This document shows positions 1-64,000 of a stretch of 64,000 bases of DNA, piece by piece. The notes under the pieces are model-generated. The model saw only the letters and a list, made by a program, of their open reading frames with translations, was not told the DNA's origin and made no database searches. The DNA lies in the NCBI GenBank assembly GCA_965224755.1, contig OZ245061.1, positions 2,247,612-2,311,611 on the forward strand. The letters are read 5' to 3'. Position numbers and translations under genes: made by a program. Source of the DNA: Hellea sp. GTDB taxonomy: Bacteria > Pseudomonadota > Alphaproteobacteria > Caulobacterales > Maricaulaceae. The stretch's first letter is position 1, and every line of letters begins with the position of its first letter.

Positions 1-790
1 CGGCAAAGCGGAGCGGCACAACACTGACCGCGCCGCGCGGGCTGGCCCCGCCAATATCCATGCTCGACAAAATAGGCCGTAATTTAGCGATTTCTGCCGC
101 AGACCCTTCCATGATGAGGCTATTACTGCCGGGAATAGCCACAACGCGGTAAGCGGGTTTAGGCCCGCCCAAAGCCCGCAAGGCTTCTTCGGCGTCAATC
201 GCCGTGATATTCGTCAAGCGCACAGTTTCGACAACCGTGTCATTTACATCCATAGCTTTGATAATCTCGCGGGCTTTGCGCAGGTTTTCCGGGAAATCCG
301 TAATCACCAGAACATTGCCGCCGGGATTAGCCGTAAGCTGCCCTTGGCTGTGCATGACAGGTTTGATCAGCCGCGCCGCTTCGGCAGCATCAGTGTTACT
401 GAGCTTAATAACCGTGGTCGCAAACCGTCCATTATAGCCATTACCATCAGTAAAAGGCGCGTCCTGCGCTGCGCCCTGGATCAGCGTCACGCGGTATTCG
501 CCTGTAGCTGTTCTTACAATCGTATAGCCATGCACGCGCATGACATCTTTGAAGACTTCAAAAACTTCGCCTTTTGACAGGGATTGTTCGGAAGAAATCG
601 TGACTTTGCCCTGTACGCGCGGATCCACAATAAAAGTTTTGCCTGTCACCATAGACACATCCGTGATGAAGGCGCGGATATCGGCTTCTTGCATGGTTAT
701 CTGGTGATCACCTGCCGCATGGGCGGTCATTGGCATCACTGTCAGCGCCGTTGCCAGTGCAAAACCAGCGCTTAAAAATGTCTGCTTCAT
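1..790 (-). CDS. gspD: Type II secretion secretin GspD, N-terminal part; the gene continues beyond the left edge
   Basis: Absent from the ORF track because there is no stop in the window. My reverse-complement translation from ATG (790..788) reads MKQTFLSAGFALATALTVMPMTAHAAGDHQITMQEADIRAFITDVSMVTGKTFIVDPRVQGKVTI... and stays open to position 1. It has a signal peptide and secretin N-domain-like repeats. AGGAG lies about 12 nt upstream. The start is 5 nt after the gspC stop. Confidence 0.75.
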   Translation of the reverse strand, partial: MKQTFLSAGFALATALTVMPMTAHAAGDHQITMQEADIRAFITDVSMVTGKTFIVDPRVQGKVTISSEQSLSKGEVFEVFKDVMRVHGYTIVRTATGEYRVTLIQGAAQDAPFTDGNGYNGRFATTVIKLSNTDAAEAARLIKPVMHSQGQLTANPGGNVLVITDFPENLRKAREIIKAMDVNDTVVETVRLTNITAIDAEEALRALGGPKPAYRVVAIPGSNSLIMEGSAAEIAKLRPILSSMDIGGASPRGAVSVVPLRFA

Positions 791-795
791 TCCCA

Positions 796-1671
796 TCATC
801 GGGCTCCTACCCTAATTTTTTGTTCCTGACCATTGCGAAGAACAACAAGATCAACCCCGCCTTGCGATTGGGCTTGCGCTAAAAGAGCTAGAAAGTCGGG
901 GCGTCCTTGCGTAATATCCGTGCGTCCGATCCGAGTAACAATATCGCCGTCTTCAAATCCATATTCGCTTAAATCCACGCCCGGGCGATTGGGCCTTATA
1001 CCATAGCCTTTAACCTGCCCTTTGCGCACAACGCGGCGCAGGCTGATATCCTGAAACAGGGTTAAGGCATCTTTTTTTGCGGGCGTAACAGCGGGCGAAT
1101 TTGATGATGCAGGCTGTATGGGACTTCGCACTGATCTGGTTATTGCAGATTGCATAGCCGTTTGAACATTAGCGGTTTTGGGCGCCAGAGCAGAGTCTTC
1201 GCCGCGAATAAATGTCAGGCGCTGTATCTGTCCGTCCACGGATATGACGATGTAATCTTTATAGATCGCCTGCAGCGTGACGCCGGAAATAATCTGGTCG
1301 CCAATGCGGTAACCGGCTTCTTTATTGTCTGGCGTTCGCAGATTGGCATTGCCGTTTTCGCCCGTAATCAATCCTGTTAGTTTTAGATTCAATGTTGTCT
1401 CGGGCGCATCTTCGCCTATCTCAACTATGACTTGGGCTATTTCTGCTGCTGAGCGATTAAACGGATCACTTGCGAAATTAAAAGATTGATTTGAATACGC
1501 CGAGACCGCTCCGGCTTGGGCTGTCCCCATGACCGGTTGTTGCCAAGCGCTTTCAGGGTTAGTGAACGTCATCACAATCCGAAACAGTAAATAGCCCAGC
1601 ACTGCAAGCAAGCATAACCCGATAAAACGGATCACCCCTGATAAGCCAATTGCAGTCTGGGCTTTCGCCAT
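796..1671 (-). CDS. gspC: Type II secretion protein C-like (TM anchor plus C-terminal PDZ-like domain)
   Basis: 291 aa ORF. TM helix VIRFIGLCLLAVLGYLLF. C-terminal PDZ-like segment GYGIRPNRPGVDLSEYGFEDGDIVTRIG. Lies directly upstream of the secretin gene. Confidence 0.65.
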   Translation of the reverse strand: MAKAQTAIGLSGVIRFIGLCLLAVLGYLLFRIVMTFTNPESAWQQPVMGTAQAGAVSAYSNQSFNFASDPFNRSAAEIAQVIVEIGEDAPETTLNLKLTGLITGENGNANLRTPDNKEAGYRIGDQIISGVTLQAIYKDYIVISVDGQIQRLTFIRGEDSALAPKTANVQTAMQSAITRSVRSPIQPASSNSPAVTPAKKDALTLFQDISLRRVVRKGQVKGYGIRPNRPGVDLSEYGFEDGDIVTRIGRTDITQGRPDFLALLAQAQSQGGVDLVVLRNGQEQKIRVGAR

Positions 1672-1749
1672 AAATTACGTCCTCAATACTCGCAGAAGTG
1701 TAACATAAAGATGCGGTAGTCTAATAATGTCTTTACCGTAATCATAGCC

Positions 1750-3351
1750 TTATTTAGCCCGCAACATTTCGCCGTCCGTGCGCATTTCCAGCGAAGGCAT
1801 GAATGTTGGAGTCACGCGTTTTTGGCTCGCCTGTTCATAAATATAGCCTGCCGCCATGACCTGTTTATCGTCCCCGGCCTTGCCCATGAAAGACAGCCCT
1901 ATCGGCAGGCCCTTCACCGCGCCCATGGGCACTGTAATATGCGGATAACCCGCTATCGCCGCAATCCATCCCGCGCCTGTCCCGCCCGGATAGCTATCGC
2001 CATAGACATGATCGATCAGAAAAGTCGGGGCCGTGCTAGGCGCGAGCAGAATATCGACTTTGTTATCTGCCAGTAATTTATCAATCCCGTCTGCCCGAGT
2101 GGCTTTTAAAACCATCGCCAAACCATCCGTATATTCCTTGGTTTTCAAATCACCCAAAGCCTCCGACACCTCAAAAATAGATTGATCGAATACCGCCAAT
2201 TCGCGGACTGCATTCTCTTCGTTGAACGCTATAAGCTCCGCCAGTGTACGGGTTTTAACCTTGGGGTTTGTCGAGGCGAGATAGTCATTGAGTGTTGCCT
2301 TGAACTCATATTTCAGCACATCGTAAGAGGCTTTTCCGAAACCTTCCGGCGGCTCCCACTCTTCAATCTCGACAAGAGTAAAGCCTTGTTCCTTTAATGT
2401 ATCGAGCGCGGCCTCGAAATTCGCCTTAACGCCCGCATTGTCTCCTTGCGCAAAGTTTAACACGCCAATGCGGATATTTTGCGCCTTTGCGGCCCCCAAC
2501 GTAGCGGCATAGGCCCCGTTATTCTCGGTCATCGCGTCCATCATCAAAGCCGCGTCCATCACCGTGCGGGTCATCGGGCCTGCCGTGTCCTGAGTTGAGG
2601 AAATCGGCACGATATATTGCTGCGAAAGCACACCGACCGTCGGTTTAAAGCCGACAATGCCGTTCATTGAGGCCGGGCATATGATCGAGCCATTGGTTTC
2701 CGTGCCAATCGCCGCCATAACTATCCCCGCCGCAACAGCCGCGCCGCTGCCCGAACTGGAACCACAAGGCGACCGGTTTAGCGCATGGGGGTTACGCACC
2801 TGACCCCTTACGGCACTCCAGCCGCTGACTGAGCCTTCGGAACGAAAATTGGCCCATTGCGAAAGATTGGCCTTGCCTAAAATCACGGCACCTGAAGCAC
2901 GAAGCTTTGCAATAATCGGCGCATCGCGGTCGTTTTTATTCTCAAGCAAAGCCAGACTACCCGCTGTCGTCGGCAGATTATCCAAGGTCTCGATATTGTC
3001 TTTGATCAGCACAGGTATGCCGTGAAACGGCCCGCGCGCCTGCCCCTCTTTGCGCGCCATATCCAAAGCCCGCGCAATAGATTTGGCATCGGGGTTTATC
3101 GACAACACGCTTTGTAGCTTGGGGCCATGAGTGTCGATCGCCTCTATGCTGGCGAGTGAGCGCTCGACAAGATCGAGGGACGAGAGTGTCCCTTTTTCCA
3201 TTTGGGCAGAGGCTTTAGCCACAGTCATTGTATCGACGGTATAGCTTTTCCGAGCCGTGGCCGGGCTTTCTTGTGTAGGCGCCTGCGAACAGCCTGCTAA
3301 AATGAGCACGGACGCCGGAGCCGCCAAAAACCTCAAACTATATATTCCCAT
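1750..3351 (-). CDS. Amidase-signature family amidase, probable lipoprotein
   Basis: 533 aa. Lipobox LILAGCS. Amidase-signature Gly/Ser-rich motif CGSSSGSGAAVAAG. Confidence 0.8.
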   Translation of the reverse strand: MGIYSLRFLAAPASVLILAGCSQAPTQESPATARKSYTVDTMTVAKASAQMEKGTLSSLDLVERSLASIEAIDTHGPKLQSVLSINPDAKSIARALDMARKEGQARGPFHGIPVLIKDNIETLDNLPTTAGSLALLENKNDRDAPIIAKLRASGAVILGKANLSQWANFRSEGSVSGWSAVRGQVRNPHALNRSPCGSSSGSGAAVAAGIVMAAIGTETNGSIICPASMNGIVGFKPTVGVLSQQYIVPISSTQDTAGPMTRTVMDAALMMDAMTENNGAYAATLGAAKAQNIRIGVLNFAQGDNAGVKANFEAALDTLKEQGFTLVEIEEWEPPEGFGKASYDVLKYEFKATLNDYLASTNPKVKTRTLAELIAFNEENAVRELAVFDQSIFEVSEALGDLKTKEYTDGLAMVLKATRADGIDKLLADNKVDILLAPSTAPTFLIDHVYGDSYPGGTGAGWIAAIAGYPHITVPMGAVKGLPIGLSFMGKAGDDKQVMAAGYIYEQASQKRVTPTFMPSLEMRTDGEMLRAK

Positions 3352-3507
3352 TACTATTCCCCTATCATTATGATTTGATCATTTATTACAGGCCATCAAG
3401 TAAAGCCTATAAATCCTGATAAGCAAAGCCCCTAATGATAAAGCCGCCAGCACGGAGACTTGCATTTTTTTGCACGCGCGATAGAGCCAAGCTAAAGTGA
3501 GGCCAAT

Positions 3508-4395
3508 ATGAACGCAAAGAAAATTGATGGTAGAGCCTATGCAGAGGGTCTGCGCGAACGCGTCCTTGAAGCCGTAGCCGTGCTCCCGTCCCAACCCACA
3601 CTTGCCGTTGTGCTTGTCGGCGAAGACCCTGCCAGTCAGGTTTATGTCGCCAGTAAGGCCAAATTTACCGCCGAATGCGGAATGCGCTCTCTGGAACATA
3701 AATTACCGGCAAGCGCCGCCGAAGATGATGTTGTTGCGCTCGTGCGAAAGCTCAATGAAGACCCTGAAGTTGACGGTATTTTAGTGCAACTCCCTCTCCC
3801 CAAGGGCCTCAATTCTGACCGCGTCATCGCAGAAATCGACCCCGATAAAGATGTTGACGGCTTGACCGAAAGCTCCGTCGGACGTCTTTCTCTGGGCAAG
3901 CCGGGCCTGCGCCCCTGCACGCCGACAGGCTGCGTTATGCTGGCCAAAGACCAACTCGGCGATTTATCCGGCAAACATTGCGTGGTTCTGGGCCGCTCCA
4001 TTCTGGTCGGCAAACCCGCCGCGCTTTTATTCTTGGAACAAAACTGCACCGTCACCATCGCCCATTCTCGCACGAAAGATTTGGAAGATGTTTGCCGGGG
4101 CGCTGATATTTTAGTCGCAGCCGTGGGCCGCCCGCAAATGGTCAAAGGTAATTGGATTAAGCCCGGGGCCTGCGTCATTGATGTCGGCATCAACCGCGTG
4201 CCAAGCTTGAAACGCCCCGGCAAAACGCGGCTTGTCGGAGATGTCGATTACAAAGCGGTGCGCGCTATCGCCGGAGCCGTCACCCCCGTCCCCGGAGGCG
4301 TCGGCCCCATGACGATTGCTTGCCTACTCAGAAATACAGTCATAGCCGCCTGTAAAAGACGCGGCTGGGGTACGCCTGAGGTGATGGATTTTTAG
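3508..4395 (+). CDS. folD: Bifunctional methylenetetrahydrofolate dehydrogenase/cyclohydrolase
   Basis: 295 aa. [12 protein letters not shown] and [20 protein letters not shown] are typical FolD motifs. Confidence 0.93.
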
Positions 4396-4420
4396 AGCAT
4401 TTCCCTCTCTTCCCCTCTCT

Positions 4421-4497
4421 CTGTTCCCGGCCTTGAGCCGGGATCTCCCGCGTTTCGTGCCAAATTGATGGAGGTCCCGGCTCAAGGCCGGGAACAG
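4421..4497. repeat. Palindromic intergenic element: perfect 23-bp inverted repeat with a 31-nt spacer
   Basis: Left arm ctgttcccggccttgagccggga (4421..4443) is the exact reverse complement of tcccggctcaaggccgggaacag (4475..4497). Each arm also contains its own cccgg/ccggg mini-palindrome. Lies between convergent folD and holC. Confidence 0.85.
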
Positions 4498-4529
4498 AAT
4501 GAGGTGAGGTTCAGAAATAACAGGCTATT

Positions 4530-4973
4530 CTAAGCCTTCTTTTCCCAGGCCCCGCGGTCATTTTGCTGGTAATAGGACAGCTTTGCGTCTGTATCTTTCA
4601 GCGCTTTCCACTGGCCCCGTGCGCGCTGGATATCGTCTTTCGAGCGGCCATTGATCATGACCATACAGCGCTCGACGCCGTCCATATTGTCAATCTCGGC
4701 TCCGCCGATGAGGAAGACGGCCTGATAGCCGCTCGCATCCTGCGCCGCTCCGGTCAGAGTTATCGGTTGCTGCTCTGCCATCGGTTCGTCATCTCTGCCA
4801 TGGGGCAGGAAACTGTCATCGCGGTAAGTCCAGAGATAGTCATCCATCTCTTTGACTTGTTCAGGCGGCAGCTTCACCAAAGCCCGCCAGCCCTTTTGCA
4901 AAGTCTTTTCCAGCAGTCCGGGCAAGACGCCCTCAATCGTGGAGGCTTCAAGATGATAAAACCAATACTCCAT
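4530..4973 (-). CDS. holC: DNA polymerase III chi subunit
   Basis: 147 aa starting MEYWFYHLE..., chi-like in length and sequence. Lies directly downstream of pepA with a 1-nt overlap, a common pepA-holC arrangement. Confidence 0.8.
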   Translation of the reverse strand: MEYWFYHLEASTIEGVLPGLLEKTLQKGWRALVKLPPEQVKEMDDYLWTYRDDSFLPHGRDDEPMAEQQPITLTGAAQDASGYQAVFLIGGAEIDNMDGVERCMVMINGRSKDDIQRARGQWKALKDTDAKLSYYQQNDRGAWEKKA

Positions 4974-6451
4974 TAGCCTTCGAAGTTATCTGCAACCCAG
5001 CGGTTTAGAAGTCTCGCGCCAAAGCCTGTCCCGAATGTCGTCTCGCGCGGGTCGTGGCGGCCTGACGGTTTCATCGCCGTGCCCGCAACATCAATATGCG
5101 CCCAAGGGATGCCCTTACCGACAAAACGCTGCAAGAATTGCGCGGCGGTAATCGAGCCGGCCCCGCGTCCGCCGATATTTTTCATATCCGCATTGGGGCT
5201 ATCAATCAGCCTGTCATAGGCGTCGCCCATAGGCAGACGCCATGTTTTCTCGGCCGTTGTTTCCGAAGCCTGCGCGATTTGCCCCGCCAGATCATCATCA
5301 TTTGAGAAAACGCCTGCATGTTCACTCCCGAGCGCGATGATGATCGCGCCTGTTAATGTCGCCAGATTTATCATCGCTTTGGGTTTAATTTTAACCGAGG
5401 CATAATGCAGGCAATCGGCCAGAACCAAACGGCCCTCGGCGTCGGTATTTTGTACTTCGATGGTCTGGCCTGACATAGAGGTGATAATATCACCGGGAAG
5501 CACGGCGTTTCCGTCCGGCATATTCTCGACAAGGCCAACGATTCCGACAACATTGGCTTTGGCCTTACGCGCGGCAAGCCCCGCCATCGCGCCGACAACC
5601 GCCGCAGAGCCGCCCATATCGCCCTTCATATCCCACATATTGGCGCCGGGTTTGAGCGAAATGCCGCCGGTATCAAAGGTCACGCCTTTGCCGATAAGAC
5701 AGGCAGGTTTATCGCCTTTCTTGCCGCCAAGCCATGTCATAATCACCATTTGCGACTCGCGAACAGAACCTTGGCCGACGCAGAGTAAGCTATTCATACC
5801 CAAAGCCTTCATCCGCTTTTCGCCCAATATTTGGACTTTCAGGCCCAGCTTTTCGAGTTTTTTAATCCGCGCCGCATAGGCCTTGGGATAGACCACATTA
5901 GGCGGCTCATTTACGAGGTCACGGGCCAAAATTGTGCCGTCGCAAACAGGGCCGTGATATTTATTATAAGACGCTCGGGCCTTGGCCGGTTCGTCGCAAG
6001 CGATTTTGATTGTTTTTAGAACCGGTTTCTTACTCGCAGGCAATTTCGTGCGGTAATGATCAAACCTATATGCCGCCAACCGCATGCCCACAGCCGCCCT
6101 TGCCGCCGCGTCAGGCGAGATATCCATACCGCCGAGATGAAGCGTAATTGTGCTCTCGACCATCATCAAGGCCTTAGTGATTTTTGCGCCAAAAAGCTCG
6201 GACTCGAATTTTTTACCGTCGCCTATACCAATCGCCACAAGCCGCGAAATATCCGATCCCGTCGGCGCGTAAATGCTAAACCGCTTGCCGGCCTCGCCGT
6301 TAAACTTGGCCGCTTTGGCCGCCGCTTTGAATTGGCCCTTAGAGGCCTGCACATAATCCGAAGCACCACCCCCTATTTTAAGGGATTTCTTAACGGGGAT
6401 GACCGCGCATCCTGATGCGGCGGGTTTATCGGCGACGAAACTGACTTTCAT
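4973..6451 (-). CDS. pepA: Leucyl aminopeptidase (M17)
   Basis: 492 aa. M17 signature NTDAEGRLVLAD and VGKGVTFDTGGISLKP. Confidence 0.93.
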   Translation of the reverse strand: MKVSFVADKPAASGCAVIPVKKSLKIGGGASDYVQASKGQFKAAAKAAKFNGEAGKRFSIYAPTGSDISRLVAIGIGDGKKFESELFGAKITKALMMVESTITLHLGGMDISPDAAARAAVGMRLAAYRFDHYRTKLPASKKPVLKTIKIACDEPAKARASYNKYHGPVCDGTILARDLVNEPPNVVYPKAYAARIKKLEKLGLKVQILGEKRMKALGMNSLLCVGQGSVRESQMVIMTWLGGKKGDKPACLIGKGVTFDTGGISLKPGANMWDMKGDMGGSAAVVGAMAGLAARKAKANVVGIVGLVENMPDGNAVLPGDIITSMSGQTIEVQNTDAEGRLVLADCLHYASVKIKPKAMINLATLTGAIIIALGSEHAGVFSNDDDLAGQIAQASETTAEKTWRLPMGDAYDRLIDSPNADMKNIGGRGAGSITAAQFLQRFVGKGIPWAHIDVAGTAMKPSGRHDPRETTFGTGFGARLLNRWVADNFEG

Positions 6452-6590
6452 ACGTATGGCTCCTAATAGGATATTATTTTAGCGGCAATTTTCTTGTCAC
6501 TATTTCATATCTTCGGTGTGGTAAACCATGGACAAGCGTAATAGAAGCGCAAAAACCGCCTTGAGCAAAATTAAAGGATGTGGGCTAAAC

Positions 6591-7742
6591 GTGACTTTGT
6601 TGCAGCGATATTTTTGGACACAGGCGCTATGGCCCTTGTTGCTGTCACTGGCTGCATTGGCCGCGCTAGCTTTGCTGACTCAAAGTCTGCAAACGCTCGA
6701 TCTTATTGTTGAAAACCGGCAATCGGCCCTAACATTTTTCTATATTACCATACTTGCTCTGCCGCAGCTCATCGCGATTATCATGCCGCTCGCAGTGTTT
6801 ATGGCCACACTTTACGCGCTTAATCGTTTAAATGTGGATAGCGAGCTTGTCGTCGCCAAAGCTTCAGGGTTCTCGCCGTGGCAAATCGCCAGCCCCGTTC
6901 TGCGGCTGGGCATGTATGCCCTGATCGCACATTTGATTATCAATCTTGTCCTCCAGCCCCTGTCATTCAGGCAGATGCGCGGCGAAATCCTGAAAGTGCG
7001 AACGGATATTGCCTCACAAATGGTACGTGCCGGCGAATTTGTCAGTCCAACAGCAGGCTTAACCGTCTATGCCCGAGAGATCGGCGGGGATGGGGCCATG
7101 AAAGACGTGCTAATTTACGATGTGCGCGACGAGGGGGACGGCACGATGCACACGGCCAGATCCGGCTATCTGACCCGAGGCACTGATAGCGCTCGGCTTA
7201 TTTTGGAAAATGGGAATGTCCAAACTCTACTTGAAGACGGCACGCTCGATCTGGTAGCCTTTGACAATTACCAGATTGATTTGTCCGATGTTATGGCGAT
7301 GGATTCTGTTTTACGGCTAAAGACCTCTGACCGTTATTTACATGAACTCTTGCGGCCCGATCAGCGCGAATATGCCAATCGCAAATTCCGGCGCACACTG
7401 GCGGCTGAAGGCCACTCCCGTCTGGCCACGCCGATTTATAATATGGCGCTGGTCATGCTGGCGCTGTGTTTCATGATCCGCGGAGAATTTCAGCGCATGG
7501 GCTATGGACGCCGGATTGCGATCTGCGCCGTTCTCGGTTTTGTCATTCGCCTCTCCGGCTTTGCACTCGAATCCGCCGCCGAGAGCGATCCGGGGCTGAA
7601 TATTGTGCAATATGCCGTGCCTCTCTCAGTCTGTGTGGCCTCTGGCTGGTATTTGCTCCGCAAACGCCGCATCCGCAAATTATCCTATATGTTGAAACCC
7701 AAGCGCATATCTGCGAAACGCGCACGCTTCACTCCGACCTGA
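6591..7742 (+). CDS. lptF: LPS export ABC permease LptF (YjgP/YjgQ family)
   Basis: The ORF is open from 6528. I prefer GTG 6591, which gives (M)TLLQRYFWTQALWPLL, the usual family N-terminus. Multi-TM protein, followed by lptG with a TGATG overlap. Confidence 0.8.
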   Translation: MTLLQRYFWTQALWPLLLSLAALAALALLTQSLQTLDLIVENRQSALTFFYITILALPQLIAIIMPLAVFMATLYALNRLNVDSELVVAKASGFSPWQIASPVLRLGMYALIAHLIINLVLQPLSFRQMRGEILKVRTDIASQMVRAGEFVSPTAGLTVYAREIGGDGAMKDVLIYDVRDEGDGTMHTARSGYLTRGTDSARLILENGNVQTLLEDGTLDLVAFDNYQIDLSDVMAMDSVLRLKTSDRYLHELLRPDQREYANRKFRRTLAAEGHSRLATPIYNMALVMLALCFMIRGEFQRMGYGRRIAICAVLGFVIRLSGFALESAAESDPGLNIVQYAVPLSVCVASGWYLLRKRRIRKLSYMLKPKRISAKRARFTPT

Positions 7743-8836
7743 TGTTCTCTCTGCTCAACCGTTATATAGCCCTGCGCATTTTTCGCAGTATTTTGCTCGC
7801 TTTCCTGATCGTGACCGGCATCATCATGCTCGTCGACTTTGTTGAAGGTACGCGCAATATTGGCGGCGATGGAGATATCGGCACGGGGACATTATTCCTG
7901 ATGACCCTGCTAAAAGCGCCGCGCCTGATAGAACAAACCATCCCTTTTGTTGTGTTATTTGGCGTTATGGGCGCGCTTTACAGCTTAAACCGCCGTAGTG
8001 AATTGATTGTGATGCGGGCCTCGGGCCTCTCCGCGTGGCGGTTTTTGTCTCCCGCAATTATGGTCACTGCCACGCTCGGCCTCGTCTGGGCGGCATTATT
8101 TAATCCCCTCGCCTCCATTTCTATGAACGCTTATGAGAATCTGGCCGAAGAGGTAACGGGGCAGGCTGATATCGCCGATACCGACCATATCTGGCTACGC
8201 GAAGGCAATGATATTGGCCAAACCGTCATTTATGCCGCGCGCGCGGATATTTTGCAGCGCAAATTATTCGATACGACTTTTTATATTTTCACCATTAATA
8301 AGGACGGCGTTGCCGTTTTTGAACGCCGCCTTGACGCCGAAGAAGCCGAGCTTGTCACGCAAGGCTATTGGCAACTTCGTAATGTGATTGAAAATATTGC
8401 GGGCGAGTTACCCTTAATTCAAACCGCTATTTCTCTGCCGACCCGCATCACCATCGAAGATATTCGCAACAAGGCCCGAAATAGCGCCCTACCCCCATTC
8501 TGGGATATTCCTGCAGCCATTTCAAAAACCGAACAGGCCGGGTTTTCCGCCGTCGGTCTACGGATGCAGCTTAATAAGCTCTTGGCCTTGCCGGTTATGC
8601 TCATTGCTATGACGGTAATCGCGGCGGGCGTTTCTATGCATCTTACCCGCGAGGGCGGGGCATTGCGGCTTTTGATCTTTGGCGGCGCTCTTGGGTTTGC
8701 TGTTTATTTTGCCGATAGCATTGTTAGCGCCTTTGGCGAGGCCTCTGTTCTCCCGATTATGCTCGCCGCTTGGTCAATACCGATTTTCGTCCTGTTTATG
8801 GGGCTGAGCTATCTGGCGCATATAGAGGATGGGTAA
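7742..8836 (+). CDS. lptG: LPS export ABC permease LptG (YjgP/YjgQ family)
   Basis: Track ORF 7466..8836 has an implausible Arg/Cys-rich 5' extension that overlaps lptF. In-frame ATG 7742 gives MFSLLNRYIALRIFRSILLAF. Confidence 0.85.
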   Translation: MFSLLNRYIALRIFRSILLAFLIVTGIIMLVDFVEGTRNIGGDGDIGTGTLFLMTLLKAPRLIEQTIPFVVLFGVMGALYSLNRRSELIVMRASGLSAWRFLSPAIMVTATLGLVWAALFNPLASISMNAYENLAEEVTGQADIADTDHIWLREGNDIGQTVIYAARADILQRKLFDTTFYIFTINKDGVAVFERRLDAEEAELVTQGYWQLRNVIENIAGELPLIQTAISLPTRITIEDIRNKARNSALPPFWDIPAAISKTEQAGFSAVGLRMQLNKLLALPVMLIAMTVIAAGVSMHLTREGGALRLLIFGGALGFAVYFADSIVSAFGEASVLPIMLAAWSIPIFVLFMGLSYLAHIEDG

Positions 8837-8977
8837 TCTCCATTGATGCGTCTGCGTCCTGACTGAAAATTAATGAAACCAATCCTAAAATCACTGTAAT
8901 AAAGACGTTAAGCTTGATTGCACATGCTAGATTTAGTTTTATAACACGCCTAAAGAATATTAGAAAAAGACCCGACT

Positions 8978-10204
8978 ATGATAAAATATATTTTTCTTTC
9001 GGCCTCCGCCCTGGTTTTGATGAGCGGTGCAGCCGCCGCCCAAACTAGCCACGGTATTGCGGCTGTGGTTAATGATGATATTGTTACCACCCATGATTTG
9101 CGCCAGCGGGTCTTGTTCATGGTCGCGACCACCGGCGTCAAACGCGACGAAGAAAGCCTTGCCCGTGTTCAGCAACAAGCTCTACGTAATTTGGTTGATG
9201 AACATATCCAGATTCAAGAGAGCGAGAAATACGACCAGACAATTGCTGATGATGAAGTCAATCAATCCGTGGCCCGCTTAATTGGCCGTAATGGTCTGGA
9301 TCCCAATGAAGTGGTTGAACGGCTGGCCTCCGCAGGCGTTTCGATTGAAACCCTGCGCGATCAAGTGCGCTCTGAAATTGCTTGGCAGCGCATCGTCAAC
9401 GGACTTTATGGCTCGCGTATTCGTATCAGCGATGCCCAGATAGACGAGACTTTAAACCGCCTGTCTGCCAATGCGTCCAAGCCGAATTACCGCGTGGCCG
9501 AAATTTATATCGAAGCGACGCCGGATATTGGCGGCATGGAAGGCGCGATGAAAGGCGCTGAGGCGATGGTTGCCCAAATCGCTGACGGGGCCCCTTTCCC
9601 GCTATTAGCCCAACAATTCTCAAGCGCCCCGACCGCCGCCAAAGGCGGGGATATCGGCTGGGTGCGCGAAGGCGAACTGCGCCCCGAAATTGATCAGGTC
9701 ATTCAGCAAATGACAAAGGGCAATCTGTCCAAACCCATTCAGGTGCCGGGCGGTGTCTATGTCGTCGCGCTGCTGGACAAGAAAATTTCCGAAGCCGACA
9801 CGCTTTATAAGCTTAAAAACATCAGCATTGAGAATGAGGATATCGAGGCAGCCAAAGCCACATTGATTGAGCTTAGAGACACGCTAAAATCTTGCGACAC
9901 CCTCTCGGCGGATGTCAAAGAGTTGGACGGCATCAGCACCAATGATATGGGCGAGCTGAAAAGCAGTGACTTGAACGAAGATATTTTAGCCGTTTTATCT
10001 GCCACTGATATTGGCGGCCTCAGCGATCCGATTGAGCGCCCCCACGGTGCCACCTCGATCATGGTGTGTTCGCGCGAAGCCTCCGGCTCCGATATTCCAA
10101 CCCGCGACGAGATTGAAAACCGCCTAATGGATCAACAACTCGCACAAGCCTCCAAACGACACTTACGGGATTTACGCCGCAAGGCTACCGTTGTCCTGCG
10201 TTAG
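8978..10204 (+). CDS. surA: Periplasmic chaperone/peptidyl-prolyl isomerase SurA
   Basis: 408 aa. Signal peptide ends AAAAQ. SurA N-domain (AAVVNDDIVTTHDL) and parvulin-like segment. Conserved lptFG-surA-pdxA-rsmA order. Confidence 0.88.
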   Translation: MIKYIFLSASALVLMSGAAAAQTSHGIAAVVNDDIVTTHDLRQRVLFMVATTGVKRDEESLARVQQQALRNLVDEHIQIQESEKYDQTIADDEVNQSVARLIGRNGLDPNEVVERLASAGVSIETLRDQVRSEIAWQRIVNGLYGSRIRISDAQIDETLNRLSANASKPNYRVAEIYIEATPDIGGMEGAMKGAEAMVAQIADGAPFPLLAQQFSSAPTAAKGGDIGWVREGELRPEIDQVIQQMTKGNLSKPIQVPGGVYVVALLDKKISEADTLYKLKNISIENEDIEAAKATLIELRDTLKSCDTLSADVKELDGISTNDMGELKSSDLNEDILAVLSATDIGGLSDPIERPHGATSIMVCSREASGSDIPTRDEIENRLMDQQLAQASKRHLRDLRRKATVVLR

Positions 10205-10207
10205 GGT

Positions 10208-11227
10208 GTGGCCCAAGCTCCCCTCGTTTTAACCCCGTTGGTTTTGACAATGGGCGATCCCGCCGGGATCGGCCCCGAAATCATCGTAAAAGCGCGGGAA
10301 GCCCTCAAGTCGCAACCCGAATACGCCTTTGCCGTTATGGCTCCGCCGCGCGTGATTGAACACGCAGGCGGGCGGGTCAAAATAATATCCAATCTGTCTG
10401 ATGCCGTGGATGTTTTTCAGAACTCCGTTCCCGTTCTCCCGCTCGAAGGCCGCGTCGCCAAGCCGGGCAAACCGTCCCAAGATCATGCCATGACGATTAC
10501 CCGGTCTATCGAACGGGCCGTCGGGCTGGCCTTGTCCGGCGAAGCCGCGGGCGTAGTAACCAATCCGATTTCTAAAGATATCCTCTATCAAGCCGGATTC
10601 AAATTTCCCGGCCATACCGAATATCTTGGCGAGCTGACAAAATCAGCCGTCCCGCCTTATGCCCGCGGCCCCGTCATGATGCTGGTTGGCGGCGGACTGC
10701 GGGTCGGTCTTGCCACCGTGCATCTATCCCTGAAAGACGCCGCCAAAGCCTTAAACGCAGACGCGATCTTGCGAAATGCCCGCGTCATAAACGGCGCTCT
10801 AAAGTGTGATTTTGGCATTGAAAATCCGCGTATCAGCTTGGCCGGACTAAATCCCCATGCCGGGGAAGGCGGAGCCTTGGGCCGCGAGGAAATCGACATT
10901 ATCAATCCAGCAGCGCGGGCCCTGCGCGCTGAAGGGCTGGACATCACCGACGCCCAGCCCGCCGATACATTGTTCCACGCTGAGGCCCGCGAGGCCTATG
11001 ACGCCGTCCTCGCCATGTATCACGACCAAGGGCTTATCCCGGTTAAAACGCTGGATTTTCACGGCGGCGTGAATATTACGCTCGGCCTGCCGATTGTGCG
11101 CACCTCGCCCGATCACGGCACGGCTTTCAATATTGCCGGGCAGAATAAAGCCCGGCCCGACAGCCTGATTGCGGCCATAAAAACGGCGCGAAGCCTCGCC
11201 AATAACCGGGCAAAATATGCCCCTTGA
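10208..11227 (+). CDS. pdxA: 4-hydroxythreonine-4-phosphate dehydrogenase
   Basis: 339 aa with a GTG start. Motifs GDPAGIGPEI, FPGHTEYL, GLNPHAGEGG. Confidence 0.92.
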   Translation: MAQAPLVLTPLVLTMGDPAGIGPEIIVKAREALKSQPEYAFAVMAPPRVIEHAGGRVKIISNLSDAVDVFQNSVPVLPLEGRVAKPGKPSQDHAMTITRSIERAVGLALSGEAAGVVTNPISKDILYQAGFKFPGHTEYLGELTKSAVPPYARGPVMMLVGGGLRVGLATVHLSLKDAAKALNADAILRNARVINGALKCDFGIENPRISLAGLNPHAGEGGALGREEIDIINPAARALRAEGLDITDAQPADTLFHAEAREAYDAVLAMYHDQGLIPVKTLDFHGGVNITLGLPIVRTSPDHGTAFNIAGQNKARPDSLIAAIKTARSLANNRAKYAP

Positions 11228-12089
11228 TAAGCTCCCCACCCTCCCGGAGACCCTAGCCATTCACGGGCTTCGCGCGAATAAATCCCTTGGCCAACATTTC
11301 CTGCTGGACATGACGATCACGGATAGAATTGCGCGGCTGGCAGCGCCTCTGGAAAACATCTCTGTCGCAGAAATCGGCCCCGGCCCGGGCGGGCTGACGC
11401 GGGCTTTGCTGGCTAACGGCGCGGCGCATGTGCTGGCCATTGAAATGGATGAGCGGTTTTTGGTGCCGCTGGCCGATATCGGCGCGGCAACAGGCGGCAA
11501 GCTCCGCATCATTCACGGCGACGCGCGAAAAGTCGATATCGGCAAGGAATTGTCAGGCAAGGAACTCTCAGGCGAGATAAAAATAATCGCTAATCTCCCC
11601 TATAATGTCGGCACAAAATTGCTAATTAATTGGCTGACCGCCGCCCCGCTTTTTTGGTCGCAAGCCGTGCTCATGTTTCAAAAAGAAGTGGCGCAGCGTG
11701 TTGTCGCCGCTCCCGGCGAAAGCGCTTATGGGCGGCTCGCCATTCTGACGCAAAGTGTCTGCGCCGCGCGGATAGGCTTTGAAATCCCGGCCCGCGCTTT
11801 TACCCCGCCGCCAAAAGTCGACAGCGCTGTTGTGGTTCTAGACCCGCTTGCGGAAAAGCAGCGCTTTGCCGATTTGAAATTACTTGGTGAGGTCACACAA
11901 GCTGCCTTCGGGCAAAGACGAAAAATGCTGCGCGGCTCGCTCAAATCCATCGCTAAGAAATACGGAACAACGCCTCAAGCATGGTGTGAGGCCTGCGGCA
12001 TAGACCCGCAAAAAAGGCCGGAAACTTTAAGCGTGGGTGAGTTTCAAGCTCTGGCTAAATATCTCCAAACCCTGTTATCCCGCACATAG
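11217..12089 (+). CDS. rsmA: 16S rRNA (adenine1518/1519-N6)-dimethyltransferase
   Basis: 290 aa. LGQHFLLD and SAM motif EIGPGPGGLT. Overlaps pdxA by 11 nt. Confidence 0.93.
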   Translation: MPLDKLPTLPETLAIHGLRANKSLGQHFLLDMTITDRIARLAAPLENISVAEIGPGPGGLTRALLANGAAHVLAIEMDERFLVPLADIGAATGGKLRIIHGDARKVDIGKELSGKELSGEIKIIANLPYNVGTKLLINWLTAAPLFWSQAVLMFQKEVAQRVVAAPGESAYGRLAILTQSVCAARIGFEIPARAFTPPPKVDSAVVVLDPLAEKQRFADLKLLGEVTQAAFGQRRKMLRGSLKSIAKKYGTTPQAWCEACGIDPQKRPETLSVGEFQALAKYLQTLLSRT

Positions 12090-12178
12090 CGAAGCGGAGA
12101 TGCGGACCTAACCCCCAATACGATGTCCGCCTTTAGGTCCCGCATGTGCGGGCTTCGCTCTTCTGCGGGATGACAGGG
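12070..12178. repeat. Long imperfect palindromic element overlapping the rsmA stop codon
   Basis: Nested arm pairs: ccctgttatcccgca / tgcgggatgacaggg, agcgaagc / gcttcgct, atgcggacctaa / ttaggtcccgcat. The left arm encodes the last rsmA codons (TLLSRT*). Confidence 0.75.
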
Positions 12179-12299
12179 TTTTATATTTACTCGCCATCTG
12201 GGACATCAAACATAACGCAATGAAACCCCGCCCTGCCTAGTGGGGTGACAATGTATAAAATTTCCGCTATCAATAGATGCATTATGGTTGGGGAACAAT

Positions 12300-12833
12300 A
12301 TGGAAAACATCACTGCAGAACAGGTCGTAATTTTCGGAGTGATCGCTCTGGCTTTTTTTACCTGGCAGAAAAAACGGCCAGACTCTGAAGGAAGGTTACC
12401 AGATGCTGCTGTAACGCGTGAAAAAGTTCTTGGAGTTTTAAGAGAATTTAAGGTTAAACGTAAATCTGATGGTTCAAGCTTTCGGGAAAGCGATATTCAT
12501 AAACAACTTCTGAAATTCCTTCAAGATAGATTTTACCATGTACAAAGTCAGAAGCCAATTGGCGGTGTTCACGCAAAACAAATTGACTTTGATATCGGAC
12601 GAGAACGCGTTGGAATCGAAATAAAAATGGCAAAATCACTTTATAAAAAAAGTGAATTTGATCGACTACATGGGCAAATGAAAAGTTATTCAGAAGCGTA
12701 CTCTGATAGCAATTTAATACTTCAAGTGTTCGGCACCAAAGCTGAATTACGTGATAGAGTTAAACAGACAGCTATAATTGAAACGCTTGAAGACTATCCT
12801 GTACACGCTGAATTTATTAAAATTCCAAAGTAG
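12300..12833 (+). CDS. Orphan hypothetical protein: N-terminal TM helix plus a PD-(D/E)xK-like core
   Basis: The ORF is open from TTG 12288. ATG 12300 has GGGGA 6 nt upstream. TM helix VVIFGVIALAFFTW. Candidate nuclease motif order: E (ESDIHKQL), then D (QIDFDIG), then ExK (VGIEIKM). Clearly more AT-rich than its neighbours by eye. Confidence 0.6.
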   Translation: MENITAEQVVIFGVIALAFFTWQKKRPDSEGRLPDAAVTREKVLGVLREFKVKRKSDGSSFRESDIHKQLLKFLQDRFYHVQSQKPIGGVHAKQIDFDIGRERVGIEIKMAKSLYKKSEFDRLHGQMKSYSEAYSDSNLILQVFGTKAELRDRVKQTAIIETLEDYPVHAEFIKIPK

Positions 12834-12849
12834 CCAACCCCTTAAAGCC

Positions 12850-13515
12850 CTAACCACCTGATGTCAGCGATTTGATGAAGCCGCCCAGCCACGGTTGTCG
12901 GCGTCTGCGGATGCGTTCCGAGGCAACGATTGTACGCAACTCTTGCAGCGCCATTTCAATATTTTCATTGACGATGACATAGTCATATTCGGCCCAATGG
13001 CTGATCTCGGCCTCGGATTTTGACATCCGTTTGGCAATCACAGCGTCGCTATCCTGAGCCCGTTCGTGCAGGCGTTTTTCCAGCTCGCGCATATTGGGCG
13101 GGAGGATAAAAATCTTGACCAAATCATCGGCCGCAGCTTGGGTGAGTTGCTGCGCGCCCTGCCAGTCAATATCGAAAACAACATCGCGGCCATCGCCGAG
13201 CGCCTGCTCAACCGGCGCGCGGGGCGTCCCGTAGAAATTATCAAAAACCTTGGCATGTTCAAGAAATTCATCGCCGTCCGCCATCTCGGCAAATTTATTT
13301 TTGCTGATGAAATAATAATCCTCGCCGTCAATCTCGCCGGGGCGGGCCTTGCGGGTCGTGGCCGAAACCGACATCGCCATATCCGGATTTTCGCGCAGTA
13401 ATTTACGGGTCAATGTTGTCTTGCCCGCGCCGGAGGGCGAGGACAGGACAACCATAATCCCGCGCCGCTGCGCCTTCATTTCGTCTAAAGGTGATGGACC
13501 TAATTTACTCGACAT
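12850..13515 (-). CDS. gmk: Guanylate kinase
   Basis: 221 aa. P-loop SSPSGAGKTTL. Followed by yicC in a common arrangement. Confidence 0.92.
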   Translation of the reverse strand: MSSKLGPSPLDEMKAQRRGIMVVLSSPSGAGKTTLTRKLLRENPDMAMSVSATTRKARPGEIDGEDYYFISKNKFAEMADGDEFLEHAKVFDNFYGTPRAPVEQALGDGRDVVFDIDWQGAQQLTQAAADDLVKIFILPPNMRELEKRLHERAQDSDAVIAKRMSKSEAEISHWAEYDYVIVNENIEMALQELRTIVASERIRRRRQPWLGGFIKSLTSGG

Positions 13516-14359
13516 TTGCGGCTTGCTCCCGAAATTGTTCTATCACGCTTTTCAGAGCAAGCCCCGTCTGCGTCAAGTCTATGTCGGCGGATTTTGAACA
13601 CAACGTATTTGTTTCGCGGTTAAATTCCTGCGACAGGAAATCGAGTTTGCGGCCTATAGGCGAGCCTTGCGCGATCAACTTTCGCGCCTGCACGCAATGC
13701 GCCCGGAGACGGTCCAATTCCTCGCGCACATCCGCCTTTAAGGCCAATATAGCGGCTTCTTGGATAAGACGGTCTTCGGGCAGACTATCGCCGAGAAGCT
13801 CTGTGAGTTTTCCCTGCAAGCGGGATTTGATAGCTTCGGGCTGGACTGCCGCCAGCGCGCTCGCCGTTTTTACATGGCTTTCAATATCAGACACATTTCC
13901 CAATAAAATAGGCGTTAGAGCCTTACCCTCTTCTTCTCGCGCGGCCTTTAAGTTCACCGCCAATTCGCCAAAACTTTTGAGCAATACAGATTCTAATGCA
14001 GCTTGGCTTTCTTCCGCAAGATTATCCCCTACCTCTTCTACTACGCCCGGGATGGTCATCAAAACGGAAATATCTTTTGCGCCTTTTTTTTCAAGCGTAT
14101 CCAGCAGGGCGTCATTAATACGATATATCTTCCCGTCCGCGCCGCTTTGAAGCGTTAGGTTGACTTGCAGATTTCCGCGCGAGAAATTTCGCGCTAATTT
14201 CTTGCGGACAGGCCCGTCAAGCGCCGAAAAACCATGCGGCAGGCGCAAGCGCACATCCAGCGATTTACCGTTGACCGAGCGCACTTCCCAGCTCCAGCTC
14301 ACGCCCGCATGCTCCCCGCTCGTGCGGGCAAATCCTGTCATGCCGCTCAGAGTGTTCAT
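13505..14359 (-). CDS. yicC: YicC family stress-induced protein
   Basis: The ORF is open to 14413. ATG 14359 gives MNTLSGMTGFAR, the YicC-type N-terminus, and forms an ATGA overlap with the mltG stop. Confidence 0.8.
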   Translation of the reverse strand: MNTLSGMTGFARTSGEHAGVSWSWEVRSVNGKSLDVRLRLPHGFSALDGPVRKKLARNFSRGNLQVNLTLQSGADGKIYRINDALLDTLEKKGAKDISVLMTIPGVVEEVGDNLAEESQAALESVLLKSFGELAVNLKAAREEEGKALTPILLGNVSDIESHVKTASALAAVQPEAIKSRLQGKLTELLGDSLPEDRLIQEAAILALKADVREELDRLRAHCVQARKLIAQGSPIGRKLDFLSQEFNRETNTLCSKSADIDLTQTGLALKSVIEQFREQAANVE

Positions 14360-15474
14360 CTTTGTTCCCGCTGTCTTTGATTTTTTTGTCTTTGGCGCTC
14401 TATTTTCCGCCATTTAATGACGTTATTCGTGTGCTCTCGATTAGTCTTGGCAAATACATGCCCGCCTGACCCATCCGCAACAAAAAACAGGTAATCTGTC
14501 TTGGCCGGTTGCAAGACGGCTTTGAGCGCGCGCGCGCCGGGATTGCAAATCGGCGTCGCGGGCAGGCCGTCAATCTGGTAAGTATTCCACGCCGTCTTGC
14601 GGTCAATTTCCGAGCGGTACAAAGTCCGCCGTTGTCCCTTGCGGTTAAACAGCGGCTCGCCTTTGGACACGCCGTAAATAATCGTCGGGTCGGATTGTAG
14701 GCGCATATTTTTACGCAGGCGGTTGATAAAAACCCCCGCCACCCTATCGCGCTCACTGCCTATGCCGGTTTCTTTCTCCACGACAGAGGCCAGAATAATC
14801 GCCTCTTCTTTGGTCTTGATCGGTAAGCCCTCTTGGCGTTTCTCCCAAATTTCATCCAGCAAGGCGGTCTGCGCGTCTTGCATCTTCTTGACCAAAGCCG
14901 AGCGGCTCATCCCGCGCGGCGTCATATAGGTCTCGGGCAGAAGCGTGCCTTCTGCGGGCACCTCGGGACTGTCATCAACCAATGTCTCAACGCCGCCCAT
15001 TGCGCGCATAATCTGCGCGCTGGTTAAGCCTTCCGGCGCCGTGAAAGGATAGAGAATGGCCTTGCCTTCGGCGAGCGTGTCATAGATTTTTCGCATCGAT
15101 GTTGGTTGCGTGATCAAAAATTCGCCGGCTTTGAAATTGGCCTCATTGCCGCGTAATTTGGTCACAAGTTTGAAGATGAAAGCCCTGTCGATTAATCCGG
15201 CTGTCTCCAGCCGCGTAGCAATCACCGATAAGCCGCTCCCTTTCGGGACTTTGAAAACGGTTTCGCTTACGTCCACTTTCGGCACGGTCTCATAACGGTA
15301 ATTAACGAAGGAATATCCCGCGAAAACAACGCCGATCATAAGCGTTAGCAGGCCAAAAAATGCGATAATGCCAAGGGTACGTTTTTCGCGCTTGGCTATT
15401 TTAGCCCCATTTATTTTAGGCGGCTCTTCAGGGTTTTGGATGACAGCCTGTTGCGGCTTTTTTTGCCGGGCCAT
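14356..15474 (-). CDS. mltG: Endolytic murein transglycosylase MltG (YceG-like)
   Basis: 372 aa. N-terminal TM anchor, then YceG-like LASVVEKETG ... DPTIIYG. Confidence 0.88.
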   Translation of the reverse strand: MARQKKPQQAVIQNPEEPPKINGAKIAKREKRTLGIIAFFGLLTLMIGVVFAGYSFVNYRYETVPKVDVSETVFKVPKGSGLSVIATRLETAGLIDRAFIFKLVTKLRGNEANFKAGEFLITQPTSMRKIYDTLAEGKAILYPFTAPEGLTSAQIMRAMGGVETLVDDSPEVPAEGTLLPETYMTPRGMSRSALVKKMQDAQTALLDEIWEKRQEGLPIKTKEEAIILASVVEKETGIGSERDRVAGVFINRLRKNMRLQSDPTIIYGVSKGEPLFNRKGQRRTLYRSEIDRKTAWNTYQIDGLPATPICNPGARALKAVLQPAKTDYLFFVADGSGGHVFAKTNREHTNNVIKWRKIERQRQKNQRQREQR

Positions 15475-16769
15475 CAGTCTTGCGGCGGGCCGGTGAAGAT
15501 CAGCGCCGCATTGGTTCCGCCAAATCCGAAACTATTAGACATGACAGCCTTTGCCGCAAACGGCTTGGCTTTTAAGGGCACAAGATCCAGCGGAGTCTCA
15601 ATTGACGGGTTTTCAAGATTAAGTGTTGGCGGCGCGATTTGGTCGCGCAAGGCCAGAATAGAGAACACAGCCTCTATTGCGCCTGCCCCGCCCAAGAGAT
15701 GCCCCGTACTGGATTTTGTCGAAGACATTTTGACATTTTTCGCGTGCCCCCCCAGCAGACGCTCAACCGCTTTGACTTCAACTTCGTCTCCGACAGGTGT
15801 CGAGGTGCCGTGGGCGTTGATATAGCCAATATCGCTCACGTCCAAACCGGAGTGTTTGAGCGCGCCTTTCATGGCCCGGTATCCGCCGTCCCCGTCCGGC
15901 GCCGGGCTGGTAATATGATAAGCATCGCCCGAAAGGCCGTAACCGCTTAACTCTGCATAGATGGTCGCGCCGCGCGCAATAGCATGCTCATACTCTTCCA
16001 AAACAACAGCGCCAGCCCCTTCGCCCATCAAGAACCCGTCGCGGCCAGTATCATAGGGCCGCGAGGCTTTTTCCGGCGTCTCGTTATACCCCGTGGTCAT
16101 CGCCCGGCAGGCGACAAACCCCGCCAGTCCCAAACGGCAAATCGCGGCTTCTCCGCCGCCCGCAACCATAACATCAGCGTCGCCATATTGGATCAACCGC
16201 GCGGCGTCGCCAATGGTGTGGGCGCCGGTTGCGCAGGCGGTGGCAACGGAATGGTTGGGGCCTTTGAGGCCGTGGCGCATGGAAATATGACCCGAGGCCA
16301 GATTAATGAGCAGAGCCGGCAGGACAAAGGGACTTATCCTGCGCGGGCCTTTTTCATGCAGCGTGATCGAGGCATCATAAGTTGTCTGTAGCCCGCCAAC
16401 GCCGCAGCCGAACATAACGCCCGTGCGCTCCTGCGCCTCTGCGCTCTCTTCAAGCGGGTTCCAGCCCGAATGTTTCAAAGCTTCATCGCTGGCAGCAATG
16501 GAATAGAGGATAAAATCATCAATGCGCTTGGCATCGCGCCGGCTCATAACAGAATCTGGGTCAAAAACCCCTTCCATGTCAGGAGCGCCGCCCGCACGTC
16601 CATCGACGCGCGGTATGACAGCCGCGATTTTGCAAGCAATATCGCTGACGTCAAAATGGTCTATTTTGGAGGCTCCGGACTTACCGGAGAGAATGTTTTT
16701 CCATGCGGTTTCAACACCGCATCCGACGGGCGTAACGAGGCCTAGACCTGTAACAACGACCCGCCGCAT
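15474..16769 (-). CDS. fabF: 3-oxoacyl-ACP synthase II
   Basis: 431 aa. Active-site context SVATACATGAH, then HGTSTPVGD and NSFGFGGTNA. Confidence 0.93.
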   Translation of the reverse strand: MRRVVVTGLGLVTPVGCGVETAWKNILSGKSGASKIDHFDVSDIACKIAAVIPRVDGRAGGAPDMEGVFDPDSVMSRRDAKRIDDFILYSIAASDEALKHSGWNPLEESAEAQERTGVMFGCGVGGLQTTYDASITLHEKGPRRISPFVLPALLINLASGHISMRHGLKGPNHSVATACATGAHTIGDAARLIQYGDADVMVAGGGEAAICRLGLAGFVACRAMTTGYNETPEKASRPYDTGRDGFLMGEGAGAVVLEEYEHAIARGATIYAELSGYGLSGDAYHITSPAPDGDGGYRAMKGALKHSGLDVSDIGYINAHGTSTPVGDEVEVKAVERLLGGHAKNVKMSSTKSSTGHLLGGAGAIEAVFSILALRDQIAPPTLNLENPSIETPLDLVPLKAKPFAAKAVMSNSFGFGGTNAALIFTGPPQD

Positions 16770-16780
16770 ATCAAAGCTGA

Positions 16781-17014
16781 TTAAACTTTTTCAGAGATAA
16801 ATTTGACAGCCGCGCCGACAGTTTGAATGTGTTCGGCAGCATCATCAGGAATTTCGATATCGAATTCTTCTTCAAATGCCATGACCAGCTCGACAGTATC
16901 GAGGCTGTCTGCGCCAAGGTCATCAATGAAATGCGCGCTGGCTGTGACTTTTTCTTCTTCCACATCAAGATGCTCAACGACCATCTTTGTAACGCGAGCT
17001 AATACGTCTGACAT
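16781..17014 (-). CDS. acpP: Acyl carrier protein
   Basis: 77 aa. Phosphopantetheine site [13 protein letters not shown]. Confidence 0.95.
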
Positions 17015-17155
17015 AGGTTTTTCCTTATATAGTGCCGCAGTGTTTACGGCGATTGCAGGGCGTAAGTAAGCGGTGTTCTTTGAAAAACAACCCTTTTTTG
17101 CGATTCACCAAGGAATAGCACAGATGAATTACAGTAGCTAGGGCACAAAACCCCT

Positions 17156-17896
17156 TTAAATCATGGCCATACCGCCATTTACATGCAGGGTCTGCCCCGT
17201 CACATAACCGGCCTCATTCGAGGCTAAATAGAGCGCAGTAGCGGCAATATCCGCGCCCGTCCCGAGGGCTCCGGCGGGTATTTTAGTGAGAATCGCTTCT
17301 TTTTGCGCGTCCGTTAGCCCGTCCGTCATCGGCGAGGCGATAAATCCGGGGGCGATACAGTTCACCGTCACCCCGCGCGAGGCAACTTCTTGAGCCAATG
17401 ACTTGGAAAATCCGATCATTCCCGCTTTGGAGGCGGCGTAATTGGCCTGGCCCGGATTGCCAGTGACGCCGACCACAGAGGTAATCCCGATAATCCGCCC
17501 CCAACGCGCCTTCATCATCGGCCGCAAACAGGCTTTGGAGAGGCGGAAATAGGCTTCAAGATTGACCTTTTGAACAATATCCCAATCTTCCTGTTTCATC
17601 CGCATAAGCAGGCCGTCGCGCGTAATCCCGGCATTGGCAATCAGAATATCGACAGCTCCGCCCATGGCCTCGCCTGCCGCTTTGGGGAGCGCGTCCACGG
17701 CCTCACCGTCCGACAAGTTACAGGGCACAACAAAGGCGCGAGCGCCTAATTCTGCCGCCAAAGCTTCCAGCTTCTCAGCCCGCGTACCTGACAAGGCTAC
17801 GCTTGCGCCCTGCGCATGGAGCAGTCTGGCAATTTCGCCGCCAAGTCCGCCTGTTGCGCCTGTCACCAGCGCCCGTTTTCCGCCTAGATTAAACAT
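17156..17896 (-). CDS. fabG: 3-oxoacyl-ACP reductase
   Basis: 246 aa SDR. VTGATGGLGGEIA and YAASKAG. Sits within the fab cluster. Confidence 0.92.
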   Translation of the reverse strand: MFNLGGKRALVTGATGGLGGEIARLLHAQGASVALSGTRAEKLEALAAELGARAFVVPCNLSDGEAVDALPKAAGEAMGGAVDILIANAGITRDGLLMRMKQEDWDIVQKVNLEAYFRLSKACLRPMMKARWGRIIGITSVVGVTGNPGQANYAASKAGMIGFSKSLAQEVASRGVTVNCIAPGFIASPMTDGLTDAQKEAILTKIPAGALGTGADIAATALYLASNEAGYVTGQTLHVNGGMAMI

Positions 17897-17898
17897 GT

Positions 17899-18843
17899 CT
17901 ATCCCTTTAATTCATTTGCGAAAGCTTCGAGACTTTCGGGTGTATTCAAAGCCGCGCCGTTCAGGCCTTTAACGATGCGCCGGAGCATAACGGTCAAAAC
18001 TTTGCCGCAGCCCGGCTCGGCCAGTGTTTCAACGCCGTTCTTATGCATCATATTAACAGATTCGCGCCAGCGCACACGGCCCGTAATCTGCGCGACCAAA
18101 TCATTGCGCAATTGATCCGGGTCAGTGACGGGCATGGCCTGCACATTATTGATGACGGGGACTTTCGGTGCCAAAATCACCGCATCGGCCAGAGCGTCCC
18201 GCATCGCGTCCGCCGCAGGGGCCATCATATCGCAATGAAACGGGGCGGAGACATTGAGCATCATCGCCTTTTTCACGCCCAACTCTGTCGCGGCTTTGCA
18301 GGCGGCCTCAACAGCCGCTTTTTCGCCGGAGAGCACAATCTGGCCGACGGCATTATCATTGGCAATTTGGCAAATGCCAATTTTCTGCCCCGCCTTGGCC
18401 GCAGCTTCAGCGTCTTCAACAGAGGCGCCCAATAAAGCCGCCATCGCGCCCGCCCCGATGGGAACAGCGGCCTGCATAGCGTCGCCGCGAATACGCAGAA
18501 GCCGCGCCGTATCGGCCAGCGCAATCGAGCCGGCGGCGCATAGCGCCGAATATTCGCCCAGAGAATGCCCCGCAACATATTTAGCCGCTGTCACATCTAT
18601 ATCAAATTCAGCTTTCAGCGCCGCCATCGCGGCCAGTGACGCCGCCATCAAGGCGGGCTGGGTATTGGCTGTCAGAGTCAAGTCTTCTATCGGGCCGTTC
18701 CACATCAGCTTTGAGAGGTTTTGGCTAAGCGCATCATCGACTTCGGCAAAGACAGCTTTTGCACTTGGGAAGGCCTCAGCAAGGTCTTGGCCCATGCCAA
18801 CGGATTGGCTACCCTGACCGGGAAATGTGAATGCGAGTGTCAT
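17899..18843 (-). CDS. fabD: Malonyl-CoA-ACP transacylase
   Basis: 314 aa. FPGQGSQ and GHSLGEYSAL motifs. Confidence 0.93.
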   Translation of the reverse strand: MTLAFTFPGQGSQSVGMGQDLAEAFPSAKAVFAEVDDALSQNLSKLMWNGPIEDLTLTANTQPALMAASLAAMAALKAEFDIDVTAAKYVAGHSLGEYSALCAAGSIALADTARLLRIRGDAMQAAVPIGAGAMAALLGASVEDAEAAAKAGQKIGICQIANDNAVGQIVLSGEKAAVEAACKAATELGVKKAMMLNVSAPFHCDMMAPAADAMRDALADAVILAPKVPVINNVQAMPVTDPDQLRNDLVAQITGRVRWRESVNMMHKNGVETLAEPGCGKVLTVMLRRIVKGLNGAALNTPESLEAFANELKG

Positions 18844-19004
18844 AAATGTCCTTTACCCGAAAATATGGCTTGTGAATAGATATAGGGCCGCCGCCGTCAA
18901 GCCCAATTTTATCGGGCAAATAATGACGCAATTTAAGATGTCATTAACTCTGTTTTCGTAGCACAGGATACGGTTCGGGATGGGCCATTACATCGGGGAT
19001 ATGC

Positions 19005-21026
19005 GTGTCTTTTTTTAAGAAAAATAAATCAAAATCGAAAAAGGCTAAAATTCCGCCGAAACCAGATCAAACTACGCTGGAACGCGAAATCGCGGCCATG
19101 AATCAAGATTTGAATCTTGACCAACAACTCGAAGAGCTCACAGCAAAACTCAATATCGACCCTGATAGGCCTGTGACCGCAGAAGCCCTCGCGTCAAAAC
19201 CAATTATAGACGAAGGCGCAGCAGAAACATCCCCCGGTATTGGCGGCGTTAGTTTTGTCAAAGACAGCCTTGCTGATTTCGTTCCCCCGTCATTTTCCGC
19301 CAGCCTTGCAAATGCGGCGGGCAATATCGACGTCACGCCTAAAGATGACCATATTGATAAGCTTATCAGCGAATCCCGGCAAATGGTCAGCCCGGCGAGC
19401 GCGCACGTGCCGCAGGCCCAAACACCGGACGACTTACCCCCGGCCTTTATACCCGACCCTTCCCTCGCAAGCCCGGGCCGGCTGGACATTGGCGTGATGC
19501 GCACGGACGTCGCTAAAATCAGCGCCGATATCCAGAGCGGAGAAGAATTATACCGCCGTGCCCTACAGCGTGTTGAAGGCCTTATGGGGCTTGTCGAAAA
19601 AGCCGAGATTGATTTTTCTGTCCTCAACCGGCTGGAACCAGAAAACCGCCGACTGAAAGCCCGCTTGCGGACTGTTCAAGGCGATATTGAAGCAAAAAAG
19701 AACAAGCTCTCTGTGGTTATGGCGGATCTGGAAGATCATCAGGATCGCCTCGCCGAAAAAACCGCGCAATATGAAACCGCGCGCGAGCGGCTAACGGTTA
19801 CCACAAAATCTTTGCAGGAATATGAGCGGGATTTAAAGAAAACCAAATCCGAGGCCGAGCGTTATGTTCTGGCGGTTGAACGGCAAAAAACAGCTTTGAG
19901 CGTCGAGGCCCGCGAGAATAAAATCCTGCGCGAGAAACTCTCCGAAATTTCCGAAGCTTTGCAAACCCGCCAAGCCGATTACCTCGAAGCCAAGAAAATG
20001 GCCGAGAGCCTGAAAACCGATTGCGGGGATTATCGCGATCAGGCCGATACTTTGCGCGCCGAGGTTAATGATTTGCGTATCGCGCTCTCTGCCGCCAAAA
20101 AACAGAATAACGCGATGAAGGGCGAAATGCTGTCGCTTCATGAAGATATCAAAAACTTTAAAACCCAATATGAGTTTAACGTTATCAACCGCGAAGACCA
20201 AGTTACGGACTTGGAATCCCAGCTTGCATTCCTCGCTAAAGAAGTTGACGCCAAGGAAGAGGTCGCCCGTCAGGCCAGCGAGGACGCGGCCCGGCTAAGA
20301 CAGGTTCGCAATCAGCAGGATATCGAACGCGACCGCCTTGAAAAACAACTGCAAGCGAGCATAGCTGAAGTACAGGACGTTACCCGCCTGTCCGGCGAAA
20401 AGTCCGCGCATAAGCTTTCCGCGCTACAAAATGACGTTGCAGGATTACAAGCGGAGCTCGATCAACGCGGAGAGATGGCCAACCAGAGCAGCCGCGAAAA
20501 CGAAGATCTACGCCGCGAGATACGCCGTCTTGAGATAGACGGCGAACAATTAAATGCCAGACTGCAAACACAGGCGGGACAGATGGAAACCCTGCAAAAC
20601 AGCAGCCCTGTCGCCGCCCTCGAAGCCAAGATCGGCGAGCTGACCAAAGACCTTCAGATTAAAACTGAAATCGTGCAAAATGCTGCGCGTGATGTAACCG
20701 ACCTCCGCCAAATGAACCAGAAACAAGATGAAGGACGCAAACGCCTTGAAAAGCTGATCGAAACCCAGACTTACCAGCTTAAAACCGCTGAAGATGAACT
20801 GCTGCGTTCCAAACATGATACCAGCGAACTTGACCAACGTTATAAAGATGTCGCCGCCGCCCTCTCCATGGCGCAAACTCGCCGCTCCGCCGAAGGCACG
20901 GCGGAAACGCCCGACATCCACCCGCACAGCGAAACCTTCAGCCGGGACTATGACGGCCTGTCAGATACAGATATCGAAGACCGAATCATGGATTACAAAC
21001 TTGGCCTGCGAAAAGATATTGTTTAG
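19005..21026 (+). CDS. Large coiled-coil protein of unknown function
   Basis: 673 aa with a GTG start; an alternative ATG lies at codon 32. Basic N-terminus KKNKSKSKKAK, a Pro-rich linker, then several hundred residues rich in E/K/R/Q/L with heptad character. Acidic C-terminus. No TM helix seen. Confidence 0.7.
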   Translation: MSFFKKNKSKSKKAKIPPKPDQTTLEREIAAMNQDLNLDQQLEELTAKLNIDPDRPVTAEALASKPIIDEGAAETSPGIGGVSFVKDSLADFVPPSFSASLANAAGNIDVTPKDDHIDKLISESRQMVSPASAHVPQAQTPDDLPPAFIPDPSLASPGRLDIGVMRTDVAKISADIQSGEELYRRALQRVEGLMGLVEKAEIDFSVLNRLEPENRRLKARLRTVQGDIEAKKNKLSVVMADLEDHQDRLAEKTAQYETARERLTVTTKSLQEYERDLKKTKSEAERYVLAVERQKTALSVEARENKILREKLSEISEALQTRQADYLEAKKMAESLKTDCGDYRDQADTLRAEVNDLRIALSAAKKQNNAMKGEMLSLHEDIKNFKTQYEFNVINREDQVTDLESQLAFLAKEVDAKEEVARQASEDAARLRQVRNQQDIERDRLEKQLQASIAEVQDVTRLSGEKSAHKLSALQNDVAGLQAELDQRGEMANQSSRENEDLRREIRRLEIDGEQLNARLQTQAGQMETLQNSSPVAALEAKIGELTKDLQIKTEIVQNAARDVTDLRQMNQKQDEGRKRLEKLIETQTYQLKTAEDELLRSKHDTSELDQRYKDVAAALSMAQTRRSAEGTAETPDIHPHSETFSRDYDGLSDTDIEDRIMDYKLGLRKDIV

Positions 21027-21192
21027 AGCCGAAAACCGCTTGCAAGCTGTATATCTCTCTATATAAGCCGCGACTTCACCGGATGCGGTCTGATTGTTTC
21101 CTTTGGCGTGGTGCCAAATAGCCCTCAGAGCCATCGCCGAAAGCCCACCTTCATGGGCCTAAGCGCCGCGTCCATTAAAATGAAGGACTATT

Positions 21193-21555
21193 ATGTCTCT
21201 CTACGAGCACGTGGTTATTACACGTCCGGATGTTTCAACGGCGCAAGTCGAAGAATTCACCCAAAACCTAGCCACCAAAATTGAAAATATGGGCGGCACT
21301 GTCGAAGGCGCCGAATATTGGGGTTTGCGCAATCTGGCTTACCGGATGCAGAAAAACCGCAAAGCCCATTACAGCCTGCTGAAAATCAACTCCAATTCCG
21401 ACACGATTCACGAAATCGAGCGCCAACACCGTATTAATGAAGATATTCTTCGCTATATGAGCGTTCGTGTTGACGAGTTTTCCGAAGACCCGTCACCTAT
21501 TTTGAAAAAACGTGAAGAGCGCAAACAGCGCCGCGACTTCAATAAGAGGGATTAG
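21193..21555 (+). CDS. rpsF: 30S ribosomal protein S6
   Basis: 120 aa starting MSLYEHVVITRPD. Sits in the rpsF-rpsR-rplI operon. Confidence 0.95.
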   Translation: MSLYEHVVITRPDVSTAQVEEFTQNLATKIENMGGTVEGAEYWGLRNLAYRMQKNRKAHYSLLKINSNSDTIHEIERQHRINEDILRYMSVRVDEFSEDPSPILKKREERKQRRDFNKRD

Positions 21556-21558
21556 ACC

Positions 21559-21822
21559 ATGGCCGTAAAAACCAAAATCAAGATCGAAAACCTGCCAAGC
21601 CGCACGAGCTTTCGCCGTCGCCGCAAGGTCTGTCCTTTCTCCGGCGATAACGGCATTGCGATTGATTATAAAGATCCGAAAATGCTGGCCCGTTATATGT
21701 CTGAAAAAGGCAAAATCGCGCCATCCCGCATCACCGCAGTTTCGCATAAGAAGCAACGTAAATTGGCCCAAGCCATCAAACGCGCACGCTTTCTTGGCCT
21801 GCTGCCTTATGAAGTGAAGTAA
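21559..21822 (+). CDS. rpsR: 30S ribosomal protein S18
   Basis: 87 aa. [10 protein letters not shown] ... [17 protein letters not shown]. Confidence 0.95.
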
Positions 21823-21831
21823 GGAACCGTC

Positions 21832-22479
21832 ATGGAAATCATACTTTTAGAACGTATTGAGAAACTCGGCGCCATGGGCGACGTTGTTAACGTCAAGCCC
21901 GGCTTTGCCCGTAACTTCCTGCTGCCGCAGGAAAAAGCTCTGCGCGCAACCACGGCCAATCTGGCCCGTTTCGAAGCCCAGCGCGACTATCTTGAAGCGC
22001 GCAATGCTGAAAACCGCGAAAATGCGGAAGAAGGCGGCAAGAAACTGGACGGCACTAACGTTATCATCATCCGCAATGCCGGGGATACAGGCCAGCTTTA
22101 CGGCTCTGTCTCTGCCCGTGATATTGCTGAAGATTTAAAAGACAAAGGCATCAAGCGTAATATGGTCGTGCTCGAACAACCGATCAAAAAACTCGGCCTA
22201 CACGAGGTGAAAGTCAAACTTCATCCCGAAGTCTCGATCATGATTACGGTCAATGTCGCCCGCACCAAAGATGAAGCCGAACGTCAAGCCAAAGGCGAAG
22301 ACGTTATCGCTACGCAGCAAGCTGAAGAGCGCGCCGATACGAACGAAGCCAATGCCGAACGGGCAGCTGTCGCCGTCTCGATGTTCGAAGGCGACGCCCC
22401 GGACGAGTTCATCGCGCCGAAAGAGGCTGATGAAGCCGAAGCCGAAACGTCTACCAAAGCTAAAGGCGAAGAAGAGTAG
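21832..22479 (+). CDS. rplI: 50S ribosomal protein L9 with an acidic C-terminal extension
   Basis: 215 aa starting [32 protein letters not shown]. Confidence 0.95.
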
Positions 22480-22500
22480 TCACTCTTCGATACCAAATGC

Positions 22501-22530
22501 AAAAGCCCCGTCAATGAGCGGGGCTTTTGT
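22501..22530 (+). terminator. Rho-independent terminator after rplI
   Basis: Perfect 10-bp stem aaaagccccg / cggggctttt with an 8-nt loop. The T-run sits at the 3' side. Starts 22 nt after the rplI stop. Confidence 0.8.
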
Positions 22531-22658
22531 CTGAAATCAGCGCTTATGAGGCAGATTTAAGTCTGGATTAAGCAGAGTGCAATCGCCTTCATTGATTTAT
22601 ATATTTCGACAGCTTGGCGTTATTGCGCTATAATTGCGACATCACGCAATCATGAGGG

Positions 22659-23334
22659 ATGAGCATGGACAACAGGCTTTTACAAAGACTTGCTATCTTT
22701 GGCATTATGGGCGGCGTTCTCATGTTGTTTGGAGATTTGTGTTTTTACATGACCGCAATTAGCGGAGAAGATTTTATCAACACGCCTGTGATGGCCAGCA
22801 TGTCAACACAGCGCCTTATCATTGGCGGCGTAGCCGGACCATTGGCCGGATTATTATACGCTCTAGGTGCCATGATATTTTATGTTGCATTTAGAGATTT
22901 TGACAAACGCTTGGCGCGCATTACGGCGGCATTATTTGTCATTATGTTTGTGGTTGGCGGGGCATATCATAGTATTTATACGACTTACGGATTCGTACCG
23001 GCAAACGATCTTAGTGAAATCAGCGATAAGATCAGCGCTCTTATTAATGCCCTGCAGCGCGTAAGTTTCGTTATTGGACTAGATCGGAGAAACTGCATCG
23101 TTTCTATTTATCTATATGGTACTGCGCTATAAAACCGTATTTCCAAAATGGATTATAATATTTACACCGACATTTTGGACATTGCTGAATGGGCCGATTG
23201 CGCCGTTTATCCCATATCCGGCGGGGAGTGTGATTATTGGTGGTTGGATTAATTTATGCTTTATTGCGTTTTTTACGCTGTGCGCTGTTCTGTTTTCAAA
23301 CGCGCATCACTCACCGAAGGTGGAAAAACAATAA
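22659..23334 (+). pseudogene. Multi-TM membrane protein split by a +1 frameshift near 23078..23085
   Basis: ORF 22659..23132 and ORF 23116..23334 are both hydrophobic. The second frame is already open from 23083 (IGETASFLFIYMVLRYKTVFPKW...), so the sense sequence continues from ...RVSFVIGL across a single-nt indel. AT-rich by eye. Confidence 0.55.
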
Positions 23335-23529
23335 AAGCCAAAATAATGAAACCACGTATTTGATGTTCGCCTATTTGGAGCCTGTGGTTGTTATCTTACT
23401 GCAACTGGCAGTCAAATATGGCCGTTGGCATGAACGCCTTATTGGCGTGAGCACGGGCAAAGTTGGCAATAAAAGGCAAAAATTTGAAAACCCTGCCTTC
23501 GAGCGAGGCTTTTTTATACCGTAGTGATT

Positions 23530-23775
23530 TTAGGCTTTCTTGGCTTGAATAATATGACCATCAATCGTTTTTGATCCGAGCAACCGCACGGCCTCGACCC
23601 GGTGCAGACCCTCTTGCAACACATAACGGTCCTTACCGAGCCGGACATAGATCGGGCTTTGCTGGCCGTTTTCCAGAATATCCTCGGCCAGCGCCATGAC
23701 CTTGTCCTCATCCAGCGTTCTTTTCTTGGCAGCCGTGACGTAAATCTTATCTAGCGGCACATCGACAATGCGCAT
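23530..23775 (-). CDS. Stand-alone ParB/sulfiredoxin-like N-terminal domain protein (81 aa)
   Basis: MRIVDVPLDKIYV ... ENGQQSPIYVRLGKDRYVLQEGLHRVEAVRLLG resembles the ParB N-domain core. There is no HTH or dimerisation region. Confidence 0.55.
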   Translation of the reverse strand: MRIVDVPLDKIYVTAAKKRTLDEDKVMALAEDILENGQQSPIYVRLGKDRYVLQEGLHRVEAVRLLGSKTIDGHIIQAKKA

Positions 23776-23838
23776 TGGCGTTCCTCCATCTTTTGCGCTA
23801 GACTAGCCCTCAAGCCCTTTCCCGGTAAAGAGGATATT

Positions 23839-24489
23839 ATGGAATTCGCCTTTCCGCCAGCAGACCCGGTCAGCCTCCAGATTGTAGGCAGCGAAGCACG
23901 ATTTCCTGTTCGCAGGATATATTGCGTCGGTAAAAATTACGCCGACCACGTCAAGGAAATGGGCGGCGATGCGGCCCGCTCCGAGCCCGTCTTTTTTACC
24001 AAAGCCGCCGAGACGATTGTCCAGAGCGGGGCCGATATCCCCTATCCGCCCAATACGGCAGAGCTGCATCATGAAGTCGAATTAGTCGTCGCCATAGGGC
24101 CAGATGGGGTATTTGGCTATGGCGTCGGCATTGATATGACCCGCCGCGATATTCAAGCTGCGGCCAAGAAAAAAGGCGGGCCTTGGGCGCGGGCCAAAAA
24201 TTTCCACCTCTCGGCCCCCTGCTCTGCCCTCACGCCCGCAGATAAGGTTGATCTCTCCAATGCCCATATTGTGCTGCGCAAGAACGGCGATATCGTGCAG
24301 CATTCGGCGCTGTCTAAAATGATCTGGTCAATAAAAGAAATCACCACCTACCTGCAAAAAGACATGGATCTACAAGCCGGAGACCTCATCTACACAGGAA
24401 CGCCCGAAGGCGTCGGCCCGGTCAGTGTTGGCGACGAGCTTTCAGGCGGCATAGAAGGCCTACAGCGTATCACGGTGCGGTTTACCTAG
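23839..24489 (+). CDS. Fumarylacetoacetate hydrolase family protein
   Basis: 216 aa. RIYCVGKNYADHVKEMG, HEVELVVAIG and GDLIYTGTPEGVGPV are typical of the FAH family. Confidence 0.85.
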   Translation: MEFAFPPADPVSLQIVGSEARFPVRRIYCVGKNYADHVKEMGGDAARSEPVFFTKAAETIVQSGADIPYPPNTAELHHEVELVVAIGPDGVFGYGVGIDMTRRDIQAAAKKKGGPWARAKNFHLSAPCSALTPADKVDLSNAHIVLRKNGDIVQHSALSKMIWSIKEITTYLQKDMDLQAGDLIYTGTPEGVGPVSVGDELSGGIEGLQRITVRFT

Positions 24490-24496
24490 ACTTCAT

Positions 24497-25150
24497 CTAT
24501 TCCGTCTTTGACTGTGCTGCGGCCAGCATAGCATCTACAATCCGCGCCGCCACTTCAAACACCTCATCAATACCCATTGTGCTAGTGTCGATCAGATGCG
24601 CGTCATTTGCGGGCTTTAGCGGCGCTTCGGCGCGGTTTTTATCGCGGGTATCACGCGCGATGAGTTGAGCAAGAACGGCCCCATAGCTGATGTCTTCGCC
24701 ATAACCCACCAGTTCAGTATGGCGGCGCTTGGCCCGTATTTCAGGGATAGCATCAACATAGAGTTTAACATCTGCATCCGGGCAGATAACAGTACCGATA
24801 TCTCTTCCGTCAAGCACCGCGCCTCCAAGAGGGTTATTATCTGCAAAATCACGCTGCAATTTAAGCAGCGCCGTGCGCACCTCAACATGCACCGCCACTT
24901 TTGACGCGGCAACGCCAACAGGGCCACTTTTAAGGGCGGGATCAGCCACATCCCCAGCGTCTATGGCGCGGGCGGCTTTGGCTCCATGCGTAGCCCGTGT
25001 CACATCACCGCCAGATTGCATCACAGCATAAGCGACAGCTCGATAAAGCTTGCCTGTATCGAGATAGCCAAACCCGTAATGCGCGGCCAATCGCTTGCCG
25101 AGTGTCCCTTTCCCGCTCGCAAATGTGCCGTCTATGGCGATAATTGTCAT
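24497..25150 (-). CDS. cmk: Cytidylate kinase
   Basis: 217 aa. IAIDGTFASGKGT P-loop. Overlaps aroA by 4 nt. Confidence 0.92.
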   Translation of the reverse strand: MTIIAIDGTFASGKGTLGKRLAAHYGFGYLDTGKLYRAVAYAVMQSGGDVTRATHGAKAARAIDAGDVADPALKSGPVGVAASKVAVHVEVRTALLKLQRDFADNNPLGGAVLDGRDIGTVICPDADVKLYVDAIPEIRAKRRHTELVGYGEDISYGAVLAQLIARDTRDKNRAEAPLKPANDAHLIDTSTMGIDEVFEVAARIVDAMLAAAQSKTE

Positions 25151-26568
25151 GTGATTTCAGCCCGCGATATATCTGCCCCGAGGCGCGCCATCACATCGAA
25201 AAAAGCCGGAAAGCTCGTCGCGATTGTCGCGCTATCATCTATCGTAATCGCCGTCTCTGCGTTTAGGCCAAGTACCAGCGCTGACATGGCGATGCGGTGG
25301 TCATGATGTGTCGCCACGGTCGCTCCGCCTGTAACCGTGCCGCCTTTGACGCTAAGCCCGTCATCATATTCTGTAACGTCAACGCCGTTATCTGCAAGCA
25401 AGGTCACCACCGCAGAAATACGGTCACTTTCCTTAACCCGCAATTCTTCAACCCCGCGCATCATCGTTGTCCCCGACGCATAGGCAGCGGCCACGGCGAG
25501 TACAGGATATTCATCAATCATCGATGGCGCGCGGGCGGGCGGAATGGTTACGCCGTGCAGCTTGGAATATTTGACATGTATATCAGCAATGATTTCTCCG
25601 CTTGACGTTCGGAAATTATCCGCACGCAAAAAACCGCCCATCTCTGACAAAGTTTCGAACAGGCCGGTGCGCGTCGGGTTCATCATAATATTTTCAATAA
25701 TGATATCCGAACCCGGAGTAATCAAACCAGCAACGATAAGAAACGCCGCCGAAGAAGGGTCGCCCGGCACAGTGACATTTGCGGCTTTGAGGACAACCGG
25801 GCCTTTAACGCTGATTTTCTGTCCTGTCCCCATGGGCAGAACCATAATATTTGCGCCGAAAGCTTTCAGCATATTTTCAGTATGATCGCGCGAGAGGGTC
25901 GGCTCCAAAACCGTCGTCATGCCATCTGTATTCAGCCCTGCCAGCAATATGGCGGATTTGACCTGAGCGCTGGCTTGCGGCGGGATATAATCTAAAGGGG
26001 CTAGTTCTCCGTCAGACTGCAAAGTGACAGGCAGACGGCCCCCATCTTGAGCTTCATAACGGATTCCCATCTCGGATAAGGGCTTGAGGATACGTCCCAT
26101 CGGGCGGCGCGACAGCGAGATATCGCCGATGAAGGTTACGCTCAGTCTATACCCCGCCGCAGCGCCCATGATCAGGCGCACTCCCGTCCCGGCATTGCCG
26201 CAATCAACCGGGCCATCAGGGGATTTGAAGCCTTCAGCGCCGCAACCGATAATCTGCCACGTACCGTCATTTTTTCGCGAGACCTGCGCGCCAAAATCCC
26301 GCATGGCAATAGCTGTGGAGAGAATATCCGCGCCTTCTAATAAGCCTGTAACCATGGTCGTACCTTCGGCCATAGCCCCCAAAATCAGAGCGCGGTGGGA
26401 AATGGATTTATCGCCCGGAGCCCGCACCGTGCCGTGCAGATTAATAGAAACCCGGCTACTCGCAGCTTGCGCCGTTACGGCTGTTGCATCTTCGCCGTTT
26501 TGCGGCGCGGGATTGTTTGTTTCAACCATGGAGGCTCTTTCCGCAGATATTGTCTGTTGACAGGACAA
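25147..26568 (-). CDS. aroA: 3-phosphoshikimate 1-carboxyvinyltransferase
   Basis: 473 aa. VRAPGDKSISHRALILG. The start may instead be the internal Met at 26529. Confidence 0.92.
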   Translation of the reverse strand: MSCQQTISAERASMVETNNPAPQNGEDATAVTAQAASSRVSINLHGTVRAPGDKSISHRALILGAMAEGTTMVTGLLEGADILSTAIAMRDFGAQVSRKNDGTWQIIGCGAEGFKSPDGPVDCGNAGTGVRLIMGAAAGYRLSVTFIGDISLSRRPMGRILKPLSEMGIRYEAQDGGRLPVTLQSDGELAPLDYIPPQASAQVKSAILLAGLNTDGMTTVLEPTLSRDHTENMLKAFGANIMVLPMGTGQKISVKGPVVLKAANVTVPGDPSSAAFLIVAGLITPGSDIIIENIMMNPTRTGLFETLSEMGGFLRADNFRTSSGEIIADIHVKYSKLHGVTIPPARAPSMIDEYPVLAVAAAYASGTTMMRGVEELRVKESDRISAVVTLLADNGVDVTEYDDGLSVKGGTVTGGATVATHHDHRIAMSALVLGLNAETAITIDDSATIATSFPAFFDVMARLGADISRAEIT

Positions 26569-26676
26569 ACGGGTTCGCTAAGACGCGCTTGTCCTGCCCG
26601 TATAGGCAGGTTTTACAGCCCCGTAATATCAGCGCAAGTGCTTTTCATATTTGCGCGCTTTTAGGAAAGTAGTGCC

Positions 26677-27129
26677 ATGGCGAAGGTTGATCTCGGTGAA
26701 AAACAGACATGTCCTGAATGTGAAGCCAAATTTTACGATTTGAAAAAAAATCCGGCAACCTGTCCTATGTGCCAACATAGTTTCAACCCGGCGGACCTTG
26801 AGCCCCAGACAATTTTGCCTCTCGCTCCGTTGGCGCCTGAAACCGATGCAGACGAAGACGATGACTCCAAAGAAAAAACCGAAACGGGTGAGGACGATGT
26901 CGACGAAGATGAAGCCGCCGCCAAAGAGCTGGAACTTGACGGTGACGATGCCGCTGTCATTGGCGGCGGAAGTGACGATGATGAGGATGATAAGCCTGAA
27001 TTTGACGGATTTAGTACCGATGATGAAGAGGACCAAGACGCCGCATTGGTAAATGATGATGACGAAAATGTCATGCCGCCGCCCGACGATGCAAAAGATG
27101 ACGAGGATGTGGAAGAAGTCGAAATCTAA
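26677..27129 (+). CDS. Zinc-ribbon protein with a long acidic tail (FYDLN-acid type, TIGR02300-like)
   Basis: 150 aa. CPECEAKFYDLKK...CPMC four-Cys ribbon followed by a D/E-rich tail. Confidence 0.8.
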   Translation: MAKVDLGEKQTCPECEAKFYDLKKNPATCPMCQHSFNPADLEPQTILPLAPLAPETDADEDDDSKEKTETGEDDVDEDEAAAKELELDGDDAAVIGGGSDDDEDDKPEFDGFSTDDEEDQDAALVNDDDENVMPPPDDAKDDEDVEEVEI

Positions 27130-27166
27130 TGTCTTGGTTGAATTCAGCTAAAGCGCGTTTGGTTTC

Positions 27167-27204
27167 TTGACCATTTTCTTGATTGACCATTTTCTCGATT
27201 GACT
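27167..27204 (+). repeat. 16-bp direct repeat (about 2.4 copies) carrying phased TTGAC motifs upstream of tRNA-Ala
   Basis: ttgaccattttcttga (27167..27182), ttgaccattttctcga (27183..27198), ttgact (27199..27204). A fourth TTGAC lies in the loop of the 8-bp hairpin gcgctgtg/cacagcgc (27208..27232). Confidence 0.7.
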
Positions 27205-27206
27205 TG

Positions 27207-27318
27207 GGCGCTGTGAATTGACTACACAGCGCTCACCTTTAGGGGGCCTTAGCTCAGCTGGTAGAGCGCTTCGCTGGCAGCGAAGAGGTCAGGGGTTCGA
27301 CTCCCCTAGGCTCCACCA
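27207..27318 (+). repeat. Repeat R1 copy 1: tRNA-Ala plus a 36-nt leader
   Basis: ggcgctgtgaattgactacacagcgctcacctttag plus the tRNA. It recurs at 30802..30914 with a handful of mismatches. Confidence 0.85.
27243..27318 (+). tRNA. tRNA-Ala (anticodon GGC), CCA encoded
   Basis: Manual cloverleaf over 76 nt. Acceptor GGGGCCT/AGGCTCC with the G3:U70 alanine identity pair. D stem GCTC/GAGC. Anticodon stem CTTCG/CGAAG with loop CTGGCAG. T stem AGGGG/CCCCT with loop TTCGACT. Discriminator A followed by CCA. Confidence 0.93.
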
Positions 27319-27466
27319 CCCCTCGCTTGCTAGGAACTTTGTTCGCGCTGAACCCTGATAGCCAAACATGCTCATTTTATGAGCGACTGAAGGTTGACCC
27401 AAAGCAGGAAACCTTTCAGTAGGCCGCTGCCTTTGAAGATTGCTATATGGGAAGCGGTTTATTGCA

Positions 27467-27486
27467 ATACCAATTTGAATTGGTAT
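27467..27486. promoter_or_regulatory. Candidate operator: perfect inverted repeat ATACCAAT-ttga-ATTGGTAT upstream of the symporter
   Basis: 8-bp arms at 27467..27474 and 27479..27486. Further TGGTA-type half sites lie at 27501..27507 (reverse) and 27520..27526. About 50 nt upstream of ATG 27538. Confidence 0.45.
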
Positions 27487-27537
27487 ATATACAAGTCAAA
27501 TTACCATAAACAAAAACAATGGTAGAGGGTTTAGGCA

Positions 27538-29158
27538 ATGGCTGAGAGTTTTACAGGACTCGATTGGGTAGTAATTGGCGGTTATATAGTCTTGCTTTTT
27601 GTTCTTGGCTGGAGAGTCTTGCTTTTTGTTCTTGGCTTTTGCGCGGCGAAAATCTGAAAATGCCAAGGACTATTTTTTAGGCGGCAACACCATGCCGTTT
27701 TGGGTTGTTGCAATATCAATTTTGGCAACGTCGCAATCCGCCGCCACATTTCTGGGCGGGCCCGATCAAGGCTACCGCGGCAACTACACCTATCTGGCAA
27801 CAAATATCGGCACGATTATAGCCGCTATATTTGTTGCTAAAGTTCTGATCCCTAAATTCTATGCTCTCAAAGTTACCACCGTTTATGAATTGCTGGCTAA
27901 CCGGTTTAACGACAATACGATGCGGGCTGCGGGCGGCATGTATCTCGTCGGGCGGGTCTTCGCCAGCGGCTCCCGGCTTTTTCTCGCCGCCATCGCTGTG
28001 GCGATGATTTTATTTTCCAATATAGATGCGGGCAGTATTATTATCTCTGCTTTTTTGATGATGGTCTTAGGCTTTTCTATCACGTTTTTAGGCGGGATTA
28101 AATCTGTGATCTGGAGCGACCTTATCCAGTTTCTCATTTATTGGGGCGCGGCGATCGCGGTTTTATTTATCCTCTGGAAAGCTATTCCGGCAGGCGGCGC
28201 CGAGATTATTGAAGGCCTTAAAAACGCCCCCACGGATGATGGCGACATAGAAAACAAATTGAAATTCTTCGACTTTAGCTTCGACTTTACAAAACCCTTT
28301 GCCATGATCTCTGTTCTGACGGGAATGACTCTCTTGGCGACGGCGAGTTTTGGTATGGATCAGGATATGACCCAGCGTGTGCTGACCTGCAAAAATGAAA
28401 AAGACGGCGCGCGGGCGCTTATCATTGCGGCGGTTATTAGTATCCCGGTGGTCTGGGTGTTTGTCTCTATCGGGCAATTATTGCATGTGTTTTACGAGCG
28501 GCCTGACTTGATGGGAGCGGGCATAACCAGCGCAGCGGAGCGCGAATTTAGCGGCGAGAAAATAACTATTTTCATGCACTATATTTTAGGCGAACTCCCG
28601 GCAGGTATGCGCGGGCTTGTCACTGTGGGCGTCATTGCCGCCGCCGTATCAACCATTAACTCCGGGCTTAATTCGATGTCCTCCGTGATCGTCGAGGATT
28701 TTTACCGACCCTGGAAAAATAGATCAATGAAAAATAGGCGCGCAAAAGCCTCTGAAATGCATTTTGTCCGCGCCGGCCAGGTCTCTATGGGGGTGGTCGG
28801 TATTGCATTATTCTTGATGTCGGTTTTGTGTTTTTACTGGCAACGCTATACGGATATGCCGCTGCTCGATTTCGCGCTCTCGGTGATGGTGTTTTCATAT
28901 TCGGGGCTACTAGGTGTTTATTTCACGGTCTTGTTCACCAAACGGGGCTCGCATGCTTCCGTATTATGGGCCCTAGCCATCGGGTTTTTAGTCACCCTGT
29001 TTATGCAGGCCTTTATCCTTGATAACCTGCCCATACCGGAAAGCTGGAAAGCCGTGAAAAACCTCGCCTTCTCATGGAAATTATGTATCGGCACATTGAT
29101 AGCATTTTTGGTCTGCGTAGCCGGTAATGATAATAATTTAAAAGCGAAGACGGCGTGA
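27538..29158 (+). pseudogene. Sodium:solute symporter (SSF) family transporter, 5' end disrupted by a 28-nt insertion
   Basis: ATG 27538 gives MAESFTGLDWVVIGGYIVLLFVLGW..., which stops at 27655..27657. The rest of the protein (FARRKSENAKDYFLGGNTMPFW...) is in the +1 frame. A 23-nt exact duplicate (27588..27610 and 27615..27637) plus 5 extra nt accounts for the shift. Confidence 0.7.
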
Positions 29159-30765
29159 AAAACTTTCTTACAGGGACAGCATTATTGGGCGCTTTGTTGT
29201 GCGTTTCATGTGCGAGCACGAACGCGCAACAGCTAAAGCCGCAGACCATAGAGCGCGCCCAAAGCTCGGCCCCTCTTAGCGATAGCGAAATCACGCAAAT
29301 CGCTGAGCGGGCCTTGCTAGCCTTTAAAACCCCCGGCATGTCTGTGGGGGTTGTTAAAGACGGCAAGACTATATTCACAGGCGGGTTCGGTATTCGCGAT
29401 ATGGACAGCAAGGCGGGCGTAGACGGAGACACTTTGTTTCGTATTGCCTCCACCAGTAAAGCTTTCACCTCTGCTGCGCTCGCTATATTGGTGGATGAGG
29501 GCAAGCTGGACTGGGATCAAACAGTCATATCCGTTTTGCCCAATTTCCGCATGATGGACGCGTGGGTGACGCGCGAATTTACCGTGCGCGATTTACTGGT
29601 GCACCGCAGCGGACTTGGTATTGGAGCCGGGGATTTGATGCTATGGCCGGAGCCGTCCGGTTTTACCCGCGATGAAATTATCCATAATTTACGCTACCTC
29701 AAATCTACGTCAAGTTTTCGCTCACGCTATGCCTATGATAACCTTCTCTATATTGTAGCCGGTGATGTGGTAACCAAGGCCAGCGGTGTTCCCTATGAGG
29801 AATTTGTCCAAAAACGGATAATGGACACCCTCGATATGGACTGTTTTGGCGGCAGGATTGCCAAACAGGATCTGGACAATGTCGCTATCCCTTACGGATT
29901 TATCGAAGGCAAAATACAGGCCATTCCCCGCAATAAAGTCACAGGAAAAATTACGGCTTCACACCCGGCGGGCGGGCTGGCTTGTAATGCAAAGGGCATG
30001 AGCAACTGGATGTTAGCGCAACTCGGCGGCGGTGTCGGATCCAATGGTCAACGCATTTTTAGTGAAAAACAACGCGATGAAATGTGGACATCACAGACCA
30101 TTTTGCGGGTCTCCAAATCCGAACGAGCCAATGACAACACCCATTTCAAAACTTACGCTCTGGGTTGGCGCAAGGAAGACATGCACGGGCTGGAGGTCAT
30201 TTCCCACACCGGAACGCTGTCGGGATTTCAGGCCTATGTAGTTTTGGTGCCGGAACTGGATTTAGGTATCACTATCCTCAATAACGGCTCCAATTACGGG
30301 GCGCGCACATCGGTCATGCAAAGCATTGTCAAAGCTTATATGGGACAACCCAAAACCGATTGGGTCGGGCATTATAAAGGCCTGCAAGACAAGGCGGCAG
30401 CCGAAGGTAAAAGTCCGGCCACCAACTATGAGAGCGGCGGAACCGGCACGCTTGCCCGTCCACTATCGTCATATGCGGCCAGCTATAAAGACCCATGGTT
30501 TGGCATCGTCGACATAAAAATGAACGGTAACGCCTTGCGCTTCACCGCCCGCAAATCGGTTAACTTAAGCGGAACGCTGGAACCCTTTAACGGCAACATC
30601 TTCATAGTCCGCTGGGACAATAGAGGCTTCAATGCTGACGCCTTCGCTAAGTTTGAAGCAGGCCCCAACGGCAAAATCAACGGCCTAAAAATGACACGCG
30701 TCGACCCCGGAGCCGATTGGAGTTTCGATTTTCAGGACTTGGGGTTTACGCGGGTTGAAGATTAG
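29155..30765 (+). CDS. Exported serine hydrolase of the class-C beta-lactamase / PBP fold
   Basis: 536 aa. GTG start overlaps the symporter stop (GTGA). Cys-containing signal peptide LLCVSCAS. SxxK motif ASTSKAF. Confidence 0.8.
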   Translation: MKNFLTGTALLGALLCVSCASTNAQQLKPQTIERAQSSAPLSDSEITQIAERALLAFKTPGMSVGVVKDGKTIFTGGFGIRDMDSKAGVDGDTLFRIASTSKAFTSAALAILVDEGKLDWDQTVISVLPNFRMMDAWVTREFTVRDLLVHRSGLGIGAGDLMLWPEPSGFTRDEIIHNLRYLKSTSSFRSRYAYDNLLYIVAGDVVTKASGVPYEEFVQKRIMDTLDMDCFGGRIAKQDLDNVAIPYGFIEGKIQAIPRNKVTGKITASHPAGGLACNAKGMSNWMLAQLGGGVGSNGQRIFSEKQRDEMWTSQTILRVSKSERANDNTHFKTYALGWRKEDMHGLEVISHTGTLSGFQAYVVLVPELDLGITILNNGSNYGARTSVMQSIVKAYMGQPKTDWVGHYKGLQDKAAAEGKSPATNYESGGTGTLARPLSSYAASYKDPWFGIVDIKMNGNALRFTARKSVNLSGTLEPFNGNIFIVRWDNRGFNADAFAKFEAGPNGKINGLKMTRVDPGADWSFDFQDLGFTRVED

Positions 30766-30807
30766 TCACCACCGGTTTTGCGCAAGATACGGCCATAAAC
30801 AGGCGCT
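30712..30807. repeat. Repeat R2 copy 1: hydrolase 3' end plus a 45-nt fragment of the D-aminoacylase 3' end
   Basis: 96 nt, roughly 90% identical by eye to 34714..34809. Positions 30762..30806 read on the minus strand as APVYGRILRKTGGD*, a copy of the D-aminoacylase C-terminus. Confidence 0.85.
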
Positions 30808-30914
30808 GTGAATTGACTACACAGCGCTCACGTTTAGGGGGCCTTAGCCCAGCTGGTAGAGCGCTTCGCTGGCAGCGAAGAGGTCAAGAGTTCGACTCCC
30901 TTAAGGCTCCACAC
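30802..30914 (+). repeat. Repeat R1 copy 2: leader plus a degenerate tRNA-Ala
   Basis: Begins at the same ggcgct as copy 1. That hexamer is also the last 6 nt of R2 copy 1, so the junction shows microhomology. Confidence 0.85.
30838..30914 (+). pseudogene. Degenerate tRNA-Ala(GGC) paralogue
   Basis: Same anticodon arm and G3:U70 as the intact copy. Differences: D stem GCCC/GAGC has a C-A mismatch; T stem AAGAG/CCCTT has one compensated and one uncompensated change; there is an extra A before the 3' acceptor strand; the 3' end is ACAC instead of ACCA. Confidence 0.6.
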
Positions 30915-30972
30915 CCCCACTTCATATTCTCCTGCGGATCGGTTCACCTGTCAGCCTCTGAATACGGGTTGG

Positions 30973-32061
30973 CTAGTCTCGAAAAAGTTCACCCACTTTT
31001 TGAGAGAAAACAACAGCGCCTACCGGGTTCATGTGGTCAGGATTATAAAAATTGATCTGTGAGCGCCGTGGTAAGTTTGCGTAAAAAAGGCCTAAGTCTT
31101 CTGGGTTCTCCCAAATATCATAGGCATAACCCTCCTTGAGAAAACGATTCATAAAATAACGCTCATCAAGCCCCCAATCATTTAGCGTAGGCGAAATCAC
31201 GCTTTGCGCGCAGGTGACATTCGCTTCGAGAAATTCGGATAGATCCGCATAGTCAGCACCGGGGTTGTATTTTGCAATCAATTTTGATGTTATTTCCGGG
31301 ACGGGCGCAATAATAATATCCAGTTCCATCCCCCGAAGTTTTAAATCCGTGCAAAAGCGGCGCAAATTATTTTTGTTTTGTGGATTGATTTTTGCCGTAT
31401 TTAAAACGGGGGCCAGATTGCTTTCACTAACCATTGGGAAAGCCTCTAACCGCTGTTTCACCTGTGCTAAAGAGAGTGATGTTATTTTATCGTGGTGAAG
31501 CCGCCGTTGTTTTTGATATAATTCTTTACTGAGCTTGAGTGGCGGCAAGCCTGCCTCTATATTTTCAATCCAAGCATCACTGATTTTTTTTTGCATATTT
31601 GAATCTGATAAAATTGCCCGCGCATAGTCAAGACGTTTGTCATGCTGTCCAAGCTTTAGTGGCACGCCCGCATCTGCCACCCAAATCAAACGCTTTGGCG
31701 ACAGGTTTTCTTTAGCGAGGAACGTCATAAATGGATGTAAGAAATCTGTATTCCATGTTGGGAGAGCGCATATAGCAACACGCTTTTTACCAAGTGTGCT
31801 TTTAAGAACATAGAGATCAATTGCGGCATAGGCATGGGAGCTACCAATAATAACTATATCGATATTTTGGCCGTGTTTTAAGGCAACACAACCCTCTGCA
31901 GCTTTACTGTGCAGCCCCATTAAAAATTCATCTTCTTGCACAATTTGGCTTAATCTTTTGGCATGGGGATCAGGTCTCTGCATTCCGTGAATGAGGTAAT
32001 TCATCGGCCAAATGATCAGTATTATAACCAGAATAAAGAATAACGGTTTAGGGTTTCTCAA
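30973..32061 (-). CDS. Membrane-anchored SGNH/DltD-like partner of the MBOAT acyltransferase
   Basis: 362 aa. N-terminal TM helix LFFILVIILIIWP. Candidate nucleophile IIGSSHAY. C-terminal NPDHMNPVGA (Asp/His pair). 15 nt downstream of the MBOAT gene. Confidence 0.55.
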   Translation of the reverse strand: MRNPKPLFFILVIILIIWPMNYLIHGMQRPDPHAKRLSQIVQEDEFLMGLHSKAAEGCVALKHGQNIDIVIIGSSHAYAAIDLYVLKSTLGKKRVAICALPTWNTDFLHPFMTFLAKENLSPKRLIWVADAGVPLKLGQHDKRLDYARAILSDSNMQKKISDAWIENIEAGLPPLKLSKELYQKQRRLHHDKITSLSLAQVKQRLEAFPMVSESNLAPVLNTAKINPQNKNNLRRFCTDLKLRGMELDIIIAPVPEITSKLIAKYNPGADYADLSEFLEANVTCAQSVISPTLNDWGLDERYFMNRFLKEGYAYDIWENPEDLGLFYANLPRRSQINFYNPDHMNPVGAVVFSQKVGELFRD

Positions 32062-32076
32062 ATCTCTCTCCTTGCT

Positions 32077-33543
32077 TTAAAACTGAAAATAAACAAATGG
32101 CGTACTGAGGCCGGCAAAATAAAATGAGGCCATGAATAAAAGGCAAAAGAAAATCAGCCAGCCATAATTGGCTTGCCACAGAGGCGGCCTGTGACCCAAA
32201 ATATGCCGATCACGATGCGCCGAGCCGCCGGACAATAAAACCTGCGTTGAAATTTCAATTCGCAAACAGATAATCATAAAAACAATAAAAATAATATTGA
32301 CCCAGCCCTGCAAAGATAACCCCACTATGCCTTCAGCTAAGGAAGAGACAGACACCAGCTTTCTTAAAATTACCTTGGCCACATAAAAATCAGGCGCTGT
32401 GAAAATAACTCCCATAATCATAAAGAAAGACAGGCTCAGCAAGACTGTAAAAAAAGTTCTGCCGGCCGGGCTAAAAATTGAAAATAGGCGAGTTGTCACA
32501 AACATCGACATCCATACAAGGATACCCCAAAAGAAAAATTGAATATTATTGCCGTGCCACAAGCTAGAAATTGTGATTGCAAAAAACATGGATATTCCAG
32601 CGCCCATCGGCCATTTATCCGTCAGGCGCCTGAGCGGCGCATATATATGATCCCTGACAAAATGATGAAATGTAATATGCCAGCGCGTCCAAAACTGCCT
32701 GAGTGAATTAGCCCGGAAAGGTGCGTTAAAATTAGCAGGCAGACGCAAGCCGATGAGCAGACCAATCCCGACCGCCATCTCGCTATAACCGCAAAAATCA
32801 AAATACACACGCGGCGGTGCGATAAGGGCAAGCTGCCAAGCCTCGACTATGGTTAAATCACCAAAAGCCGCTTTTGACATGAGCGGCGTGGCAATACGCC
32901 CAAGGCTGTCAGCGAGCACCACTTTTTTAAACAGCCCTAAGGAAAACCAGCCTATACCCTGACACGCCATATTCAGACGGGCCTCCAAAGTAATCCCGCT
33001 TAGAATGCGGGCAAATTCTCGTGTCATCCGTTTGTGCGTGACGATGGGCCCTGCCAAAAGCTGAGGAAAAAACATAATGAACCCGGCATAACTGATCAGT
33101 GATGTCACTGACGCGCGCCCGCGCCTTAAGTCCAGTAAATATCCGATTTGCTGAAAAATATAAAAGGAAATTCCGAGCGGTATAAGCAGGCCGGGCTGCT
33201 TGGCTTGTATCCAGCCATAGCTATTCCACAAATCAATGATAGAGGCTCCATATTTCCAAATGGCCAATGCCGAAAGATTAAGACCGATAGCAATCCATAA
33301 AAACAAAGGCGAATGTGTTTTTGATTTAAACCGCTCGTACAAATAGGCCATGCACCAGCTCATGACAATTAGGGCTAGCAACAGCAGCAAATGAGGGATC
33401 GAACCAAGGCCGTAAAAGATTATGGAGGTTATTAAGATCGCCGGGAGAAACAACTGTTTTTGCTTAAAAGCAGAAGCGGCAACAAGCAGAGCCAGTGCAA
33501 GCGGCAAAAAATAAAATAAAAAATCATATGTCGCAAATGACAT
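32077..33543 (-). CDS. MBOAT family O-acyltransferase (AlgI/DltB/PatA-like)
   Basis: 488 aa, polytopic. Conserved His region FWTRWHITFHHFVRDHIYAPL. Confidence 0.8.
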   Translation of the reverse strand: MSFATYDFLFYFLPLALALLVAASAFKQKQLFLPAILITSIIFYGLGSIPHLLLLLALIVMSWCMAYLYERFKSKTHSPLFLWIAIGLNLSALAIWKYGASIIDLWNSYGWIQAKQPGLLIPLGISFYIFQQIGYLLDLRRGRASVTSLISYAGFIMFFPQLLAGPIVTHKRMTREFARILSGITLEARLNMACQGIGWFSLGLFKKVVLADSLGRIATPLMSKAAFGDLTIVEAWQLALIAPPRVYFDFCGYSEMAVGIGLLIGLRLPANFNAPFRANSLRQFWTRWHITFHHFVRDHIYAPLRRLTDKWPMGAGISMFFAITISSLWHGNNIQFFFWGILVWMSMFVTTRLFSIFSPAGRTFFTVLLSLSFFMIMGVIFTAPDFYVAKVILRKLVSVSSLAEGIVGLSLQGWVNIIFIVFMIICLRIEISTQVLLSGGSAHRDRHILGHRPPLWQANYGWLIFFCLLFMASFYFAGLSTPFVYFQF

Positions 33544-33608
33544 AAATTTATACGATGCTAGGGGAAATCATTGTTGGATCACTTATTCGCTCTAAACCTT
33601 TAAGTATA

Positions 33609-33629
33609 TTGTCTATAAACTATAGACAA
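33609..33629. promoter_or_regulatory. Candidate operator: perfect 9-bp inverted repeat TTGTCTATA-aac-TATAGACAA
   Basis: Lies in the 134-nt divergent region between the MBOAT gene and the TauD-like gene. The GT...AC half-site architecture is typical of GntR-family operators. Confidence 0.4.
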
Positions 33630-33677
33630 GCCTAAAAAGAGGGGCTAATTTCTGGGGACTATAAAGCTGGGGCCGAA

Positions 33678-34697
33678 ATGGATATCACACACCTCAATAA
33701 TGCCGTGCAGGTTACGGGATGCGATCTTGAGAAAGATGAGGACTGCATAGAGCTTGGTCATATTTTGGCCGATGAATGTGTCTTGCTTGTCAAGGATAGC
33801 GTGTCTGAAAAACGGCTATATGATATTCATTCGCTTTGGGGGCAGCCAAGCTTCGCGATCATTCACCGCTATGTGAGCGAGCGGCGACTCACTGGGCGGC
33901 ATTGGCGCAACCTACTTTTAAATCTTGGCTATGCGTCAACAGCGGTTGATCATTTCGCCAATAAATCAGGGATGTCCCGGGTGAGTTTTGAAAAAAACAA
34001 ACGGGGTAAGCCCACAGGTAATTTTACCAATGGCGAGCTGGATTGGCACAGCGATCAACAAGCCTATCATGATAATCACCGCGTCGTTAGCCTGATGAGT
34101 CTCTGGGGCACAAAAAACAGCCAAACTTCATTTCTTTGCACAGCAAAGCCTTATGCAAAATTAAATCATGAAGACAAGTCTATGGTTGATGAACTTGTCA
34201 CGGTTTGGAATTGGGACGGCGGAAAAATGGCACCCGATCTTATACCCTCCCAAAGAGAAATTGTTCATTATAATATTATCCCTTATTCTGATATGGAGTG
34301 CGCGCTTGTTGATCAAACGGCGACAGGGATCAAAGGCATTCGCTTCCCAAGCCATTGCTTTAGCCATTTCAAAGGCATGTCCACCGCCGAAAGCCAGCGC
34401 TATAAAGATCATCTGTGGGAAATTTTACACCGGCCTGAATATGTTTACACCCATGACTGGGAAGACGGCGAGATAATGTTTATGGATCAAAACATCACCC
34501 TGCACGCTCGCCCTACCAATGTTCAGGATGGAAACAAAAGAACTTTGTGCCGCATGATTTCTTATCTTGATAAACTTTATCCCGGCAACGGCCCCGCAGA
34601 CCATGTCTTGTATGACGGCCAAAAACTGGACCATGAAACCTTTGCTAAAATGGTGGATGAACAGCGCAGATCTGAATATTACGCCAAAGCGTCATAA
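33678..34697 (+). CDS. TauD/TfdA family Fe(II)/2-oxoglutarate dioxygenase
   Basis: 339 aa. HxD iron motif in GELDWHSDQQ and a distal His in NITLHARP. Confidence 0.75.
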   Translation: MDITHLNNAVQVTGCDLEKDEDCIELGHILADECVLLVKDSVSEKRLYDIHSLWGQPSFAIIHRYVSERRLTGRHWRNLLLNLGYASTAVDHFANKSGMSRVSFEKNKRGKPTGNFTNGELDWHSDQQAYHDNHRVVSLMSLWGTKNSQTSFLCTAKPYAKLNHEDKSMVDELVTVWNWDGGKMAPDLIPSQREIVHYNIIPYSDMECALVDQTATGIKGIRFPSHCFSHFKGMSTAESQRYKDHLWEILHRPEYVYTHDWEDGEIMFMDQNITLHARPTNVQDGNKRTLCRMISYLDKLYPGNGPADHVLYDGQKLDHETFAKMVDEQRRSEYYAKAS

Positions 34698-34713
34698 ACG
34701 TCTAATATTCCGG

Positions 34714-34809
34714 GCCGATTGGAGTTTTGATTTTCAGGATTTGGGGTTTACGCGTCTTGAAGATTAGTCACCATCGGTTTTGCGCAAGATGCGTCCGTAA
34801 ACAGGCGCT
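34714..34809. repeat. Repeat R2 copy 2: relic of the hydrolase 3' end plus the genuine D-aminoacylase 3' end
   Basis: Encodes ADWSFDFQDLGFTRLED* on the plus strand; the intact hydrolase ends ADWSFDFQDLGFTRVED*. There is no upstream hydrolase body here. Confidence 0.85.
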
Positions 34810-36314
34810 TCGGAATTTTCCTCTGTATCGGTAACTTTTCCGTTGACGATCACGGCGTCAAAGCCGCTTGGCTTAGCCTTTATATCGCTCCAGCCTGTGC
34901 CGGCTTTTATATGCTCCAGATCAATCACCAATATGTCGGCGGCCAATCCCGGTTTCAAAATGCCCCGCGATTTTAAGCCAAATGTTTGCGCTGTCAGGCC
35001 GCTCATTTTATGCACGGCCCGTTCAACAGACATCAGTTTGTCGCGCACGACATAGTCCTCAAGCACTTTAGGAAATGATCCAAAGGATCGCGGGTGGCGC
35101 ATTGTTGGACTGCCGTCCGAGGATATAGACACATCGGGCGCGGTGATGAAGGCGTCTTGTGTGTCTTTGGTCATGATGAAATGCGCCGTTGACGGGCCGC
35201 TATGGCCGAAATCTATAATGACTTGTTCAGGGCGTTTACTCGTCATGTCGGCCACTTCTTGCAACGTCTTGCCCGCGTAATCCCCTTTAGAAATCAGGAT
35301 CGCGCCCGCGCCGTTTCTGCGCTCTATTTTGGCGCGTAGGAACGCTTCAAATTCTTCGCGGCGGTTTTGGGCGGCGTCCTCAAACTCGCTCTTACGCTTG
35401 GCCCATTCGGGGTAGAGATAGATCATGCTGCCATAGCTGGCCAGATAGGGATAAACATCGGCGGTGATTGTCATGCCTTGCGCCCGGGCGTCTCTGATTT
35501 GCGCCAGAACGGCATCCCCTTGCGCGCGGGTTTTGCCGTAGACGACCTTGATATGGGTGACATTGACCTTGGCATATTTGCCTTGCGCGATAACCTCGTT
35601 CACGGCCTCCATAACCTTGTCGTCATCCTCATTGCGGATATGGGACGAGATAAGCCCGTCATATTTGCCGACCACTTTGGCCAGCCCGTTAAGCTCTTCG
35701 GCGCCGGCATAGCGTCCCGGCAGATATTCAAGCCCTGTGCTCATGCCGTAAATGCCTTGTTCGAAACCTTCGGTTAGGAGCGCTTCCATTTTGGCTTGCT
35801 CGGCCGGGCTTACTTTGTCTTTTTCCCCGCCGCCGGAAATCGCGCGGAGAGAACCGTGCCCGATAAGCGCGGCGATATTGGGGCCGGAGCCGCGCTTATT
35901 GATATCCTTAATCCACTCTTTAAAAGGCAGCCTCCCATTGGGGCTGGACCCATCTTGGCCAAGGATGACAGTGGTCACGCCTTGGCGCAGAAAACTACGC
36001 AGATAATCATTATTGTTCGCCAAAGGATTGCCGTGGGAATGGGCGTCGATAAATCCGGGCGTGACGATTTTGCCGCTCGCGTCTATGGTTTTAGCAGCTT
36101 GTATTTTATGGCTGTCAACTTTACCAACATAGACAATCCGGTCGCCCATAGTCAGAACACCTCCCTTAATCGGCGCTTCGCCCGTACCGTCAACTATGGT
36201 GCCGCCTGCGATATGAAGATCATAATCAAGCGCGTAATCGGGCCCGGCAGCACCACCGCAACCTACGAGGATAAACAGGGCAAGGCCTGCTAATATCTGG
36301 ATAAATATTTTCAT
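34764..36314 (-). CDS. N-acyl-D-amino-acid deacylase family amidohydrolase (D-aminoacylase), lipoprotein
   Basis: 516 aa. Lipobox FILVGCG. Metal motif PGFIDAHSHG. Confidence 0.8.
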   Translation of the reverse strand: MKIFIQILAGLALFILVGCGGAAGPDYALDYDLHIAGGTIVDGTGEAPIKGGVLTMGDRIVYVGKVDSHKIQAAKTIDASGKIVTPGFIDAHSHGNPLANNNDYLRSFLRQGVTTVILGQDGSSPNGRLPFKEWIKDINKRGSGPNIAALIGHGSLRAISGGGEKDKVSPAEQAKMEALLTEGFEQGIYGMSTGLEYLPGRYAGAEELNGLAKVVGKYDGLISSHIRNEDDDKVMEAVNEVIAQGKYAKVNVTHIKVVYGKTRAQGDAVLAQIRDARAQGMTITADVYPYLASYGSMIYLYPEWAKRKSEFEDAAQNRREEFEAFLRAKIERRNGAGAILISKGDYAGKTLQEVADMTSKRPEQVIIDFGHSGPSTAHFIMTKDTQDAFITAPDVSISSDGSPTMRHPRSFGSFPKVLEDYVVRDKLMSVERAVHKMSGLTAQTFGLKSRGILKPGLAADILVIDLEHIKAGTGWSDIKAKPSGFDAVIVNGKVTDTEENSEAPVYGRILRKTDGD

Positions 36315-37735
36315 TTGATGGTTTTTATCGTGGTTGCGCGGTCGAGATAACTACGCTCAGGATTGGATTGTAAAGGCAACATAGGCGTGACCGAGACGCC
36401 GTTAAGCGTGCCTTTATAAAGCGTGCCGTCTTCCTTCATATACCCAAGCCCGTGAACATCGTGAATGACAAAGGGCTGGCCACCTGATTGCCCGAGCAGC
36501 ATCAGCACATGGCCGGGAATATATATGAGATCGCCGGGCTGGCCTTGTTTTAATCTCTCGATTTTATCGGCACGCATTTCTACCGTATTGGGCGCGTCCT
36601 CATCATAGCGCGAATTAATTCCAATATCACTGCGCCCTTGGTCGCCGCTATTGCGCGGCAATATAATGCCAAAACTCTTGTAAATTTCAGACACAAAGCC
36701 CGTGCAGTCTCGGCCATTAAATCTGTGGCCCCAGCCATAACGTTCGCCCAAAAACTTGAAAGATTGCTTGATGATATTTTCCTGCGTGAACGGCAGATAG
36801 CCTATGCTGACATCCTCTTTGCGCTGGATCAGAGCGTGTTTGAAACTAAGGCTTCCGTCGTCATTACGAACGGGCAAAAGCACCATATGGCTAAGATAGG
36901 GATTTTGGCCATAGAGATTATGCGCCAAATCTTTGGGCCGAGACAGAGGGAGGCAAACGCCCATATCAAGCTGTAATTCCGACACGCCCGACTCTACCGG
37001 GTTATAAACCGTGGAGACCTTATCGCCGGTCACAACGAGAAATTTTTCCGGATGAGCATAGTCCCATACGTCGTCAAAACTGCCAATCGCCAATGCGCTC
37101 AAAGGCGCCCAAGCGATATAATTATAGGACTGCACCAAGGCCCATTTCCCGTCCGTGCTCTCGTGCAGAACAACGGCTGGGTCGCCGGGGAAAAGGACGC
37201 TTTCCTGAAACCGTTCAATATCGCGGTCGCCCGCATCATGGCTAAAGAGAAGGTCGTCGGTGGGGTAAGTGCGAATATCTGTGCGCTTAACCGTAAGGGC
37301 ATAACGCACTGGATTATTATCGGCTACCGCGTCCAAATTCAGCAGGGCTTCAAGGCGGGCAAAATCAGGCGCGCCCAAAAGCGTTCCGTCCGTATAGATA
37401 CGTTTATATGTAGGGATTTTGGAGATGGAGCGCAGGCGGGCTGTCAACTCGTCTTTGGACAATGCCGGCGGGATATTTCCAAGATCATAAAGCGTCGGGT
37501 CATTGGTCACGCTTCGGGTATTAAAGGCCGCGATTTGCTTGGGGCTCATCACTATTTTATCCATGCCCGGTTTTATCCAATGCTCCGGCGAGAGATGCTT
37601 TTCGGAAACGCCGATAACGTCCGAGACAAATTCATCTTCAAAGCCAAGGTTTGTTTTCGGAGCATTTGTATTCTCACCGCAGCTAGCGCCAAAAACGGCG
37701 ATAGCAAAACAAAAAAGATGTGCTTTAGGGTTCAT
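36311..37735 (-). CDS. SH3b plus NlpC/P60 cysteine peptidase (YkfC-like gamma-D-glutamyl-diamino-acid endopeptidase type), exported
   Basis: 474 aa. Signal peptide ends FGASCG. Catalytic region RYGWGHRFNGRDCTGFVSEIYKSFGIILPRNSGDQ and GDLIYIPGHVLMLLG. Confidence 0.75.
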   Translation of the reverse strand: MNPKAHLFCFAIAVFGASCGENTNAPKTNLGFEDEFVSDVIGVSEKHLSPEHWIKPGMDKIVMSPKQIAAFNTRSVTNDPTLYDLGNIPPALSKDELTARLRSISKIPTYKRIYTDGTLLGAPDFARLEALLNLDAVADNNPVRYALTVKRTDIRTYPTDDLLFSHDAGDRDIERFQESVLFPGDPAVVLHESTDGKWALVQSYNYIAWAPLSALAIGSFDDVWDYAHPEKFLVVTGDKVSTVYNPVESGVSELQLDMGVCLPLSRPKDLAHNLYGQNPYLSHMVLLPVRNDDGSLSFKHALIQRKEDVSIGYLPFTQENIIKQSFKFLGERYGWGHRFNGRDCTGFVSEIYKSFGIILPRNSGDQGRSDIGINSRYDEDAPNTVEMRADKIERLKQGQPGDLIYIPGHVLMLLGQSGGQPFVIHDVHGLGYMKEDGTLYKGTLNGVSVTPMLPLQSNPERSYLDRATTIKTIK

Positions 37736-37742
37736 AATAATC

Positions 37743-38906
37743 TCACGTAAATGACGATAATATTTTACCGATCAGCAGCCCGCCGCCTGTGCCAATAATA
37801 TAGCCGAGCATAGCCATTAAAACGCCAATAGGAATAAGCGCGCGCGAATAAGCGGCGGCCAGAATAGGGGCCGAAGCCACGCCGCCAATATTGGCTAACG
37901 ATGCCACGCCACAAGAAAATAAATCGAGCTTAAATAGTTTTGCCGCGATCAGCATAATAATGCCGTGGATGATTAAGATCATAAAGCCCGCCGCAATAAA
38001 TATTGGCGCTTGGCCGAGCTCTGCAAAATTAGCCCGCGACGCAATTAAGGCGATAATGCCGTATAGCAGAATATTACCAAGCTCGCTTGAGCCGGCAATA
38101 CGTCCAAGTTTTGTCATGGCGCCACCCGCGCCAAATATAGTCACAATCAAAACCGTCCAAGTGGTCTTTGAGAAGAACTCTGTGACGGGCAAAAATCCCG
38201 CAAGATATTGCGCGACGGCAGAGGCCGCGAGTCCCAACCCAATAAGAAACAGCAGCGAGGATGTTGTCATGGACGCATCACTATTTTGAGATTTCGCTTC
38301 AATTTTCGCGCTGATATCATCAATCAGCTGGGTATTGCTTTTCGTCCATTTGTTAAATTGCGGGGCGAGCGGAACGAAGGCCAAAAGTAAGACAACCCAA
38401 ATCGCGTAATCAATAGAATCCATTAGCAGCGTATAGCCCATACTGGCATCGGGAATATTCAGAGCGCCCTGCACGGCCACCATATTGCCCGTCCCGCCCA
38501 TCCAGCTTCCGCTTAGCGCGGCAAATGTCATCCACGCATCTTCGGGCAGCCATGTTTTAAAGGCTAGAAATGTGAGGATAAATCCGATGCCAATACTCAA
38601 GCTCGCCGTAATAAAAGCGAGGAGCATTTTAGGGCCAAGGGCCGCAATCTGCCGAATATCCCCTTTGAGTAAAAGCAGAAAAATCATAGAGGGAAGCAGA
38701 TTGCCTTTGAGCACACTGTAAGCTGTGTTGACGCTGTCGGTTTTGGTCCAAAACCCGAAGGTCGAGAGCAGCATGACAACAAAATACAAGATAACAATGC
38801 CGGGAATGATTTTGAAAATCCGGTATTTCTCCGTGGATTCAAGCAGGCTTAAAGCCCCGCAAATCATAAATAAAACAGCTATATATGCAAACCCGCCCGT
38901 GATCAT
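37743..38906 (-). CDS. DUF819-like polytopic membrane protein (putative permease)
   Basis: 387 aa, about 10 or more hydrophobic segments. No soluble domain. Confidence 0.6.
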   Translation of the reverse strand: MITGGFAYIAVLFMICGALSLLESTEKYRIFKIIPGIVILYFVVMLLSTFGFWTKTDSVNTAYSVLKGNLLPSMIFLLLLKGDIRQIAALGPKMLLAFITASLSIGIGFILTFLAFKTWLPEDAWMTFAALSGSWMGGTGNMVAVQGALNIPDASMGYTLLMDSIDYAIWVVLLLAFVPLAPQFNKWTKSNTQLIDDISAKIEAKSQNSDASMTTSSLLFLIGLGLAASAVAQYLAGFLPVTEFFSKTTWTVLIVTIFGAGGAMTKLGRIAGSSELGNILLYGIIALIASRANFAELGQAPIFIAAGFMILIIHGIIMLIAAKLFKLDLFSCGVASLANIGGVASAPILAAAYSRALIPIGVLMAMLGYIIGTGGGLLIGKILSSFT

Positions 38907-38924
38907 AATTTTGCCTCGTTCATT

Positions 38925-40205
38925 TTAAATCCAATCTGGCACATCTTCTCTGTCCAATATATCTTCAAGGCTCGGCCGCTTTCTTATGACGGCATATTTA
39001 TCGCCGCTGACCAGAACTTCCGGGACGAGCGGGCGAGTATTATATTCGCTGGACTGCACAGCGCCGTAGGCGCCGGCTGACCGGATTGCAACAAGATCGC
39101 CTTCCTGCATTTTTGGCATGTCGCGCAGCTCAGCAAATGTATCTCCGGTTTCGCAAACCGGGCCAACTATATCATATTTAATTCTATCATTTGAAATATT
39201 TTCCGCCTTTACAGGTTCAACGATATGGTGCGCGCCATAAAGGGCCGGACGGATCAAATCATTCATCGCGGCGTCTAATATCAGGAAATTTCGTGCCCCG
39301 CCCGATTTGATATATTTGACTTCAGAGAGCAATATTCCGGCATTGCCGGCAATAGAGCGTCCGGGTTCAAAGATAATTTTTAAGTCATGGTTTTTAATTT
39401 TGCGCCCCACCATTGCAACATAAGCGGCAGGCAATGGAGGCTCGTTTTGATCTTCACTATAATTAATACCGAGGCCGCCGCCAAGGTCGTAAGTTTTAAT
39501 ATCATGCCCGTCGCTGCGCAAGGTTTTGACAAGATATAAGATTTTATCCATGGCTTTTTCAAACGGCGCTAAGTCTGTGATCTGGCTGCCGATATGCATA
39601 TCAACGCCGGTCACCTTCAGGCCGGGAAGCTCGCGGATTTTAATGTAAGCGGCTCTGGCCAGCGTAATGTCTATGCCAAATTTATTTTCCGCATTGCCCG
39701 TGGATATTTTTTCATGCCCGCCTGCATTGACGTCAGGATTAATGCGCAAAGCTACAGGTGCTGTTGTGCCCATAGACACGGCAACTTCGCTCAGCGCCAT
39801 AAGCTCTGACACAGATTCGACGTTGAATTGATAAATGCCTGCGCCCTGATTGGCGCCAAGCGCGGCGCGCATTTCGTCTTTGGATTTGCCCACGCCCGAG
39901 AACACGATTTTTTGGGGCGCAATACCCGCGCGCAAAGCCCGCTCAAGTTCGCCGCCGCTGACAACATCCGCGCCTGCGCCCAATTTAGCTAAAAGCGAAA
40001 GTATAGCGAGGTTGGAATTGGCTTTGACCGAATAAGCAATCAAATGATCAAGGTCTTGGGCGGCAGAAGAAAAGGCTGTGTAGTGCCGCGTAAAAGTGGC
40101 GGCGCTATAGACATAAACCGGGGTGCCGACATCTTTAGCAATTACGGAAAGCGGAATATCTTCCGCGTATAATTGCCTATGTTTTTGCTGAAAATGATTC
40201 ATCAA
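38925..40205 (-). CDS. lysA: Diaminopimelate decarboxylase
   Basis: 426 aa. PLP-lysine context YSVKANSNLAIL, then DLGGGLGI and VGPVCETGD. Confidence 0.9.
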   Translation of the reverse strand: MMNHFQQKHRQLYAEDIPLSVIAKDVGTPVYVYSAATFTRHYTAFSSAAQDLDHLIAYSVKANSNLAILSLLAKLGAGADVVSGGELERALRAGIAPQKIVFSGVGKSKDEMRAALGANQGAGIYQFNVESVSELMALSEVAVSMGTTAPVALRINPDVNAGGHEKISTGNAENKFGIDITLARAAYIKIRELPGLKVTGVDMHIGSQITDLAPFEKAMDKILYLVKTLRSDGHDIKTYDLGGGLGINYSEDQNEPPLPAAYVAMVGRKIKNHDLKIIFEPGRSIAGNAGILLSEVKYIKSGGARNFLILDAAMNDLIRPALYGAHHIVEPVKAENISNDRIKYDIVGPVCETGDTFAELRDMPKMQEGDLVAIRSAGAYGAVQSSEYNTRPLVPEVLVSGDKYAVIRKRPSLEDILDREDVPDWI

Positions 40206-40226
40206 ATGACTTTGAAAAATAAGGAC

Positions 40227-41501
40227 TTATTTGTTCGCATAGACTTGAGCCGCATCCAAAACACGGAGCAGGTTTTCGCCCCATATTTTGCTGATGTCTT
40301 CGGCGCTATAGCCGCGTTTCACAAGTTCCTTGGTGATATTCAAAGTTTCTGTGGCGTCCATCCAGCCGTCAATTTTACCGCCGCCGTCAAAATCAGAAGA
40401 AATGCCGACATAATCAATGCCTACGGTTTTCACGACATGGTCAATATGGTCAACCAGATCAGATACATTGGCGGGGGGCGCGAGTTTCTTAGACGCCTGC
40501 ATTTTTTCATCGTAGAGTTTTTCCGTATCTTCATCCATGGACATAAAAGCAAAATCGTCTTCCAGCCCCATTTCGGCGCGCACTTGTTTTTTGAGAGCCT
40601 CCTGCTCCGGGGTGAGGTCTTTTAGATAGGGGCCATAGGCCACAATTTGCACCACGCCTCCGGCTTTGGCCAAAGCGCGTAATTGCTCATCGTCCAGATT
40701 GCGGAGGTTATTGGATATGCCCGACGCGCCGGAATGGGAGGCGATAACGGGCACTTTGGATAGAGCAACGGCTTGAAGCATTGTCTCTTTGCTGGCATGG
40801 GAAACATCGACCATAATGCCTGCCTGATTGAGCGCGGCGACAAGCTGCTTTCCGAGCGGGGATAGGCCGCCGTGCAAGCTCTCGCTTTCGCCTTTATTAT
40901 AGCTTGGGTTTGAGCTATCGCCGAATTGATTATGGCCAACATGCGTGATGCCCATATAGCGCACGCCGAGTCCGGCCCAATTTGCCACATCATCAACAGA
41001 ATTGCCGAGCGAATATGCATTTTCAATCCCGATAAAGGCTATACGTTTTCCGTTCTTATGGATACGCCGCGCATCGTTGGCTGTAAGCGCCAATGCAATG
41101 CGGTCATTATGTTTTTCCGCTAGCCGCATAATCGCATTATAGCGTGTTTCTGCAATGGCTAGCGCTTCGCCGACGCCCGCTTTGTTAAGCTCGCCTTGCG
41201 GGGTAAACACGATCAGGAAGGCCCCGTCCATGCCGCCGGCTTCCATGCTGTCCAAATTGGCGCGGCTCTTTCCGCTAGACCACGGATCCATATCTTCCGC
41301 AATCAGCTCAAGCTCCAAATCAATATGGCTATCGAGGACAAGAGCATTTTCATGTATGGACTCCACCCTTTCTGAAGAAGAAAAGCTTGTAGGAGGCTCC
41401 TGTACAGAACAGGCACTAAGTACAAGGATAAGTGCGGGTAAAACAGCAGTGTATTTGGTTTTACTATGATACAAAACGAGCCTCCTTAATTGGGCATTCA
41501 T
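40227..41501 (-). CDS. Membrane (renal-type, M19) dipeptidase, lipoprotein
   Basis: 424 aa. Lipobox LVLSACS. LDSHIDL, THVGHNQF and SSDFDGGG motifs. Confidence 0.8.
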   Translation of the reverse strand: MNAQLRRLVLYHSKTKYTAVLPALILVLSACSVQEPPTSFSSSERVESIHENALVLDSHIDLELELIAEDMDPWSSGKSRANLDSMEAGGMDGAFLIVFTPQGELNKAGVGEALAIAETRYNAIMRLAEKHNDRIALALTANDARRIHKNGKRIAFIGIENAYSLGNSVDDVANWAGLGVRYMGITHVGHNQFGDSSNPSYNKGESESLHGGLSPLGKQLVAALNQAGIMVDVSHASKETMLQAVALSKVPVIASHSGASGISNNLRNLDDEQLRALAKAGGVVQIVAYGPYLKDLTPEQEALKKQVRAEMGLEDDFAFMSMDEDTEKLYDEKMQASKKLAPPANVSDLVDHIDHVVKTVGIDYVGISSDFDGGGKIDGWMDATETLNITKELVKRGYSAEDISKIWGENLLRVLDAAQVYANK

Positions 41502-41512
41502 CTAATGGTCGA

Positions 41513-42445
41513 TTAATACCGCGCGTCAATTGCTAAAAGTTCGTCTAACCTCTTGGGGCGGTATTTCTCTATTAATGCAAATAAGATAGCTGTGCTTTCT
41601 AGTGTCGGCTGGCCCGTGACTTCGGACGGCCTGAAATGGAGTTGGAACGCGCGCAGGGCATTACGGGTCTGCTCGTCCATAATGCCGGTAGGTTCAATTT
41701 TGTAGCCATAGGTGCCCAGCGCTCTCTGTACATTGATGATCGGCATCGGCTTAGCGGCAAATTGTTCCCAATATTTTACAACCGTATCATCGTCAAACCA
41801 CGCCCCAATGCCGAGCTTATAGAGCCTTTGCCACGGAAACCGGGGGCCGGGATCTATTTTGCGGCTCGGCGCGATATCGGAATGGCCGATGATATTAACA
41901 GGTTTGATGTCAGGATGCCGTTCTAGAATTTCATCCAGTAACGTGATCAATATCTTCATCTGGGATTCGGCAAAATCCGGGTAAAAACATAATCGCGGGG
42001 GTTTGTTAGTCTTGGCAGTGGAGGTTTTGCAATAGGTTTGATTGACAACCTCTATGCCAATGGATTGATCGTTTAAACCGCTCTTCCCGGCCCAATAACT
42101 GCGCCCCGCATGCCATGCCCGCTCTGATTCGGGGACAAGCTCATATATCTCCAGCTTGTCCTTGGTATAACTCTTATCACTGGGATCGGGGACAAGATAG
42201 TGCGAGCTCACGGGTCTGGACGAAGCTTTGGTCAAAATATTTACCGATTCCTCAAAATTGGCTGAGGTATGATGAATGACAATAATACTGACGCGGCTAT
42301 TATAATTTACGGATGGTAAAGCGTTTGTTTTGCCTAGGGTGGTGCAGGCTGACACGCTGAGCCCTGCGGCCATGACAGCCATGCGGCGGGCTAAACGGGC
42401 CGCTAAAGCGCCTGTAAATCGTGGAAAAGTAGAGAATACAGTCAT
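41513..42445 (-). CDS. N-acetylmuramoyl-L-alanine amidase (Amidase_2, AmiD/AmpD type) with a C-terminal peptidoglycan-binding repeat, lipoprotein
   Basis: 310 aa. Lipobox LSVSACT. IVIHHT, ERAWHAGRSYW and IIGHSDIAPSRKIDPGP. C-terminal INVQRALGTYGYKIEPTGIMDEQTRNALRAFQ. Confidence 0.82.
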   Translation of the reverse strand: MTVFSTFPRFTGALAARLARRMAVMAAGLSVSACTTLGKTNALPSVNYNSRVSIIVIHHTSANFEESVNILTKASSRPVSSHYLVPDPSDKSYTKDKLEIYELVPESERAWHAGRSYWAGKSGLNDQSIGIEVVNQTYCKTSTAKTNKPPRLCFYPDFAESQMKILITLLDEILERHPDIKPVNIIGHSDIAPSRKIDPGPRFPWQRLYKLGIGAWFDDDTVVKYWEQFAAKPMPIINVQRALGTYGYKIEPTGIMDEQTRNALRAFQLHFRPSEVTGQPTLESTAILFALIEKYRPKRLDELLAIDARY

Positions 42446-42566
42446 ATAAAGGTCTAATTTCGGTTTTAAATGTTTTGTATTTTAAGGTAGCAACTCTTGT
42501 TTCATCTGCTCCAGATTTATCAATACTCTCTAATAAAACAAGGGAAATCAGACCGGAAATACAAAA

Positions 42567-42599
42567 TGGTGTTAAATTGGTATTAGTATTGTAGGTATT
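42567..42599. promoter_or_regulatory. Three phased TGGTATT-like boxes (11-nt period): candidate NagQ-type operator
   Basis: TGGTGTT (42567..42573), aaat, TGGTATT (42578..42584), agta, TTGTAGG (42589..42595). Lies in the divergent region between the amidase operon and the TonB-dependent receptor. Confidence 0.5.
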
Positions 42600-42640
42600 A
42601 ACAGCCAAATAAACGCTAAAACAGCCTTATAAGTTTAAAA

Positions 42641-42676
42641 TGGTATTTGACTTTGCAGATTTTATGACGGTATTGT
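42641..42676 (+). promoter_or_regulatory. Candidate sigma70-type promoter of the receptor gene, overlapped by a fourth TGGTATT box
   Basis: TGGTATT at 42641..42647. TTGACT at 42647..42652, an 18-nt spacer, then TATTGT at 42671..42676. ATG at 42735. Confidence 0.35.
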
Positions 42677-42734
42677 GATTCAATATCAGAAATCTCTGGT
42701 TACACAGGGCAGAAATCAAACAAAGGGGAAATAC

Positions 42735-45700
42735 ATGACAAAAATTTCGCACAAATCGAGAAAATTCCACCTAAATTATAATAAAATCCTGACAGGCGCT
42801 ATATTAGCGGCAAGTCTTGCTTTTATCAGCACTCCGGCAGCGGCCCAGCAATCAGGCACAGTTAATGGCCGTATCACGGCAAATGATGGCTCAGCGCTCT
42901 CTGGCGTCACCGTTGAAGCGACCAGCCCGGTCTTGCCGGGCATCAGAACGGCGACCTCGTCGGCAAATGGCCGTTATCAACTCCCGCTCCTGCCGCCGGG
43001 TCAATATGTGCTAACCTTCAGAAATAGCGACGGCCGGGTGATAGAGCGCTCAACAGCCGTGCTTTTGCAGCAAAGAATCAAAGTTGACGTTGCCTTTGAA
43101 GGCAGCGACGAAATTGTTGTGACCGGGCAAAGAATGTATGTCGATACGGGTCATGCGGCATTGAAAAACACTCTTGGGGCAGACATAATTGAAGGCATTC
43201 CGGTTGGGCAGGAATATCGCGACATTCAAAAATTGATTCCGGGCGTTCAATATACTGAAGACACGGTGCGCGGGCCTAGCGCGGGCGGTAACGGCCAAGA
43301 CAATGTCTATCAATTTGACGGTGTTGACGTATCCTTGCCTTTATTTGGCACGTTATCTGCGGGTCCTTCAACCCATGATATTGCTCAGGTGTCTATAATT
43401 CGCGGCGGCGCGACCGGAATTGGGTTTAACCGCTCTGGCGGCTTTACCATTAACACGATCAGTAAACGCGGCACCAATGAATATCACGGCGAAATCAGCT
43501 ATAAGGCTGAGACACCCAGCCTTACGGCGGCTCGCAAACAGGCCGCTACGGTTGTTGACTTTGAAGAAAATAAGCGCTGGATTACCGCAAATCTTGGCGG
43601 GCCCATCATTAAAGACAAATTGTTTGGATATGCCTCTTACTACCGCCCGACGGTGACGCAGGACACTAGAAGCAATGTTAGAGGGGCCCAGCCTCCTAAA
43701 ACGACTGAGCGCAATGAGTATTTTGGTAAACTAACATTTGCGCCGACTGAGAACATTCTTTTAGACGCTAGTTATAGGACCTCAGACAGTTCGTCCCGTG
43801 GTTTCGGAATAGAATCATTTGACGCATCATCTCTGTCGACAGGATCAGAGGATAGCCAAGACATTATTATTGCTGAGGGTTCGTGGGTTATTAATGACAA
43901 AAGCTCATTAAATTTCAAATTCACGGATTTTAAGAGTGGTTTCACATCGCGGCCGGATACGCTTTTTAATGTCCCAGTGTCGCTTGGCGGGTCGTTAAAT
44001 ATTGGCGCGCTTGACACAGTGGGCGAGTTTCATGTGCCGACGCCGATTACTGGAGATGCTGCTTTTAACACCTTCATTCAGCCCTTTATCAATCAATATG
44101 GTTTTTCTGAGAACGGTGTGCAAACAGGCGGCGGCAGAGTTGGCGGCGATAGTTTCATCAACGGTCAAGACTTCTCACGTCAGGTCTTTGAAGTTGGCTA
44201 TGATCGTAGATTTGAGCATGGGGAAACCACGCATGACGTTCATATCGGTTACCAATATATGGCCATCGAAGAGGATTTGACGCGTATAACCAATGGATTT
44301 GGTAATATTAATGTTATTGGCGGTCGTGCCTCAACGCGAACCGGCGACCTTCTACCAGATGGAAGTGCAATTGGGGCAGCTGTGCCGATATTCTTTCAGG
44401 CTAATGTCTTTCGGACGGGTCTTGTTGACGCAAGCGGTAACCCCACTGGGCCGCGGACAATCAATTCACGCTCTGAACTACAAAGTTTAGAATTTAACGA
44501 CACGGTTGAGCGCGGAGACTGGACATATAATTTCGGGGTCTTGGTCAGTAATGACACCTTATTCGGCCAAGGTTTACGCGTAAATGCAAACTCGATTTCA
44601 GGGTTTGAACTGGCTCCCGGCGAGCGCTACAAAATGTATGAGGTTGATTGGAAAGATATGATCCAGCCGCGCTTTGGCGTCAATTGGGATTATTCAGATA
44701 GTGCCTCTGTTTACGCTAATTTTGCGCGCTACACACCCGCTGCTTCATCCTTGGCGCGGGCCGCATCTTGGGATCGGAATTTGGCGCGTGAAACCCGACT
44801 TTATTACGATGCAAATGGTGACTTTATTGCCAGTAGGCCAAGAGGTTCATCTTCCGGTAAGTATTTTGATGATGGTTTAAAACCTCGCCAGATCAAAGAA
44901 TATATTATTGGTTGGAACAAAGATGTGAGCGACGAACTCGACGTGCGCGTTCATGCCCGCCATCGCGCCGGAACAAATTTCTGGGAAGATACCAATAACA
45001 ATGCACGGACGCGTTTTAACGCTCCGCCCGAAATTGCCGCTCTGGGAGATTATATTCCCAATCTGAATGATATTCGTTTTGGCGGGCCAAACCCAATTTT
45101 TGGCTCTTCCTATGTTATCGCTCAACTCGATACAGCCCATACGGAATATTATGAGGTCAGTCTTGAAGCCGATTATAATCGCGATAATTTCTTTCTGACA
45201 GGGTCTTATACGTGGTCACGATATACAGGGAATTTTGACCAGGATAATGCAACAACAGCTAATGATGCCAATGTGTTTATCGGTTCTTCTTTACTTGCCG
45301 ATGGCGCGGGGCGTCAGCTCTGGGATAATAAAGAAGGCATCTTAAGAGGTGACCGCACCCATCAATTCAAGGTCTATGGGTATTATAATCTGCCTTGGAA
45401 CGCAAAAGTTGGCGGATTTGCGAATTACCAATCCGGTCAGCCTTGGGAAGTCTGGGATGTGGGCGTTTATCGTTCTTTAACAGGCAGTGGTAGCGACACA
45501 ATACGTTTTGGTGAAGCCGCCGGATCGCGCCGCGCCGACAGCCAGTTCCGGGTTGATTTGAATTATACTCAAAACTTTGAAGTTATGAATGGGTATAATA
45601 TCCAGTTAAGCGCCGATCTGTTTAACGTATTTAATAGCCAGACAGGGTATAACATAGACAGCAAGGCTAGGGGCAGAACAATACAGGAGTTAGGGCAAGG

Positions 45701-45770
45701 CAGTTTTGGATTGCCGCGAAGCTTTATCGATCCGCGCCGCCTACGGCTCACGGCCAAGGCAAGTTTTTAG
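42735..45770 (+). CDS. Oar-type TonB-dependent outer-membrane receptor (CarboxypepD_reg-like N-domain)
   Basis: The ORF is open from GTG 42675. ATG 42735 gives MTKISHKS... with a signal peptide ending PAAAQQ. GRITANDGSALSGVTVEATSP is a carboxypeptidase-regulatory-like domain. C-terminal ...RLTAKASF ends in an aromatic residue. Confidence 0.82.
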   Translation: MTKISHKSRKFHLNYNKILTGAILAASLAFISTPAAAQQSGTVNGRITANDGSALSGVTVEATSPVLPGIRTATSSANGRYQLPLLPPGQYVLTFRNSDGRVIERSTAVLLQQRIKVDVAFEGSDEIVVTGQRMYVDTGHAALKNTLGADIIEGIPVGQEYRDIQKLIPGVQYTEDTVRGPSAGGNGQDNVYQFDGVDVSLPLFGTLSAGPSTHDIAQVSIIRGGATGIGFNRSGGFTINTISKRGTNEYHGEISYKAETPSLTAARKQAATVVDFEENKRWITANLGGPIIKDKLFGYASYYRPTVTQDTRSNVRGAQPPKTTERNEYFGKLTFAPTENILLDASYRTSDSSSRGFGIESFDASSLSTGSEDSQDIIIAEGSWVINDKSSLNFKFTDFKSGFTSRPDTLFNVPVSLGGSLNIGALDTVGEFHVPTPITGDAAFNTFIQPFINQYGFSENGVQTGGGRVGGDSFINGQDFSRQVFEVGYDRRFEHGETTHDVHIGYQYMAIEEDLTRITNGFGNINVIGGRASTRTGDLLPDGSAIGAAVPIFFQANVFRTGLVDASGNPTGPRTINSRSELQSLEFNDTVERGDWTYNFGVLVSNDTLFGQGLRVNANSISGFELAPGERYKMYEVDWKDMIQPRFGVNWDYSDSASVYANFARYTPAASSLARAASWDRNLARETRLYYDANGDFIASRPRGSSSGKYFDDGLKPRQIKEYIIGWNKDVSDELDVRVHARHRAGTNFWEDTNNNARTRFNAPPEIAALGDYIPNLNDIRFGGPNPIFGSSYVIAQLDTAHTEYYEVSLEADYNRDNFFLTGSYTWSRYTGNFDQDNATTANDANVFIGSSLLADGAGRQLWDNKEGILRGDRTHQFKVYGYYNLPWNAKVGGFANYQSGQPWEVWDVGVYRSLTGSGSDTIRFGEAAGSRRADSQFRVDLNYTQNFEVMNGYNIQLSADLFNVFNSQTGYNIDSKARGRTIQELGQGSFGLPRSFIDPRRLRLTAKASF

Positions 45771-45800
45771 GTAAAGTCTAAACAATTTAAGATAATTAAA

Positions 45801-45827
45801 ACCGTCCCTTTTGGGGCGGTTTTTTTA
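45801..45827. terminator. Bidirectional rho-independent terminator between the receptor and sulfotransferase genes
   Basis: Stem accgtccc / ggggcggt (one G-U pair), loop tttt. Seven T downstream and an A-run upstream. Confidence 0.75.
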
Positions 45828-45837
45828 TGGCTAGCAG

Positions 45838-47412
45838 TTAATCTACCAGCACGCCCAAAGCCGTTTTTAGCCCGTCAAGCTTATCGCCATATTTTTTCCA
45901 GCGCCCGATGGATTCGGAATGTAGCGGTTGGCGCACTTGCACGGCGCTGGCGGTGTCTACCGGGGCGGTGTTTTCATGAAAGCGCAGACAGGCCGCGTCC
46001 CATTCCAACCCGCAAAATGACAGCAATTTGCGGGTTTGGTTTTCTTGGTCAGATATTATGTCTTCATAGGCCACTTCCATGAACCGGCTAGAAGGTAAAG
46101 TGCTTCGCCAATGCGCCATTAAGCCATCAAACCCGCGGTAGAAAGCGGCCGTGTCTTCAATGTCGAGGTTATAGCCGTGATTATGATTGTGGAAGGCGAA
46201 AAGCTGCCGGTAATTGGACAAGCAACTATCCATAGCCCCGCGCCGAAGCGCGATGATTTTGGCATTGGGCAGGGCGCGGTGTATCAAACCCGCATAGAAA
46301 AAGTTAAATGGTAACTTATCAATCAGCTGCGCCGCCCCCTGCGCTAGGCCCTTGGTTTTAGCGATGTAAGTCTCGCCCACATGTGACAGATCAATCTTGC
46401 CAGCCGCCAGAAAATCCTCAGCCTGAAATTCCATATTTAAAGGCATTCCCGTTGCGCGTTTTATCAGCTCTGGGAAAACATTCAGTTCGCCCGCAGACCG
46501 CACTTGGGGATGTGATGATAAAATTCGGTCAATAAGTGTGGTTCCGGTGCGCGGCAAGCCGACCACGAATATGGGGGCGGCATTCGAAGCTGGGCCAAGA
46601 GCCGAGCGGTTTGGTCTCATATCTATGTTTACGCATGTTTTCGCGGCTTCAAAAACCTTCGCCACCTCTTGGCGGCTATATCGAATATGCTCTCTTTTGA
46701 GCGTCTTCGCCTTTTTAAGCCAATCAAAGCTCTCCTCATATCGCCCCAAATCTTCAAGCGTTTTGGCGGCGGCATGCCCCAGCAGTAATTGCGCATCCGC
46801 ATCGCCTACCGCGCCTTCAAAAAGCGATGTCAGTTTTTCAAGCTTATTATTGTCTGGGCTTTGTTTTTCGAGGGCTATCAATGAAAACCAAGCGAGGTAG
46901 AATTTTGGATCAATCGACAAGGTCTTTTTATAGGCCGTTTTCGCCGTCTTAAAATCACCGATAAACTCAGCCGAGGCGCCGAGGTTAAATTGGAATTTAG
47001 CCCATCGGGGATTGCGTTTTGTCGCTTGCTCAAAAAAGGGAATGGCTAATTCATGATACCCCGCACGGCTATAAACCACGCCAATCATATCGGCCAATAA
47101 AGCCTCATTCGTTCCTATAGCGGCCGCCTTATCCGCATGTATTTTGGCTTGTTCATTATGGCCGAATCCACCCAGCGCTTTGGCATAATAGGTTTGGTAA
47201 TGCACATTTTTTGGCCCATGTTCCGAAGCTTTTGCGAAAAACTCCAAGGCTTTGTCATGGCTGCCGGTATCCGAGGCCAATACGCCCAAGAGAAAAAAGG
47301 CAAGCGGGTTTTTTTCATCCCGCCTCAAGGCCTCGATGGATTGCGCGTAAACGGCCTCATAGTTCTTTGACCTAAGAAGGGCCATGCCCGATGTGAATGT
47401 TAACGGGGTCAT
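45838..47412 (-). CDS. TPR-repeat protein fused to a PAPS-type sulfotransferase domain
   Basis: 524 aa. N-terminal TPR-like repeats. 5'-PSB-like loop VVGLPRTGTTLIDRILSSH. The start lies 8 nt after the stop of the kinase gene. Confidence 0.75.
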   Translation of the reverse strand: MTPLTFTSGMALLRSKNYEAVYAQSIEALRRDEKNPLAFFLLGVLASDTGSHDKALEFFAKASEHGPKNVHYQTYYAKALGGFGHNEQAKIHADKAAAIGTNEALLADMIGVVYSRAGYHELAIPFFEQATKRNPRWAKFQFNLGASAEFIGDFKTAKTAYKKTLSIDPKFYLAWFSLIALEKQSPDNNKLEKLTSLFEGAVGDADAQLLLGHAAAKTLEDLGRYEESFDWLKKAKTLKREHIRYSRQEVAKVFEAAKTCVNIDMRPNRSALGPASNAAPIFVVGLPRTGTTLIDRILSSHPQVRSAGELNVFPELIKRATGMPLNMEFQAEDFLAAGKIDLSHVGETYIAKTKGLAQGAAQLIDKLPFNFFYAGLIHRALPNAKIIALRRGAMDSCLSNYRQLFAFHNHNHGYNLDIEDTAAFYRGFDGLMAHWRSTLPSSRFMEVAYEDIISDQENQTRKLLSFCGLEWDAACLRFHENTAPVDTASAVQVRQPLHSESIGRWKKYGDKLDGLKTALGVLVD

Positions 47413-47420
47413 CTGTAAGG

Positions 47421-48284
47421 TTAGCCGGGCTTAGCTTGGCGGGCGAGCAGAAGCGCACCATCAAGCGCGTCGCCTTCGGGCTTAACAATTTCCGCGCGGA
47501 TATCCGGGGCAAGCCAAGGTTCAATACTGGCCGCTAAACCGCCCAATAAAGCGCAGCGCGGCACGCCGGCATTAAAAAGGCTACGCACCATGGAATCTAT
47601 ATGATTGGCCGAATGCCGCGTAATCAAGCGCCCATGCCTGTCGCCGCTCTCGGCGGCTTCCAAGACTATAGGCGCTAATGCGGCATAGTCGGCGGCTGTG
47701 GCCTTATCCATCCAGCGGACAATTTCATGGGTTTGATTATTATATTTTTTAAATAAATGCTGTGTCAGCTCGGAATGACTTATGCGTCCATCCGATGTCC
47801 GCAATGTGATGCGGATCGCTTGCAAGCCGATATAAGCGCCGCTCCCTTCATCAGAGACAGGGAATCCATATCCGCCGGCGCGGACATCCTTGCCCTTTAC
47901 GCGGCCAATGGCGATACTGCCGGTGCCGACAATAACAATGCCTCCATCCTGTCCTGAATGCGCGCCCATATTAGCAATAAAAGCATCATTGTGAATACAG
48001 GTCGAGCGGAACGGAAACGCTTGGGCTTGCAAGTCTTCCTTTGCCCCTTCGCGGCTAATACCGGCAACACCCATACCCGCGTGAACACTAGCAACATCCT
48101 TAGCGCTAAGTTTCGCTTCTGCGGTCGCTTGCTGGTACGCCTCTTGAATAGCGGCAAAGACATTTAAAATTCCAATGCTCGCATTTGCTGGCCCCGATAA
48201 GCCCTGACCAATAATGTGCCCAGCCGCATTGGTTAATCGTGCGCGACAACTCGTACCGCCGGCATCAATGCCTAAATAGTACAT
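47421..48284 (-). CDS. nagK: BadF/BadG/BcrA/BcrD-type ATPase: N-acetylglucosamine (or MurNAc) kinase
   Basis: 287 aa. MYYLGIDAGGTSCRARL phosphate-1 motif. Sits in the nag cluster. Confidence 0.7.
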   Translation of the reverse strand: MYYLGIDAGGTSCRARLTNAAGHIIGQGLSGPANASIGILNVFAAIQEAYQQATAEAKLSAKDVASVHAGMGVAGISREGAKEDLQAQAFPFRSTCIHNDAFIANMGAHSGQDGGIVIVGTGSIAIGRVKGKDVRAGGYGFPVSDEGSGAYIGLQAIRITLRTSDGRISHSELTQHLFKKYNNQTHEIVRWMDKATAADYAALAPIVLEAAESGDRHGRLITRHSANHIDSMVRSLFNAGVPRCALLGGLAASIEPWLAPDIRAEIVKPEGDALDGALLLARQAKPG

Positions 48285-48352
48285 AAAACAGCCTTTAAAA
48301 AGAATACTATAACGCTGTCCTATTGGGTTTCAAGCCGCTAAGATATACGAAG

Positions 48353-49393
48353 ATGAAACACGACAAAAAACAACAGAGTTTTATGTATCAGGAAGCGCAA
48401 ACGACACCTGAACTGGTTGCCAAGCAGCTGACCGCTAATAAAATTCTCGTTGAAACACTGAGCAAATATTTACGCCAAAACCCCCCTTCGCTTATCATGA
48501 CGTGCGCGCGCGGTAGCTCAGATCACGCAGCCACATATGCACAATACTTAATTGAAACCCATATGGGTATACCAACGATGTCCTCAGCCCCGTCTATTCA
48601 TTCCGTTTTTGCTGCGCGAAAAAAAATGGAGCGGGTATTATTTCTGGCAATCTCGCAATCGGGCCAAAGCCCTGATATTTTAAGCGCAACACAGGCGGCC
48701 AAAGATGGCGGAGCGTTTGTTGTATCTCTTGTAAACAATACCACATCCGCTTTAGCGGACATATCTGATATAGTCATACCTCTACATTCAGGCTTGGAAA
48801 AAAGTGTTGCGGCCACAAAATCATTTATTTGTAGTCTCAGTGTAATCGCGCATTTGGTTGCTGCGTGGCAGAAAAACCATAAATTGATGGCTGAACTTAA
48901 CGCATTGCCACATGAACTTAATACTGCTTTTGACCAAGATTGGCCCCAAGGTTTAGATAGATTAAAATCCGCCAATAATCTCTTTGTTGTGAGTAGAGGT
49001 TTGGGCCTTGGCGCCGTCCAAGAGGCAGCGCTAAAACTCAAAGAAACTTGCGGACTACACGCGGAAGCCTTTAGCGCAGCAGAAGTTAAACATGGCCCAA
49101 TGACTATCGTGCAAAATGGTTTTCCGGTAATAGTGTTTTCTCTTCAAGATCAGACACAGCGCAGTATTGACGACATCACTTTAGCGTTCATCACGCGAAA
49201 AGCACAAATCCTCTCGGTTGGAAAAGCTTATGACAAAGCCGTTAATTTGAACATGACGTATTGCGGCCCTGCCGCATTGCGCCCTATTGTTTTTATCCAG
49301 TCATTTTATAAATTTGCAAATGCCCTTTCTATTCTGCGGGGGTATAACCCTGATAAGCCACGTTATTTAAACAAAATTACGGAAACTCTATGA
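48353..49393 (+). CDS. SIS-domain glucosamine-6-phosphate deaminase/isomerase (NagB-II, GlmS C-domain-like)
   Basis: The ORF is open from TTG 48323. ATG 48353 gives MKHDKKQQSFMYQEAQTTPE. CARGSSDHAA and AISQSGQSPD are SIS motifs. Overlaps nagA by 4 nt. Confidence 0.78.
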   Translation: MKHDKKQQSFMYQEAQTTPELVAKQLTANKILVETLSKYLRQNPPSLIMTCARGSSDHAATYAQYLIETHMGIPTMSSAPSIHSVFAARKKMERVLFLAISQSGQSPDILSATQAAKDGGAFVVSLVNNTTSALADISDIVIPLHSGLEKSVAATKSFICSLSVIAHLVAAWQKNHKLMAELNALPHELNTAFDQDWPQGLDRLKSANNLFVVSRGLGLGAVQEAALKLKETCGLHAEAFSAAEVKHGPMTIVQNGFPVIVFSLQDQTQRSIDDITLAFITRKAQILSVGKAYDKAVNLNMTYCGPAALRPIVFIQSFYKFANALSILRGYNPDKPRYLNKITETL

Positions 49394-50535
49394 GCATGAA
49401 GGCTCTCATAAATGCGCGTATCCTGACACCGGAGGGTTTTAAGGACAAACAATCCGTACTGTATGAAGGCGGTATAATTACACACATATGCAATGACAAA
49501 GATCGACCGGTAGACGCCGTGGTCGAGCGTGACCTTGACGGGTTGGTGTTATTGCCCGGATTTATTGACATACAGGTCAATGGCGGCGGCGGCGTTTTGT
49601 TTAACCAGCACCCAAGCGTTGAAGGAATCAGAGCCATTGGCGCGGCCCACCGCAAGTTTGGAACGACTGGATTTTTTCCCACCTTAATCAGTGATGATTT
49701 GGATGTCATGGCGCGCGCTATCAAGGCCGTTAATGTGGCAATTACGCAAGGTGTTCAAGGCGTTCTTGGTATTCATCTTGAAGGGCCATTTCTTAACACG
49801 GAAAAACAAGGTGTGCATGACGCCTCAAAATTCAAGACAATTGGCGAGGATGAATTGGCGCTAATGTCGAGTCTTAAAAACGGCAAAACGATCGTGACAC
49901 TCGCCCCTGAAAAAACCACACCAAACACAATCAAAAACCTGAATAAACTTGGGGTAATTATCTGCGCCGGCCATACGCAAGCGTCTTATGAAGACACGCT
50001 TTTGGCATTGGATGCGGGGCTGACAGGGTTCACCCATTTGTTCAACGCAATGAAGCCTTTGCAAAGTCGTGACCCCGGGGTAATTGCGGCCGCTTTAGTG
50101 GATTCGCGCAGTTGGTGCAGCATCATTGCGGATGGTCACCATGTACATCCGGCCATGTTAAAATTAGCCATACGCGCCAAAAGAGATAATCAGGTTTTCC
50201 TTGTCACAGATGCGATGCCAAGCGTTGGCGCCTCTCACAAACCTTTCTCTCTAGGCAACATGAAAATAAAGGTTACAGGCGGGAAATGTATCACAGAGAA
50301 TGGCACACTTGCCGGATCAGATCTGGACATGATTGGTGCGGTTCGAAATGCAGTTGCTATGCTGGATATAGACATTGCGCAAGCCGTGCGTATGGCGAGC
50401 ATTTTGCCGGCGCGGTTTATAAATATGCATGACCAAATTGGCGAGATACGCGTTGGGCATCAAGCCAATTTTGTTCTTGTTTCTCAAAAGCTAGAAGTGT
50501 TGGAAAGCTGGATAAAAGGAAAAGCTGCGCTTTAA
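49390..50535 (+). CDS. nagA: N-acetylglucosamine-6-phosphate deacetylase
   Basis: 381 aa. PGFIDIQVNGGGG, ICAGHTQA, HLFNAM. Confidence 0.9.
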   Translation: MSMKALINARILTPEGFKDKQSVLYEGGIITHICNDKDRPVDAVVERDLDGLVLLPGFIDIQVNGGGGVLFNQHPSVEGIRAIGAAHRKFGTTGFFPTLISDDLDVMARAIKAVNVAITQGVQGVLGIHLEGPFLNTEKQGVHDASKFKTIGEDELALMSSLKNGKTIVTLAPEKTTPNTIKNLNKLGVIICAGHTQASYEDTLLALDAGLTGFTHLFNAMKPLQSRDPGVIAAALVDSRSWCSIIADGHHVHPAMLKLAIRAKRDNQVFLVTDAMPSVGASHKPFSLGNMKIKVTGGKCITENGTLAGSDLDMIGAVRNAVAMLDIDIAQAVRMASILPARFINMHDQIGEIRVGHQANFVLVSQKLEVLESWIKGKAAL

Positions 50536-50542
50536 TATGCCC

Positions 50543-51286
50543 TTATTCTAAGTGGTCGTTTTCCAAATTCATAACTATGTCATAGCAATCACCACGGTAG
50601 GCTGACCGGGTCAGTTCAACAGGCGTTCCATCTTGGAGCATCGACCTGCGCTCAATACGCAATATCTGGCTATTTTCTTGAATGGACAAAAGGCCGGCTT
50701 CCGTTGGGTTGGCTAATGAGGCGCGGACTTTTTGTGTTCCTTTGGACGGCTTATTTCCTTGTGTTTCAAGTGCCTGATAAAGGGATTCTGTTATTTCAGA
50801 GAGGTCAGGCAACATGGACGCCGGCACGACAGCATGTTCGATTGCCAATGGTTGCCCATCGGACAAACGAACCCGTCCAAGCCGGACGACTTTATCAGAT
50901 TGGCGGATATTTAAAATTTCGGCTTCTTCTGCAGTTGGCGTGCCATAAGCTTTCATAATCCAGATTGCCTGCGGGTTGTGGCCGTGGGTCTGCATATTAC
51001 TGGTAAAGCCGCGCAGGCCAGATCCAAGATGTGCAAACGGGGGAAGAACAAATGTACCGGCTCCATGTTTGCGTTCAACGACCTTTTCTTCAGCAAGAAT
51101 ATTTAAAGCCTTTCGAATTGTCACGCGTGACGCTCCGGTCATAAGGCATAGCTCACGCTCGGACGGCAAGGCATCACCCACATCCACATTGTTTTCAGAA
51201 AGATAGGTGCGTATATTCTTCGCAATTTGCATATAATGAGGCATCGTTGAACTCTTGTCTCGATTAATTTTGTTCAACTTCATCAT
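50543..51286 (-). CDS. nagQ: GntR/HutC-subfamily regulator (HTH plus UTRA), NagQ-like by context
   Basis: 247 aa. LPSERELCLMTGASRVTIRKAL winged helix. UTRA-like C-terminal domain. Embedded in the nag/mur genes. Confidence 0.6.
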   Translation of the reverse strand: MMKLNKINRDKSSTMPHYMQIAKNIRTYLSENNVDVGDALPSERELCLMTGASRVTIRKALNILAEEKVVERKHGAGTFVLPPFAHLGSGLRGFTSNMQTHGHNPQAIWIMKAYGTPTAEEAEILNIRQSDKVVRLGRVRLSDGQPLAIEHAVVPASMLPDLSEITESLYQALETQGNKPSKGTQKVRASLANPTEAGLLSIQENSQILRIERRSMLQDGTPVELTRSAYRGDCYDIVMNLENDHLE

Positions 51287-51559
51287 GGCTTACCTGTCCA
51301 TTAATATGCGGTTATATGTTAGCTTTACCCAAACACCTATTTGGCAATCCTTTTCCATATTTTATATATGAAAATGACAATAGATGTAAAAATAAAACAC
51401 TTAGCTAATACGTGCTTTTACCTCACGAATTGCCTTAAATACGCGTTAATCAACAACAATGCCTGCATTTAGTATTTTGCCGGGATCAAGAGTGTTTTTT
51501 CAAGGCCAATACCATAGAATGACCCTGATATTTAATACGGGGCATAACAATGTGCTGTC

Positions 51560-52450
51560 TTAACCAGGCTTTGTCATGATTAAAGCGAGAGCATGACGTA
51601 GATTTCCTTTTGCTCGATTTAAAGCCCTCTCTGCACTATTTGCATCTTGTCCTGACGCCATTAAGACAGCGGTCTTAATGTTTTTATTGGCTTGGTTGAG
51701 CGAATTGATGGCAGTTTCCTTTGTACAATTCGTGATTTTGCAAATCATATTTATGGCACGGCCTTCAAGCTTATTATTGGAAACCATCATATCGACCATA
51801 AACCCATTATAGACGTGCCCGAGCCGAGTCATAATTGTGGTTGATAGCATATTCAAGACGGCCTTTTGGGCTGTGCCAGCTTTCATTCTTGTTGATCCGG
51901 CAATCAGCTCATTGCCCGTATCGGCAAGAATGGCATGGTCAACATTTTTTAGGATGGGGGCATTGGGGGTGTTCGTAATACCAATCGTCATAGCCCCCAT
52001 TGCATTGGCCTGTTGTAGTGCGCCCAGCGTGAAAGGTGTTTTGCCACTGGCGGCAACACCAATAACAACATCGTTTTTATCGGCTTTCGCAGTGCGTATT
52101 TGAGTTTTACCATCCTCTGAAATATCTTCAGCCCCTTCAGCGCTCACAGTCAGGGCCTGTAAACCGCCAGCAATGCAAAATACAATACGGTCCTGTGTCC
52201 ACCCAAATGTAGGCCCTAATTCTGCACCATCTTGTATAGCAAGGCGTCCCGAAGTGCCCGCGCCCACATAAATTAACCTGCCGGCATGACCCAATCTCCG
52301 GGCGGCCTGATCCGCAGCATTAGCAATATCTTGAATGGCTGGCTTGATAGCGGCCATCGCCACAAGCTGACCTTCATACATGGCCTCAATGGCATCGTGA
52401 GATGACCATTGGTCAAAATCAACGAACCTCTGAGACACACCTTCAGTCAT
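51560..52450 (-). CDS. murQ: N-acetylmuramic acid 6-phosphate etherase
   Basis: 296 aa. SIS motif LIYVGAGTSGRLA and a C-terminal region typical of MurQ. Confidence 0.88.
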   Translation of the reverse strand: MTEGVSQRFVDFDQWSSHDAIEAMYEGQLVAMAAIKPAIQDIANAADQAARRLGHAGRLIYVGAGTSGRLAIQDGAELGPTFGWTQDRIVFCIAGGLQALTVSAEGAEDISEDGKTQIRTAKADKNDVVIGVAASGKTPFTLGALQQANAMGAMTIGITNTPNAPILKNVDHAILADTGNELIAGSTRMKAGTAQKAVLNMLSTTIMTRLGHVYNGFMVDMMVSNNKLEGRAINMICKITNCTKETAINSLNQANKNIKTAVLMASGQDANSAERALNRAKGNLRHALALIMTKPG

Positions 52451-52633
52451 TTGAATTTCCGCAAAGCTTTTGATAGGTTGTTTTCAAAACGCCACTCTGA
52501 CCACACCTATTTACATATTAATTTATGTGTACTCCTGTATTTAATATAAAACCACCTAAAAATGGTAATAAAAAAGATACCAATTAAGTACCTCATAGTG
52601 TTTAAACCGCATATAACTCGCGCGCCACATTTA

Positions 52634-53887
52634 TCAATCATATATAAGATAGCGCTCCCTTACCTGCCCAAACGCCTTTAAGTCGTCACGCCAGCTAGCC
52701 CTGATTTCGTCTTGGCTCTGACCTTGTTTAATTTGCCCCATCAACAAATCATTGCCCGCCAACTTATTAAAAAAATTATTTTTGAGAAAGAAATTTTCCT
52801 GATCGGGCAAAACTTCATAAAAGTTCATCAGCCAAGTTAGGGATATTTGTTTTGTTGGCCGTGATGTATTAGACATAACATCGCGCAGATCGAGCCCATT
52901 GCACGATTGGCCATTCAGTTTTGGTGTTTTCGCGCCCACATTGGCTAATGGTGTAAACTGAAAATCTCCTTGCAAATAATTTGGATGACCTATGGCTTGA
53001 AACGGAAACTCTGTTCCTCGCCCCACGCTTACAACAGTACCCTCAAATAAGGCCAATGAAGGATAGAGATAAATCGAGGTCATATTAGGAAGGTTGGGCG
53101 ATGGCTTTATGGGTAGATTATATCTCGTTTCGTGTGCGTACCCTTTAATTTTCACAACACTAAGATCGCATTTGACGCCATTTTTAAGCCATCCTTCACC
53201 ATTAATCATCTGCCCGTATTCACCAATCGTCATGCCGTAAACCAAAGGTACTGGATGCAGGCCAATGAAAGATTCATAGCCGGATTTTAGTACAGGGCCA
53301 TCAATATAAAACCCATTGGGGTTAGGCCGATCTAGTAAGATCATTGGAACAGAATTTTCTGCACAGGCCTCCATGACATAATGCAGTGTGGAGAGATAAG
53401 TATAGAACCTAACGCCGACATCCTGAATATCAAAAACCAGTACATCTATATTTTGCAGGCTTTGTGGAGACGGTTTTTTATTCTTACCGTAAAGAGAAAT
53501 GATGGCTAGCCCGGTTTGCGCATCGACTTCATCGTTTACAATCTCTCCAGCATCTTTTTGGCCTCGAAACCCATGCTCCGGGGCAAACACTTTGATAACG
53601 TCCACATTTCTGTCGAGTAAGACGTCAATCAAATGTTGTCCGCCAATCATGGATGTCGCATTGGCAACAACCGCGACCTTTTTATCCTTTAAACGCGGAA
53701 GGTAAGCGTCATACTGGGATGCGCCCACTTGTGGTATGGTCTTGCCAACTATTATCGTATTTACGTCAGGTGCTTGCGCAACAATTACATCTTGAACATT
53801 TAGGCTACAGGCACTCACGCAAATACAGATTAAGCATAGAATCGATTTTTTTAATACTTTCAACATGATGGATATCATCGCTGCCAA
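52634..53887 (-). CDS. namZ: DUF1343 family protein (NamZ-like exo-beta-N-acetylmuramidase candidate), lipoprotein
   Basis: 417 aa from TTG 53887; alternative ATG starts lie at 53878 and 53866. Lipobox CVSACS. VAVVANATS ... FAPEHGFRG ... VLVFDIQDVGVRFYTY is the typical family core. Confidence 0.65.
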   Translation of the reverse strand: MAAMISIMLKVLKKSILCLICICVSACSLNVQDVIVAQAPDVNTIIVGKTIPQVGASQYDAYLPRLKDKKVAVVANATSMIGGQHLIDVLLDRNVDVIKVFAPEHGFRGQKDAGEIVNDEVDAQTGLAIISLYGKNKKPSPQSLQNIDVLVFDIQDVGVRFYTYLSTLHYVMEACAENSVPMILLDRPNPNGFYIDGPVLKSGYESFIGLHPVPLVYGMTIGEYGQMINGEGWLKNGVKCDLSVVKIKGYAHETRYNLPIKPSPNLPNMTSIYLYPSLALFEGTVVSVGRGTEFPFQAIGHPNYLQGDFQFTPLANVGAKTPKLNGQSCNGLDLRDVMSNTSRPTKQISLTWLMNFYEVLPDQENFFLKNNFFNKLAGNDLLMGQIKQGQSQDEIRASWRDDLKAFGQVRERYLIYD

Positions 53888-53991
53888 TAACGGCTAAAGC
53901 AACCCATCCCTATAGCTTTTGAATTGTTTTGCAGCTTAGATGTCATTTCCTGCTACCAAAATAATTTGGCCTGTAATGCCCCTGTCAAACA

Positions 53992-54088
53992 GGGACATTT
54001 TACACCGGCCTGAATATGTTTGCGCCCATGACGGGGAAGCAGATATGAATATTACGCCAAAGCGTCATCAACGTCTAATATTCCGGGC
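53992..54088. repeat. Relic of a TauD-like gene 3' end (internally deleted) overlapping the hutU stop region
   Basis: 53992..54038 matches 34427..34464, and 54039..54088 matches 34666..34715, with a few mismatches. About 200 nt of the intact gene is missing between the two blocks. Confidence 0.8.
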
Positions 54089-55746
54089 AGGTTGAGGCCA
54101 CTGTCCTTGGCGCAATCCACCGCTATATCATAACCGGCATCGGCGTGGCGCATGACCCCTGTTGCCGGGTCGTTCCAGAGCACGCGCTCAATGCGCCGCG
54201 CGGCGTCGTCTGTGCCGTCGGCGCAGATGACCATGCCGGAATGCTGCGAATAGCCCATACCGACACCGCCGCCGTGATGCAGCGACACCCATGTCGCGCC
54301 GGAGGCTGTATTGAGCAGAGCATTGAGCAGCGGCCAGTCGGAGACCGCGTCCGAGCCGTCTTTCATCGATTCTGTTTCGCGGTTGGGCGAGGCGACAGAG
54401 CCCGAGTCGAGATGGTCGCGGCCTATGACGACGGGCGCGCTAAGCTCCCCGCTGCGCACCATTTCGTTGAAAGCGAGGCCCAATTTATGGCGCTGACCCA
54501 ATCCTACCCAGCAGATACGGGCAGGCAGGCCTTGGAAGGCAATACGCTCGCGCGCCATATCGAGCCAGTGGTGGAGATGTTCGTCATCAGGGATAAGCTC
54601 TTTAACCTTGGCATCTGTCTTATAAATATCTTCGGGATCGCCCGAAAGCGCCACCCAGCGAAACGGGCCGATCCCCCGGCAAAAGAGCGGACGGATATAG
54701 GCGGGAACAAAACCGGGGAAAGCAAAGGCGTTTTCCAGCCCTGCATCTTTGGCGACTTGGCGAATGTTATTACCGTAATCCAGTGTTGGAATGCCCTGTT
54801 CCCAGAACGCCACCATGGCCGCGACTTGGGTTTTCATTGAGGCTCGCGCGGCCTTTTCAACGGATTTTGGGTCTGTCTCCCTCGCCGCCTGCCACTGGCT
54901 CATTGTCCAGCCTTGCGGGAGATAACCATTAAGCGGATCATGGGCCGAAGTCTGGTCGGTGACCATATCGGGTTTGACGCCGCGCCGCAGAATTTCGGGA
55001 AATATATCAGCGGCATTACCTAACAACCCGACCGATTTAGCTTCGCCTGCCGCCGTCCATTTTTCGATCAAGGCAAGCGCTTCGTCCAATGTTTCGGCCT
55101 TGGCATCGACATAACCTGTGCGCAGCCGGAAATCTATTCGGGTCGGGTCGCATTCGACGGCAAGGCAGCAGGCCCCGGCCATAACCGCCGCCAAAGGCTG
55201 CGCTCCGCCCATGCCGCCAAGCCCGGCTGTGAGAATCCAGCGGCCTTTCAGATTACCGTCATAATGCTGCCGCCCAGCTTCGACAAAAGTTTCATATGTG
55301 CCCTGCACAATACCTTGCGTGCCGATATAAATCCACGACCCCGCCGTCATCTGGCCATACATCATCAGGCCCTTTTTATCGAGTTCGTTAAAATGATCCC
55401 AATTGGCCCAAGCGGGCACCAAATTGGAATTGGCGATTAACACGCGCGGGGCGTCTGTATGGGTACGAAAGACCCCGACCGGTTTGCCGGATTGCACCAA
55501 CAAGGTTTCGTCTTCTTCCAAGGTTTTTAAACTGGCAACGATTTTGTCAAAATCTTCCCATGTCCGCGCGGCCCGGCCAATGCCGCCATAGACGACTAGC
55601 TCATGCGGGTTCTCGGCCACATCGGGATGAAGATTATTCATCAACATCCGCATCGGTGCTTCGGTCAACCAAGACTTGGCCGTGATCTCGGAGCCTGTAG
55701 CAGGGTAAATATCGCGGCTGTTTTTACGAGACTTTGTCATATGCAA
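54052..55746 (-). CDS. hutU: Urocanate hydratase
   Basis: 564 aa; Met at 55740 is also a possible start. [12 protein letters not shown] and other urocanase blocks. Confidence 0.93.
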
Positions 55747-56521
55747 TCTCTTCTAAGGTCTTGAGAATGGTTTGAAGATGGGGCCGAATATGGGCGGCTC
55801 TTGCCGAATCGTAATTCCACGGCGGGGCGCCGTCTATATAGGTGGATTGGGTCAGCTCCATCTGGATGGCGTGAATGCCGTTTTCAGGCTGGCCATAATG
55901 CCGCGTTGTCCAGCCGCCTTTAAAACGGCCATTGACGACGCAGCTATATCCTTCAGCCACTTTGCAGATATTAGCGGCGGCTTGCTCAAAGGCAGAGCCG
56001 CAGCTCTTACCGTCATTTGTGCCGATGTTAAAATCAGGGAGTGTGCCTTCAAAAAGAAAAGGCGCTTCGGCTTTGATCGAATGGCAGTCATAGAGCAAGG
56101 CGGTGCCGTGCCTTGCGCGCACCCGCGCAATTTCCGCCTCAAGCGCGGCGTGATAGGGCGCATGAAATTTTAGTCTTCGGCGTTCAATTTCAGCCGTATT
56201 GGGTTCACAATCTTTTTTATAGATCGGCTGATTATCAAAATCTATCAACGGGCACAGGCTCGTTGTGTTTTGCCCCGGATAGAGGCTTTGCCCTGATGGG
56301 TCGCGATTAGCGTCAATGACATAGCGGTGATAGGCCGCTCTCACGATTGTCGCATTATCGATCAAACCTTCATAAAGTCGATGCACATGCCAATCCGTAT
56401 CGGCAAGCGCGCGGCCTCTATCATTCAGGCCTAGGAAAATATCTTCCGGCACGAATAATCCCGTATGCGGCATAGCGAGGATGAGCGGACTATCGCCTTG
56501 TGATATTTCTACGAGGTTCAT
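55724..56521 (-). CDS. hutG: N-formylglutamate amidohydrolase
   Basis: 265 aa. LILAMPHTG ... DANRDP fits the FGase family. Sits within the hut operon together with hutF. Confidence 0.85.
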
Positions 56522-58062
56522 TTAGCTGAAAGCCGAAAGTCAGGCAGGCCGCCGCCAGCCTCAACAATGGCGCGAGATTTAATTAACTGCGTAGCAATAG
56601 CCAGATCAGGCGCAAGGAAACGGTCTTCTTCCAATCGAGGCACATCTTGGCGCAGGCGGGAGATAACGTCTTGTAATACCTTACTGGTTTTAAGCGGCGT
56701 GCGAAACTCCACGCCTTGAGCGGCGCAAAGAAGCTCAACACCGAGAATGCCGGAGAGGTTAGCATTCATCCGCCATAACCGCCTTGCCCCATGCGCCGCC
56801 ATAGAGACATGATCTTCCTGATTGGCGCTGGTCGGGGTGGAATCTGTCGAGCAGGGATTGGCGAGATGCTTATTCTCGCTCATGAGTGCCGCCGTTGTCA
56901 CTTCGGCGATCATATAACCGGAATTCAGCCCCGGATCAGGGGTCAGGAAGGGCGGCAGATCAAAGCTAAGTGTTGGATCAACCATGAGCGCAACGCGGCG
57001 CTGCGCGATAGAGCCGATCTCGGCAATAGCGAGGGCCATCTGGTCAGCGGCGAAGGCCACAGGCTCAGCGTGGAAATTACCGCCGGAAACAATACTATTG
57101 GTCTCGCTGAGCACTAAAGGATTATCGGTCACGGCATTGGCTTCGATAACCAGCGTTTTTGAGGCCATGCGCAGAAGGTCAATACAGGCCCCGGTGACTT
57201 GCGGTTGGCAGCGGATACAATAGGGGTCTTGCACCCGCGTGTCGTCTTCGCGGTGGCTATCGCGAATTTCAGAACCGTCGAGTAAACCGCGCATGGCGGC
57301 GGCAGTTTCAATCTGCCCACGATGGCCGCGCAGACTGTGAATTTCCGCAAGCAGCGGCGCGGTCGAGCCCATAATGGCGTCGGTCGAAAGCGCAGAGGTG
57401 ACAATCGCGGCTTCGGCATTACGCCAAGCACCAAATAAAGCGGCTAAAGCGTAAGCGGTCGAAAATTGCGTGCCGTTGATAAGCGCCAAACCTTCTTTCG
57501 CGCCCAGCGTAATCGGGGTGAGCCCCGCGCGTTTTAAGGCTTGCGCCGCCGGCATAGTTTTGCCCTGATATTCAGCCTCTCCTTCGCCGATCATAGCGGC
57601 AGCCATATGGGCAAGCGGGGCAAGATCGCCGGACGCGCCGACCGAGCCTTGGGCAGGCACAAGCGGGGTGACGCCTTTCTCTAGCATGTCTTCGATCAGC
57701 TTAATGAGGTCCCAGCGCACACCGGAAGCCCCGCGCCCCAAGGAGAGGAGTTTTAAGGCCATCATCAGGCGCGTAATCTCTGTTTCGGTTGCCATTCCAA
57801 CGCCGCAGCAATGGGACAAGATCAGATTGCGCTGCAATTTAGCTGTATCCTTGGCGGCGATTTGGACGCTAGCCAGTTTTCCAAATCCCGTATTGACGCC
57901 GTAAACAGGGTCGCCTTGTTTAACCGCGGCGCTGATTTGCGCGGCGGCCGCCTCGACGGCTGGCTTGGCAGCGCGGTCGAGTTTCGCAGGCCGCCCCGAA
58001 CGGTAGAGCGTTTCAAGCTCGCTTAGGGTGACGTGGCCCGGCTTAAGAATAATATGAGTCAT
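56518..58062 (-). CDS. hutH: Histidine ammonia-lyase
   Basis: 514 aa. MIO-forming [14 protein letters not shown]. Confidence 0.94.
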
Positions 58063-59297
58063 TCTGCGCCTCCAAAGATACGCTTATATAAGGGATTAAG
58101 CCCCATGCGATAGGAGAGTTCGGCGGGGTGTTCGGCATCCCAGATAGCAATATCGGCCCGCATGTCTTTGGCCAGAGTGCCGCAATCCGTTAGTCCCAAA
58201 GCTTGTGCGGCATTACGGGTTGTGCCTACCAGAGCCTCTTCAGGGGTTAAGCGAAAGAGCGTGCACCCCATATTCATGGCCAGCAAAATCGAGGTTAGCG
58301 GCGATGTGCCCGGATTGCAATCCGTCGCTACTGCCATGGGCACACCGGCTTTTCGGAAAGCCTCAATCGGCGGCAACTGTGTTTCACTCAGTGCATAAAA
58401 CGCTCCGGGGAGCATCACGGCAACGGTTCCTAACTCCGCCATGGCGGTCACGCCGGCCATATCCAAAAATTCGAGATGGTCGGCGGATAGAGCGCCATAA
58501 CCCGCCGCCAGTTTTGCGCCGCCCATATTTGAGAGCTGTTCGGCATGGAGTTTTACAGGGAGTCCGAGTGCTTTAGCGGCGTCAAAGACCCGCGTGATTT
58601 GGACTGTAGTAAAGCCTATTGTTTCGCAGAACCCGTCAACGGCATCGACTAAACCTTCGGCGTGGGCGGCGTTTAAAACCGGGATGCAGACCTCGTCAAT
58701 ATAAGCGTCCGCATCGTCTTTATATTCAGCAGGCAATGCGTGAGCGCCGAGATATGTCGTGCGAATTCTAATCGAGCGTTTTTCGCCGATGCGGCGGGCG
58801 ACGCGGAGCATTTTAAGTTCGTTCGCTTCATCGAGCCCATAGCCCGATTTAATTTCGAGTGTGGTCACGCCTTCGGCGATGAGCGCGTCCACCCGTTTCA
58901 GAGCGCTCGCAAGCAGACTCTCTTCATCGGCCTCGCGCGTAGCTTTGACGGTCGAGACGATGCCGCCTCCCGCCCGCGCGATGTCGGCATAGCTCGCGCC
59001 TTCAAGCCGCATTTCAAATTCGCGGGCGCGGTTGCCGCCGTGAACGATATGGCTGTGGCAATCTATCAAAGCAGGGGTGATGAGCCTACCGCCCATGTTG
59101 TCCGCGGGCCAATCTTTATACTTAGCTGGCAAGTGATCCATCGATCCGCACCAAGCAATATTACCATTCGATAGGACCAAAGCTCCATTCGCGATCAGGC
59201 CATATGGCTCTCCACCGGGAACCATAGTTGCCAAAGCGGCATGAGTAAGAAGCCTGTTTTGCAAGTCGCGATCCGTTCTTGATTTTAATATGCGCAC
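58059..59297 (-). CDS. hutI: Imidazolonepropionase
   Basis: The track ORF runs to 59498, but that extension overlaps hutF and is not HutI-like. I prefer GTG 59297; TTG 59264 is an alternative. Either lies just before [21 protein letters not shown] motif. Confidence 0.85.
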
Positions 59298-59299
59298 AC

Positions 59300-59321
59300 T
59301 TATTATGTCTGCACATAATAA
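59300..59321. promoter_or_regulatory. Candidate HutC operator: TTATTATGT-ctgc-ACATAATAA
   Basis: Perfect 9-bp inverted repeat in the short divergent hutI/hutF control region. GntR-type TGT...ACA half sites. Confidence 0.5.
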
Positions 59322-59343
59322 TCTGTCAAGGCGGACATTGGGA

Positions 59344-60708
59344 ATGCAGACACTTTGGGCAAAGCAGGCTTTGACAGCAAGGGGTTGGCAAAAAGATGTT
59401 GCGCTTACGATTGGTGATGACGGGGTCATTTCTGACATCACCGCAAACGCCAAGCCGATAGGGGAGCGCATCGGCATTTTGCTTCCTGCCCCCGCCAATG
59501 TGCATAGCCATGGGTTTCAGCGGGCTATGGCCGGTATGACCGAGCGGCGCGGCGCTGACCCGGCCGATAATTTCTGGGCGTGGCGGAAATTGATGTACCG
59601 TTTTCTCGATCAACTTACCCCGGATGATATCGAAGCCATCACGGCCTTTGTGCAGATGGAGATGCTCGAAGCGGGCTATGCCGCCAGCGCCGAATTTCAT
59701 TACCTGCATCACCAAACGGGCGGCGCGCCCTATGACGACATCGCCGAGTTATCGGCGCGTATAGTAGCGGCGGCCCAGCAAAGCGGTATCGGCCTGACTT
59801 TGCTGCCCGTGCATTATGAACAAGGCGGCTGCGACGGGCGAGGCTTAGCAGCCGGGCAAGTGAGGTTTGGTAATGATATTGACGCCTATGCCAAACTCTA
59901 TGGCGGGGCTAAGGCGAAAATTACGCAATTACCGGATGATGCCACTATAGGGGTAGCGCCGCATTCTCTGCGCGCCGTAAGCCGGGAAAGCCTTAGGCAG
60001 CTAGAAAAGTTCGCACCTGAAAGCCCCTTCCATATTCATATCGCCGAACAAATTGGCGAGGTGGACGAAGTGATGACGGCTTATGGCGCGCGGCCCGTCA
60101 AATGGCTTTACGACAATCATAGCGTTGATGAACGCTGGTGCCTGATCCACGCCACCCAAATGCAGCCCCATGAAACAGAAATGGTGGCTACATCCAAAGC
60201 TGTGGCAGGTTTATGTCCGATGACCGAAGCCAATCTCGGCGACGGTATTTTCGACGGCGTTCGCTATTTAAACCATGGCGGGCGTTTCGGCATGGGTTCG
60301 GATTCCAATATTCGTATCTCTTTATGTGAAGAATTGCGGCTGCTCGAATATTCGCAGCGCTTGCGCCATAAAGCCCGCGCGGTTCTGGCCACGGAAGACG
60401 CCTCAACAGGACGTGTGTTGTTTGAAGGCGCGGCCAAGGGCGGAGCGCAGGCAGCTGGGCGCAATAGCGGCGCGATTGAAATGGGCCGTTTGGCCGACCT
60501 TATGGCGCTGGACGCCAATGCTACGGACCTCGCGGGACGGCAGGGGGATATGCTACTCGATAGTTTTATCTTCGCGGGAGATAAATCCATGATTACCGAT
60601 GTCTGGGCCGCTGGGCGGCATTTGGTCAAAGACGGAAGACACAAAAAACGAGGTGATATTACATCGAATTACCAAACCTGTATCGCCTCGCTGAAAGCGC
60701 GTCTATGA
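59344..60708 (+). CDS. hutF: Formimidoylglutamate deiminase
   Basis: The ORF is open from 59290. ATG 59344 gives [15 protein letters not shown]. Amidohydrolase motif [13 protein letters not shown]. Confidence 0.85.
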
Positions 60709-61406
60709 GGCCGCCCGTCTCACCGACATGGCAAAGCATTCAGGCCGAAGTTACCCGCCGGATTTCACAGCGGATTTGGCGCCCGGGCGAATTGATCCCT
60801 GGCGAAGTTGACCTCGCCGCTGAATTTGGCTGCGCCCGCGCGACGGTCAACCGGGCTTTGCGTCAATTAGCCGAGGCCGGCATTCTTGATCGCCGCCGCA
60901 AGGTGGGAACACGGGTCGCTCTGCACCCCGTGCGCAAGGCGACGCTTGATATTTCAATAACCCGCCGCGAGGTCGAACAACGCGGCGCTATATATACGCA
61001 TATATTATTGGAAAGGCGGCTAAGCTCTTCTCCCGCCATAATTCAAAGCCAAATGCAGCTAGCCAGAACCGCCAAACTCCTTCATCTGCGCGCCTTACAT
61101 ATGGCGGATGACCGCCCGTTTCTCTATGAAGACCGTTGGGTCAATACTGAAACGGTTCCCGATGCGCTGCACATTGATTTTAAAGCCATAAATGCCAATG
61201 AATGGCTGGTTCAAAATGCGCTGTTCACAACAGGAGACATCACTTTTTCGGCCGCAAATGCATCTGATACTGAAGCCAAACTATTAAACTGCGAGCCCGG
61301 AGATGCGATTTTTATCGTCAACCGTATCACCTGGAACGGCCCCGAGGCCATAACCGCCGTGAGGCTCGCTTATGCGCCGGGGTTTCACATGCAAACGACG
61401 ATATAG
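60705..61406 (+). CDS. hutC: Histidine utilisation repressor (GntR/HutC, UTRA domain)
   Basis: 233 aa. GEVDLAAEFGCARATVNRALRQL helix-turn-helix. Overlaps hutF by 4 nt. Confidence 0.85.
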   Translation: MRPPVSPTWQSIQAEVTRRISQRIWRPGELIPGEVDLAAEFGCARATVNRALRQLAEAGILDRRRKVGTRVALHPVRKATLDISITRREVEQRGAIYTHILLERRLSSSPAIIQSQMQLARTAKLLHLRALHMADDRPFLYEDRWVNTETVPDALHIDFKAINANEWLVQNALFTTGDITFSAANASDTEAKLLNCEPGDAIFIVNRITWNGPEAITAVRLAYAPGFHMQTTI

Positions 61407-61429
61407 CCACCTTCCCCTGCGCCATCATT

Positions 61430-62104
61430 CTATTTCGATGCCCCGAACCGACCTTTAAAAAATCGGCTAATCGCATTACCTTGCTTTGTAATATGCTCCT
61501 GCGCGGTCTCGGCATGATCGCTGATAGTTTGCGCTGCATCGCTGATTTCATCACCAATTTTATCCGCAACAGGATCAACATGTTTATGCTTTAACCTACG
61601 CAGCCACCTATAGATGCGCAGTAAAATTAAGAACAAGATCGTTAAAAATACGATGTTAAACCAAGGAATCAATAAAGTCTTCGGCCCGGCGACGCGCTTA
61701 ACTTTATAGGCATTTGGATAGGCCGAGAATAATTTTACTCGCCAGCCATAATGGCTCACCGCAACCCAGATGTCATCTTGCTTGGCCAAATCTTGAGCCG
61801 CCGCATTAAGGTCACTACTGTCGAATTTAAAATAAGGCGGAAAAGACCAATTTGTATCTTCATTGCGATAGACTCGGGCTTTACCATTTGGCCGGGTTGC
61901 ATTGATAAAGCGAACATCGCGCGTTTCTTTTGCCTGCGTTCCGGCATCAGGTTTATCCCAAAACCAGTCGCCATCTTTAATATCCATACGTTTAACATCG
62001 GTACCGACAATTTGAACAATATCCCGCGACGGCAGAAAATAACTCAGGAAAACGACCACAAACAGAATCAAGACCAGAGTAAAAATGCGTTTAATCCATT
62101 TCAT
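61430..62104 (-). CDS. DUF1523-like membrane-anchored protein
   Basis: 224 aa. N-terminal TM helix, a second TM helix (LLIPWFNIVFLTILFLILL), then a charged tail. Confidence 0.6.
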   Translation of the reverse strand: MKWIKRIFTLVLILFVVVFLSYFLPSRDIVQIVGTDVKRMDIKDGDWFWDKPDAGTQAKETRDVRFINATRPNGKARVYRNEDTNWSFPPYFKFDSSDLNAAAQDLAKQDDIWVAVSHYGWRVKLFSAYPNAYKVKRVAGPKTLLIPWFNIVFLTILFLILLRIYRWLRRLKHKHVDPVADKIGDEISDAAQTISDHAETAQEHITKQGNAISRFFKGRFGASK

Positions 62105-62237
62105 AACGTCTCTCCTATCATATTCTAGGGATTAGGCCCTATTATTCTATCGTTTTATGGCTAGGCAGTTCTGGAGTTATAGCCGCGACAAAAACCCCAT
62201 ATATTCTTAAACCTTATGCCCTTATAAGCCTGACTTG

Positions 62238-63800
62238 ATGTTTAAACGAGTTTCTACATTTTTGCGGATGATGCGCACCGGCTGGGTGCTGGCGCGCCAT
62301 GACGCGCTGGTGCCGCGTGAATATGTCGGGGCTGTGCCTTTGCCCGTACGCCTGCTGGGCGGGGTATCGCGGATATTTGCTATACGCGACCGCGCCAATA
62401 ATCCTGGCGAGCGTTTTGCCAATGCGCTGGAAAAGCTCGGCCCGGCTTATATTAAATTCGGGCAGATATTATCGACGCGCGGCGACATGCTTGATCCCGT
62501 TTTCGTGCGCGGGCTCGCCCGCCTCAAAGACAAAGTCCCGCCCTTCCCTATGAAAACGGCAGAAGACATGCTGCGCGCCGAATGGGGTATGCCGTGGCAG
62601 GACAAACTGGCCAGCCTATCCGGGCCCATCGCCGCCGCCTCTGTCGCGCAAGTACATAAAGGCGTGACAAAATCCGGCGAAACGGTGGCCGTGAAAATTC
62701 TGCGGCCTGACATCCACCGCCGTATGCGCAATGATATGGCGGTGCTGGATATGGTGGCAAGTCTGGCCGAGTTTTTCGTGCCCGATACCAAACGCCTCGG
62801 TCCCAAAAAATTCGTCCAAACCGCTGACCGCGCCGTGATGCTGGAACTGGATTTGCGCCTCGAAGCCGCCGCCTGTTCCGAGCTGTCCGAGCCCGCAATC
62901 GAGACAGGACTCTACAAAGTCCCTGCCATCCATTGGGAACTCGGCGGCAAGACTGTGTTGGTCACGCAGTGGATAGACGGCACAGCTTTGTCGGATGAGG
63001 CCATACTGACCGATCCGAAATTTGACCGCCAAGAGATCGCCCGCAAAGTCATGCAAAGCTTCCTCGCCTGTTCCTTCGATTACGGCGTCTTCCACGCCGA
63101 TATGCATGAGGGCAATATGATTATCGCGGAAGACGGCACATTATGGCTTATTGATTTCGGAATTTTGGGCCGGCTCGCGCCCAAGGAACAACGCTTTCAC
63201 GCCGAGATTCTTTACGGTTTTCTTATGCGCGATTATCAACGTATCGCCGAAGTCCATTTCGAGGCCGGCTATGTCCCCGCCCATCACACGATTGAAGACT
63301 TTGCATCAGCTTTAAGATCAGTCGGCGAACCTATATTTGGCCAGACAGCGGAAAATGTCGCCATGACTAAAGTGCTGTTACAGCTTTTCGAAATCACCGA
63401 AATCTTCGATATGGAAATGCAGCCGCAACTGATCATGCTGCAAAAAACCATGATGCAAACCGAAGGCGTCTGCCGCCGCCTCGACCCCAATTTTGATATG
63501 TGGGAAATCAGCCGCCCGATTGTCGAAGCTTCTATGCGCCGCGAATTAGGAGTCGAAGGCCGGGTCAATGATTTGCTGACGGGCCTAAACAAAGCCCGCC
63601 GCACGCTGGAACGCCTGCCCGACGCCACGGAAAACATCGCCGCCCTCGCCCAAGCCTGGGCCGACGGCGAGATTGACCTCTCCAAAGGCCCGCCAAAAGC
63701 CGCGCAAGTGACAAAACGCACACTATGGAAACCTATTGCCTATCTAGGCACAGGCGCGGTAATAGCTCTGGGCAGCGTCTGGGCGATGGCGCAGCTTTAG
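62238..63800 (+). CDS. ubiB: UbiB/ABC1 atypical kinase of ubiquinone biosynthesis
   Basis: The ORF is open from TTG 62235, with ATG at 62238. GPAYIKFGQILSTR, VAVKILRPDI, HADMHEGN. C-terminal TM helix. Confidence 0.88.
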   Translation: MFKRVSTFLRMMRTGWVLARHDALVPREYVGAVPLPVRLLGGVSRIFAIRDRANNPGERFANALEKLGPAYIKFGQILSTRGDMLDPVFVRGLARLKDKVPPFPMKTAEDMLRAEWGMPWQDKLASLSGPIAAASVAQVHKGVTKSGETVAVKILRPDIHRRMRNDMAVLDMVASLAEFFVPDTKRLGPKKFVQTADRAVMLELDLRLEAAACSELSEPAIETGLYKVPAIHWELGGKTVLVTQWIDGTALSDEAILTDPKFDRQEIARKVMQSFLACSFDYGVFHADMHEGNMIIAEDGTLWLIDFGILGRLAPKEQRFHAEILYGFLMRDYQRIAEVHFEAGYVPAHHTIEDFASALRSVGEPIFGQTAENVAMTKVLLQLFEITEIFDMEMQPQLIMLQKTMMQTEGVCRRLDPNFDMWEISRPIVEASMRRELGVEGRVNDLLTGLNKARRTLERLPDATENIAALAQAWADGEIDLSKGPPKAAQVTKRTLWKPIAYLGTGAVIALGSVWAMAQL

Positions 63801-63831
63801 ACTTGACATTAAACATATGCATATTAAATAA

Positions 63832-64000
63832 TGATATTCGAATGGAACGAAGCCAAAAGCGATTTGAACCGCAAAATGCGTAATATTGGCTTTGAGATTG
63901 TTTACGAACTCGATTGGGAAAAAGCGCAAACAATCAAAGATGATCGATTTGATTATGGCGAAGATCGTTTCTTGTCATTTTTCAAAGAAGGTTCAGCCTA
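63832..64000 (+). CDS. BrnT-like (DUF497) toxin, 5' part; the gene runs off the right edge
   Basis: My translation from ATG 63832 reads MIFEWNEAKSDLNRKMRNIGFEIVYELDWEKAQTIKDDRFDYGEDRFLSFFKEGSA. The FEWxxxK...N..K.. pattern is typical of the BrnT N-terminus. Confidence 0.5.

Follow-up and report, generated by a model that had tools for sequence, protein, structure and literature searches.

We analysed a 64-kb stretch of the Hellea sp. genome (hereafter, the window), in which the part between 27.5 and 53.9 kb had been interpreted, from the DNA letters alone, as a peptidoglycan (PG) utilisation locus. Searches against Pfam, NCBIfam and the PDB reproduced all gene calls in this part, so that the gene content proposed in the sequence-only reading stands. 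Six of the encoded hydrolases carry a signal peptide, and five of these also a lipobox.

Gene content of the locus

The peptide operon consists of six genes on the minus strand, with intergenic spacing ranging from a 4-nt overlap to 21 nt. The first (41513..42445) encodes an AmiD/AmpDh-type N-acetylmuramoyl-L-alanine amidase lipoprotein with a PG-binding domain (Amidase_2 and PG_binding_1 in Pfam; lipobox VSAC), which matches AmpDh3 (3e-58), AmpDh2 and Escherichia coli AmiD (6e-51) in the PDB. It is followed by an M19 dipeptidase lipoprotein (40227..41501; Pfam 2e-94; lipobox LSAC; PDB matches 3B40, 2RAG and 3ID7), the diaminopimelate decarboxylase LysA (38925..40205; TIGR01048, 470 bits, cut-off 298), a DUF819 membrane transporter (37743..38906; Pfam 1.7e-95), an SH3b-NlpC/P60 lipoprotein (36311..37735; Pfam; lipobox GASC) and, as the last gene, a lipoprotein amidohydrolase of the D-aminoacylase/N-acyl-D-glutamate deacylase type (34764..36314; Pfam and NCBIfam, PRK09061-type; lipobox LVGC). 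The closest PDB match of the latter is the N-acyl-D-glutamate deacylase 3GIP (8e-58), although it also resembles OngB, a sugar-acid deacetylase. The SH3b-NlpC/P60 protein is most similar to DvLysin (3M1U) and contains the motifs YGWG, RDC, PRNS and GH, with a Tyr aligned to Ala211 of DvLysin, where the A211Y substitution limits the enzyme to free peptides (PMC4600125). This gate Tyr predicts that a free N-terminal L-Ala is needed, and the protein is predicted to be a ‘recycling’-type gamma-D-Glu-meso-DAP endopeptidase acting on free stem peptides.

Divergently from the amidase lies the gene for an Oar-type TonB-dependent outer-membrane receptor (42735..45770, plus strand) with a CarboxypepD_reg N-terminus, a signal peptide and a C-terminal Phe. 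Pfam detected neither a Plug nor a barrel domain in this protein; both its termini are homologous to those of a Kordiimonas receptor with Plug and barrel hits. Alignment of the orthologous upstream regions puts the most likely receptor start at ATG 42735 rather than, as previously assigned, at GTG 42675.

The sugar arm includes a BadF/ASKHA sugar kinase of the NagK-II/MurK type (47421..48284, minus strand; Pfam), which scores 246 bits against NagK_SO3507, under the cut-off, and matches 1ZC6 and the MurNAc/GlcNAc kinase 8ZO3 in the PDB. NagB-II, with a probable start at ATG 48383, and NagA (48323..50535, plus strand) were assigned by NCBIfam (NagB_SO3506-like and nagA TIGR00221, over cut-off, respectively), the stop codon of the former overlapping the start codon of the latter. 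The MurNAc-6-phosphate etherase MurQ (51560..52450, minus strand; NF003915, 349 bits, over cut-off) is followed along the window by NamZ (GH171), a lipoprotein of the exo-beta-N-acetylmuramidase type (52634..53887, minus strand; NamZ_N 4e-79, NamZ_C 3e-31; PDB match 4JJA, 3e-116; lipobox VSAC). Eight nucleotides downstream of the kinase gene is that for a cytoplasmic TPR and sulfotransferase protein (45838..47412, minus strand; Pfam), the C-terminal domain of which is similar to tyrosylprotein sulfotransferases. It had been set aside as an exception to the block; however, its presence in 8/8 complete family loci, at two different positions, makes it a conserved resident of the locus and no accident. 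Where it is transcribed alone, no exact regulatory box lies upstream (0/4).

At the other end, a sodium:solute symporter (SSF; 27538..29158, plus strand; Pfam SSF 2e-27) is the putative MurNAc/GlcNAc importer. The family assignment holds, but the gene is frameshifted after approximately codon 25 by a 22-nt insertion at ~27612-27633 that is missing from four aligned orthologs; the long ORF begins again at TTG 27599. SSF, which the earlier interpretation listed as an importer, may be inactive in this strain, or the frameshift might be a mistake in the assembly. Its stop codon is overlapped by the start of a gene for an exported serine hydrolase with a beta-lactamase/DD-peptidase fold and a DUF3471 domain (29155..30765, plus strand; Pfam), the closest PDB matches being Pab87 (2QMI) and the R61 DD-peptidase; the two genes are paired in all family loci. 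This hydrolase scores far under the cut-offs for class C beta-lactamases.

A species-specific insertion of 3.9 kb (30808..34713), which lies outside the pathway, separates the two convergent operons. It had been recognized as an inserted acyltransferase cassette, but incompletely: besides hyp362, a 362-aa orphan membrane protein (30973-32061, minus strand), and the MBOAT acyltransferase (32077-33543, minus strand), it contains a TauD-family dioxygenase gene (33678-34697, plus strand) and a degenerate second tRNA-Ala(GGC) (30838-30912; Rfam 42 bits), the first copy being located at 27243-27318 (Rfam 68 bits). The insertion is flanked by 96-nt direct repeats (30712-30807 and 34714-34809; 92% identity), and no regulatory boxes were found in its intergenic regions. 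The hyp362, MBOAT and TauD genes were undetected in 85 related loci (L001-L085); the MBOAT-hyp362 pair alone was found in an unrelated context.

The NagQ-type regulator and its boxes

The regulator (50543..51286, minus strand) combines a GntR HTH and a UTRA domain (Pfam) and belongs to the HutC subfamily; its gene is also found in related loci. The published NagQ motif consists of direct TGGTATT repeats with an 11-bp period (PMC4494728, PMC5343134), and the same repeats occur here, conserved in position across eight genomes, with period-11 tandems seen in the family loci. Hence the earlier call of a NagQ-like regulator is supported, and a NagQ-type GntR/HutC repressor most likely controls the locus through tandem TGGTATT boxes. 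The window contains 23 TGGTAWT sites against 12.7 +/- 3.7 expected, a count reached in 0/100 shuffles, and boxes with at most one mismatch cluster at four places, namely upstream of SSF (three), between the amidase and the receptor (nine), upstream of MurQ (three) and at the regulator gene (one).

The divergent amidase/receptor control region (42567..42676, plus strand) carries the tandem boxes TGGTGTTaaatTGGTATT at 42567-42584, the only strict period-11 tandem in the window, together with AGGTATT at 42593-42599. A proximal box, TGGTATT (42641-42647), overlaps the -35 element of the promoter-like TTGACT-18-TATTGT (42647-42676), an arrangement that fits repression of the receptor lifted by an amino-sugar phosphate. 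In an eight-genome alignment with a mean identity of 45%, the 11-base block TGGTATTTGAC upstream of the receptor, which overlaps the -35-like hexamer, is invariant. Upstream of the SSF-hydrolase operon (27466..27506), AATACCA (27466-27472), TGGTATA (27481-27487) and ATTACCA (27500-27506) are present, and TCAAATTGGTATTGCAAT in this region is conserved in related loci L006, L008 and L068; MurQ is preceded by three one-mismatch boxes within 52548..52582, starting at 52548 (minus), 52563 (plus) and 52576 (minus). Whereas these three regions had been correctly listed as sharing boxes, the region before NamZ yielded none at up to one mismatch, and this includes 53954..53969, where one had been proposed, and exact boxes precede NamZ in 0/2 loci. 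Conversely, that list lacked an exact TGGTATT box (51508..51514, minus strand) just upstream of the promoter-like site of the regulator gene, which suggests autoregulation.

Among the 13 family loci, TGGTATT is the most frequent of the strongly enriched intergenic 7-mers, with 44 copies in the 25 kb between genes and 37 copies in the 235 kb of coding sequence, although AT-rich 7-mers are generally enriched 4- to 8-fold in intergenic regions and this enrichment alone is a weaker argument than positional conservation. Exact boxes precede the receptor in 8/8 loci, the amidase operon in 7/9, the kinase in 5/6, NagB-II in 6/8, SSF in 7/12 and MurQ in 4/7; none were found upstream of the MBOAT, TauD and hutU genes. 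The kinase/NagB-II region of Hellea sp. retains a single weak one-mismatch box (TAGTATT), compared with one to three exact boxes in relatives.

Related loci in other genomes

This set of genes is found again in Robiginitomaculum, Algimonas, Fretibacter and Litorimonas, and Kordiimonas, Paraglaciecola, Alkalimonas and one Desulfobulbaceae MAG have it in rearranged form. Twelve alphaproteobacterial loci share the arrangement receptor/amidase-M19-(LysA)-DUF819-NlpC/P60-(epimerase)-amidohydrolase, convergent with hydrolase-SSF, alongside kinase/NagB-II-NagA/regulator/MurQ. This comparison, which the PG utilisation reading had called for, favours it: the sugar and peptide arms stay together in relatives despite the reshuffled gene order. 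For instance, two Robiginitomaculum MAGs encode two NamZ copies each, one within the peptide operon and the other directly behind it. In Paraglaciecola, LdcA, NagA and NagB-II lie beside DUF819-NlpC/P60-SSF-kinase-MurQ-NamZ and a receptor, with SSF and BadF-MurQ-NamZ in a single operon, and the Desulfobulbaceae MAG combines amidase, Oar-type receptor, DUF819, epimerase, NlpC/P60, LdcA and alanine racemase. The extra genes across other lineages include those for an LD-carboxypeptidase and an L-Ala-D/L-Glu-type epimerase, as well as a GH3 and beta-lactamase-fold pair in Alkalimonas and a D-lactate-dehydrogenase-like oxidase adjoining MurQ in L015. LysA, which could simply be the housekeeping gene, also occurs in Robiginitomaculum MAGs, Kordiimonas and Alkalimonas, where its placement within the related locus varies.

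DUF819 is ~60% identical across phyla and belongs to the CPA/AT clan, as does GltS (PMC8396727). A gene for an MR_MLE epimerase of the L-Ala-D/L-Glu type is present in 51/80 DUF819 loci across phyla (within 2 kb in 41/80), and an NlpC/P60 gene adjoins DUF819 in 26/80. The proximity to the epimerase gene suggests that the DUF819 substrate is a dipeptide derived from PG (L-Ala-gamma-D-Glu) or a fragment related to it; L-Ala-D-Glu or another such dipeptide is more likely to be imported than peptides in general. Should both dipeptidases be periplasmic, this would weigh against the assignment in Hellea sp.

A possible route for peptidoglycan catabolism

We consider it likely that this marine alphaproteobacterium, a relative of Robiginitomaculum, has in the locus a catabolic regulon for PG utilisation, most likely under NagQ-type control. 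As judged from gene content and conservation, the region is most likely a conserved, co-regulated cluster for the import and degradation of cell-wall fragments of other bacteria, with the sugars and unusual peptides of PG most likely ending up as central metabolites. PG fragments would cross the outer membrane via the Oar-type receptor; in the periplasm, the amidase would detach stem peptides from MurNAc, NamZ would cut the non-reducing-end MurNAc off the denuded glycan, and the beta-lactamase-fold/DUF3471 hydrolase might trim D-Ala or cross-links or serve as a second amidase. The SH3b-NlpC/P60 lipoprotein would then cut the gamma-D-Glu-mDAP bond of free stem peptides, and the M19 dipeptidase and the N-acyl-D-Glu-deacylase-like amidohydrolase would hydrolyse L-Xaa-D-Xaa dipeptides (mDAP-D-Ala, L-Ala-D-Glu). 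DUF819 would import a peptide product, in all likelihood L-Ala-D-Glu or something close to it, and SSF would import MurNAc and/or GlcNAc; in the cytoplasm, the kinase, MurQ, NagA and NagB-II would turn the amino sugars into fructose-6-P, with LysA making L-lysine from meso-DAP. The window encodes no N-acetylglucosaminidase (NagZ; GH3 or GH20), which leaves the proposed removal of MurNAc by NamZ without a partner enzyme there; nor were AnmK, AmpG, a dipeptide epimerase, an LD-carboxypeptidase or a D-Glu or D-Ala catabolic enzyme found in it, so that the pathway has gaps unless other parts of the genome supply them.

The component enzyme types are already known, and the claim that such a locus is novel went too far: a NagQ regulon including murQ and a TonB-dependent receptor has been catalogued (PMC5343134 supplement), and PG-fragment uptake has been proposed for the NagQ/NagR-controlled receptor NixC of Xanthomonas (PMC4173781). 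We did not find a description of the combination, or of the implied role of DUF819, in the literature searched.

An unlikely, yet the most serious, alternative is that the genes mainly recycle the cell's own PG turnover products in the periplasm rather than exogenous debris, with the receptor having another substrate (e.g. chito-oligosaccharides) or a minor role. Endogenous turnover products would reach the periplasmic amidase, endopeptidase and dipeptidases with no need for uptake; the nearest solved relatives of the amidase (AmiD, AmpDh2/3) act on the cell's own murein, and PG recycling matters physiologically in Caulobacter (PMC13046382). However, the route is catabolic (MurQ, NagA, NagB-II, LysA), the locus lacking MurU, AmgK and any Mpl-type gene for re-use, and the window lacking AmpG and AnmK for anhydro-muropeptides, the usual turnover products; moreover, a TonB-dependent receptor adjoins the module in its alpha-, gamma- and deltaproteobacterial versions, and the best-conserved box sits at the receptor.

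There is only a slight chance that this is an ordinary NagQ GlcNAc/chitin regulon, with the peptide operon a mere neighbour devoted to non-murein D-amino-acid peptides. Published NagQ regulons do centre on nagA, nagB-II, nagK and transporters, often with chitin genes, and M19 and D-aminoacylase-type enzymes are reportedly broadly specific. Yet the peptide operon is headed by a PG-binding MurNAc-L-Ala amidase, contains the meso-DAP-specific LysA and has conserved tandem boxes in its promoter; boxes track DUF819 and M19 through changes in gene order, lying upstream of them where they lead operons (L013, L015); two NamZ genes lie in or beside the peptide operon in L008 and L009; and the related loci showed neither chitinase nor GH20 genes.

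Finally, it is very improbable that the locus is decaying in this strain and partly non-functional while working in relatives, as the SSF insertion, the repeat-flanked 3.9-kb insertion and the weakened kinase/NagB-II box might suggest, given that the remaining ORFs are all intact and full-length, the SSF frameshift could lie in the assembly, and the 3.9-kb insertion disrupts no gene. The whole cassette also occurs in a contig with a 98%-identical hyp362 homolog, and the arrangement is therefore stable.

Gene content and predicted functions of the locus

The ORF map, together with Pfam and NCBIfam scans, reproduced the gene list of the sequence-only reading, recovering the genes named there and adding a TauD-family dioxygenase gene (33678-34697, plus strand) that it had left out. 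Downstream of tRNA-Ala(GGC) (27243-27318, plus), the locus carries genes for a sodium:solute symporter (SSF; to 29158, plus) and a beta-lactamase-fold DUF3471 hydrolase (29155-30765, plus), a second tRNA-Ala copy (30838-30912, plus), the genes for hyp362, an orphan membrane protein of 362 aa (30973-32061, minus), and an MBOAT acyltransferase (32077-33543, minus), and the dioxygenase gene. A six-gene operon on the minus strand, running from 42445 down to 34764 with neighbouring genes overlapping by up to 4 nt or lying up to 21 nt apart, encodes an Amidase_2/PG_binding_1 protein, an M19 peptidase, LysA, the membrane transporter DUF819, an SH3b-NlpC/P60 protein and a PRK09061-type amidohydrolase. 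The receptor gene (42735-45770, plus) is followed by the genes for a BadF-type kinase and a TPR-sulfotransferase (48284 down to 45838, minus), NagB-II and NagA (to 50535, plus), a GntR/UTRA regulator (50543-51286, minus), MurQ (51560-52450, minus) and NamZ (52634-53887, minus). The G+C content of the block (43-52%) is lower than that of its flanks (53-59%), of which the left one consists of housekeeping genes. A scan for intrinsic terminators as operon limits performed no better than shuffled controls, and no riboswitches or other RNA elements were found in the locus besides the two tRNAs. All functions discussed here are inferred from sequence, synteny and conserved operators.

Most of the predicted degradative enzymes carry export signals: lipoboxes can be read off the N-termini of the amidohydrolase, the NlpC/P60 protein, the M19 enzyme, the amidase and NamZ, and signal peptides off those of the DUF3471 hydrolase and the receptor. 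The amidase combines Amidase_2 and PG_binding_1 domains with a lipoprotein signal (lipobox VSAC), which is the architecture of AmiD and AmpDh2-3, and its matches in the PDB (Pseudomonas aeruginosa AmpDh3, 3e-58; AmpDh2; Escherichia coli AmiD, 6e-51) are all periplasmic enzymes. The NlpC/P60 protein consists of SH3b1 (PF12913) and NlpC/P60 (PF00877) domains, and its catalytic Cys/His motifs (YGWG, RDC(T), PRNS and GH(V)) are conserved and align with those of the closest structure, DvLysin (3M1U). At the position of DvLysin Ala211, which gates the S2 site, the alignment places a Tyr in the window protein, as in nearly all alphaproteobacterial, gammaproteobacterial and clostridial orthologs linked to DUF819, the residue being variable in the divergent proteins of Sulfurovum and Campylobacterota. 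The A211Y variant of DvLysin still cleaves the free tetrapeptide and hardly touches peptidoglycan or MurNAc-peptides (Xu et al.; PMC4600125). The NlpC/P60 protein is thus predicted to be a 'recycling' gamma-D-Glu-A2pm endopeptidase of the YkfC type, from which MurNAc-linked substrates would be excluded, and to act after the amidase, because the gate Tyr would restrict an A211Y-like enzyme to free peptide.

Among the remaining enzymes of the peptide arm, LysA scores 469.6 bits against the cut-off of 297.9 of the equivalog model TIGR01048 and is accordingly annotated as diaminopimelate decarboxylase. The amidohydrolase is closest to N-acyl-D-glutamate deacylase (3GIP, 8e-58), then to D-aminoacylases and, more distantly, to the sugar-acid deacetylase OngB, and the M19 enzyme is closest to bacterial renal-dipeptidase homologs, one of them from Caulobacter. 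Enzymes of the M19 type reportedly prefer L-Xaa-D-Xaa dipeptides, a preference said to have been described by Cummings et al. in 2010. The DUF3471 hydrolase has Pab87 and the R61 DD-peptidase as its closest relatives; that it might be a resistance enzyme was rejected, given scores 10-fold below the class C cut-offs.

In the sugar arm, NamZ matches both domains of its family (NamZ_N, PF07075, 3.9e-79; NamZ_C, PF20732, 3.3e-31) as well as PDB 4JJA (Bacteroides fragilis BF0379, 2.9e-116) and, with its lipobox VSAC, is predicted to be an exported member of the NamZ/GH171 exo-beta-N-acetylmuramidase family. The family has been reported from Bacteroidetes, Firmicutes, Actinobacteria, Spirochaetes and gammaproteobacteria, a list from which alphaproteobacteria are absent (PMC8054146). 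MurQ exceeds the cut-off of NF003915 (349 bits versus 168) and falls just under that of TIGR00274 (286 bits versus 302), and the kinase is closest to the NagK-II/MurK family. The receptor, a candidate TonB-dependent receptor of the Oar type, has a CarboxypepD_reg match at its N-terminus (1.4e-10), a C-terminal Phe and no Plug or barrel match in Pfam even at E<=1; it aligns at both ends (BLASTP E=3e-22 at the N-terminus and 4e-07 at the C-terminus) with a Kordiimonas receptor that has Plug and barrel Pfam matches. The TPR-sulfotransferase (45838-47412, minus) is predicted to be cytoplasmic, with a C-terminal domain distantly related to tyrosylprotein sulfotransferases.

Several steps have no gene in the window. 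Among the 50 ORFs scanned there was no GH3 or GH20 enzyme that could serve as the N-acetylglucosaminidase partner of NamZ, and the window contains no AnmK, AmpG, LD-carboxypeptidase, epimerase or enzymes of D-Glu and D-Ala catabolism; a dedicated search of the window for LdcA, an NhaC-like transporter, an RpiR regulator and an epimerase likewise found none.

Regulator and operator sites

The regulator combines a GntR winged helix (PF00392, 5.8e-18) with a UTRA domain (PF07702, 3.5e-33), and its gene has those for NagA and NagB-II as neighbours, here as well as in nine related loci. NagQ is a regulator of the HutC subfamily with a motif of direct TGGTATT repeats (PMC4494728), arranged in tandem, and has been found in alpha-, beta- and some gammaproteobacteria (PMC5343134). 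By its domains, the match to the direct-repeat operator and the linkage to nagA and nagB-II, the regulator of the locus is predicted to be of the NagQ type. That it could instead be the HutC of the neighbouring hut operon was dismissed, since that operon has its own HutC at 60705-61406.

The distribution of putative binding sites across genomes argues for shared control. A de novo k-mer comparison of intergenic with coding DUF819-locus DNA, covering 13 family loci, ranked TGGTATT first by frequency among the 7-mers with strong enrichment: it occurs 44 times in 25 kb of intergenic DNA versus 37 times in 235 kb of coding DNA and is present in 12 of the 13 loci, a figure that is modest by itself because AT-rich words are generally enriched 4- to 8-fold. 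An exact box stands upstream of the receptor in 8/8 loci, of the amidase operon in 7/9, of the kinase in 5/6, of NagB-II in 6/8, of the symporter in 7/12, of MurQ in 4/7 and of an NhaC-like gene in 4/5, and is found upstream of none of MBOAT, TauD and hutU; nor was any found where the TPR-sulfotransferase gene is transcribed alone (0/4). Boxes also precede M19 and DUF819 in two genomes where these genes lead operons. Many of the sites take the form of tandem repeats whose period is 11 bp, as in TGGTATTatatTGGTATT.

The sites upstream of the receptor are the best conserved. In an alignment of this region from eight genomes, with a mean identity of 45%, the block TGGTATTTGAC is invariant and overlaps the -35 element of a promoter-like site, TTGACT-18-TATTGT (42647-42676), and the distal tandem is likewise conserved. 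The two exact boxes of the amidase/receptor region lie 63, 63, 63, 74, 85 or 31 nt apart (the window, at 42578-42647, and the related loci L006, L014, L011, L008 and L001), spacings near whole helical turns, suggesting that binding is cooperative and takes place along a single face of the DNA.

Within the window, a strict tandem with an 11-bp period occurs once in 64 kb (42567-42584), where 0.39 would be expected, a result that is no more than suggestive by itself, and the count of the bare 7-mer (9 versus 7.2 expected) is not significant. Sites with at most one mismatch precede the genes for the symporter, MurQ and the regulator and also occur in the amidase/receptor region, and the kinase/NagB-II region holds one weak box. 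Chance clustering of the boxes was ruled out, the positional conservation across genomes being decisive. The earlier suggestion of shared NagQ-like regulation is supported for the boxes upstream of the symporter, the amidase/receptor pair and MurQ, and is not supported for the proposed site at 53954-53969 upstream of NamZ, where no match with one mismatch or fewer was found. In seven other loci (L003, L018-L020, L031, L079 and L082, from Kordiimonas, Neptunicella, Alkalimonas and an uncultured gammaproteobacterium), an RpiR (MurR-like) regulator takes the place of the GntR regulator, which constitutes a non-orthologous replacement.

Related loci, the DUF819 transporter and known systems

We fetched 85 loci around DUF819 homologs and searched them with all window proteins by tblastn. 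The closest named relatives of the window DUF819 belong to Robiginitomaculum, Hellea, Fretibacter and Algimonas, which assigns the window to a marine alphaproteobacterium of this group, and 12 related alphaproteobacterial loci keep the same blocks, namely regulator/NagA-NagB-II/kinase/receptor and amidase-M19-(LysA)-DUF819-NlpC/P60-(epimerase)-amidohydrolase, the latter convergent with the DUF3471 hydrolase and the symporter. The TPR-sulfotransferase always lies somewhere inside these loci and is present in 8/8 complete family loci, at two different positions. Two Robiginitomaculum MAGs (L008 and L009) carry two NamZ genes, the first within the peptide operon and the second immediately behind it, together with an MR_MLE dipeptide epimerase. 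Further afield, the Kordiimonas locus has the order receptor/DUF819-NlpC/P60-epimerase/hydrolase-NhaC-like/LysA/RpiR regulator; the Paraglaciecola locus places LD-carboxypeptidase, MFS, NagA and NagB-II beside DUF819-NlpC/P60-SSF-kinase-MurQ-NamZ and a receptor; and a Desulfobulbaceae MAG combines amidase, Oar-type receptor, DUF819, epimerase, NlpC/P60, LD-carboxypeptidase and alanine racemase. Extra genes of the related loci include a NagX-like acyltransferase, a GH3 plus beta-lactamase-fold gene pair in Alkalimonas (L079 6214-9791), equivalent to the NagZ/AmiE pairing of Bacillus, and, in one Robiginitomaculum MAG (L015 16880-18274), a FAD-linked oxidase of the D-lactate-dehydrogenase type between MurQ and the regulator gene; D-lactate is the by-product of MurQ. 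No chitinases were present in the related loci examined. The predicted sugar and peptide halves of murein catabolism have thus been joined repeatedly, in several lineages and in different gene orders, and this repeated joining is the strongest evidence for the peptidoglycan pathway proposed in the sequence-only reading, which comparative genomics bears out.

The transporter at the centre of these loci has no annotation in the databases searched and no function described in the literature searched. DUF819 falls in the CPA/AT transporter clan, which groups it with the glutamate:Na+ symporters (PMC8396727), and shows an unusual degree of conservation, the proteins of the window alphaproteobacterium and of Clostridia being about 60% identical. 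In the scan of the genome collection, an MR_MLE epimerase of the L-Ala-D/L-Glu type was present in 51 of 80 loci and within 2 kb of DUF819 in 41 of them, and an SH3b-NlpC/P60 gene was directly adjacent to DUF819 in 26 of 80; in Acetoanaerobium sticklandii the unit consists of DUF819-DUF3870-epimerase. The simplest reading of these neighbourhoods is that DUF819 would import a dipeptide used by the cytoplasmic epimerase. Its cargo in the window species is uncertain, because the window lacks the epimerase and encodes an exported enzyme of the D-Glu-deacylase type and M19, and could be L-Ala-D-Glu, D-Glu or mDAP.

We tentatively propose, as a reading somewhat short of an even chance, that DUF819 is the missing inner-membrane importer of peptidoglycan-derived L-Ala-gamma-D-Glu or a closely related piece of the stem peptide and defines a widespread salvage module, with its fusion to the NagQ locus as the counterpart of a polysaccharide utilisation locus. 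The module would comprise DUF819, a YkfC-type endopeptidase and either a dipeptide epimerase or a D-Glu-specific hydrolase, a combination that occurs in Alpha- and Gammaproteobacteria, Desulfobacterota, Campylobacterota and Clostridia. Marine alphaproteobacteria of the Robiginitomaculum/Algimonas/Fretibacter group would have merged this module, under NagQ, with NamZ-MurQ, LysA and a TonB-dependent receptor of the Oar type, and the product may serve these proteobacteria for eating the cell walls of other bacteria. No SusD-family match was found in the locus, which lacks the SusC/SusD pair of Bacteroidota polysaccharide utilisation loci, so that the likeness is functional only.

The NagQ regulon (Yang et al., 2006), described in Xanthomonas campestris (Boulanger et al., 2010, 2014) and reconstructed in RegPrecise (Leyn et al., 2016), shares with the locus a HutC-subfamily GntR regulator, the direct-repeat TGGTATT operator, nagA, nagB-II and a BadF-type nagK. 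As catalogued, its members already include murQ, in 8 genomes, and a TonB-dependent receptor, in 4 (PMC5343134), and uptake of peptidoglycan fragments has been proposed for NixC, a receptor under NagQ/NagR control in Xanthomonas (PMC4173781). By contrast, the amidase, NlpC/P60, M19, D-aminoacylase-type enzyme, DUF819, LysA and NamZ of the locus are absent from the catalogued regulon, the best-conserved operator is shared here by the receptor and the six-gene stem-peptide operon, and the locus has neither chitin genes nor a PTS or NagP.

Bacillus subtilis offers two partial parallels. Its murQ-murR-murP-amiE-nagZ-namZ operon combines a secreted amidase with NamZ and MurQ for MurNAc catabolism (PMC8054146), and the locus likewise has amidase, NamZ and MurQ, along with a beta-lactamase-fold hydrolase; ykfABCD includes a YkfC-type gamma-D-Glu-diamino-acid endopeptidase for free stem peptides (PMC4600125), as the locus appears to do. 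Here, however, the layout is Gram-negative, with a putative TonB-dependent receptor and lipoprotein enzymes; the SSF symporter and kinase replace the MurP PTS, NagQ replaces MurR, and DUF819 stands in place of the ABC oligopeptide system. Homologs of NagZ, YkfA and YkfB are missing from the window, whereas LysA, M19 and the D-Glu-deacylase-type enzyme are additional. Tannerella forsythia, with MurT-MurK-MurQ and NamZ1/NamZ2, resembles the locus in its non-PTS MurNAc transporter, ASKHA MurNAc/GlcNAc kinase, MurQ and exported NamZ-family muramidases, and differs in its regulator and in having SusC/SusD instead of a putative Oar-type receptor. This auxotroph salvages MurNAc from exogenous peptidoglycan for biosynthesis, whereas NagA, NagB-II, LysA and the peptide hydrolases of the locus point to catabolism.

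Murein recycling in E. coli and Pseudomonas (AmpG, AmpD/AmiD, NagZ, LdcA, MpaA, YcjG, AnmK and MurQ) follows the same chemical logic of amidase, gamma-D-Glu-DAP peptidase, L-Ala-D-Glu handling and MurQ-NagA-NagB. Its enzymes are scattered over the genome, most of them work in the cytoplasm, and their substrates are anhydro-muropeptides that AmpG brings in, whereas degradation by the locus is putatively periplasmic, clustered and linked to a receptor, without AmpG, AnmK and NagZ. The enzyme families, the NagQ operator, the presence of murQ and a receptor in the NagQ regulon and the proposal of the NixC route are therefore already known, which narrows the earlier claim of novelty: in the literature searched, we found no description of this locus, of a NagQ regulon that takes in a complete operon for periplasmic stem-peptide degradation along with LysA, DUF819 and NamZ, or of the wide spread of the DUF819/YkfC-type/epimerase module.

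Peptidoglycan makes up a large marine stock of organic carbon and nitrogen that includes D-amino acids and diaminopimelate, and outside a few models the genes that enable free-living bacteria to feed on extracellular peptidoglycan are poorly defined. The locus offers a candidate pathway that is compact, regulated and testable at each step, would connect cell-wall fragments with TonB-dependent uptake, suggests a concrete, checkable function for DUF819, and would widen the NagQ regulon, so far known for amino sugars, to include the peptide half of murein. Should these roles be confirmed, the genes could mark murein consumption in metagenomes.

Inserted cassette, symporter gene and flanking regions

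The genes for hyp362, MBOAT and TauD lie on a 3.9-kb insert (30808-34713) between 96-nt direct repeats (30712-30807 and 34714-34809; 92% identical) that duplicate the junction at which the convergent hydrolase and amidohydrolase genes meet with their 3' ends. At its left end, the insert consists of 116 nt copied from the tRNA-Ala region 27207-27322 (91% identical), which yields nested repeats at 27207-27322, 30712-30917 and 34714-34809, and in Rfam the second tRNA-Ala reaches only 42 bits, the first 68. The insertion is species-specific, because the two operons abut directly in relatives, and tblastn detected none of the three genes in the 85 related loci, in agreement with the earlier decision to set the acyltransferase cassette apart from the pathway. 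The same cassette occurs in a metagenome contig, with a hyp362 homolog that is 98% identical, and the MBOAT/hyp362 pair is also found alone elsewhere, beside an integrase. A role of the three genes in the pathway, such as peptidoglycan O-acetylation, was rejected as unsupported, given that they went undetected in the related loci, that no boxes lie between them and that the pair occurs in an unrelated context. Hyp362 itself has no Pfam or NCBIfam match and nine homologs among 5.8 billion proteins; its gene lies directly downstream of an MBOAT gene in both contexts examined (L088 7001-8095; L089 3598-4686), and it is probably the partner of an O-acyltransferase.

In the symporter gene, the four orthologs (4/4) start with MAESF... 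at an ATG matching 27538. The window copy contains 22 extra nt (approximately 27612-27633), an imperfect copy of 27588-27610 that none of the four orthologs has and that throws the ORF from ATG 27538 out of frame after about codon 25, reflecting either a real lesion (a pseudogene) or an assembly error.

On the right flank (54052-61406) lies a complete histidine-utilisation cluster (hutU, hutG, hutH, hutI and hutF) with its own HutC-type regulator, and HutC-subfamily regulators number two in the window. Elsewhere in the window, a local dip in G+C to 0.43 (12001-13000) includes an ORF of 181 aa (12288-12833) without a Pfam match, and a 673-aa ORF (19005-21026, plus), also without a Pfam match, lies in surroundings where the AT skew is positive and unusually strong (+0.20 to +0.31).

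Follow-up and report, generated by a model that had tools for sequence, protein, structure and literature searches.

A putative peptidoglycan-scavenging locus in a marine alphaproteobacterium with lysA and a DUF819 carrier embedded among exported hydrolases

Six open reading frames occupy the minus strand between positions 34764 and 42445 of the window, the 64-kb stretch of DNA from a marine alphaproteobacterium that we analyzed. In the 5'-to-3' order, they encode an amidase, an M19 dipeptidase, LysA, a DUF819 protein, an SH3b-NlpC/P60 protein, and a D-aminoacylase-like protein, separated by gaps of 11, 21, 18, 7, and -4 nt. Both the frames and the gaps are exactly as given in the first-pass annotation that described them as an operon, and its family assignments were upheld by profile matches for all six proteins. 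A consensus scan revealed no excess of promoter- or terminator-like sites inside the six-gene block over shuffled sequence, a result that is compatible with, rather than proof of, transcription of the six genes as one unit. The identical gene order was found again in at least 14 related genomes; the comparison as a whole covered about 90 loci.

All four hydrolases carry lipobox-type N termini, as previously claimed and as read by eye from the translations. The first gene (41513 to 42445, minus strand) encodes a 310-amino-acid AmiD/AmpDh-like N-acetylmuramoyl-L-alanine amidase lipoprotein with Amidase_2 and PG_binding_1 domains (E = 3e-27), whose closest solved structures are AmpDh3, AmpDh2, and Escherichia coli AmiD (E = 3e-58 to 6e-51). 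Its lipobox (LSVSA-C34) has counterparts in the orthologues of related genomes. The M19 dipeptidase lipoprotein (40227 to 41501, minus strand; 424 amino acids; Peptidase_M19, E = 2e-94; lipobox VLSA-C31) is closest to the solved structures 3B40, 2RAG, and 3ID7. The second of these, deposited simply as "Dipeptidase," we take to be a Caulobacter protein, and the third is presumably Sco3058.

The fifth gene (36311 to 37735, minus strand) encodes a 474-amino-acid lipoprotein (lipobox FGAS-C19) with SH3_6 and NLPC_P60 domains, a predicted gamma-D-Glu-mDAP (meso-diaminopimelate) endopeptidase that contains the motifs YGWG, RDC(344), PRN(362)S, and GH. Its closest solved structure is 3M1U (DvLysin), with which it shares a scaffold but not the gate residue: Tyr206 aligns with Ala211 of DvLysin, and the tyrosine is kept in 40 of 47 DUF819-linked homologues. 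The substitution A211Y in DvLysin confers specificity for free stem peptides (PMC4600125). The earlier label "YkfC-like" thus holds for the tyrosine gate but not for the scaffold, which is of the DvLysin type and places the protein outside the strict YkfC subfamily. The last gene (34764 to 36314, minus strand), which shares 4 nt with the NlpC/P60 gene, encodes a 516-amino-acid D-aminoacylase-like amidohydrolase lipoprotein (Amidohydro_3, PRK09061-like; lipobox LVG-C19). The closest solved structure is 3GIP, the N-acyl-D-glutamate deacylase Bb3285 (200 bits), in which Arg295 confers D-Glu specificity (PMC12149444). This arginine corresponds to Trp304 in the operon's enzyme and to tryptophan in all nine orthologues (this protein and eight others), so that the L-Xaa-D-Glu activity proposed for it in the first-pass annotation is not simply transferable.

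Two proteins of the operon differ from the hydrolases. LysA, a diaminopimelate decarboxylase (38925 to 40205, minus strand; TIGR01048, 469.6 bits versus a cut-off of 297.9), is 426 amino acids long when read from a TTG start; the public gene call begins one codon in, at the ATG at 40202, and gives 425 amino acids. Its translation has no signal peptide, and the protein is cytoplasmic. The DUF819 secondary transporter (37743 to 38906, minus strand; 387 amino acids) matches PF05684 over its full length (E = 2e-95). In its AlphaFold model (pLDDT 85), the protein has a carboxylate-carrier fold, with the CitS Na+/citrate symporter as nearest neighbor (TM 0.59 to 0.69).

The operon is surrounded by a larger locus that went unmentioned in the first-pass annotation. 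Divergent from the operon lies a gene for a TonB-dependent-receptor-like outer membrane protein of the Oar type (42735 to 45770, plus strand), whose frame opens at 42675 with a likely start at Met21. Its product starts with a signal peptide that ends in AAA/QQ, carries DEIVVTGQR as a TonB-box-like sequence, and has Phe as its last residue; neither Pfam nor NCBIfam recognized it as a TonB-dependent receptor, and Pfam returned CarboxypepD_reg only. The gene adjoins the amidase gene in 10 relatives. On the other side of the operon are an SSF sodium:solute symporter (27599 to 29158, plus strand; Pfam), a proposed MurNAc importer, and an exported serine hydrolase with a DUF3471 domain (29155 to 30765, plus strand) that matches AmpH and R61 DD-peptidase-like proteins; the two genes overlap by 4 nt and are convergent with the operon end in relatives. 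The closest solved relative of the symporter, 5NV9 (E = 2e-32), is deposited as a "putative sodium:solute symporter" and is presumably the Proteus mirabilis sialic acid symporter SiaT. Just downstream of the operon region lies a 3.9-kb insertion bordered by a 96-nt junction duplication.

Beyond the receptor gene are candidate genes for amino sugar catabolism. These encode a NagK/MurK-like kinase of the BadF/BcrA ATPase family (47421 to 48284, minus strand; Pfam; NagK_SO3507, 246 bits, below the cut-off of 370) that is kept in the locus across relatives, a NagB-II-like glucosamine-6-phosphate deaminase (48323 to 49393, plus strand; NCBIfam NagB_SO3506, 344 bits, cut-off 430), the GlcNAc-6-phosphate deacetylase NagA (49390 to 50535, plus strand; TIGR00221, 305 bits versus 226), and the MurNAc-6-phosphate etherase MurQ (51560 to 52450, minus strand; NF003915, 349 bits versus 168). 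They are followed by an exo-beta-N-acetylmuramidase (52634 to 53887, minus strand; hydrophobic N terminus) of the NamZ family (NamZ_N and NamZ_C, E = 4e-79), which was characterized in PMC8054146. In gammaproteobacteria, the symporter gene lies directly 5' of kinase-MurQ-NamZ. This locus is also present in Fretibacter, Algimonas, R. antarcticum, and several metagenome-assembled genomes (MAGs).

A shared motif, WWTGGTATW, is a conserved candidate operator common to the units of the locus. It has eight matches in the window against 3.6 expected, five of them within control regions of the locus, and the sites that precede the operon/receptor pair, the symporter gene, and the GntR gene recur at equivalent intergenic positions in relatives. 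Two copies (42576 to 42584 and 42639 to 42647) lie in the divergent control region of the operon and receptor (42446 to 42734); a palindromic candidate operator (27466 to 27487) is found at the symporter gene; and one copy (51508 to 51516) lies upstream of the gene for a GntR/HutC-family regulator (50543 to 51286, minus strand; GntR and UTRA domains by Pfam). We infer that this protein is linked to the motif and is a candidate repressor of the regulon. Together with the motif, the adjoining NamZ, MurQ, NagK-like, NagB-II, NagA, GntR, and TonB-receptor-like genes strengthen the murein stem-peptide theme that was first proposed from the six genes.

What does the DUF819 carrier import? Across 80 species, one locus each, an L-Ala-D/L-Glu epimerase and/or NlpC/P60 gene was found within 4 kb of DUF819 in 66 (epimerase in 47, NlpC/P60 in 39), in Alpha- and Gammaproteobacteria, Campylobacterota, Clostridia, and a few other lineages; an M19 gene was found in 10. 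The linked epimerases match Bacillus subtilis YkfB (E = 1e-89) and keep R24, K162, D191, E219, D244, K268, D321, and D323 in 54 of 54 cases. All linked hydrolases, including the Clostridium NlpC/P60 homologues, have a signal peptide, and the epimerases and LysA do not. The same logic was proposed for Bacillus cereus by Xu et al., with YkfC exported, L-Ala-D-Glu imported, and YkfB acting in the cytoplasm (PMC2954226). The first-pass annotation had made DUF819 a candidate importer of DAP or peptide. Since the endopeptidase and/or epimerase gene is found at 66 of the 80 loci and lysA at only 6, import of L-Ala-D-Glu is more likely than import of DAP, with mDAP as an alternative substrate. Linkage alone fits both import of the epimerase substrate and import of mDAP, the other endopeptidase product, and cannot separate them. 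The 64-kb window contains no L-Ala-D/L-Glu epimerase gene, so that the enzyme that consumes L-Ala-D-Glu must be encoded elsewhere if this dipeptide is the cargo of DUF819. Alternatively, the dipeptide could be broken down in the periplasm by the aminoacylase or the M19 enzyme before it is imported, in which case the cargo of DUF819 here would be different.

A salvage route in which DUF819 takes up meso-DAP or mDAP-D-Ala for direct conversion to lysine by LysA is suggested by several features. The lysA gene lies upstream of DUF819, by 18 nt, in the window and in L012, L013, L014, and L093; the window's locus encodes no inner-membrane carrier other than DUF819 and the symporter; mDAP is a product of the adjacent endopeptidase; and the predicted CitS/AspT-like fold would suit a dicarboxylic amino acid. 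We nevertheless regard this route as unlikely. In Clostridia and Sulfurovum, DUF819 and the epimerase, with or without DUF3870, are the whole unit detected with a 23-protein panel, without lysA. Moreover, three of the lysA-bearing arrangements place another carrier next to lysA: an NhaC-family carrier adjoins it in L018, L019, and L021 and again in Kordiimonas, and an APC permease lies two genes upstream of it, before M19, in L093. The window's DUF819 is also 56 to 63% identical (best aligned segment) to homologues from Clostridia, Campylobacterota, and Gammaproteobacteria, which argues for a single conserved substrate. Still less probable is import of whole tri- or tetrapeptide stems, as a non-ABC counterpart of MppA-Opp or AmpG, with processing in the cytoplasm. 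The LD-carboxypeptidase (S66) of E. coli is cytoplasmic, and an S66 gene lies near DUF819 in gammaproteobacteria. B. subtilis YkfC is likewise cytoplasmic (PMC2954226), which would fit processing after import. However, the signal peptides on all linked NlpC/P60 proteins and the Tat-like signals on the linked S66 proteins indicate extracytoplasmic cleavage, the sole conserved cytoplasmic partner of DUF819 is a dipeptide epimerase, and a tetrapeptide would be a poor match for a 387-amino-acid carrier modeled on the CitS fold.

The position of lysA varies. The relatives closest by DUF819 identity have an amidase-M19-DUF819-NlpC/P60-aminoacylase operon, and lysA is missing from the operons of L006, L007, L011, L016, L017, L020, L022, and L023. 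The lysA gene does not belong to the core of the operon. It is absent from the operons of the closest relatives and from the majority of DUF819 loci, so that its placement could be incidental. On that reading, it would be a plain lysine biosynthesis gene brought in by rearrangement, with no tie to murein-peptide catabolism. The protein scores as a normal LysA, and the window region is rearranged, as the junction duplication indicates. No LysA of the housekeeping clade from the 2.74-Mb contig was present among the best 120 matches (at least 65% identity), and the embedded gene thus seems to be the sole lysA of the genome. Even so, we doubt that the placement is accidental. The lysA gene is embedded in or adjoins this gene set in four different arrangements across the Robiginitomaculaceae and Kordiimonadaceae, in two alphaproteobacterial orders, and in L018, L019, and L021 a separate copy of the shared motif belongs to the M19-lysA unit. 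Cotransfer is unlikely, since the Kordiimonas LysAs are about 50% identical to the window's LysA, versus 57 to 66% for the other locus proteins. The operon-linked LysAs form a clade of their own, apart from the lptM-lysA housekeeping clade. Both types, 61% identical to each other, occur in the MAG JAJRSG01, where the embedded copy is on a 4.7-kb contig and mis-binning is possible. The tie between lysA and the catabolic locus is real and recurrent, but the earlier view of a catabolic lysA stands only in part: a locus-associated paralogous clade exists, and an apparently sole copy is not a dedicated catabolic extra in this genome.

On balance, we think it probable that the six genes form the peptide-handling part of a larger regulon for peptidoglycan scavenging in this member of the Robiginitomaculaceae (Maricaulales), with the following roles for DUF819 and LysA; the substrates of all proteins and the direction of transport are deduced from sequence and linkage. 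Cell wall fragments would reach the periplasm, probably through the TonB-receptor-like protein, and the AmiD-like lipoprotein would release stem peptides from MurNAc. The NlpC/P60 lipoprotein, restricted by its tyrosine gate to peptides with a free L-Ala, would split them at gamma-D-Glu-|-mDAP into L-Ala-D-Glu and mDAP(-D-Ala). The M19 and D-aminoacylase-like enzymes may trim leftover L-Xaa-D-Xaa and N-acyl-D-amino-acid bonds, e.g., in mDAP-D-Ala. DUF819, as a CitS-fold secondary carrier, would take up the acidic product released by the endopeptidase, with L-Ala-D-Glu as the most likely candidate, and LysA would decarboxylate any mDAP that reaches the cytoplasm to L-lysine. A parallel sugar branch would comprise NamZ, the SiaT-like symporter, the kinase, MurQ, NagA, and NagB-II. 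The embedded LysA belongs to a paralogous lineage that would have joined the locus in some of the relatives. Here its gene appears to have taken the place of the lptM-linked housekeeping lysA and would then serve both biosynthesis and salvage. For the uncharacterized DUF819 family, the comparison offers a testable role: import of the cell wall dipeptide L-Ala-D-Glu.

The operon occupies 34764-42445 on the minus strand, and its six genes are separated by gaps of 11, 21, 18, 7, and -4 nt. On the basis of the window ORFs, the coordinates proposed in the first-pass annotation are exact, and its family assignments match ours in order of transcription: Amidase_2 plus PG_binding_1, Peptidase_M19, LysA, a full-length DUF819 protein, SH3_6 plus NLPC_P60, and a PRK09061-like amidohydrolase. 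Lipobox-type signals, also predicted at that stage, are present in all four hydrolases, at Cys34 of the amidase, Cys31 of the M19 protein, Cys19 of the NlpC/P60 protein, and Cys19 of the aminoacylase-like protein; they were judged by eye on the translations. A signal peptide is absent from the N terminus of LysA, as read from its translation. Scans for promoter and terminator consensus sequences within the operon returned the same counts as shuffled sequence and are silent on internal promoters either way. Expression of the six genes as a single transcript is plausible.

The amidase combines PF01510, PF01471, and the lipobox Cys34, the features of the AmiD/AmpDh periplasmic amidases, and its closest solved relatives are the periplasmic enzymes AmpDh3, AmpDh2, and AmiD. 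The M19 protein matches PF01244 with 316.7 bits. Its solved relatives are 3B40, 2RAG (which we take to be a Caulobacter protein), and 3ID7 (presumably Sco3058), named in their PDB deposits only as dipeptidases. Members of the M19 family prefer L-Xaa-D-Xaa dipeptides. In the related loci, export signals are found on every locus hydrolase (amidase, M19, NlpC/P60, aminoacylase, AmpH-like, and NamZ). They are likewise present in the Clostridium NlpC/P60 homologues, and the gammaproteobacterial S66 LD-carboxypeptidases carry Tat-like signals. The only cytoplasmic enzymes of the peptide branch are LysA and, in relatives, the MR_MLE enzyme. We rejected the processing of whole stem peptides in the cytoplasm because all linked NlpC/P60 and S66 proteins have export signals.

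Two extra NamZ-like genes, encoding proteins 47% and 31% identical to the window NamZ, occur in L013 (6180-7349 and 15315-16550), a related locus that shares the M19-lysA-DUF819 order of the window, and likewise in L014, which shares it too. One is inside the operon, between the amidase and M19 genes; the second comes right behind the aminoacylase gene. In L093, a metagenomic relative with the same gene order, BlaI/BlaR1-type genes (Penicillinase_R, Peptidase_M56) and an APC amino-acid permease gene precede the operon (3296-6589), and the amidase and receptor genes are missing from that position.

Is the NlpC/P60 protein a YkfC-like endopeptidase, as the first-pass annotation had it? Its best solved relative is not YkfC but DvLysin of Desulfovibrio vulgaris (3M1U), likewise a lipoprotein, whose YGWG, RDC, PRNS, and GH motifs are all present in the window enzyme. 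However, DvLysin has Ala211 at the position of the YkfC gate tyrosine and carries the c-clip RxFxPW, whereas the window enzyme has Tyr206 at that position (Tyr in 40 of the 47 DUF819-linked homologues) and shows no RxFxPW in its N-terminal 145 residues. Tyr206 thus corresponds to the SH3b1 tyrosine of the YkfC subfamily, which binds the free amino group of L-Ala and keeps larger substrates out. Xu et al. reported that the gate tyrosine excludes anything beyond a free N-terminal L-Ala and that the single change A211Y makes DvLysin, otherwise a peptidoglycan lysin, specific for stem peptides (PMC4600125). The conserved NlpC/P60-domain aspartate that pairs with the tyrosine, Asp256 in BcYkfC, is replaced by Asn362 within the PRNS motif (Asn in 46 of 47 homologues). 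Compared with Bacillus YkfC, a gamma-D-Glu-diamino-acid endopeptidase, the window protein therefore keeps the SH3b domains and the tyrosine gate for free L-Ala but has a DvLysin-type scaffold with Asn362 in place of Asp256. The YkfC-like call stands for the gate and not for the scaffold, and the enzyme probably works like YkfC while lying outside the strict YkfC subfamily.

The last gene of the operon has as its best solved relative the N-acyl-D-glutamate deacylase Bb3285 (3GIP/3GIQ; 200 bits), with which its product shares the HxH metal motif. In Bb3285, Arg295 in the specificity loop of the alpha/beta domain binds the side-chain carboxylate of D-Glu and accounts for D-Glu specificity (PMC12149444). 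The window enzyme differs in being an exported lipoprotein and in having Trp304 at the position of Arg295; Trp also occupies this position in eight of eight orthologues. It therefore lacks the arginine that marks N-acyl-D-glutamate deacylases of the Bb3285 type (EC 3.5.1.82). The L-Xaa-D-Glu activity earlier suggested for this protein cannot safely be transferred, because Arg295 is Trp in all nine locus orthologues. Bonds of the N-acyl-D-Ala type, such as mDAP-D-Ala or the terminus of the tetrapeptide, would be at least as likely to be its targets.

We then considered what the DUF819 protein might carry. The window protein matches PF05684 with 320.7 bits over positions 2-379 of 379, and over the best aligned segment it is 56 to 63% identical to homologues from Clostridia, Sulfurovum, Paraglaciecola, and others, an unusual degree of conservation. 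No function for DUF819 (PF05684) is reported in the literature that we searched, no solved structure represents the family, and a sequence search against solved structures gave nothing useful. In a set of 80 DUF819-linked loci from species representatives, among which the window's own genome does not figure, the following genes lie within 4 kb of DUF819: MR_MLE in 47 loci, SH3b-NlpC/P60 in 39, at least one of these two in 66, and lysA in 6; several of the other 14 loci end right beside DUF819. The units take the form DUF819-DUF3870-epimerase in Clostridia (the epimerase being an L-Ala-D/L-Glu epimerase of the YkfB type), DUF819-epimerase in Sulfurovum, DUF819-NlpC/P60(-epimerase)-symporter-kinase-MurQ-NamZ in Alteromonadales, and amidase-DUF819-NlpC/P60 in Fretibacter. 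DUF3870 (109 aa; 9189-9518 in the related locus L008) separates DUF819 from the epimerase gene in 21 of the 80 loci, all of the Clostridia type, and is a second uncharacterized family tied to the L-Ala-D/L-Glu epimerase pathway.

The DUF819-linked epimerases match Bacillus subtilis YkfB with an E value of 1e-89, and R24, K162, K268, the metal ligands D191/E219/D244, and D321-x-D323 are kept in all 54 linked epimerases. For the YkfB reference sequence and the residue roles we relied on what we take to be the Gerlt-laboratory assignments, and the alignment gave the expected residues at the expected numbers. No epimerase homologue was found anywhere in the 64-kb window. The AlphaFold model of DUF819 (pLDDT of 85) has as its closest fold the Na+/citrate symporter CitS (TM of 0.59 to 0.69) and, more distantly, the Asp:Ala exchanger AspT. 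This CitS-like model agrees with the placement of DUF819 in the CPA/AT clan, among the reentrant-helix (carboxylate) carriers (PMC8396727). A pairing of DUF819 with an M15 peptidase has been described in Neisseria meningitidis (PMC12671195).

L-Ala-D-Glu is the sole compound that is both a product of the exported endopeptidase and a substrate of the cytoplasmic epimerase. For Bacillus cereus, Xu et al. set out the same logic, in which an exported endopeptidase is followed by dipeptide import and a cytoplasmic epimerase, with an ABC transporter as the carrier (PMC2954226). Based on the linkage, the common metabolite, this precedent, and the carrier fold, we favor L-Ala-D-Glu as the DUF819 substrate and give it roughly an even chance. 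The first-pass annotation had proposed DUF819 as a candidate importer of DAP or peptide. mDAP is the alternative substrate, with a clearly lower chance, given that lysA is linked to DUF819 far less often than the epimerase gene is; other products take the remaining probability. The window lacks an epimerase and encodes periplasmic enzymes that could break the dipeptide down, which is the weak point of L-Ala-D-Glu import here. Relatives may have the aminoacylase gene, the epimerase gene, both, or neither, a distribution that hints at alternative routes. An NhaC-family carrier (PF03553) could also be a carrier of mDAP or of a D-amino acid, although we did not adopt it as the true DAP importer. 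Its gene lies directly beside lysA in three related loci (L018, L019, and L021) and in Kordiimonas and is frequent in alphaproteobacterial loci (L019, 8408-9889, minus strand; L024, 15388-16845, minus strand; L007, 17546-18922, plus strand), yet it is absent from the window and is present in loci without lysA. In the window, the path of mDAP across the inner membrane is something that we infer.

The first-pass annotation called a catabolic context for lysA unusual. The encoded protein scores 469.6 bits against TIGR01048 (cutoff, 297.9) over residues 6-420 and contains PF02784 and PF00278, in keeping with an equivalog assignment. The lptM-lysA arrangement, the housekeeping one in Proteobacteria, with a small LptM-like lipoprotein gene immediately before lysA, is not found in the window, where the M19 gene precedes lysA by 21 nt; LptM-like ORFs (LAGCGLRG..PPP) lie upstream of lysA in the related loci L004 and L091. 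The operon occurs without lysA in L007 and L011 (both with DUF819 87% identical) and in Robiginitomaculum antarcticum, Algimonas, Litorimonas, and Fretibacter, and in L007 the distance from M19 to DUF819 is 124 bp. Thus, lysA is not a core gene of the operon. Where it is linked, it takes four forms: M19-lysA-DUF819 (window, L012, L013, L014, and L093); M19-lysA convergent with an NhaC-family carrier gene that is divergent from DUF819 (L018, L019, and L021); lysA between an AmpH-like/NhaC pair and an RpiR regulator gene, 2 to 4 kb from DUF819-NlpC/P60-epimerase (four Kordiimonas species and Pseudokordiimonas); and lysA-epimerase without DUF819 (L001). LysA of the Kordiimonas form is ~50% identical to that of the window, versus 57 to 66% for the other locus proteins, which argues against cotransfer.

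In a quick neighbor-joining tree, computed without support values, the locus-linked LysA proteins form one clade, apart from the clades encoded behind an LptM-like gene in housekeeping surroundings (serS...lptM-lysA/tatCBA in L091, L095, and L096, and also R. antarcticum L004). A four-residue insertion, NQGA, at about residues 117-120 of the window LysA, before the conserved GIYQFNVES segment, was rejected as a sign of the embedded lineage as a whole, since it is confined to the subclade nearest the window protein (window, L012, L013, and L014) and is missing in L093, L001, L018, L019, L021, and all housekeeping LysA proteins.

Several of the relatives compared are metagenome-assembled genomes (MAGs), and two of these bear on copy number. 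MAG COA69 has the lysA-less operon and an lptM-lysA gene, a link that rests on the closeness of two protein accessions (PHR90854.1 and PHR91111.1). The second, JAJRSG01, carries an embedded lysA (contig 236, JAJRSG010000236.1, locus L012) alongside a housekeeping lysA in the context serS...lysA/tatCBA (contig 124, JAJRSG010000124.1, locus L095), 61% identical to each other; this is a binned MAG in which the embedded copy sits on a 4.7-kb contig. A search for a second, housekeeping lysA in the window genome had been proposed in the first-pass annotation, which counted a sole lysA as part of the case against a salvage role. With a housekeeping-clade LysA as the query (P0160), none of the best 120 matches listed, all at least 65% identical, lay on the window's 2,739,246-bp contig or on any contig of a near-identical strain, a result that rests on match lists rather than on the genome and leaves a very divergent second decarboxylase outside its reach. 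The 2.63-Mb genome of L001 likewise had no match among the housekeeping-type LysA hits listed. Half of that case therefore holds within these lists. A sole lysA does not refute the salvage role, however, because the gene lies under the apparent control region of the locus. On the simplest reading, lysA was duplicated, one of the copies joined the peptidoglycan locus, and either copy was then lost depending on the lineage, the attached copy remaining in the window genome. As for the fuller proposal, that a conserved DUF819 subfamily is a dedicated L-Ala-D-Glu permease and that a paralogous LysA lineage is specialized for meso-DAP salvage, displacing lptM-lysA in some genomes including this one, we put it forward tentatively, as a little short of an even chance.

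The operon forms one branch of a larger locus for scavenging peptidoglycan, a context that the first-pass annotation did not use. The nearest named relatives are Robiginitomaculum, Hellea, Fretibacter, and Algimonas, and the organism accordingly falls in the Robiginitomaculaceae (Maricaulales). On the higher-coordinate side lies a divergent gene for a 1031-aa outer-membrane protein. This protein starts at Met21 with a signal peptide, contains a CarboxypepD_reg domain and the TonB-box-like DEIVVTGQR, and ends in Phe; neither Plug nor barrel domains were matched in Pfam or NCBIfam, even at E values of up to 5, and comparison of its sequence with solved structures turned up nothing of use. Its gene is followed by genes for a TPR-sulfotransferase, a NagK/MurK-like kinase, NagB-II, NagA, a GntR/UTRA regulator, MurQ, and the exo-N-acetylmuramidase NamZ. 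At 27599-30765, a sodium:solute symporter gene overlaps by 4 nt that for an exported AmpH/DD-peptidase-like serine hydrolase, and in relatives this pair is convergent with the operon end. The best solved relative of the symporter is 5NV9, deposited as a "putative sodium:solute symporter" and presumably the Proteus mirabilis sialic acid transporter SiaT. In gammaproteobacteria, the symporter gene directly precedes kinase-MurQ-NamZ, as would suit a MurNAc carrier resembling MurT of Tannerella, which is also of the sodium-symporter type (PMC5790795). The TPR-sulfotransferase gene (524 aa; 45838-47412, minus strand) has no obvious part in peptidoglycan use. It is kept in the locus across Robiginitomaculaceae (L006, L007, L011, L013, L014, L016, L017, L020, and L023), usually adjoining the receptor gene or the symporter pair. 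Immediately past NamZ lies a histidine-utilization cluster (54052-61406) encoding urocanase, N-formylglutamate amidohydrolase, histidine ammonia-lyase, an imidazolonepropionase-like amidohydrolase, and a second GntR/UTRA regulator.

The motif WWTGGTATW occurs eight times in the window (3.6 expected), and five of these copies lie in control regions of the locus: those at 27466 and 27479 form a palindromic pair upstream of the symporter gene, those at 42576 and 42639 separate the operon from the receptor gene, and the one at 51508 is upstream of the GntR gene. It recurs at equivalent intergenic positions (receptor/amidase, upstream of the symporter, and NagB-II/kinase) in 11 of the 13 Robiginitomaculaceae loci checked, with none in L022 and L093. 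The copies in L018, L019, and L021 precede both M19-lysA and DUF819. This shared motif is a candidate operator that may tie the units of the locus into a single regulon, and we infer that the GntR protein is its binder. In Kordiimonas (L024, about 16900-16930), a perfect palindrome, ACGAATAATATATTCGT, is found in the 124-bp spacer between the NhaC-family gene and lysA, beside an RpiR/MurR-type regulator gene, and could act as an operator through which a MurR-like regulator controls that lysA.

The lower-coordinate end of the operon has been rearranged. A 96-nt direct repeat (30712-30807 and 34714-34809; 92% identical) duplicates the ancestral convergent junction, in which the stop of the AmpH-like gene lies next to the stop of the aminoacylase gene; in relatives, these two genes directly abut. 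The copies flank a 3.9-kb insert (30808-34713) containing a second tRNA-Ala(GGC) gene, a 362-aa ORF without a Pfam match, an MBOAT acyltransferase gene, and a TauD-family dioxygenase gene. The insert, in which no integrase was seen, resembles an islet that came in with a long target duplication. A 116-nt direct repeat (27207-27322 and 30802-30917; 91% identical) contains the two tRNA-Ala(GGC) genes, which bracket the symporter/AmpH-like pair.

Drawing on sequence, model, and linkage analysis, we propose a route that runs from receptor uptake through sugar catabolism and that we regard as rather probable as a whole. Wall fragments would be taken up through the receptor, and the amidase would strip stem peptides in the periplasm. 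The Tyr-gated NlpC/P60 enzyme would then cut the free stem peptides at gamma-D-Glu-mDAP, and the M19 and aminoacylase-like enzymes would trim D-amino-acid bonds. DUF819 would import the acidic dipeptide, and LysA would turn mDAP into lysine. In parallel, the sugars would pass through NamZ, the symporter, the kinase, MurQ, NagA, and NagB-II.

How does this route compare with known systems? In Escherichia coli, murein tripeptide is salvaged by MppA-Opp import, MpaA cleavage, reuse of mDAP, and the Mpl ligase; import precedes cleavage, and lysA lies outside the recycling operon. The window locus would similarly draw DAP or lysine from cell-wall peptide, but cleavage here is predicted to be periplasmic, and lysA is colocated and apparently coregulated with the hydrolases. 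In the Bacillus ykfABCD pathway, the YkfC endopeptidase and YkfB epimerase are encoded next to a Dpp/Opp transporter (PMC2954226). Relatives of the window locus, though not the window itself, encode a YkfB-type epimerase that keeps every catalytic and Glu-binding residue; the proposed carrier, DUF819, is a CitS-fold secondary transporter rather than an ABC system, and the window adds a periplasmic M19 dipeptidase, a D-aminoacylase-like enzyme, and lysA. The murTKQ and NamZ system of Tannerella forsythia comprises, as in the window, a sodium-symporter-type transporter, a kinase, MurQ, and NamZ for MurNAc from exogenous peptidoglycan (PMC5790795; bioRxiv 10.1101/2021.12.02.470905); it is a sugar branch only, with no peptide-branch operon, DUF819, or lysA. 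By analogy, the predicted peptide chemistry is that of Bacillus ykf and of E. coli MpaA/MppA salvage, and the predicted sugar branch is that of Tannerella MurTKQ/NamZ. What appears to be new is the proposed role of DUF819 as a conserved transport step, a putatively fully periplasmic lipoprotein tool kit behind a TonB-type receptor, and the apparent recruitment of a lysA paralogue into the regulon. Cell-wall peptide catabolism itself would not surprise a specialist; the proposed duplication and displacement of lysA are unusual.

If these assignments are correct, DUF819 would supply the transport step that has been missing from the path that leads from the exported gamma-D-Glu-mDAP endopeptidases to the L-Ala-D/L-Glu epimerase in the cytoplasm. 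The cross-phylum linkage, spanning Alpha- and Gammaproteobacteria, Campylobacterota, Clostridia, and a few other lineages, gives the family a specific and cheaply testable substrate hypothesis. A biosynthetic lysA that was drawn into a catabolic regulon, duplicated, and differentially lost would be a clear example of one enzyme serving both salvage and biosynthesis, and lysine synthesis in this organism would then be predicted to be tied to a regulator that senses cell walls. The locus as a whole is predicted to be a receptor-to-cytoplasm route by which marine alphaproteobacteria eat the cell walls of other bacteria. Peptidoglycan is a large pool of organic nitrogen in the sea, and such scavenging would bear on its turnover.
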